From NCBI GenBank assembly GCA_048213135.1, contig PS015061.1:142444-177368 (forward strand): a stretch of DNA of 34,925 nt, read 5' to 3'. Position 1 is the first letter of the stretch. Each line of letters opens with the position of its first letter. Source of the stretch: Reclinomonas americana ATCC 50394 (lineage: Eukaryota). Of this stretch, positions 1 through 34,925 are shown piece after piece. A program made the position numbers and the translations under genes. The notes below the pieces were generated by a model. That model searched no databases. It had not been told where the DNA came from and saw nothing but the letters and a program-made list of their open reading frames with translations.

Positions 1-44
1 AGAGAGAGAGAGAGAGAGAGCCAGATATGGCGTGGTTGGGTGCA

Positions 45-345
45 GTGTCTCTGTGGCTGCCCTTGTGTCGCTCATGATCATGGTTGGCGTGAGTGAGCGA
101 GTCAGTCGGAGCGATCGAGATGGTGTCGCCATTCGTGGTGTTTGTGTTGAAAGAGAAGAAGGCAGGGATGGCGAGCGTCAGTGCACACTCTGTTGATGTA
201 GCTGCCCTTAATTTCGCTCATGGTTGGCGTGAGTGAGCGAGTGGAGTCACCATTCGCGGCGTTCTTGCCAGAGACAAGAGAGGAATAGACATGTTGCCTT
301 CGCGGCAACGGAGCTCTGTGGCTATCATCATTGAGAGAGTGTGCA
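45..345. repeat. Degenerate ~140-bp repeats, probably within an ELP4 intron
   Basis: tcatggttggcgtgagtgagcgagt is exact at ~78 and ~218, with similar flanks (gctgccctt...cgctca; ccattcg). Confidence 0.65.
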
Positions 346-401
346 GACTCGCCATTTCTCTTCTCCTTCTGCCTGCTTATTTGCGCTTCTTGGGTCGTCA
401 G

Positions 402-1464
402 GTGCTGTGTTGTGTCACCACTACGATCTGAGTCGGCGCATGCAAGAGGATGTGATTGCAAGCAGCCCGCCACTCTTGTGGACGTTGGGCGACGATGATG
501 GCGATGATGATGATGATGACGGCGGTGATGAGGGTCGCATGTACCAACAGCTGCTCGCTCGCTTTCGGGAGACGTTGCAGCAGGCGAATGCGTTGCGTCT
601 CGAGCTGGGGCCGTGCATCGCTTCTCGTCTATCCGCGCTCACTTCTTCGACTTGACACCAGCTTCTCGCTGCTCGGTGGCGATGGTGAGACACCTCTTCA
701 CCGACGAGTGTGCCGACTGGCCATCCAGAGCCTCGGATCGCCTCTGTGGGGTGCCGAGGGAGTTGCGTTCACCCCCCTCTCTCTCGCATCCCTCCCCACT
801 TGTTGCTCACTGCACCACAGAGAGAAATGCTGCGCTTCCTGCACCGACTGCGTGGCCTCGCCCGCCAGTCGCTTGCCGTGTGCTTTGTCACCGTGCCCAA
901 GTGCATTCACACTCCGGCAGTGCTCACTGGCGCCGCCCATGCCGCTGATTTTGTGTACGACATGGAGTCGTTTGTTGGTGAGCCTATTTCCAACCCGCTC
1001 CTCTCTCTTTCTTTTGCATACCCCTCACCCTCCTCGTCTATCCTCACACAAGGCGCCAACATCAACGTCAGCGCCTACGAGCAAAAAGAATTCAGTGGGT
1101 GGCTGACGGTGGAGAAGCTGCCCAAATTGAATTCGCTCGTGGCCGTGCTGCCAGACAACATGAAGTACGCCTTCAAGATGCAGCGGAGAAAGATGACGAT
1201 TGAGCGCTTCCATTTGCCTCCCGAGGAGTCGCGAGGTACCGGGAATCTTGTTCTCCCTTCCCTTCCAGTGAGACTCACTGTTGTTCAACAGCCGTGGACG
1301 AGAATCGACCCAAGTACGACCCATCATCGTCATCGTCGTCATCGTCATCGCGCAACACGTCGGCAGCCTCAGCATCACAGACACCCTCATCAACCGCTGC
1401 AGCAGCACCGTCAGCCCATAGTGGTCCCCGAGTGACGCTGACAAAGAGAGAGCTAGACTTTTAA
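402..1464 (+). CDS. ELP4: Elongator complex protein 4 (ELP4/PAXNEB), 5'-partial, spliced
   Basis: Spliced exons (402-591, 662-761, 821-~976, ~1053-1235, ~1292-1464) give CHHYDLSRRM...RVCRLAIQSLGSPLW...MLRFLHRLRGLARQSLAVCFVTVP...EKLPKLNSL...YAFKMQRRKMTIERFHLPP...KRELDF*. SLGSPLW, HLPP and the C-terminal LDF are ELP4 hallmarks. Upstream exons lie outside the window. Confidence 0.9.
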
Positions 1465-1508
1465 ACAAGTATTTGTCTATACGATGCGTCCGATTGATTC
1501 CCACAACC

Positions 1509-3796
1509 TCAGTCGACATCGGTGCGCTCGGCGTCTGGCGGCTCAGCCGCATCGTGCGCGCCACTGCCCTCACCACCACCGCCGCTCACCTCACCCACAC
1601 CGTCCTCGTTGTCCTCATAGTCCTCTGCGACAGATGAATCAGCAAACGAAAGCAAGAACGAGGTCATTGCTCCCCGCCCACACTCACCCGTGCGCATGTC
1701 GAGCAGACCAAACTCGTCGTCCTGCTTACGCGTGCGCTCGTACTCAATGACCTGCATGTTTGGGTCTGGGTCGGGCGCGTAAGTGTTCTGCAGGTAGCTG
1801 GCCGCCAGCGGATCGTCAATGATCAGCGTGAATGGCTCCGTGCCACGCGACAGCTATGCACACAACAACAATAGCGTCAATCGCCACCCAGCACATCGCA
1901 TCATCACAACAGCACAATCGCCACGCACTCTGTTCAGGTGGTCGAGGAACTCGCCGAGACGTCCGCGCTCCGCCACCGTGGCCGAGTCGCCGAGCGAGAA
2001 CGAGCCCGTGGCCACACGCAGATTCTCCTCCACCTTCTTCAGCAGGCCCTCCAAGCTCGTAAACATGCCGCCGAGGGTGCCGCGCACCAACTTCAGCTCC
2101 AGCTCCGGAATCTCAATGGTGGCCGACTCGGACTTGAGCAGATCGCGGTTCATGTCCTCCGGCTCGGTCACGCGGAAAATAATGCGACGACCGCGCGGCT
2201 TGATGGCGCCACCGCTCTTCACGTCCACACTGCGGTGACCGCACATGACGCACGTGAAGGCCATGATGACGATCTCGTCAAAGTACGGGATCTCTGCGAC
2301 CGGATAAGTGACCCACACAACCGCAAGCTGATCACCAAATGAGCACGCAACTGGTGACCATCATCTTGATGTTGCCGGGCGTGTGGCACAGCGGGCACAC
2401 CTCCGGGAACTCAATCACCTCCTCCGGAGCCTCCGCACGCTCCTGCAGCGCCGCCGCCGAGTCGACGTCGTGCAGCAGTTCCGCATGGCGACCACCAAGG
2501 GCGGCCGACACGGCGTGAACCGGGTCCTGACGGACGGGAGCGCCCTCCTCGCCGCCACTCTCACCACTCGGGATGCCGAGGGCGCGATTGTCCTCCTCGG
2601 TACGCATCCACATCTCCACATCGAGCTGCGGATCGCGCGCCGGAGCGGTCCTGTTTATGGGGGGAAGGGTGATGAGGGGCAGAGTGAGCAAGCAAAGAGG
2701 CAGGTGACGCAACAGGCTCTGGATGTGCGAGTTGCCAGCCGGATCACGAATGAGCACGGTGAACTCTGTGCGACCCTCGGCGTACAGGCGCAGACGACCA
2801 ATGAACTCGTTCAGCTTGGCGTGCGACTCGGGGTCGATGTGCAGACGTGCCGGCTGCGGGAAGACGTGAGATATTGCAACAAACAAGGTTCAATCTCTCA
2901 TCCCAGCACGCACCTGCTCAGCCTCCAGATCGTCGGCCACCGACGTCAGCAGGCCCTCGACTGCCAGTCGCGAATGAGAATAAGAAAGAGCACTTTTCCT
3001 CTACTACGCGATCGCTGCACACACCCGTGGTGAGGAGACCGCGACCCGACGGCGGCAACTCCAACTCCAGCTCGGGAATGATCATCGACGCAAAATCGCT
3101 ACGCACGACCTGACGCGACACATCCTCCGGCTTCTGCACCTTCAGCGACCACAGCGTGCCACGCGGACCAAACACGCCACCGAACTTGACCTCGGTGTTG
3201 CGCAGACCGCACTCTATGCGCACACGCACATGAGCAACGAACGAGACAACTGCGCGACGGCGACTGGCGATCAGACCTGGGCAATCAAACGACATGACAA
3301 TGACCTCACGGAAGTGGGGAATGTCGACGAGCAGGATGCGCGTGGTGCCCTGCGCGTGGCATCCCATGCACAGACTCTCCACGATCGTCGGCTGCACACA
3401 CCAATCATCAGTGATGGATGAGTCGGAAAATCTACTCAATTGAAGACAACGCACTCCATCGACAGTGTCATCGCCGGGACGGTGGTACAGATGATCCTCC
3501 GGCTCACCAGTCGGCGTCGCAGTGGCGTCGACGACTGCACACACAGAAAGAGAGTGGGAGATGAGTCCAAAAAAAGGCTTCTGTGCGTTGCATGACACCG
3601 CCCCACTGTGCGTGTGGAATGCACACGCGCACATAGAGGTCGATGATAGGCGTGGAGAGACAGAGAGGCGAGCGCGCGTGTGACAAGCCATGTGCACATC
3701 CACACTTGCACGCACGCACTCACCAGCCGGGGCAGCAGCAGCAGCGGAGTCAGCGGCAGCAGCAGCAGTGGGTTGCTCAGGGGTTGGATCAGCCAT
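1509..3796 (-). CDS. ZPR1: Zinc finger protein ZPR1 (two C4 zinc finger + A/B domain modules), spliced
   Basis: First module: ESLCMGC...[31 protein letters not shown]...[20 protein letters not shown]. Second module: EVCPLC...[28 protein letters not shown]...[16 protein letters not shown]...[19 protein letters not shown] at 3796, TGA at 1509-1511. Confidence 0.95.
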
Positions 3797-3907
3797 TGCA
3801 ACAAGCAGAGAGAGAGGTGTGATCGCGCACACACAAAGGACGAAAGAAGAGTGATGAACTCCGCCGATCCGCCAATCCGCCATCACTCCGTCGCCTTTGC
3901 TTTGAGA

Positions 3908-4212
3908 ATGCGCATCCTTGTGGGCGTAAAGAGAGGTACGTTGCATCCTCTCCTCTGTCTCTCTCATTGCCACGACACGTCACTCACTGCTTGCACACAG
4001 TCATTGACTACGCACAGGTCTGGTCTCACACGCACACTCTCCACTCTCTGCACGATGCTCACTCTGTGTGTGCGTGTTGCACAGCGCATTCGAGTGCGTC
4101 CTGATGGGCTCGACGTAGTCAAAGACGGCGTCAAGTTCTCCATGAATCCCTTTGATGAGATTGCAGTCGAGGAGGCCGTCAGACTCAAGGAGAAGAACGT
4201 GGCCACAGAGGT

Positions 4213-4284
<72 letters not shown>

Positions 4285-5261
4285 NNNNNNNNNNNNNNNN
4301 NNNNNNNNNNNNNNNNNNNNNNNNNNNNNNNNNNNNNNNNNNNNNNNNNNNNNNNNNNNNNNNNNNNNNNNNNNNNNNNNNNNNNNNNNNNNNNNNNNNN
4401 GAGAGAGAGAGAGAGAGAGAGAGACTTCCTCTCCCCCTCACACTGCTCCTCCCTCACACTGCCTCTGTCACACAGGTTGTTGCTGTGACTGTGGGCCCGA
4501 AAGTCGCGCAAGAGACTCTGCGGACGGCACTGGCGATTGGTGCCGACAAGGGCATTCATGTGGTGACTGACGGGAAGACCGAGTACGAGCCGCGCATCAT
4601 CTCTGCGGTGCTCGCGGCACTTGTCAAGCGCGACGTTTACGATGTGGTGATTCTCGGCAAGCAGAGCATCGACGATGATTGCAATCAGACGGGCCAGTTG
4701 CTGGCTGGTGCGTTCGACACGAGCTGGAGTGGAGACAAGGACGAGTGCTCTCACGTGGTGTTGTGCGTGTAGGTCGCTTGGAGTGGCCGCAGGCTACGTT
4801 TGCCTCCAAAGTAGACATTGCTGCCGACAAGAAGAGCGCACAGGTGACGCGAGAGGTGGATGGTGGACTGGAGACGATCGGCATTTCATTGCCAGGTTTG
4901 CGCACTGTACATGTGCAGCTGTCTGTACGCGCCCAGACTCAATTGGTGGAGCAGCTGTAATCACGTGTGACCTGCGTCTGAATCAACCGCGATACCTTAA
5001 GCTGCCGAACATTGTCGCCGCCAAGAAGAAGCCGATTGAAGACTTGCCGATTGCCAACGTGCCCAACGTCGGCGACCTGCAGAACAAGCTCGAGATTGTC
5101 AAGGTATCTCACCAACAGCGTGGTCCTCGCGGTGTGTGCGGTGTTGCTTATGCATGCGCGCGCAGGTCGAGGCACCTCCGAAACGCGCTGGTGGCAAGAC
5201 CGTGGCCGACGTCGACCAGCTCATCGACAAGCTCCGCAACGAGGCCAAGGTCATTCCATGA
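3908..5261 (+). CDS. ETFB: Electron transfer flavoprotein beta subunit, spliced
   Basis: [23 protein letters not shown]...[18 protein letters not shown]...[15 protein letters not shown]...[20 protein letters not shown]...[10 protein letters not shown]...[12 protein letters not shown]...[13 protein letters not shown]...[13 protein letters not shown]. One intron contains an (AG)n tract with an N-gap. Confidence 0.96.
4207..4424. repeat. (AG)n microsatellite spanning N-gap 4285-4400, in an ETFB intron
   Basis: Direct observation. Confidence 0.95.
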
Positions 5262-5424
5262 GCGCAGAAAAGCGCAGCCTCTTTTCTTGTCTCTCTTTCC
5301 TCCCCAACTTGCGGGGAGAGCATCGTAAAATCCGCTTGCTCGGTCGACCTGTTGTCCTTCATCCCTCGATTTGTGTTGTCTGTGAGAGCTCGTTGTGTGT
5401 GGTTTTTTTCCTGCCTTTGAAACC

Positions 5425-6644
5425 ATGAGCTCTGCTTCTTTGCCGTCACCGCAGCGGTCGCCGCGTGTCACAACAGACCCTGATTCGTTGGAAGGTGCGA
5501 ATGATCACACACTCAATGAGAATGAGAGTCGCGATGATCCAACTGGGAGTCGCCAACACCAATCAACCTCTCTTGTCACTTGCTCTCTCTCTCACACACA
5601 CACACACACACTACTGCCTCTCTGTTGCTCTCTTGTTGTGCTCACTTCTCTCTTGGCGCAGAACCCATTGAGGAGAAGAAGGATGCGGACATTATCGAGT
5701 TCCTGCACATGATGGGCCTGCTCAAGGTGCGTTCTCTCTCTCTCTCTGTGGCCACACACGCACGCACGTGCTTGCACATCCACCACGATCACCGCTGAAT
5801 GCGAGCGAGTGTGAGAGTGAGTGTGAGAGAGAGTCGCGGCAATGCTCAACACGCGCGTTTTGAGGCCCCACTGTGCGCTCACTGTCCACGTGTGGCATGT
5901 GCAGAGGACACTCCGAGCGGGTTGGGTGCGAAACGGAGTCAAGCAGCCGGAGAGTGTCGCCGATCACTCGTTGCGTACTCAAATCATGATCCTCTCCTTC
6001 TCTCGCACACACGCACGTGCTCACTGGTGTCTCTCTCTCTTGTACACAGCTTCCGGATGGCCATCATCAGCATGCTTGTCGACGATCCCACGATTGACAG
6101 GTTCGATTGCCTCGTTGTAATAGGTACACTCTCTCCAGTCACTCGTCCGCTCACTCTCTCCGCGCAGAACACGACTGCTGAAGATGTCGCTGATTCACGA
6201 TGTGGCGGAGGCACTGACGGGCGACATTACGCCGCACGATGGAGTGTCGCGGGCAGAGAAGCTGGAGCGGGAACGAGATGCCATTCGCACCATGCGCCGA
6301 TTGCTTCCACACTCGGGCGGCTCGTTTGGCGATGAGATGGTGGAGTTGTGGGACGAGTACTCGGCGGGTGAGTCGCCCACGGCCAGGTTGGCCAAGGACC
6401 TCGACAAGTTGGAGATGATTCTGCAGGCGTTTGAATACGAGAAGGGTGTGTGTTGTTGTTGTTTGTTTTTCCGCACGTTCTGTTTCTGAAATCACTCACC
6501 ACTTCTCGCTTCCGCGCAGAGCAATCGTTGAACCTGGAGGAGTTCTTCATGTCAACAGACGGCACGTTCTCGCATCCGTGGGTGGTCGACATTGTCAAGG
6601 AGCTGTACGTGAAGCGGGCCGAACACAAGTTCGGAATCGAGTGA
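5425..6644 (+). CDS. HDDC2: HD-domain 5'-deoxynucleotidase (HDDC2/YGK1/YfbR-like), spliced
   Basis: IEFLHMMGLLK|RTLRAGWVRNGVKQPESVADHS|FRMAIISML...KMSLIHDVAEALTGDITPHDGVSRAEKLERE...ELWDEYSAGESPTARLAKDLDKLEMILQAFEYEK...LEEFFMST. The start codon assignment is tentative. Confidence 0.92.
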
Positions 6645-6838
6645 GTTGCTGTTAGAGAAAGTGTAGGAGGGAAGCGTGCGTGTCATATGGCGCTTGGCGT
6701 CTCCGCGAATGAAGAATGTATGCATGTTGTTCAACTGTTACAACACACGAGACGACGGAGAGGGAAGGAGAGAGAGGGAGAGATAGTAACAACACACGAG
6801 CCTGTACATTAATTTGTATGCATTGCATGGATAAAGAT

Positions 6839-8508
6839 TCAGGCTCTGACGGCGGTACGAGCGACAGCCACCTCGCCGCGGAACACGTCGTACACTGGAC
6901 CCGGCGACTCGGTGCGTGGGGTCTTGAAGCGCGGCGCAGTCGCCACGTGCTCACGCACCGTCGCCGCCTTGTCAAATGTCGACGGCACCATGTAGAACTT
7001 GGCCGGCGATGCCGACTGCATGAAGGAGAGGAATGTTGGTCAGCACACACGCATACACAAACACTGTCAACAACGGTGACGCACGTAGGGCTCCTTGAAG
7101 CGCGGCTCCTTGGCGGCAAACTCGGCCGACTGTCGGGTCTTGTGGAACTGCGGCTGGTGCGTCGAATCGTACTTGCCCGGGCCGAGATCCGTGGCCTTGG
7201 GCGTGGGGAAACGCTCGCTCGTCACGCTCATGACACGGCCGCCACGTGGGCGTGCCAACTTGTCCAGCGTCTCGTACGAGGCGTAGAAGGTGGGCGCGCC
7301 CTCGCCAATCACGTCGTTCTTCAGACGCGGCTCACGCGCCGCAAACTCGGCCGTCGGTCTCTTGGACGGGCGAATGGCCACTGCCGCCGCATCGTAGGCA
7401 GTCGGACCCGGACTCGCTGCACATACACACACGGTCAGGCACAAGGCAACGCGCATGTGCATGTCTGCGCGTGCGACACTCACCAGTGGTGCTCCTCGGC
7501 GGAATGTGCGAGGCAAAGTCGCCAAAGCGATCACTGGTCTTTGCACCAAATCCCACACCGCGCTTCGACTGCGGCGACTTGCGCGAGGCGTCGTTGGGGT
7601 CGGCAAACTCCGACGGCACATTGTACATCTTGTCGCACAGCGGGCGCGTCGGCGACGCGCGCTGCGGGCCCGCCGCACCAAACCCAATATCATCCCGCGC
7701 CGAGTGCCGCGCCGGCTTCACCGTCGCCTCAAAGTCGCTCTTCACCACATAGTTGCCGGGCCCGGGCGCCTTGCTGCAGTCACGATAGATCGAGTCCACA
7801 AACCGCTCCGACATTCCCATGGTCGCCGACACGGGTCGTGGAGCGCACGATGTCGGCGTATTCGATCGATTATACGATCGCTGCTTCTCCAGCAACGACG
7901 ACGGAGGCAGTGCATACACGGGTCCAGGCGAGGCACTCTGTGGACGCTGGAACCGCGGTGCAGAACCCCACGAAGGACGACGCTGACGCGGAGCAACGCC
8001 AAATGTACCTGTCGCCGTTGCGTCAGACACTTCACTGCAGAGAGACTCAGACAGACAAGAGAGGCTTACCAATGCGACGTCCCTCAGCATCCAGTGGACT
8101 GCGCAGGTCGGCCACTGAGCGGCGACTGGTGGTGCTGCTCGGTCGCGGAGGCCGCGCACTCGCAGCAGCAGCAGCAGCAGTCGCCGAGGGAGCCGCTGAG
8201 GCCAGCTGATCGCGATCACTCTCGCGATCGAGTGCAGCAGTGGCCGAGGCCGGGCGCACACTCCTCTTCTTCTGCTGTTGTTGTTGTTGCTGCTGCTGAG
8301 AGACGCGTGTCTGCTTGGTGGTGACGTGGTGCACGACGTGTGTCGTGATCGTCTTCTTCTTCTTCTTGCTGTGCGTGGTCTTCTCGGGAGAGGAGGCAGA
8401 GGTGTTGGTGGAGGAGCTCATGTCGTTGTCGTGGTGTTGGCCACTGGTGTCGGTGCCGATCTGCGCGCGCAGGTCGGCGTCGAGGCGGTCGTCAACGTGA
8501 GAGGTCAT
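6839..8508 (-). CDS. SHIPPO/ODF3/STPG-type PGP-repeat protein (ciliary microtubule-associated), spliced
   Basis: Repeated SPGPVY, APGPGNY, SPGPTAY, LGPGKY and SPGPVY motifs interleaved with F(G/A)xxxRF-type motifs (WGSAPRF, MGMSERF, FAAKEPRF, VATAPRF). Low-complexity N-terminus. Confidence 0.8.
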
Positions 8509-8867
8509 TCGTTGCACACAAGAGAGAGAGTGAAAGGGGGAAGAGGTTGAGGCGCGCAAGTATAGAGTGGAGAGTGGTGGTGTTGGCGCGCGAGTGAGTA
8601 AGAGCGAGAGTCGTGAAAAAAAAGAGCCGCTGAATGTCCAAAAGACAACTTGAGTTCTCCCGCGCGTACACTTTGTCGTTCGCCAACGCTTTCTCTTCTG
8701 CATGATGCAATGGTGTATGCAGCGCGCACTGCTGGGGTTTCGTGCGACAATCGTCATCGTCGGGCCAGCTTCGTTCTCCGCGAGTCCCGAGGGGGGGGGG
8801 GACTGCTGCTGCTGCGTGCGTCGTAGGTCGTGTTCGGCCGCTTGGGCCACACACATGCAACAGCGCA

Positions 8868-11800
8868 TCAACCGGTGCCATCTGCAGCTGGGCGAGGCGA
8901 CGATGTAGGCGTTGTGGACGACGATGAAGGCGCCGACGTTGTTGTGCTCGAGGCGGTGACGGTGGTAGCGGAGGCAGCAGCAGCGGTAACGGAAACCGTT
9001 GGTGGTGCGGCGGCAGGACTGCGCGGCGCCAGAGCTGCAGAGGCCGCTGCGGCAAAAGCGGCGGCGGCGGCAGCAGCTGCTGCGAGCGTGCTGGTTCCCG
9101 TGTGATCCGAGGCCTCCAGCGACGACACTGAGTCCAGGTTGCCGGCGAGACCGTCGTGCAGACTCGGGCTGCTGGTGACGCCGACCACTTCCTCTTCCAT
9201 GCCGGCCTCCAGCAGCCCGACTCGCGAAAAGTCCTCCTCGGCCTCCTTGTGGTAGCCGTGCAGCTGCAGCAGTCGTCCGCGATTAATGTACGCGTCGACC
9301 AGTGTCGGTCGCAAGATGATGGCCTGTGCGGTGGTGAGCTGGTTGCGAAGGAAAAATGATCAACGCGCAGCAAAGACGCACCTGGTTGAATCGCTCAATG
9401 CCCGCCGCGTGCTCACCCAGCTCAACGAGCAGGCAGCCGAGGTTGAGCAAGGCCTCGGCGTGAGTGGGGTCCAACTCGATCACACGCAGGTAGTCCTCCA
9501 GAGCGGCTTGCTGCTTGCCGACACGGTCGTACAGTAGACCACCTGTGAATGGCACAAGTGAGGTTAGCGCAAGAGAAAAAGATGGAGAGGCTCACGTCCA
9601 CAACGCAACGATTGTACCACGCCGAGGCATCGTTCGGGTTGGTGCGAATGGCGGCCGTAAAGTCTTGCAGCGCGTCGGCAGTGTGCCCCAGCAAGTTTTG
9701 CACCACGCCACTGTGACACGGTCAGTCAGTGCGATGGAGTGGAGAGAGAATAGAATGTTCACACCGCACGGGAGCACTCACCGATTGCAGTAGACACCCG
9801 AGTGCACCAGACCCATGCTCATGCACGTGTTGTAGTCGTCGAGGCTCAGTTGCAGATTGCCGAGCTGACGGTGCAGCTGACCGCGGTTGTAGTACGCCTC
9901 GGTCGACGGCACCAGCTCCAGACTCTGCGTGTAGTCCCACAGTGCCTGCATCGAGTGTTAGTACAAACGAGGAGGATGGAATCGGGAAGGTTGTACCTGC
10001 TCCAGATTGCCCAGATGATGATTCAGCTTGCCACGCTCTCGCAACACCTCGGCGTTCTGCGGCAACAGTGCCACCACGGCGTTGAGGTCACGCAGCGCGT
10101 CCTTCAGACGGCCAAGTGGGCACAGCAGCTTGGCGCGGTTCAGACGTGCGAGAACAAACGAGGCGTCTGCTCGAAAATGCCAAGTCAGCATTCATCCACG
10201 ACAGCAGATCTTCTGACGACGCGCACCAGTCTCCACTGCTAGCGTGAACAACGCGAGAGCCTCGTCAGCACGACCCAGATGTGCAAGAACCGCTCCGCAG
10301 TTGCTGGCGTGCGAGGCGCGCACTTCAACAGGGTCCACCTATTCAACGGAAGGATGTCACACACCACGCACAAACAGCCCCTCTTCGCAGCATACACACA
10401 CCTCCAACGCTCGTCGGTAGTCGGCCACGGCCGCATCCACATCGCCGAGTTCATGCTCTACTTGCGCGCGCATGGCATGTGCCGACTGCAGCCGCTCGTC
10501 AATCTCAAGTGCTCGATCGAGCGCCGCCTTGGCTTTGAGCAGAAACTCGCGGCGCATCTCTGCGCTCTCGCACGGCAGCGACATGAGGCACATGGCGCGA
10601 ACCTGTGTCCAACACGCCGCTGCGTCAGCACCAACACATTCGGTGATGCATGTGTGTACCGGCAACTCCACTCACCAAGTGCGCCGCCGCGTGGTTGGCG
10701 TCGAGCTCCACCGCCGTATCGGCATCCATCAGACCCATCTGCGGTCGACCACATCGGTAGTGCAGTCGCGCGCGGCCAACAGCCGCGGCGATAGAAGCGG
10801 CGTCGGACTGCAGCAGCTCCGTGTACAGAGCACAGGCTTCCTCCATGCGATTGTCAGCAGCCGCCTGCTCGGCGCGCTCCAGCAACGAAAGTGGGCGCGG
10901 TGTGGACGCCATGGAGGATGAAATGGAACGCGTTGAGGAGGCGCGTGAGGAGCGGTTGGAAGACGGCGCGCCAATTGCACTGCTGCTGCTGCCGAGGCGC
11001 AAGAAAGAGGACTTGCGATTGCCTGCCGAGTGGAGCGTGGGTTGTGTGCGCGAGAGAATGCAAACAATACTATCCATACCTCGCGCAATGACCGAGGCCG
11101 ATCGAGAGGGTGGCGGCGGTGGTGGCGGTTCCGATTGTGCCGGCGGAACACTGCTGCGACTCGGTTCGTCGTCCGTGTCCTTCCAGTCGTCGTGCACCAG
11201 TGTGGACACGAGCGGTGAGTCGAGCGATGCGGTCTGTATCACGCTAACGTGAATACGCAAAGGGAGAATGCGGCAAAGGGCCATGCCAAACCTGAATGTC
11301 CTCTGCGACCCATCCATCGTCGGATGTGGCATCGCCCTGCGACTGAACACAACAGCACAGTGAGACGACGATTGGTGGTGATGGAGCGAGAGACGAGCAC
11401 CGCACCGAAATCTGAGCAGAGTGGGGTGAGGAGAATGAAAGCAAAAATCAACTTCAAGTTGATGCACACACACCTGATGTACTGATGGCGCCTTGGCAGG
11501 CGCACCGGCGAGTCGACGGGCCAGGGCGGTGAGGCGATCAACAAGCTCCTCGGCCGACGGTCGTTGATTCGAGTCCGAGTCCTGCAGAGATAGCGAAGTC
11601 CGTGAGGGAGAGAGGTGCGTTCCATGCAGCGCAGACGATTGCTCACCCAACACTCGCAGATAATCTGCGTCAACGTGGGGTCCAAGTCGGGCGGCAGCGG
11701 AGGCCGTCGGCCCTCGGTCACCTGCCGCGCAATCTGCAGCGGTGACATGTCCTCAAAGGGCACGCGGCCAGTGACCAGTTCCCATAGCACCACCGCAATG

Positions 11801-13593
11801 GCGTAGACGTCGGTGCCGGTGGTGGTTATCTGGCGGGGGAGGAGAAGGGGAATGGATCAGGGAGGATGAGGGGGGAGGGAAAGAGGAGAGAGGACAAGGA
11901 GGGGAAGGTGAGGAGGGGAAGGAGGAGGAGGAGGAGGAGAGAAAGAAGAAGACAAGGCAGACGGAGGAGAAGAGGAAGAGGACAAGGAGAAGGAGGAGAA
12001 CTCGAAGTCGAGGAGGAGAGGCAGATGGATAAGAATGAGAAGAAAAAAAGATGCACATGGAGACGAGGCAGACGGAGGAAGAGAAAGAGAGGAGGAACAG
12101 GTGAAGAAGATGATAATGCAGAAAAGTAAACGGCGCATACAGATGAGAAGGAAGAAGGGGTAGAGGACGAAGAAGAAGACTGAGGATGAGGAGAGAAGGA
12201 AGAAGACAAGGCAGGGGGGAGGAGGTGCAAGGTGTCTCTCACTCACTCTTCTTCCGTATCACGATCATCGTAGACTCTGTTTTCTTGCTCTCAGTCTCCC
12301 TCTCTTTGCCCTTTCCGTTTCCATCATCATCCTCTTCTCCTTCTTCTTCTCTCTTCTTCTCTCTTCCTTGTCTTCTACTTCTTCACGTTTTCTCCTCAAT
12401 CTCCTCCTGTCTCCCTTCCTCCTGCACCATTCTCTCTGATTCCCGTTTTAGCGTCATCTTGCTTCCTCATCCTCCTCTTCTTCCCACCATCAACTACTCC
12501 CTTCTCGTCCCTCTCCTCCTCTATCTCCACCGTCTCCTCCTGTCTCCCTTCCTTCTGCACCATCCTCTCTGCTTCCCGTCCTATCGTCATCTTGCTTCCT
12601 CGTCCTCCTCTTCTTCTCACCCTCCACTCCTTCCTCCTCGCCGTCTGTCTCCACTGTCTCCTCCTGTCTCTTCCTCTCCTTCCGCGCTCTCCAGACTCCG
12701 GTAACCAATCTCAATGCATGTACGAAACTTTTGTACGCCACAGATCGGGAGGAATGTACGCCGGCGCATGCATCGCTCGCGTCACCGCATACGCCAGTCC
12801 CACATCTGTGAGCTTCAGTTCGCCCTCCGCCGTGGAGAGCAAGTTGCACGGTCGCACATCCCCATGAATCACTCGACGCTCGTGCAAAAACGCAACACCA
12901 CGCGCAATCTGCAATCCGTACTCCACCACCTTTGTCAGCGGCAACAGCTGCATGCGATGCTCGGCGATAATCGTCGTCAGCGGACTCCCGGGCAAGTACT
13001 CGACCAGAATCGCCTGATACCCAGGCTCATCAATAAACCCATACACCGTGGCGACATTGGCATGCCTAAACAGAAACCAAATGAGCACAACACACATGCA
13101 ATTCGACTTGCGTTCGCGCGTGCGTGCCACACACACCGAGAGCCTCCAATGCGTCGACAGCACTCACGAATGTTGGCCATCGAGTCACGCCCACGCGCCG
13201 CCATTGACAACTCCTTCAACACCACAGTCATGCCCCGCCACTGCGCCAAGTGCACTGATCCATCGCCTGCTCGCCCACATAAGCAACCATGCTGCATAGC
13301 ACAACAAACGCAAGAGCGACACACACACCAGCGCTGATCGTCTGCCCACGCTGCACATCACTCAACGCCACCTCATCCCACTCGTTATCATACTCCTCCT
13401 CGTCATCGGATTCCATCATTGACGACGTGTTGGCAGAAGGATGCTCCTCACTCTCCTCTGCTCCTGTGCCTGCTTCATCATCATCATCATCACTGTTGCC
13501 ATCATCATCATCATCGCCATTGTCAGTCCCGCGTTGCTGTCGTCGTCGTCTGCGTTGCTTGCGCTCAGGCACACTGCCCACTAGTGATGACAT
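8868..13593 (-). CDS. Divergent tyrosine-kinase-like (Raf/MLK-type) kinase with C-terminal TPR repeats, spliced
   Basis: Kinase exons: VHLAQWRGMTVVLKEL...RHANVATVYG...ILVEYLPG...QIARGVAFLHERRVIHGDVRPCNLL...KLTDVGLA...TDVYAIAVVLWELVTGRVPFEDMSPLQIA...RPPLP...ECW|DSDSNQRPSAEEL. TPR exons: AVADYRRALE, LNRAKLL...ALRDLNAVVALLP, AWYNRGLLYDRVG...ALEDYLRVIELDP, AYINRG. The 3' end and some TPR exon borders are uncertain. Confidence 0.85.
11831..12690. repeat. Low-complexity intron: purine-rich half followed by pyrimidine-rich half, with an internal ~80-bp duplication
   Basis: GA-rich 11831-~12225 and CT-rich ~12290-12690. ctcctcctgtctcccttcc...gtcatcttgcttcctc occurs at ~12402 and ~12535. Confidence 0.85.
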
Positions 13594-13875
13594 TGCCTTG
13601 TGACACAGAGAGAGGGTGTGTGAGAGTGGCACGCGCGCACGTGCTCGACTGAAAGAGCAAACTCACCACACACGCGCGCGCACAAGCAGGCTCACACGCG
13701 CTCACACACACACACTGTGCACACACGCACACAGACAGCCTCTTGCGTTCCTGTGTGACTGCGTAGCGCGTGACTGTCCAATCCAATCAACCGCCATTGT
13801 CACAATCGCGCGCGCTCTTTTGCGTGTGAGCAGTTGGTCATCACACTTTCTCTCTCTCTCTGTGTGTGTGTTACA

Positions 13876-16501
13876 ATGTCTGGACTCGTGGGCGCCAGTG
13901 GGGGATCACTGCAAGCCAAATTCGCGCGCGTCTTTGACTCATTCATTCCCGCGTGGGTCGATGGTGTGTGACAAGAGAGAAGAGAGAAGACACACTGCTC
14001 TCTCTGTCACTCACTCTGTGTCTCACAGCGATTCCGCGTCAGACGCTCATTTGGTACGCATGTAATCTCTATCTCTTTGTGATTGTGCTGGGCGTCGCCA
14101 TCTGGCACTATGCGCGTCTCCAGCAGCGGTGAGTCACTCTTTCTCTCTCTCTCTCACACACACACATACAAGACAGAGATGCCCACACACTTTCTCTTTC
14201 TCTTTAGGCGACAACAACGCGCGGATGCCGAGGTTCAGGCACTGATGGAGGAGGCCGAGTGGCGGCATCAGCAGGCGCACAGCAGCAGCAGCAGCAGGAA
14301 GGGAGTGTCGTTTGTGAGTGGAGATCTCGATGATGATAATGGCGATCATCAGCAGCAAGAGCAGCAGCAACGAGCAAAGGCACCTGTCGTGCCCAGTCGT
14401 TGCGTTGTGTGAAGTACTGTGGAGTTGTCTGTCGGCGCTGTCTGACTGAGTCTGTGTCTGCGTTTGAGTAGCGCTGGATGTGCCGGATGTTGATGTTGCG
14501 CGCGCTTGTCATGATGCCGTGTGTAGTGTTGTTGCTGTTATCATGACAGTTGCCTTGATGCAGCCGCGTGTGGCCGACGCCTCGTTGCAACGATTGTATG
14601 CCGAGGGAGAAAAGTGCGTCGTTTTGGTGTGTGCTGCTGCCTCACTCACTCTCTCACTCATGCTCTGCGACAGGTGCTTGGAACAGGGTCTGCCGCTGGT
14701 GGCGCTGGAGCACTTCCTCGCGTGCTTGGTCGGCTTCCAGAAGACCAAGAGCCGCGGCTTTTCGCAGCTCGCCTCGTGTCTCCACCACATCAGTCAGATT
14801 TATCACCAGCTGGGGCAGTGTTGCGTGGCGTACTTGCGTTGTATTTTTGTTGCAGTCGGCTGCTTACCGCGCGTGTGCGCACACACACACACACAGCCGA
14901 GGAGGCCGTCAAGTACCTGCAGGCAGAGCGCTACATTTATGAGGAGGCGCTGCTGAACATGGACACCGCGCGTCCGCCGGTCGCCGTTTCCAACCGTCGT
15001 CGACAGAGGTTTGGAAAAGGGGAAGAGATAGAGGGAAGGGGTAGAGAGGGAGGATAAGGGAGACAGAGGGGAAGGGAAAGGGGGGAGAGGAGGAGAAAGG
15101 AAGAGAGAGGAAGAGATAAATGGTGCGTGTGATAGAGAGAAAGGAACTTGCGTGGCTTTGCTTGTATGAGTGTGCGAATGAGAGGCAAGATGATGGAAAG
15201 CGAGACGCGATAGGGTTGATGAGTGGCGTGTTTGCTTTTCATGTCTCATGGTCTCTCCCCTCTTCCCTCTTCTCCCTCCCTCCCTCCCTCCTTCTTCCCG
15301 CGATCGCAGCGAGAGCACCACCGGCAGCGACGCCGACGACGCCGCAAGTGTCGGCGGCAACAGCAGCAGTTCGTCGTCGAGGCTTTCGACGCAGGCGCGA
15401 TTGCGAAAGCGCGATCGTCGTGCCTCGCGCAGAAACACCACCGCCAGTTTGGAGGAGGACGAGGAGCGTATGATGCAGGAGTTGCAGCAGCAGCCGCAGC
15501 CGCAGCAGCAAGACGACGATCAGCAGGGTCGTGGAGGAGCCATGACGCAGACCATGCACGCAATGCCTGGCGGAAGAGCTGGCGATTCAGCAACTGCTGC
15601 ATCGGCAACGACCACTGCAGCAGAGGTACTTGGAGTGTTGTCCCGTCGCCGAAGATTTATTGGTGTCAATGTTGACCATTTCACCTTTTTTGTGTTGTTA
15701 TTATGTGCAGCACCCGCTGCTGCGGAGGGCCGAGGAATTTGACCGCCTGAGCAAGCTGTTTGCCGCAGACAAGAACTACACCATGGCGCTCGACTACTCC
15801 GCCAAGGCGATTCGCCTGCGCAAGCAAGTTCTCGGCGACGACAGTGTGAATGACGGCCCATATTTGCAGACATTTCTCGAGAATTATGCGGCGCTCGGAA
15901 GGCAACAGTATGAAGGTGTGTGCTGGTGCGAGTGGACGGGGGGAAAGAGAGAGTGAGAGTGAGGAAGAGAGTGCAGTATTATTCTTTTGTATGTAATACA
16001 GGCACGAGGAGGAAGAGAGAGTGAGTGAGTGAGTGAGTGAGGAAAGAGTGACGTTGCACGTGAAACAGCGGTCGATAAATGGCGCTGTCTGCCGATGCGC
16101 ACCGCAAGAGTGGGCACGCGTTGTGCTCATTGTGCGGTCTCTATCGTTGTGCATGCACTGTTTGTTCGTGAAAAGCGAGAAGCGAGATGAGGGGCGCCTG
16201 CACAGCGAAGAGCGAGAAGGGTATCTCCTTGGTGTGCGTCGCAACGCAGCTTGGTAACTGTGTGGTTGTGGGATTCGTGTGTGCCCTTTGGCAATGTGCG
16301 TGTGTGTGTTGTCATGTCTGCAGAGGCACTGCAACAGCGCAATACGGAAGTCGCGGCCGAGTTCCGCCAGCGAACATTGGCGACAGCGTCGACGGTACGA
16401 ACGACTCACTGTCGCCGCTCCAATGGCGAGTCTCGCGCTTGTGTGATTTACCCTGAATATTGCAGGACGTCCCCCGGGTCGTGTCGAGCGGCGCTCAGTA
16501 G
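13876..16501 (+). CDS. N-terminally membrane-anchored TPR-like helical protein with consortin-N-like segment, spliced
   Basis: In-frame exon chain MSGLVG...WVD|AIPRQTLIWYACNLYLFVIVLGVAIWHYARLQQR (TM helix)...ALEHFLACL...LASCLHHISQIYHQLGQ|SEEAVKYLQAERYIYEEALLNM...AEEFDRLSKLF...ALDYSAKAIRLRKQVLG...DVPRVVSSGAQ*. Confidence 0.7.
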
Positions 16502-17388
16502 GCGCGACGCAGTGCGAGTGTGCGTGAGAAAGTGTGTATGGATGTGTACAGAGGGGGCCGGAGGAGGTGAAAAATGAACGACGAGAGAAGGAATGATGAT
16601 GTGTAGGCGAACGTGTACAACTCGAGCTGCGCGCGTCTCATCGCCGCCTTTGTCGCAGAGTGGCGGCACGCGCGTGCTGCTCTCCACGAACGCCTTGATC
16701 TCTGCAGCAACTCTCGGTCCACCCGTTGTGTATTGCCAGTCGGAGTGCAGGTTGCTGGATAAAGGCATGGCAAGAAGGAACAATTTGATTCTCAGGCGCA
16801 GCAAAGGAGAGTGAGTCAGAAAAAAAGAATCGAGCGGCGAACGCTGATCCGATCGCTGCCTCGACGCCCCACCATCGCCACTCGCTGGAGCACACATGAA
16901 TACTACTGGTGCAGGTGGCGCGTGCTCGAGATCCTGCACTCGGACGTGAAACGCGAAACGGACAGGATTTCACAAAACATCTTTGTTTCACTTTTCGCGA
17001 CACAGACAGCGGCGTCACAGCGGGCAGTGATCACAAACGCAACAAACAAACAACAACACAAACAAACAAACAAACAACATCAGGAGGAGGAACTCTGTGT
17101 GGCACACACGAACGGGGAACAAAATCGGAGGTAGCACACACGAAAGATATCGGGTTCTCTGCCGAAAAACTCGGACAAGCGACACAGAGGCATTTTCTTT
17201 TCAACACAATCAACACTATGGAACAGGAACTAAACACTTGGAGAGAGGAGAGAGGGGGGAGGGGGAAGCACTGGAGCGTGGCGTCGCTCCAGGCGATAGA
17301 AACAACACGAAAACAAAAAGAAACACACAGATTACAGGCAATTGCCAATACGCAGCAGAAAAACGATCGAGAAACTCACACCAACGAA

Positions 17389-18247
17389 TCATACCCGCGG
17401 TGCCGACGGCCTCCGGCTCGCCACTGGTGCCGACGATGGCAGCGGAAGCGGGACAGCCAACATGTCTCCGACGCAATCCATCTCCTGCACGAGATTTAAT
17501 CGGACGACATTGGTCAGCAGCAAGTCTGGATTCCTTTTCTCTCTCTCCTTTCCCCTCTCTCCTCTGCCTTTCCTCCGATCTCTCTCCCACAGCACTCTGC
17601 ACACATGCACTCACCATGCACACGACGGGGTGCTCGGCAAGCCGTCGGGCACTCGTGCTCCGCGGAGGCGACGGTACCATCAATATATCCGACACGTCCA
17701 CGCGGGATGAGGAGGTTGGCGAGGGTGGTGACGACATCCACGACGAGGGCGACGAGAAGGAGGCAGCCGTGCCGCGTGTGGCATGCGGTGTGTGAAGCAC
17801 TGACGTGGCGGCCGAGTCGCCGGAGGCCTCGTAGCGTGGCGGCGGTGGCGGCGACGGTGATGACGAAAACGACAGTCGGCGGCAAGCGTGGTGCCGCGGA
17901 GCACACACGTCGGTGCTGGCGCCACGGCGGTGCGCGTGGTGGCGACGACCAGACCTCTGCTGCTGCTGCTGCTGCTGCTGCGGCTCATCGTCTGAGCCCT
18001 GCACGAGCTCCATGGCCGCATCAGTGTGCTCATCCTCCGCTGCCTCCGTCGATGGATCCAGCGGCAAACCAAGGTGCCTGGCGTAGTCGCGCTCGGCCTG
18101 TGTGGCCATGCGCCGCACTCTCATGCTCAGCAGCTTGCCACCGCGCCACTGGAGCTTGATGTTGGGTGGCATCATCATCACTGGTGGCTGCGTCGCTGCC
18201 GCCACGACGGCTGCAGGTGTCGCGTCCGCGCCCACGACAGTTGTCAT
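17389..18247 (-). CDS. Uncharacterised low-complexity protein, spliced; may extend by further exons to about 16500
   Basis: Long GC-rich exon from ATG 18247 (MTTVVGAD...NIKLQWRGGKLLSMRVRRM...) to a GTGAGT donor, then an exon EMDCVGDMLAVP...SAPRV*. The internal repeat VSDILMVP/VGDMLAVP supports this frame. Exon-like blocks at ~16600-16930 could continue it if GTATGA is a donor rather than the stop. Confidence 0.5.
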
Positions 18248-18573
18248 TCACAAGGAAGGTGATCGCAAAGAGAGAGGGAGGGGAGAGAGAGGGAGAGAGG
18301 GAGAAGGAGGTGTGGATATTGTGGTTGAGAAGTGCGTGTGTGCTTTCGCGCGAAGGAGACGACAAAATGAGGCAAACAATTGTCCAAAACTCAGTGATGC
18401 GTTGTCGAAAAAAGAAGCGCCAAAAAGTACTACAAAGCCGTGCCTCATCTCCTGCCTCACTGGCAGTGGTGAGCGAAGGTATCGAGAGTGCAAGAGACAA
18501 CGCGAGAGGAGTGTGAGGAAAAAAAAAGACGAGTTTGGAGCGAAAGGAGAGAGAGAAGACGTCATCGGCATTG

Positions 18574-19460
18574 TCATACATCGTACAAAAACAGGTGTGC
18601 CCCTGTATCGCCCCCCTCCTTGCCCTCCTGCTCCACTACCTGATACACGCAAAAAGGAGACGAGTGTAGACACCCGTCATTCCACGAGCATCGCAGACAG
18701 CTCCCTGTCCGATATCTGCGACTCACCAATTTCAACTGCTTCCGCAATAGCATCTTTTTTTCTCCCACACTGCGTGATGCGTGGACCAGCGGAGCGGGCA
18801 GAATGCACACAACGGACGCGGTGGGGAAAGGAATCCAATCCACCGAAGAGAGAGCGAATGGCCACCGTCACACACACACACATCCTGTAGACAGGCGAAA
18901 CTCCGCTGACAATGTCCAGAAGCAGCGCATGATGCAATGCGGATTCGCGCTAAAAATGTGTGGCTGTTTTCGCTGCTGACGTAAGCACGACGCACATAGG
19001 GAGGCACAGTGTGTGTGTGAGAGAGAGAGAGTGTGTGTGTGTGTGCGCGTGGCAGACGGGGAGTGGAGAGGAGAGAGAAGAGCCTTTCTGTATCAGTGGT
19101 GACGTCCAGATCTATGTAGACAAGAAAGAGGAAAAGAGACACTGACTGAAAGAGTGTGTGTGCGAGTGTGCATGTGTCAGTGAGTGAGTGAGTGGGTGAG
19201 AGAGAGACAGGCGGGAGAGATAGAGAGTGGGAGGGGTGAAAAGCGACACTGACACCTCGGAGATGTGAAAACAGGAAAGACAAAGCCCCGCTCTCACATT
19301 TTTCTCACTTTTTTTCTCGCACGACAACAACAGCGCGCGCGCGCGGGAGGAGAGAGAGAAACACACATGAGACACACAACACAGTGGTAGATCCGAGCAG
19401 CGAGGGAATCAGGCCACACAGGCGCGTGCCGGCCAGAGAGTGAGAGAACATTCACCATCA
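18574..19460 (-). other. Possible spliced transcript (short exons); small protein or multi-exon 5' UTR
   Basis: Minus-strand exon-like islands bounded by YAG and GTGTGT/GTGAGT between microsatellite spacers. Two different frames can be joined consistently, so coding status is unresolved. Confidence 0.25.
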
Positions 19461-19692
19461 CTTTTTTTGTCAACACAGAATCACCCGACGTGCGCAGATG
19501 AAAAATCACAGCACACACACACGCACACACAGAGAGCACTGTGAGACACGCGCGCGCATAAAAGAAAATTATTTTCTGGGCGCGAAGAAAAAATGAGAGA
19601 GAGAACGAAAGAAAAAGTGCGTCACTTCGTGTGTGCTCAACGCGGAAAAATAATTGCCGAATAATTCCATTGTCCTACGCGAGTCGCACTGC

Positions 19693-19844
19693 GACTGTCC
19701 TCACAAAACGCACCTGTGCGCAACGACGACGACGAGGGTGCGTTGGACAGGGAAAGGAATATGCCGACGCTTCTCGTCTGCTCAACGTGAAGCACGGGGA
19801 GAAATAGATGAATATTTGCAATGTCCGAGTGGGGGTGAGTCATG
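19693..19844 (+). repeat. Copy A of a diverged ~150-bp direct repeat (putative promoter/5' element)
   Basis: Aligns to 21743-21896. The core 19761-19844 versus 21812-21896 matches at 65 of 85 positions by hand count. Confidence 0.8.
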
Positions 19845-19877
19845 CGTATCACACACTCTTTAACGCACAGCCCTGGT

Positions 19878-20764
19878 ATGGGAGCGAGCAGTTCTTCTCC
19901 TCGCCAAGGTATGCCGATGCTTTCTGTGTGGCTTCCCTTCTTGCTCCGTGTGCTCACCGTTGTTGTTGTGCAGGCGACCAAGACGTGCGCTATGACATGA
20001 ACCCGCTGCACCTCTCACGAATCAGAAAGTTGTGTCTCCGTTTGGCCCTTCCCTCTCTCTCTCTCTCCTCACTCTGTCCACACACAGCTGCCTGGTGTAC
20101 AACATCCAGGCCACCATCCGCAAGTTCGAGTCGGTGAGCCATGTTGTCATTGGTCTCTGTTGACACACGGTGGCAGGCTCACCATTGCTCAGATCGAGTC
20201 GTCAATGGGGCAACTCAGCAGTGAGGAGAAGAGACCTGTGCAGGAGCTCAAGAAAACTCTGCAGCGACTCGACATCAGCCGACACGAGGTGCGCCTGTCG
20301 GGACGCCAGTGGCACGAGCTGTGCCAGCAGGTGCTGGCTGCCGTGAGCCAGCTGCAGCGAGTCCTGCCCGCCGATTCGCCCGTCGACTTCAACGCCGAGG
20401 TCAGCTCGTGTGCGTCGTGCCGGGTGGTGAAGCGCATGAAGACAGTGGGCAAGGACAACGCGCACGGTTCGTCGGATTCAGGGACTGAGGACGAGGAGGT
20501 GTCGGAGACTGATGACCTGACGGAAGACATTGCAGGTCAGTGCTATGTGGTGTTTTTTCCCGACTTGTGTCGCATCCGTGTGCTGAGTTGCTCACAGAGG
20601 CAGTGGATCTCACACCCCCGCGGCTTCGAGGCCGAACGCTGGTGTCGACAGCGCTCCATGTGGGTCGCCGCGGCGGTCTCTATCTGGAGGTGCAGGCAAA
20701 GACCGGGCATCAGTACTCGTGCTACTTCAGGCCAGCAGAGCGAACGCGGCTTGACTGCGCCTGA
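19878..20764 (+). CDS. Small putative N-myristoylated protein of unknown function, 5 exons
   Basis: MGASSSSPRQ|GDQDVRYDMNPLHLSRIR|NCLVYNIQATIRKFES|IESSMGQLSSEEKRPVQELKKTLQRLD...TEDIA|EAVDLTPPRLRGRTLVSTALHVGRRGGLYLEVQAKTGHQYSCYFRPAERTRLDCA*. All four introns are GT-AG and frame-consistent. The N-terminus matches MGxxxS. Confidence 0.72.
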
Positions 20765-20914
20765 TCTCGAGGCGATCGCACCGTAAATTGCTGCTCAATC
20801 ACAGTCGACACAGCACTTCATGACCTGCACCAGTTCAACTGTCGCTGTGTGGAAGGGCCTTTGTGGGAGAATTTGTGGCAGGTGCATCAATCGATCGGTG
20901 TCGATTGTAATAGA

Positions 20915-21696
20915 NNNNNNNNNNNNNNNNNNNNNNNNNNNNNNNNNNNNNNNNNNNNNNNNNNNNNNNNNNNNNNNNNNNNNNNNNNNNNNNNNNNNNN
21001 NNNNNNNNNNNNNNNNNNNNNNNNNNNNNNNNNNNNNNNNNNNNNNNNNNNNNNNNNNNNNNNNNNNNNNNNNNNNNNNNNNNNNNNNNNNNNNNNNNNN
21101 NNNNNNNNNNNNNNNNNNNNNNNNNNNNNNNNNNNNNNNNNNNNNNNNNNNNNNNNNNNNNNNNNNNNNNNNNNNNNNNNNNNNNNNNNNNNNNNNNNNN
21201 NNNNNNNNNNNNNNNNNNNNNNNNNNNNNNNNNNNNNNNNNNNNNNNNNNNNNNNNNNNNNNNNNNNNNNNNNNNNNNNNNNNNNNNNNNNNNNNNNNNN
21301 NNNNNNNNNNNNNNNNNNNNNNNNNNNNNNNNNNNNNNNNNNNNNNNNNNNNNNNNNNNNNNNNNNNNNNNNNNNNNNNNNNNNNNNNNNNNNNNNNNNN
21401 NNNNNNNNNNNNNNNNNNNNNNNNNNNNNNNNNNNNNNNNNNNNNNNNNNNNNNNNNNNNNNNNNNNNNNNNNNNNNNNNNNNNNNNNNNNNNNNNNNNN
21501 NNNNNNNNNNNNNNNNNNNNNNNNNNNNNNNNNNNNNNNNNNNNNNNNNNNNNNNNNNNNNNNNNNNNNNNNNNNNNNNNNNNNNNNNNNNNNNNNNNNN
21601 NNNNNNNNNNNNNNNNNNNNNNNNNNNNNNNNNNNNNNNNNNNNNNNNNNNNNNNNNNNNNNNNNNNNNNNNNNNNNNNNNNNNNNNNNNNNNNNN
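20915..21696. other. Assembly gap (N run)
   Basis: Run of N bases. Confidence 1.
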
Positions 21697-21742
21697 TTGC
21701 ACTCGCGACCGCGCGACAAAAGAGCGTTTTTTGTGTAAAGCT

Positions 21743-21896
21743 GATTGTCCTCGACACAAAAAAACTCGCAAACGCGCAGCCGACGACGACGAGAGTATTT
21801 TCTAAGCGATCATGAAAACGTTTCACGTCGGCTCAAACATGAAGCGCGAGGGGAAACTTATGAATATTTCCATTGTCCACGTCGGCGTGAGTCATG
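21743..21896 (+). repeat. Copy B of the diverged ~150-bp direct repeat
   Basis: Shares gaYtgtcctc, cgacgacgacgag, gctcaa, atgaatattt and gtgagtcatg with copy A in the same order and with similar spacing. Confidence 0.8.
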
Positions 21897-22300
21897 TTCG
21901 ACTGTCCCTATTCATCACACACACGCCACACACACACGCAGAAGCGCAAACGAGAGTGTGTTGTGGCTGGCGCACTTCTTAGACACACACGAATCGCGGG
22001 AGAGCGAGAGAGGGAGAAGGAAGCAAGAAAGGAAGAGAGAGCGGTGAGTGCAGCGTGAGAACTCTTGTGTGTGTGCGCGTGTGTGTGAGTGAGAGAGGGA
22101 GGGAGGGTGTGTGTGTGTGTGCGTTCTCACGCACTGACTTGACTCGCTTCGTGCAGCAATCATCCGCTCGGTCCGCGCTCGCTCGCCTCCCCTCACACAC
22201 ACACACACACACACACACGCGAGCGAGACAGCGACACACACACTCTCTCTCTCTCATCACACACACACACGCGCTCTCTCTCTCTCTCTGTTGAGCACCC

Positions 22301-25300
22301 ATGGGATCGCTATTTAGTCGGCGGCGAGGCAGCAACAGCGGCGCCTCATCACCATCACTGGGAAGGAGAGGGCAATCGTCGGCGGCTCTGGTGGGCGCAC
22401 AGGCCTCCGCACCACCCACAGTGCCAAGCATATACACCAAAATCATGATGCTCGGCCACGAAGGTAAGCAAGAAAGAAGAGAGAGAGAGATTGACATACA
22501 GACAGACACTGACTGTCATCTGTAGGGAGTGGAAAGAAGACGCTGTGCTCGGCCATGTCAGGGAACATGGATGGGTGTGTGCTGTTGATTGCTCTCTCTG
22601 TGTACGAGTTGTGTGCGTGACTGACTCGATGTGTGTTTGTGTCAAAAGATACTTCACCTCACAACATTTGCACTTGAACAAGTTGGCCGAGTACACGGTC
22701 ACTCTCAGCGGTCCACCACGAACACGTTGCGTAAGAGCAGCGGGGAAGGGGAAGGGGCGAGAAGAGTAGAGTGTGTGTGACATGGCGATTGTGTTGACAC
22801 GCGCACACACACACTCTCTCGTGCTTATGTGTGTGTGCTGCTGTGCGTGTGTGTGTGTGAGCTTTTGTGTGTGTGCATGTGCGTGTCGGGATTTCCCTCA
22901 TTTCACGGCCTGATTGTGTTACATTTTGTATAGCGGCGGCTCTGCGAGGGACCATGGGCGTGGTTGTTGTGTTTGATGTGCACGACCCGGAGAGCTGGAA
23001 GAATATCCTTTTTGTTGTTGTTGTTGTTGTCGTCGTCCTTTGTGTTTTGTGAGTTGTGTGTGAGTTTCATTCCTTGACTCGTCTGTGTGTGCACCTGCGG
23101 AAGGGTTGGCAGAGTTTGTGCAGAAGAATGGCATGAGGCATAACGTGTGCTACGTTATTGGCAACAAGCGGGAAGGCCGGGAGGCAGTTGCGTGAGAGGG
23201 GGGGAAGGGCAGGGGAAGGGAAAGGGAGGGAAGGGAGATGATTTATACGATTGGGTTGCAGTTGGAAGGGACAAGGGAGAGAGGCGGGATACGAAAGGGC
23301 TGTGTTGATGGGTGGCGAAGGGGAAGGAAGAGAGAGGGAAAGAGTCTCGAGGGGGAAGGGAGGAAGAGTGGGTGTGTGTGTGGATGGCGAAGTAGGGCTG
23401 GTAGCGGTGACGGAGGCGTCTGCTTTATGTTCTGTGCGTGCTCATGGTGGTGGCAGCGGCAGCGAGAAGAAAGAACTAGAGAGAAAGAGGCGTGCTTCGG
23501 TCTTGCTGTTGTTTCCTTCTGCGCGGGTGCTTGAGGAGGAGGGAGAGGAGTGCGGATGTGTGGATGGCGATTCAGAGCTGGTTGCGGTGACAGAGGCGTC
23601 TGCTTTTGTGTTCTGTGCATACTCATGGTGGTGGTAACGGCAGCGAGAGGAATGAGCGAGAGAGAAAGAGGCGTGCTTCGGTCTTGTTGTTTTTTCTTTC
23701 TGCGCGGGTGCTTGAGGAGGAGGGAGAGGAGTGCGAGTGTGTGGATGGCGATTCAGAGCTGGTTGCGGTGACAGAGGCGTCTGCTTTTGTGTTCTGTGCA
23801 TGCTCATGGTGGTGGCAGCGGCAGCGAGAGGAATGAGGGCTGTGGCGAGGGGGAGGTAGAGGGAAAAGAGGTAGATTGTGTGTGGGTGGAGAAGCGAGGC
23901 TGCGTGGAAGCGGTGGAAGGAGGAAATGGAGTGCGAGAGGAATGAGCGAGAGGGAGGTAGAGGGAAAGAGGCGCGCTTGGTCTTGCTTGAGAGGGAGAGG
24001 ATGAGTGCGGGTGTCGCCGGCGAAGCGGGGCTGTGTTAAAGCGGTGGAAAGGGAGAAACAGAGTGTGATGGGCCTGCTGTTTGTACTGGTCTCTTGTTTT
24101 TGCGTACGGAAGAGTGTGTGTGAGAGAGAGGGAGAGAAAGGAAAGTGCGTATGAACGCAAGCGTGGTTGTTTGGAATGTGCGTGTGTTTGCAGTGGGTGG
24201 AGAGTGGTGCTGCGGCTGGTCTATTGTTTGTGTACATTTGTGAATGAGTGCAGCAGTCCGGGCATGCGAGAGAGAGAGAGAGAGAGAGAAAGGGAGGAAG
24301 GAAGGGAAGTGCGTGTGTGTGGGAGAGAGTAAAAGGAAAGTGCGTGTTTTGTTTATTCTCCTTGCAAGTGCTGTGTTCTGGGGCTGGTCTCTTGTATGTG
24401 TGTATCTGAGAGCGAGGGCGGCAGAGTGGGGAGGAGGAAGAACGAAGAATAGAAAGGGGGAACGGAATGTCTGTTGTTTGTTCTGTGTGTGAGTCTCCTG
24501 GTCCTGTACATCTCAATCGAGTGCGGCGATACGTGTGTGTGTGTGTAAGTGAGAGAGAGAGAGAGACAAAAGTGATGTGCGCGTTGGCGAGAGAATTGAG
24601 CCGTGCCTTTGTGTTGGTCTATTCCGAAGCGGGGCAGTGGAGCGGAGGACAGAGCGAAGAGACAACGGGTTCATGAACTGGCATTTATTGCCGTGTTTGT
24701 TTGCTGCCTCACTTCGTTGAGAAGAGAGTCGCTTTTCTCTTGTTGCTCGGTTCTGTCTTGGCCTCGCTGGTCTTTCTCTATACCAGCCTGGTTGCTCAGT
24801 GGCAGTTGCCTTTCAGCTCTTCTTGTCTCGCGCAATGGACCATCTTTCCTGTTGTTGCTCAGTTCTACATTGGCATCGCTGGTCTTCCTCTGTGCCGCTC
24901 AGTGGCAGTTGCCGTTCAGCTTTTGTTGTCTCGCGCAGGGTGAACATCCCCCTGGTGTCGCTCTATGGTTTCTTGACTGCATTCATCATTCTTCTCTGTG
25001 GCCGGCTCAAGGGGCAGTTGCCTTTCTGCTTTTCCTGTCTCGCGCAATGGACCATCTTTCCTGTTGTCGCTCTATGCTTTCTTGGCCGCGCTCATCTTTC
25101 TTCTCTGTGTCAGGCTCAAGGAGTAGCCGCTTCTCAACTACTCTTGCAAGAAACAACCTCCTGTTGTTCCTCCGTTCTGTTTTGGGCGCGCTCATCATTC
25201 TTCTGTGTGTCAGACTCACGGGGCAGTCGCCTCGCAGCTTCTCTTGTGTCTCTCTCAGTGGATCATCCTTTTCTCGGCGGCGATCTTTCCTCTTCCCCTG

Positions 25301-25609
25301 TCTTCTTGCTGGCTCTTTCTTTCATCACGTGTCGTCTCTTGCTTTGCCTCATATATCTCCGCATCGCTCTCCCGACAGCATTCCCCTCCCCACTCGTCTC
25401 ACCACACTGTCCCCCCCTTTTTTTGCTCCCCTTCCCAGGCGGTGAACATGGCCACGGCCTCGGCCACAGCCACCAAGTTCGGCGCCAAGTTCTTCGAGGT
25501 GGACTCGAAAGCGGACACTGCTGGTGTGCGCCGCATCTTCAATTCGCTTTACGACGACATCATCGGCAACATTGTTAATGCGCCACCGGTGCACACCATT
25601 TCGCTATAA
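22301..25609 (+). CDS. Atypical Ras/Rab-superfamily small GTPase with N-terminal MG extension and no C-terminal Cys, spliced
   Basis: MGSLFS...YTKIMMLGHE|GSGKKTLC...ALRGTMGVVVVFDVHDPESWKNI...CYVIGNKREGREA|AVNMATASATATKFGAKFFEVDSKADTAGVRRIFNSLYDDI...TISL*. The order of G1, beta4 (VVFDV), G4 (GNK) and G5-helix5 elements is Rab-like. The last intron is about 2.25 kb. Confidence 0.8.
23375..23838. repeat. Intronic tandem repeat, ~180-bp unit, ~2.6 copies
   Basis: tggatggcga recurs at 23381, 23561 and 23742, with near-identical following sequence. Confidence 0.9.
24790..25075. repeat. Intronic degenerate tandem repeat, ~105-bp unit, 3 copies
   Basis: gctca(g/a)..ggcagttgcc at 24794, 24897 and 25005, each followed by tgtctcgcgca. 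Confidence 0.8.
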
Positions 25610-25891
25610 GTCTACAACTCCACCAACGCCATCACCACCATCAACAACATCACCAACCAATCAGTCTGGGGATTCAAGGAGCTGAGGAGGAAGACCATTT
25701 CTGTTTTTATAAAAAAGAACTCTCCTGGCTTGTCGGTGCGCGAGCTGATCTGCACTACTGCTTGCGAGGGGAGCCAAGAGTGGGAGTTGTCGTGTTTCTA
25801 GTGTATGGTGGCGGATTTTCAGCAGCGAAAGTTGTCAGTCTCATTTGTGTGAGAGCAAAGTGCAGCAGTCGTCGCACATACACTCAAACCA

Positions 25892-28330
25892 ATGGCGCTT
25901 CTCGCTGCACAAGCAGTGCTTCAGTTGCCAATAGTGGTGGCCAAGGTTCTTTTCTGGCGACAACTCCCGTGTGAAAGAAAGGGTTCTTTTTTAGCAGTCT
26001 GACTGTTGTCCGTCGCCTGTGTGTGTGTCTTTGTGTGCGTGTGCGTGTCTGTGTGTGTAGGCGGTGGGTATCCGCATGTTGGCCGATGGGGCAATGACTG
26101 TGACTCTGGATCGCGTGGCTCCGGCGGCGGTGGCGGTGCCTGTGCGGCTGATTGGGACAGCGTGTCATGCGGTGCGAGGCACGTGCTTGGGCCTTGGTGA
26201 GTGTGTGTGAAGTGTGTGTGCATAAAGGGGGAAGGAGGAGACACGTGCGGGAGATCGGCGAAATGTTGTTTCGAGTGATCATCTCCGTTGGTCTTGGTTC
26301 TCTTGTCGGCCTTGTTGAAGTTGCTTCGCAGTTGTTGTCTGTTCTGCGCGTCTCTCTTGTCTTGTCTTCACTCTCCACTGTGCCTCTGGTGGCTTCTCCT
26401 TGTGTCAGCATCTGCAGTGTCGTGGTCTATGCTGTCTTTGTCTTTTCTACACTCCCCGCCGAGTCTCCACCGCTATGTGAATGGCGGCTTCTCCTTGTGC
26501 AGCATCCGCAGTGCTGTCGTCTGGCGATCTATGCTGTCTTTGTCTTTTCTACACTCCTGCTTTGTTGCTGTCGCTGTCCCTTCGGGTTGCTTCTCCTGTT
26601 GTGTCATCAGTTCTCACTGCCAGCTCTGTTTCTCCTGCTTTGCCTGTGGCCGCTTCTCGTTGTTCTGCGATGTTGTCGGTTCTTCACTCGCCTCTGGTGG
26701 CTTCTCTTTGTGCTGCACCCGTTGGTGTCATCGTTGTGGCGATCTATGCTGTCTTTGTCTTCTCGGCACTCCTGCTTTGTTGCTGTTGCTGTGCCTCTGG
26801 TGGCTTCTCCTGTTGTGTCATGTGTACGTCATTACCAGCTCCGTTTCTCCTGCTTTGCCTGTGACCGCTTCTCCTTGATCTGCGCTGTTGTCGGTTCTTC
26901 AGTTCCCGCACCACTGTGGATGACAGGCTTCTCTTTGTGCACCATCTGCTGCGCTGTTGTCGTCGTTAGCTGCGCTGTTGTCGGTTCTTCGCTCCCCTCA
27001 CTGCTCCACCGCTGCTCTTTTTGGCGGTCTCTGTCTTCGTCGAGAATGCTTGGTTCTTGACGACATCCTCTGCACCGCGGTTGTTGTTTGTTCTGCGCGT
27101 CTCTATTGTGTCCTCCGCTGTGCATGTGGACTCCTCTGTTCTGCAAATCTCTCTCTCTCTCTCTTTCCATCGCCGTGCATACGCTGGCCTCCTATTGTCG
27201 TTGCTATTCATTGCTTCTCGTCGGCCTTGTCGCTGTATCGCCCTTGTCCTCACTCTCTCCCTCTCTGACCAATCCTTTGCTCCCTCTCGCAGTCGGCGTG
27301 GTGGAGGGCGTCACGGTGCTGCTCTTGGAAGGTATCCTCTTGTTCTTCCCCTTCGCGTCTCCTCCCTTTCGACTCATCCCGCGCGCAGGCACATGGGAGG
27401 CCACGCGGCGGCGAATGCGAACGTACGGAATTCACGATGACACAACACATCAGCTGGCGTATGTGGCCGCCGGTGTGACTCTGGTCGCCGTGCCGCTGCT
27501 GTGCTTTACGGGCGCCGGGGCGGCGTACGCGTTCACGGCGGCGGCCGGTCAGCTGCAATCGACGCTGACGTGCTTTGTCGGGCAAGCGTGCGTGGAGCTG
27601 ACGCTGCATCTCGGCAGGCTGGTGATGCGCAACACCGTGGCGGTGATCTCGTACCCGTTCCGGGCGCTGTGGAGGTGGCTGAGGACGGCGCGCGTCGAGA
27701 CCACTGCAGCGGCGGCGGCGGCGGCGGCGGCGGGATCACGGGATGTGGTCACGGCGGGCGAGGCGGCGGAGGAGGAGTGGATGCTGATTGATCTCACCGA
27801 GTCGCTGCTGTCGCTGACGCAGTCGTGCTCCAAGCCGCTGCTGCCGAGCGACGAGACGGCGGCGGAGTCGTTGGTGACGGAGCTGGAGGAGTGTGCGCAT
27901 TTGGTGGGCTGCAAGGTCGATCGCAGGTGCGTGGCGGTGATGAGTTGAAAGGGTGTATGGTCCTTTGCTTACTCAACCTTATGCGCAGCTTTATGGATGT
28001 GGATATTTGCTGCGGTGGTGGCGGTGTCGGCGCTGATGATTGTGAGTCACCGTCGTGGCTCGACGGGTCGATGGGCTCGTCCATCTTTGATGGCAGTGTC
28101 GGTGGCGACGATGATGTGCGGGCGCGGTTGCAGTTGACGATGAGTCGGATTCGTGAGCAGGAGCCGGGTCGGGCGGCGGCGTTGGCGGTGGTGGCGTCGG
28201 CGAATTTGCGGCAGGAGTTGGTGGAGGGGGGGTTTGTGGTGAGTGGGGGGTGGAGGGGGTATTGGGGAAGGGGAAAGAGGTGACTGATGTTGTGTGGCAG
28301 GTGGTGTCGGTGGATCCCGAGAGTGGGTGA
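25892..28330 (+). CDS. Uncharacterised hydrophobic/membrane protein with acidic C-terminal region, 6 exons
   Basis: MALLAAQAVLQLPIVVAK|AVGIRML...CLGL|VGVVEGVTVLLLE|GTWEATRRRMRTYG...LAYVAAGVTLVAVPLLCFTGAGAAYAF...EEEWMLIDL...|SFMDVD...EGGFV|VVSVDPESG*. GT-AG introns are frame-consistent and codons are GC3-rich. Confidence 0.72.
26370..26995. repeat. Intronic degenerate T/C-rich tandem repeats
   Basis: tctatgctgtctttgtctt at 26426, 26528 and 26743; tgttgtcggttcttc three times. Confidence 0.75.
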
Positions 28331-28537
28331 GCCTGGAGGGTGTGTAATGGTGTATTATGGTGAGGTGGGGTGTGTACAGACAGACAGTGAATGCTGTGGA
28401 GGTGTTTAGCATCATTGGCATAACAAAGTCGTCGTTCATTGACATTCATTGCTGCGCACGCGTGCAATGTGGTGAATGTTAGAAACGGATGTGTGCATAA
28501 ATCTGATCGAAACACCAAGCAGTCCAGTGTCTCTAAG

Positions 28538-30612
28538 TCAAATTCGTTTACAGCGACTCCGTCGACGACGACATTCAGAAACAAGGAGCACGCACGTGAG
28601 TGACAACAGCCCAGCACAAGCGACAGACGAAATTGCAAAGCCGACAAACGCCACTGCGGAAGCCGGTGAAGTTGGAGCCACTGAGTTGGGGGAAACGATG
28701 ATTGATAAGTCGCGACGACCACCACCGCTGCTCAGCTTTTCAAAGTCTTGAAACATCACCCATGACAAACCATATACAGAAATTTGCCAAGGAATTGATG
28801 CCAACGGAAGAGATGGTATTCTGCTCGGTGGAAGACGTGAGGAAACGGCAACAAACATCAACAACTGGTTATTCCCGAGAAAGACGCAACTGATAACAAA
28901 TCGCAAACGTATTCCCTCCAGCCGACGCAGTTGGTTGCAAAGTGAGTTGCATGGCATGGAAGCTTGTCTGCTGCTGAATCACTGGCATGTCGGTCGCAGA
29001 AGACGTCGATTGCGAGTTGCAGTCATGCACTGGGGCACTGACAACCCGAATACTCGCATTCAACAGGCCGTATCCGTCACACTCGACAACAGTTGGTACC
29101 AGCGGTTGAAGAATTCTTGGTGAAAGAGACACAACACCAGCGACCACAAGCCCAATACCTGCAAGGGAAAGATCCGCTCAGTCAGCGAGTTCCTCTACTC
29201 AGGTGCGAAACACTGTAACAGCGTAACTTGAGACCAAGTGCGGCTCAGACTGTTCAGAAAATCTGATGGCCACACGAAAAGGGTGAGCATTTGAAGTTGG
29301 AGACCACAAAAGCACGAGGACTGACGCAAGCGTACATAATGCACAAATATACTTCAGCGCGTGGGGTAGATGCGGACATGCGAAGAGAGAGCGTCGAAGT
29401 AGTGGCAGCGATGACTTCAACTGGGGTCTCATCAGAGCGCGCGCTGGCACAGCTCACATGGTCTTGTCTCATGATAAAAACTGTGTCGTTCATGGAAAAG
29501 CCAACTCCAGTGACCTGTGCCAGCAAGTACAAGGATCACACTCGTGGCGAAAAGGGCGGAATTGATTCGCACGCACGTCAAACAAACCGTAATGGACGAA
29601 ACAACTCCCGCGAGGATTGTCTTGGGATTGAAATCTAACGTGCCGACGACCATCAAGACTGTCGGAACTTTAAAGGCCAGCTCCGACGGCACGGACCCTT
29701 GAATGATGCCAGTCGCACAAAAAGAGTAACTGCCAACAATGTTGCCGGTGACGATAGCGATCGCGGTCGTCTCAGTGAACGCAAATGGTGCTGCGGGGAC
29801 ACGCGTCACAGACAAAGACATGCTGCAACTGCGAGGTGATAATCACACAAGAGAACTTACCATAATCTACCCCGTGGCTAGCGGCGGCGTCAGCAGTGCA
29901 TTGATCATCACTGTCGATAATCTTGAAAGCCACTGAGTCCAGTCCAGCGCCCGTTATCGTGGCACGCTGACTCGTCGACACGTCAACTCGCTGCGCGACG
30001 AATTACTTTTTAGCCACAAAGAGTGGCGCACTGTGCTCTACTCTCGTGAGTTGTCTCACCCACGTGCACGTACCGACGGAGAGAGGCCCGTTGATCCAAC
30101 AACTCGTATTGTGTACGACACAAACTCCTCGGATCCGTTGCTAGATGTATCGTAGCACAACAAATACAGTGATGGGTCTGCTGCCGCGACGGCCAGCTGA
30201 AAGGAAAGGTAGTCGTCGCGCGCGAGGTACACCTTGCTCACGCTAATCGTGTCCACACTGGCCGACAGGCAGGTTGAAACTGCCGTCACAACTTTTACCT
30301 GTACAAGCCAAGCCATCAAAAAAACTCATTGCTCCGCCCTCGCAGCCGACTTACATGCACATACTTACGTTGGCATCTGTGTAGCCCATGAATCCTGCTC
30401 CGTTGGTGATGAACATTTTCGTCGTTGAATTCGGCGGCACGGTGTTCTGCGAGAGAACACCCGGACTTACAGCGCAAGCATCTGCAATGCAGTGCACGCG
30501 TGTGTGTGGATACACTGCAGTTACGGAGGCAGTTCAAGGCTTGTGGAGAATGCGAACCGTGTAAAACACAGAGCACCAGCAGGAACAGGATCAACAGACA
30601 CCTCGGGAACAT
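28538..30612 (-). CDS. Type-I membrane protein: signal peptide, four ~100-aa IPT/TIG-like beta repeats, TM helix, basic tail; spliced
   Basis: Signal MFPRCLLILFLLVLCVLH. Four repeats share a P near the start, a GxG(F/L) motif (ITNGAGF, TITGAGL, TVTGVGF, ECDGYGL), one mid-repeat Cys and a late (Y/F)xxC-type Cys. C-terminus AVAFVGFAISSVACAGLLSLTCVLLVSECRRRRSRCKRI*. Confidence 0.72.
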
Positions 30613-31285
30613 GATCCTTCCACAACGGTCTGGTTGTCACTGCGATAATCCTGCATTCAGTTTTGCTCCGCCCCTCGCTTCGCACACACGCTGCGCGCAC
30701 GCATACACACGTTGCGGTGCATATTCAACAAGTGAGCGGTGAGGAACTCGCAAAGGATCAATGGAGATGGTGACGATCACTTCATACCAATCGACACCTT
30801 GGCGAAGCTGAAACCTGTGACGCGTCCCTGGACGTGCTCTCGGCACCCACTGCGAGGTAATAATGAGGGCAGTCTCCAGACATCAACTCTAAACGTGTGC
30901 ATGCAGCCTCTTTCACACTCTAAATTCACTGCTCGTGTCACGTGCACGTGCACCCTCTGTCGCCCGCGTGGAGCTCCCCACATCAACGTATAACCCTTCC
31001 ACTCCATATCCTTGCTCTATTACTCTCTCTCTCTCTCTCTCTCGTTCTCTCTCGTTCTCCTCGTTCTCCCTCTCTCTCTCTCTGTGGGCGTGTCTGTCAC
31101 CTCTCTCGCACGTACGCGCATGTGTGTATGTATGCGCTGGATGCGCAGAACAACTCACATCTTACACCAACAGAGAGAATGGGGGGACGCTGTGGGGGAC
31201 GCGTACCATAAATGGTAGCGCCGGCGTGCGGGAGTGGCTTGCATGCATATTCGTCATTTTTCAGTGTGCGAAATCAATCAACGCG

Positions 31286-33881
31286 ATGGCAAGCGCTGCC
31301 GGTTCCTCTTCTGGTAGGTACACACACACACATTGCTCTTGAACTTGACAAGAGTGCTCACTGGCCTGCACGCCGCAGGTGTTGGTGATCGTCGCGGCAT
31401 TGTGCGATTCGATGCCGACATTGTCGCCGGTGGGGCATGCTTGTCGCCACCTCATGTCGTGTCTCATGGACGCAGTGTGGGGCGTGTTGCTGCCGTGGTC
31501 ACTGACGACGGGATGTTGCATATATTTGGTGCCGACTACGGCTCACGCATCGGTCGCTGGAATGCACACAAGCATGCGAACTCGTCGTCGGGTCGGTGCA
31601 CTTGTGCCGCCTTTGTGACTGTTGGTGATGCTGGTGTGTGTATCGTTACCGGTGGCAACGACGGAAATCTTGTCATCGCCACTTTGGAGTCTGTTATTGC
31701 AGGCTTCAGAGAGGTGGGGCAAAGCGCAGTCTCCGAGAGAATTCCGTGGAAACAGAAGCAGCACATGCTGCCGGGAAAGCAGAAGCGCGAAATCAGCGCG
31801 AAATCCTCAACTGGCAGCATCCAGGAGTAACAGTATTGTCTGCACAGTTTCAAGAACGAATGCGGTTCATCTGCACGAGTTACGCGTCGCGCGCACTGCC
31901 AGCAGTATTACTGTGTCAACAAGCACCGTTCAGCTGCCATCGTTGAGTGGCACTTTCCATGTATGTGCGGTGTGTTTATCAGATGACGGTCAGACGCTTG
32001 CCGCTGGACTGAGCTTTGATGACGGTACTGGCGCATGTCTCATCTGGGCCGTCGACAACGTAAAAACGGGGTTGAGCGACAGTCACTGGCACATTGTTGA
32101 AACGTCGTCTGCTGTTCGTACCCTGACGTTTTTCTCTGGCGTTGGCGGTACTGGCGAGCAGGACTACAACGCGCTCGTTGTTGGGCTCCAAAATGGTTCC
32201 ATCGGTGCTGTGCATATTGCGAAAAAAGGCCAGCAAGATCTCGACCTGTGGCTTGACATTGAAGAACATCAACACAACAAGCCACTAAAATTGCTTACGC
32301 ATATTTGTGGTCGCTTGGTACTTGCTGTACACGAAGGTGTGTTCTCCAGCGCCGTTGTTTACTTGTGACAGAGTACTTATAAACCCCCTCTTCGATCAAT
32401 AGACGGCACTTGTATGATGTGGTCTTTGGAGTGCTCTCCAGTTCAACAACGAGCGGTACCTGCAGTTCGACTCCCTGTGCGACTGGTCGTTGATCAGGAC
32501 AGTCAACATATGATGGAAGGGGATGCAATTATCAGAGCATACGTCACCTCATTTGATCCGCTGGATGTGGCCAGCAGCAGAGACGGAGCGCTTCGTTCTT
32601 TCAAACTGATTGTCGCTGGTGGCAAAAGTCTTCGACACCTTGGTTTTACACTGAATGCCGGTATGTTCACTTGCGTAATGCTGTCGGAGAGATTTAACAT
32701 CTCTTGTGTCTCACGTACGTACAACATACTTCACAATCTTTCAGAATCGAGGCGCAAGGACGAGAGCAAAAGTCAATTGCAAGAGACCAGCTCCCGTACC
32801 AGTGTCGATCACAAGCAACAGCACTTGCAGGAAGAGCGCGCGGCTTTGCAACGGCAGCGGGAACGCGAACGTGAAATCGCACCTATGCGTTCACCGGCAC
32901 CGGCACCACGTGATCCTGATCAGGTTAATGCTCAAGTGCAACGCCCTCACCTTGAAGAGGAGCGTCATGTTCTCCAGCGACAGCTTCAGCGACGAGACGA
33001 GGAGTACGAATATCTCCGCCGGGAGCACATCGCCAGCCTCGCGCAATGTCAACGATTCCAGCAGCGCGTCGAGAACTTAGAAAATCAGGCTTCGAGGTCG
33101 CGGCAGGAAATTGATCAACTTCAACGGCTGTACAACGAGAGTCAAGCGCGGTGCTCGCAACTCCAGCGACAACTCCAGCTGCGCGATCAGTCACGCGTGG
33201 ATTCGGACATTTTTGCAACGTCGGACGAACAAGATCGGTTGCAGCGAGGGGAAATCGAACGGCCTCAACAGCAACATAGCAGCAGCCAGGATGAATGTGA
33301 GGAACTTCGTCGCGAACTTGACTTGCTTCGTCGCAAATGTGCGTTGTCTTCCTCAGCCTATTCTTCTTTCGAGAACCGTCATAGTCAGTTGTTCTGATTC
33401 TGAGTGTTACGATGATGCAGATGAGGAAGACAGCGTTTGGTGCTGTCGGTCATACAGAGTGCAGCTGAACACCAAGTGCTCCTTGGTTTGGCTGCAGTTC
33501 GTTGCCGTTGCATTGACAGTTGCCGGGTTCATCATGGTGGCAGCCGGATCTGTCCTTGACAGCATCAGCCTAGCCGGTGCTACAATCCAGTTGACTGGAG
33601 CACTGTATTTTGTTGCAGTTAGTGGGCTGCGTGTATTACCTTCTGTGTCAAGAGTCTCCTCTGTGTCGAAAGCTGATCTTGTGACGACTGTCCTCCTCTT
33701 GTTTTCTTTCATATTGAGCGGCGTGTGTGTCGGCATTATCCGTGACCACTCGTCTAGCGCCACGGCGTACACAATGGCACAAGCTAATGCTTGCTTGTCT
33801 GGCATTTGTCTGGTGACGTTTGGAGTTTTGTCGACTTGCAGTCTGCGAGGCAGCAAGTCGTACGAGCGAGTCAACCACTAG
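31286..33881 (+). CDS. WD40-like beta-propeller + coiled coil + ~4 TM helices; apparent frameshift near 31795 (possible pseudogene or assembly error)
   Basis: WD-like blades VVTDDGMLHIF, IVTGGNDGNLVI, CLSDDGQTLAAG...CLIW, LVVGLQNGSI, VHE|DGTCMMW. Q/E/R-rich coiled coil at ~32750-33330. A 37-nt intron (33384-33420) joins it in frame to a hydrophobic four-helix region ending SYERVNH*. Confidence 0.62.
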
Positions 33882-33984
33882 TTAACTGGGGTAGTTTCGC
33901 GGTATCTTCATCTTCAGCGCGTCTCTCTTGTGGTGAATGAAGTCATTGTTTCCAAGTTGTCCTCTCCATCTCAATTCGCCTCAA

Positions 33985-34524
33985 ATGTCGAGCAAACCCA
34001 ACACCACCACCACCACCACCACCACCTACATCACCCCAGGCACCATGCAAACCCTCTCCACCAAGATCCGAGTGGACGCCAACGAGGCCAGACGACTGCG
34101 TGAGGTGCGCGCCCTTTCTCTCCACCACCCCCACTATATCCCCCACACTCCCTCACCAACCACCACACACAGGAAAACGCCCTTCTCCACCGCCGACTGG
34201 CCAGCAAAGACGTGCAGATCGCCGAGCAATCCCGCGCCCTCGAGATCGCCAAGCGCCGAATCCGCGAGTTGCACACACAACAACAACAACAGCAGTCTGC
34301 AGCACAAAGTTTAGTTGCACGAAATAATTCCGTCGATTTGCATTCCAGTATTGCTCACTTCAATTGGTGCAGGTGGTGTGTCGGCGAGTGTGGTGGCCGG
34401 TGCGAACGCGCATCTGGCGCAGAGTAACTCGCGACTGCAGGAGATGAATGGGCGGTTGCAGCAAAAGACGCTGGATTTGACGAATGAGCTGCGGCGGCGG
34501 GAGAAGCAGGTGGTGGAGCTGAGG
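33985..34524 (+). CDS. Coiled-coil protein, 3'-partial, spliced
   Basis: MSSKPNTTT...EARRLRE|ENALLHRRLASKDVQIAEQSRALEIAKRRIRELH...|SGVSAS...SNSRLQEMNGRLQQKTLDLTNELRRREKQVVELR|gtgagt. Confidence 0.7.
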
Positions 34525-34680
34525 GTGAGTAAGAGGGAAAGGGAGTGAGAGGAGGAGGAGGTGAAGGAGGTGCCAGAAGCCTTTATGATCATCAAAGTGG
34601 GTTGCGTCGATCGCGACGGACTTTCTCTCGCTGTCTCCTCCATTTCCTGTATCTCGATCGTGCATGTGCTTCAGTGTCGT

Positions 34681-34694
34681 CTCTCTCTCTCTCT

Positions 34695-34736
<42 letters not shown>
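34681..34736. repeat. (CT)n microsatellite
   Basis: Direct observation. Similar tracts occur at 1-21, 31024-31083 and the window end. Confidence 0.9.
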
Positions 34737-34739
<3 letters not shown>

Positions 34740-34925
34740 TCACCCACTCGACCGCTCACGTACTCATTCTCGCCACCGAGAGGCACGGAGTGCGAGTGTG
34801 TTCAACTCAGTCTGTCTGTCCAGTTTTGCGTCAGCAGTTTCTCGCCATGATCACCGGCAAGAAATCATTTCCCTCACAGTGCTCTTCGCACCGCACTTGC
34901 TCTCTCTCTCTCTCTCTCTCTCTCT

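Follow-up and report, generated by a model that had tools for sequence, protein, structure and literature searches.

An over-represented GTTGCGT class of 5' splice sites in a 35-kb window of Reclinomonas americana and its possible recognition by out-of-register U1 pairing

The window analyzed here, a stretch of 34,925 nucleotides from contig PS015061.1 of Reclinomonas americana ATCC 50394, carries introns beginning with GTTGCGT in the genes for ELP4, ZPR1 and HDDC2, a TPR gene, a consortin-like/TPR-like gene, a GTPase-like gene and a gene for a repeat-domain membrane protein. The window is gene-dense and has a GC content of ~57%. A preliminary description of this DNA had placed the heptamer at the start of 11 introns; it was found on the correct strand at all 11 coordinates, in inferred introns of these seven genes. 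Together with 33 other donors, these sites make up a curated set of 44 introns. The introns of the class and related donors are listed in Table 1.

Table 1. Introns of the GTTGCGT class and related donors. Positions are those of the window; the slash marks the cleavage site.
Feature	Position	Strand	Donor	Length (nt)	Phase	Basis or remark
ELP4 intron	592..661	+	C/GTTGCGT	70	2	open frame and signals
ELP4 intron	762..820	+	A/GTTGCGT	59	0	open frame and signals
ZPR1 intron	2294..2351	-	A/GTTGCGT	58	1	profile of ZPR1 homologues
ZPR1 intron	2651..2713	-	T/GTTGCGT	63	2	profile of ZPR1 homologues
HDDC2 intron	5970..6049	+	C/GTTGCGT	80	2	homology profile
TPR-gene intron	9543..9609	-	C/GTTGCGT	67	1	repeat register
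Consortin-like/TPR-like gene intron	14399..14471	+	C/GTTGCGT	73	1	open frame and 3' signals only
Consortin-like gene intron	14820..14896	+	T/GTTGCGT	77	1	open frame
GTPase-like gene intron	22726..22933	+	C/GTTGCGT	208	1	open frame and signals
GTPase-like gene long intron	23187..25438	+	A/GTTGCGT	2252	0	contains tandem repeats
Repeat-domain membrane-protein gene intron	28821..28890	-	A/GTTGCGT	70	2	intron chain
Related donor	29159..29227	-	A/GTTACGC	69		sole other curated donor lacking G at both -1 and +5
Related donor, kinase gene	11830..12728	-	A/GTTTCGT	899		low-complexity intron; outside curated counts
Related donor	34309..34372	+	A/GTTTAGT	64		open frame only; outside curated counts
Related donor	20029..20087	+	A/GTTGTGT	59		ab initio parse only; outside curated counts

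It had been proposed that several of these donors are fixed by conserved protein motifs. At four junctions, homology profiles (ZPR1 2713 and 2351, HDDC2 5970) or the register of a 34-residue repeat (TPR 9609) indeed set the cleavage directly before GTT. Both ZPR1 introns ranked first among six in-frame GT/GC-AG alternatives, with a score of 546.4 compared to 541.4 for GTT/GC at 2713 and 539.7 for GTTGC/GT at 2351, where GTT/GC leads to a stop. The HDDC2 intron ranked first of eight alternatives (252.5 versus 246.3 for GTT/GC), GT-AG ends were obtained only at slide 0 when the borders were moved from -6 to +6, and the upstream exon fits HD_3 positions 5-26 through its final residue. In the TPR gene, repeat unit 3 regains its YNRG motif across the junction, with units 1-5 in exact 34-residue register; the GTT/GC alternative adds one residue and breaks both the motif and the register.

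For the remaining seven sites, support comes from open reading frames, the phase of the introns and weak matches to domains. For the ELP4 intron at 592 a homologue search returned no homologues, and a rival donor at 613 (GTGCATC, 49 nt) is likewise in frame. At 762, the upstream frame resembles PAXNEB positions 198-212 faintly (E 0.23, 10.9 bits, cut-off 28), and positions 222-343 are found in the downstream frame (3.7e-23); cleavage at GTTGC/GT with the acceptor moved by +2 is also open here. Reading through the intron at 14399 hits a stop. The exon following the intron at 14820 begins at position 23 of the Consortin_N profile, in a match that stays under the cut-off (E 0.017), and a rival donor at 14838 (GTTGTAT, 59 nt) is in frame. 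From the intron at 22726 the frame runs on into an exon with a weak match to Ras positions 69-90, and the alternative GTTGC/GTAAGAG finds no in-frame AG inside 18 nt. The phase-0 donor at 23187 fits the phase-0 acceptor at 25438/25439, and the last exon matches Ras positions 122-160 weakly from its second residue (E 0.16), while GTTGC/GTGAGAG would read a TGA stop at the acceptor found. This long intron may contain an intermediate exon. The intron at 28890 belongs to a chain of seven (70, 83, 70, 73, 73, 69 and 70 nt); with all of them removed, a single frame of ~530 residues is open, with a hydrophobic helix and a basic tail at its end.

GTTGCGT occurs 15 times in the window, compared to 6.90 ± 2.69 expected copies, and at least 15 copies were reached in none of 100 dinucleotide shuffles. 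Eleven of the 15 copies (73%) serve as donors, versus 7 of 62 copies of GTGCGT (11%). Likewise, the heptamer accounts for 11 of the 44 curated donors, whereas independent position frequencies predict 0.18, so that within the window the frequency test came out in favor of the earlier proposal. Taken together, these counts support GTTGCGT as a real, over-represented donor class within this 35-kb window. The other four copies are not supported as donors: 12890..12896 (-) lies within a kinase coding exon through which Pkinase profile positions 54-152 run, 34601..34607 (+), the sole copy with G at -1, lies in one reading inside an intron starting at 34526, 8017 (+) is antisense to a gene, and 17043 (-) falls in a T/G-rich stretch.

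The class differs from the other donors in its flanking and internal bases. As the preliminary description had noted, G at -1 is absent (0/11), compared to 27 of the 33 other curated donors (Fisher 1.6e-6), a share that is not fully independent because selection of the tier-B ordinary donors relied in part on a donor model that earlier parses had served to train. The difference was also observed in the homology-verified tier (0/4 versus 19/21, p 0.0012) and against GTGCGT donors (4/7, Fisher p 0.011), but the absence lies only mildly under a compositional background (P 0.02-0.04 for 0/11). C is the commonest -1 base (5/11), followed by A (4/11), and no consensus is visible on the exon side. 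The class carries C rather than G at +5 in all 11 sites, as described before; in the corresponding position, C is found in 7 of 16 GTGNGT donors (Fisher 0.003). Of the 33 other curated donors, 16 are GTGCGT, GTGAGT or GTGTGT; these are, as claimed, usually preceded by G (13/16, including all nine GTGAGT and GTGTGT donors), and G follows the motif in 10 of these 16 versus 2 of 10 class sites. The five ordinary donors lacking G at -1 are three GTGCGT, one GTACGC and one GTAAGT. All 32 ordinary donors have G at -1 or +5 as an anchor; the 12 donors with neither are the 11 GTTGCGT sites and GTTACGC, and all 12 carry G at +6. Further T-inserted variants had been said to follow a base other than G. 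This holds for the donors at 29227, 34309 and 12728, which all follow A (kinase profiles cover the exons on either side of the intron at 12728, with matches to positions 54-153 and 179-244), but three other donors with T at +3 follow G, namely G/GTTTGCG at 4896, G/GTTCGAT at 6101 and G/GTTTGTT at 29587, all with G at +5.

We see about an even chance that GTTGCGT constitutes a fixed second kind of 5' splice site in otherwise ordinary U2-type introns, most likely read by U1 pairing one position out of register. Cleavage would occur directly before the first G of GTTGCGT, and the sites carry the GCGT core of the commonest normal donor, G/GTGCGT, one nucleotide deeper in the intron. U1 snRNA would pair one position off, with the intron's +1G replacing -1G, +2U as the lone mismatch, and +3U to +7U pairing as +2 to +6 do in a normal site. 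The GU to be cut would be fixed later by U6, U5 and Prp8. The host U1 may carry a G opposite the +5C, as reported for Mastigamoeba, which is suggested because C at this position of the class is strict. The original proposal that GTTGCGT is GGTGCGT in a +1 register, used as a mainstream class, thus stands in part: the over-representation, the anti-correlation with -1G, the lack of the -1G and +5G anchors and the G at +6 agree with it, but the fixed C at +5, the missing trailing G and the limited share of A at -1 do not. Shifted pairing would call for C at -2 followed by A at -1, but CA precedes the motif in only 3 of 11 sites.

Pairing was modelled with two assumed U1 5' ends, the textbook sequence and a variant with G at position 5. 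With the textbook end, class sites form 4.2 base pairs in the normal and 6.6 in the shifted register, versus 7.6 and 4.5 for the other donors. When the register was left free, duplex energies were -0.9 kcal/mol for the class and -6.5 kcal/mol for the others with the textbook end, and -5.7 and -8.5 kcal/mol with the variant. With the variant end, +1G came to lie on C9, as in shifted pairing, at 10 of the 12 sites. As pairing of the class with textbook U1 is poor in all registers (best -2.5 kcal/mol), the shifted model needs an assumed change in U1.

Alternatively, U1 could pair in the normal register with one U (+2 or +3) bulged, keeping the partners of G+1 and U+2 and reading GCGU as in GUGCGU. 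For human sites, a register with one nucleotide bulged at +2/+3 has been validated (Tan et al., 2016, PMC4856993; see also Roca et al., 2012), and such sites share with the class a GUU start, one extra U and normal downstream pairs. The numbers of base pairs are equal (6.55 bulged versus 6.64 shifted), and since three of seven GTGCGT donors in the window lack -1G, a bulged site without it is conceivable. However, the same study gives only 68 predicted human sites of this kind among 201,541 (54 after curation), and the nearest-neighbor model placed +1G on C8 in just 1 of 12 sites with the variant end and nowhere with the textbook end. The shifted register is favored only indirectly, because -1G should benefit a bulged helix in normal register to a greater degree than it benefits GTGCGT, and the class makes no use of it. 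We regard the bulged register as possible but unlikely.

It is also conceivable, though quite unlikely in our view, that GUUGCGU is served by a recognition factor of its own beside the main U1, either an additional U1-type snRNA or some other factor, with a fully complementary recognition sequence. The invariance of the heptamer in all 11 sites, with a fixed C where normal donors vary, the missing exon-side consensus and the weak pairing with textbook U1 would fit such a factor, and standard and modified U1 variants within one species are mentioned for Physarum (bioRxiv 10.1101/2022.06.08.495308). Against this, no snRNA gene was found in the window at gathering threshold or E <= 1, the single change to G at position 5 of a sole U1 suffices for a workable helix in the model, and the related donors GTTACGC, GTTTAGT, GTTTCGT and GTTGTGT would mismatch a dedicated sequence.

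Very improbable is an origin of the pattern without special recognition, from misplaced borders (GC-AG introns cut at GTT/GCGT, or cleavage at GTTGC/GT), a T added in the assembly, or chance. GTT/GC with the unchanged acceptor is open and in frame at 10 of 11 sites and other in-frame donors exist at 592 and 14820, but this border scores lower at ZPR1 2713 and HDDC2 5970, breaks the register at 9609 and meets a stop at 2351. Splicing at the downstream GT, named earlier as the outcome that would speak against the class, would find an in-frame AG inside 18 nt in just three of the 11 sites, with the lower score at 2351 and the stop at 23187 given above. Random T insertion should strike all 62 GTGCGT copies equally, in contrast to the donor shares of the two motifs, and would not produce a link to the -1 base; chance is opposed by the shuffles.

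Judged by their sequence, the introns of the class are ordinary U2-type GT-AG introns rather than U12-type introns, GC-AG introns, mobile-element copies or products of sequencing errors. The branch motif CTCAC is present in 7 of 11 class introns and 14 of 33 others, acceptors are CAG or TAG and branch distances match in both groups, and median lengths are 70 and 67 nt. U12-type 5' splice sites, with their extended motif, and introner families have a rigid 5' end without exon-side consensus, which the heptamer resembles; nevertheless, introner copies or a diverged minor-spliceosome class are extremely improbable, as the interiors resemble each other no more than do the interiors of the remaining introns (mean local alignment scores: class 8.8, others 8.1, class against others 8.75), branch motif, branch distance, acceptor and length agree with the other introns, and the U12-type 5' motif, branch site and spacing are unlike those of the class.

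Shifted and bulged U1 registers are proven in human cells (PMC4856993), where the shifted sites go back to Roca and Krainer (2009), as described in PMC4856993 and PMC9311317. As proposed for the class, their +1G meets the U1 base usual for -1G, the intron pairs are displaced by one, the cut remains at GU and normal-register pairing looks hopeless. The test oligonucleotide for human shifted sites had CA before GU (PMC4856993), a context that few class sites share. Human shifted sites are rare and individual, and all validated non-canonical registers together reach 1.5% of 201,541 sites (PMC4856993), whereas one invariant heptamer makes up a quarter of the curated donors here.

Among protists, Entamoeba uses GUUUGU(U) donors with U1 ACAAAC and Mastigamoeba GUGCGC donors with U1 ACGUAC (Roy and Bowser, bioRxiv 10.1101/2022.06.08.495308). 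Entamoeba illustrates that +3U, as in the class, can be the norm. Mastigamoeba, like the window, is GC-rich and intron-rich with C at +4 of its main donors (60.7% GC and a mean intron of 137 bp, PMC8136499; ~57% GC and a median intron length of 67 nt in the window), and a U1 of its type, in which G faces that C, would account for the fixed C of the class as well. The available part of the preprint does not mention a GUUGCGU class for either genus; each has one genome-wide consensus in normal register, whereas two registers apparently coexist in the same genes of the window. Thecamonas trahens and the Mamiellales have GYGCGY donors with +4C and a standard U1, resembling the GTGCGT and GTGCGC donors of the window, and a shifted subclass is not mentioned for them in the same excerpt. 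No description of a GTTGCGT donor class was found in the literature searched. On the basis of 35 kb, an out-of-step reading of donors that is rare in humans seems to serve about one in four of the curated introns.

The window is eukaryotic, gene-dense and about 57% G+C, and two stretches of it, 4285-4400 and 20915-21696, are given as N. Most of its frames carry no Pfam family, and the closest relative of its ZPR1 protein among 5.8 billion proteins shares 48% identity. Candidate introns came from an ab initio gene finder, which was trained on 35 kb and is unreliable, and each candidate was afterwards verified by manual reading or against a profile; the finder took 613 for 592, 4023 for 4018, 3264 for 3276 and 10364 for 10401, and wrongly split the intron at 5727. 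The resulting curated set, all from the same 35 kb, comprises 44 introns, of which 25 (tier A) were selected blind to the donor motif except for GT or GC and 19 (tier B) on the basis of open frames and reading by hand; the ordinary donors of tier B were selected partly by a trained donor model, and their counts partly depend on it.

Intron lengths in this set are mostly 51-83 nt. Outside the set, an intron of 899 nt lies in the kinase gene (11830-12728, minus strand); its first half is purine-rich (GGAGGA-type), its second half is pyrimidine-rich and of low complexity, and it contains weak Rfam MIR2118 matches (E 0.95-0.97). The third ETFB intron (4211-4475, plus strand) has (GA)n flanking the N gap at 4285-4400, and because of this gap its coordinate span may not be its true length.

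The preliminary description had reported a class of introns beginning with GTTGCGT at 11 named sites, and the counts confirm it. The two strands hold 15 copies of the heptamer where 6.90 ± 2.69 are expected, and none of 100 dinucleotide-preserving shuffles reached 15. Eleven copies are putative donors: after each of them a branch-like motif and a CAG or TAG occur at a distance of 58-208 nt, or of 2252 nt in a single intron. Over all copies in the window, 73% of GTTGCGT are used as donors vs 11% of GTGCGT.

Copies of GTTGCGT in the window and their reading
Position	Strand	Reading	Context
592	+	class donor	ELP4
762	+	class donor	ELP4
2351	-	class donor	ZPR1
2713	-	class donor	ZPR1
5970	+	class donor	HDDC2
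9609	-	class donor	TPR gene
14399	+	class donor	consortin-like gene
14820	+	class donor	consortin-like gene
22726	+	class donor	GTPase-like gene
23187	+	class donor	GTPase-like gene
28890	-	class donor	membrane-protein gene
12896	-	non-donor	within kinase exon; kinase profile match runs straight through
34601	+	non-donor	inside intron starting at 34526; sole copy with G before it
8017	+	unsupported as donor	antisense to a gene
17043	-	unsupported as donor	T/G-rich stretch

The absence of G at the last exon base (-1) in this class, also claimed beforehand, is borne out by the curated set: G occupies -1 in 0/11 class donors and in 27/33 others (Fisher test, 1.6e-6), and in tier A alone in 0/4 and 19/21, respectively (p = 0.0012). 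All 32 ordinary donors have G at -1 or at +5, namely 23 at both, four at -1 only and five at +5 only. Both G's are missing from 12 donors, namely the 11 GTTGCGT sites plus A/GTTACGC at 29227, and each of these 12 has G at +6. Among the ordinary donors, -1G is present in 9/9 GTG[AT]GT vs 4/7 GTGCGT sites, and the exon ends in AG in all four that lack +5G. Exon-side and intron-side donor strength therefore compensate each other sharply in the curated donors. Three donors with T at +3 do follow a G (4896, 6101 and 29587), and since all of them have G at +5 they are normal-register sites. From independent position frequencies 0.18 GTTGCGT donors would be expected among the 44, where 11 were found, so that the proposed excess over independence holds together with the anti-correlation with -1G. 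A scan by 3' signals alone did not separate the donor hexamers.

We compared three ways in which U1 could pair with these sites: the normal register, a shifted register with the first intron base (+1G) on C9 of U1, and a bulged register with one U (+2/+3) looped out. All pair counts assume the textbook U1 5' end, from which the U1 of this organism may differ; of the forced-register comparison only these counts were used, because its energies were mostly positive, isolated pairs being penalised. On this assumption the class forms 4.2 base pairs in the normal register vs 7.6 for the other donors, and reaches 6.6 when shifted and 6.55 with a bulged U. A bulged register would be expected to favour -1G, which the class has in 0/11 cases vs 4/7 among GTGCGT donors (p = 0.011). 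The shifted register is favoured over the bulged one because -1G is absent throughout the class and only the shifted register already occupies the partner of that base. A shifted register would also predict CA before GU, and A was found at -1 in only 4/11 and CA in 3/11 class sites. Against shifted pairing, the G that often trails GTGNGT donors is not copied by the class.

C is found at +5 in 11/11 class donors and at the equivalent base of GTGNGT donors in 7/16 (p = 0.003). The fixation of this C in the class, together with the predominance of GTGCGT among the ordinary donors that lack -1G, suggests that the C is paired in this organism. If position 5 of its U1 were a G, that base could pair with the fixed +5 C of GTTGCGT, and U1 would then bind the site one nucleotide out of register, with +1G on C9. 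When the register was left free, a duplex model with the textbook end gave the class a mean of -0.9 kcal/mol, almost unpaired, vs -6.5 kcal/mol for the other donors, and the shifted form was chosen at 3 of 12 sites. With the hypothetical end carrying G at position 5, the model gave the class -5.7 kcal/mol and chose the shifted form, with +1G on C9, at 10 of 12 sites.

Alternatively, a dedicated second U1-type snRNA may read the GTTGCGT class. An Rfam snRNA search of the window returned nothing at the gathering threshold, and at E ≤ 1 it gave seven low-complexity chance matches and no snRNA. The reading in the preliminary description, that shifted or bulged donor recognition serves a mainstream intron class, is plausible and in part supported; the U1 register itself we infer. 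More tentatively, and as a rather doubtful generalization, the lineage might run two 5' splice-site modes in its major spliceosome, with an invariant GUUGCGU in a fifth to a quarter of introns, through either a dedicated second U1-type snRNA or an obligatory one-nucleotide-shifted pairing.

Other borders would change the class itself, either as GC-AG introns (GTT/GC) or with cleavage at the downstream GT (GTTGC/GT). Each intron of ZPR1, ETFB and HDDC2 was scored against profiles built from homologues, along with every GT/GC...AG alternative that kept the frame and lay no more than 36 nt from either border. In ZPR1, which has eight introns, the class introns at 2713 and 2351 each ranked top of six alternatives with a score of 546.4, compared with 541.4 for GTT/GC at 2713 and 539.7 for GTTGC/GT at 2351; the same test moved another ZPR1 border from 3264 to 3276. 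The chosen borders scored best at 6/6 introns of ETFB and 4/4 of HDDC2. At the HDDC2 site 5970 the score was 252.5 vs 246.3 for GTT/GC, and among slides of -6 to +6 GT-AG ends occur at slide 0 only. In the TPR gene, units 1-5 hold an exact 34-residue register over three junctions, and the junction at 9609 restores the YNRG motif as in units 1, 2 and 5. The 25 introns of tier A come from these four genes. Removal of the intron thus restores the protein by profile or repeat register at 4/11 class sites; for the other seven the basis is open frame and phase. At the four testable sites the GC-AG reading was rejected, with a lower score at 2713 and 5970, a stop at 2351 and a broken repeat register at 9609.

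The less secure junctions differ in what supports them. The membrane-protein gene is a single open frame of about 530 residues via seven introns of 69-83 nt, including those at 28890 and 29227. The product of this lower-GC gene (28543-30446, minus strand) is a repeat-domain type I membrane protein in which Y-x-[FL]-C motifs recur and which also has a hydrophobic helix and basic tail; the gene's earlier label 'IPT' found no confirmation, as no Pfam family scored above the cut-off. In the GTPase-like gene, the phase-0 donor at 23187 joins a phase-0 acceptor at 25438/25439 over 2252 nt of repeats, the rival GTTGC/GTGAGAG would give a stop, and the last exon has a weak Ras profile match from position 122. 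Within this intron, 23380-24000 (plus strand) holds head-to-tail repeats of about 180 nt (23400-23460, 23580-23640, 23760-23820), and the gene has a further intron between 22980 and 23100. Its protein (22302-25609, plus strand) begins with a P-loop-like segment and carries NKxE where NKxD would be usual, and DxxGQ was not seen; the protein is possibly a degenerate (pseudo) GTPase.

The borders of ELP4 (592 and 762) and those at 14399, 14820 and 22726 rest on open frames, and in-frame rival donors exist at 613 (vs 592) and 14838 (vs 14820). For ELP4, neither a protein search nor a PDB search with the exon-2 frame returned homologues, and the exon-1 frame gave RecA-like matches only, all insignificant. 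Upstream of its exons, a stretch of about 25 nt with GTGAGTGAGCGAGT occurs twice (83-107 and 212-236, plus strand), 129 nt apart. Elsewhere, the gene at 6839-7820 (minus strand) encodes a protein with recurring PGPG-x-Y motifs, which recall sperm-tail PG-rich repeats and hence a flagellate. The overlapping minus-strand frame 7332-8417 matched no Pfam family, and the plus-strand frame scanned against Pfam (6713-8209) is antisense to this gene.

In their general features the class introns behave as U2-type GT-AG introns, including the restored protein at the four sites with profile or register support. GT...AG ends were found in 44/44 curated introns, all 11 class introns among them. The CTCAC branch motif is present in 7/11 class and 14/33 other introns, the distance between branch A and 3' end is 11-37 nt in the class vs 9-38 nt in the others, class acceptors are CAG or TAG, and the median length is 70 nt vs 67 nt. 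U12-type introns have an RTATCCTT-like 5' motif and a TCCTTAAC-like branch site near the 3' end. The class begins with GTTGCGT and has CTCAC-type branch motifs, and its branch distance, acceptor and length match those of the other introns, which argues against a U12 type. An origin as an introner or mobile-element family was likewise rejected: mean interior local alignment scores were 8.8 within the class, 8.1 among the others and 8.75 between them, with a top score of 15 within the class vs 27 among the other introns. Random T insertions by the assembler would track the distribution of GTGCGT copies independently of the -1 base, and the class does neither.

Separately, an ab initio candidate intron at 27332-27388 (plus strand) starts with G/GTATCCTC, which we take to resemble a U12-type 5' motif; its 3' part reads TTTCGACTCATCC...GCGCAG, with no clear U12 branch site.

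If the lineage does run two such 5' splice-site modes, a shifted register would belong to the mainstream of its gene structure and be under selection, rather than being a rare tolerance. To our knowledge, cut-site choice under out-of-register U1 is known solely from a few human sites and from reporter constructs. A genome in which many introns have one fixed out-of-register donor, intermingled with normal donors within single genes, would amount to a natural experiment. It could show how tasks are shared between U1 (site finding) and U6/U5 (cut fixing), how exon-side and intron-side pairing compensate each other, and how U1 and donor motifs evolve together. A practical consequence is that gene finders whose training donors carry +5G will set the borders of the class wrongly, as the parses here did at 613, 4697 and 14838.

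Searches of the literature on GUUGCGU introns, U1 registers and donor motifs turned up no GUUGCGU class and no two registers coexisting at high frequency. Pairing of U1 out of register, whether shifted or bulged, has been proven in human cells, the validated registers together accounting for 1.5% of sites and the +2/+3 bulge for 68 predicted sites of 201,541 (PMC4856993). Donors with C at +4 occur with a standard U1 in Thecamonas and Mamiellales, and Entamoeba and Mastigamoeba show a genome-wide donor change with a co-evolved U1; in Mastigamoeba, U1 is reported to have G at position 5 and donors favour GUGCGC (bioRxiv 10.1101/2022.06.08.495308).
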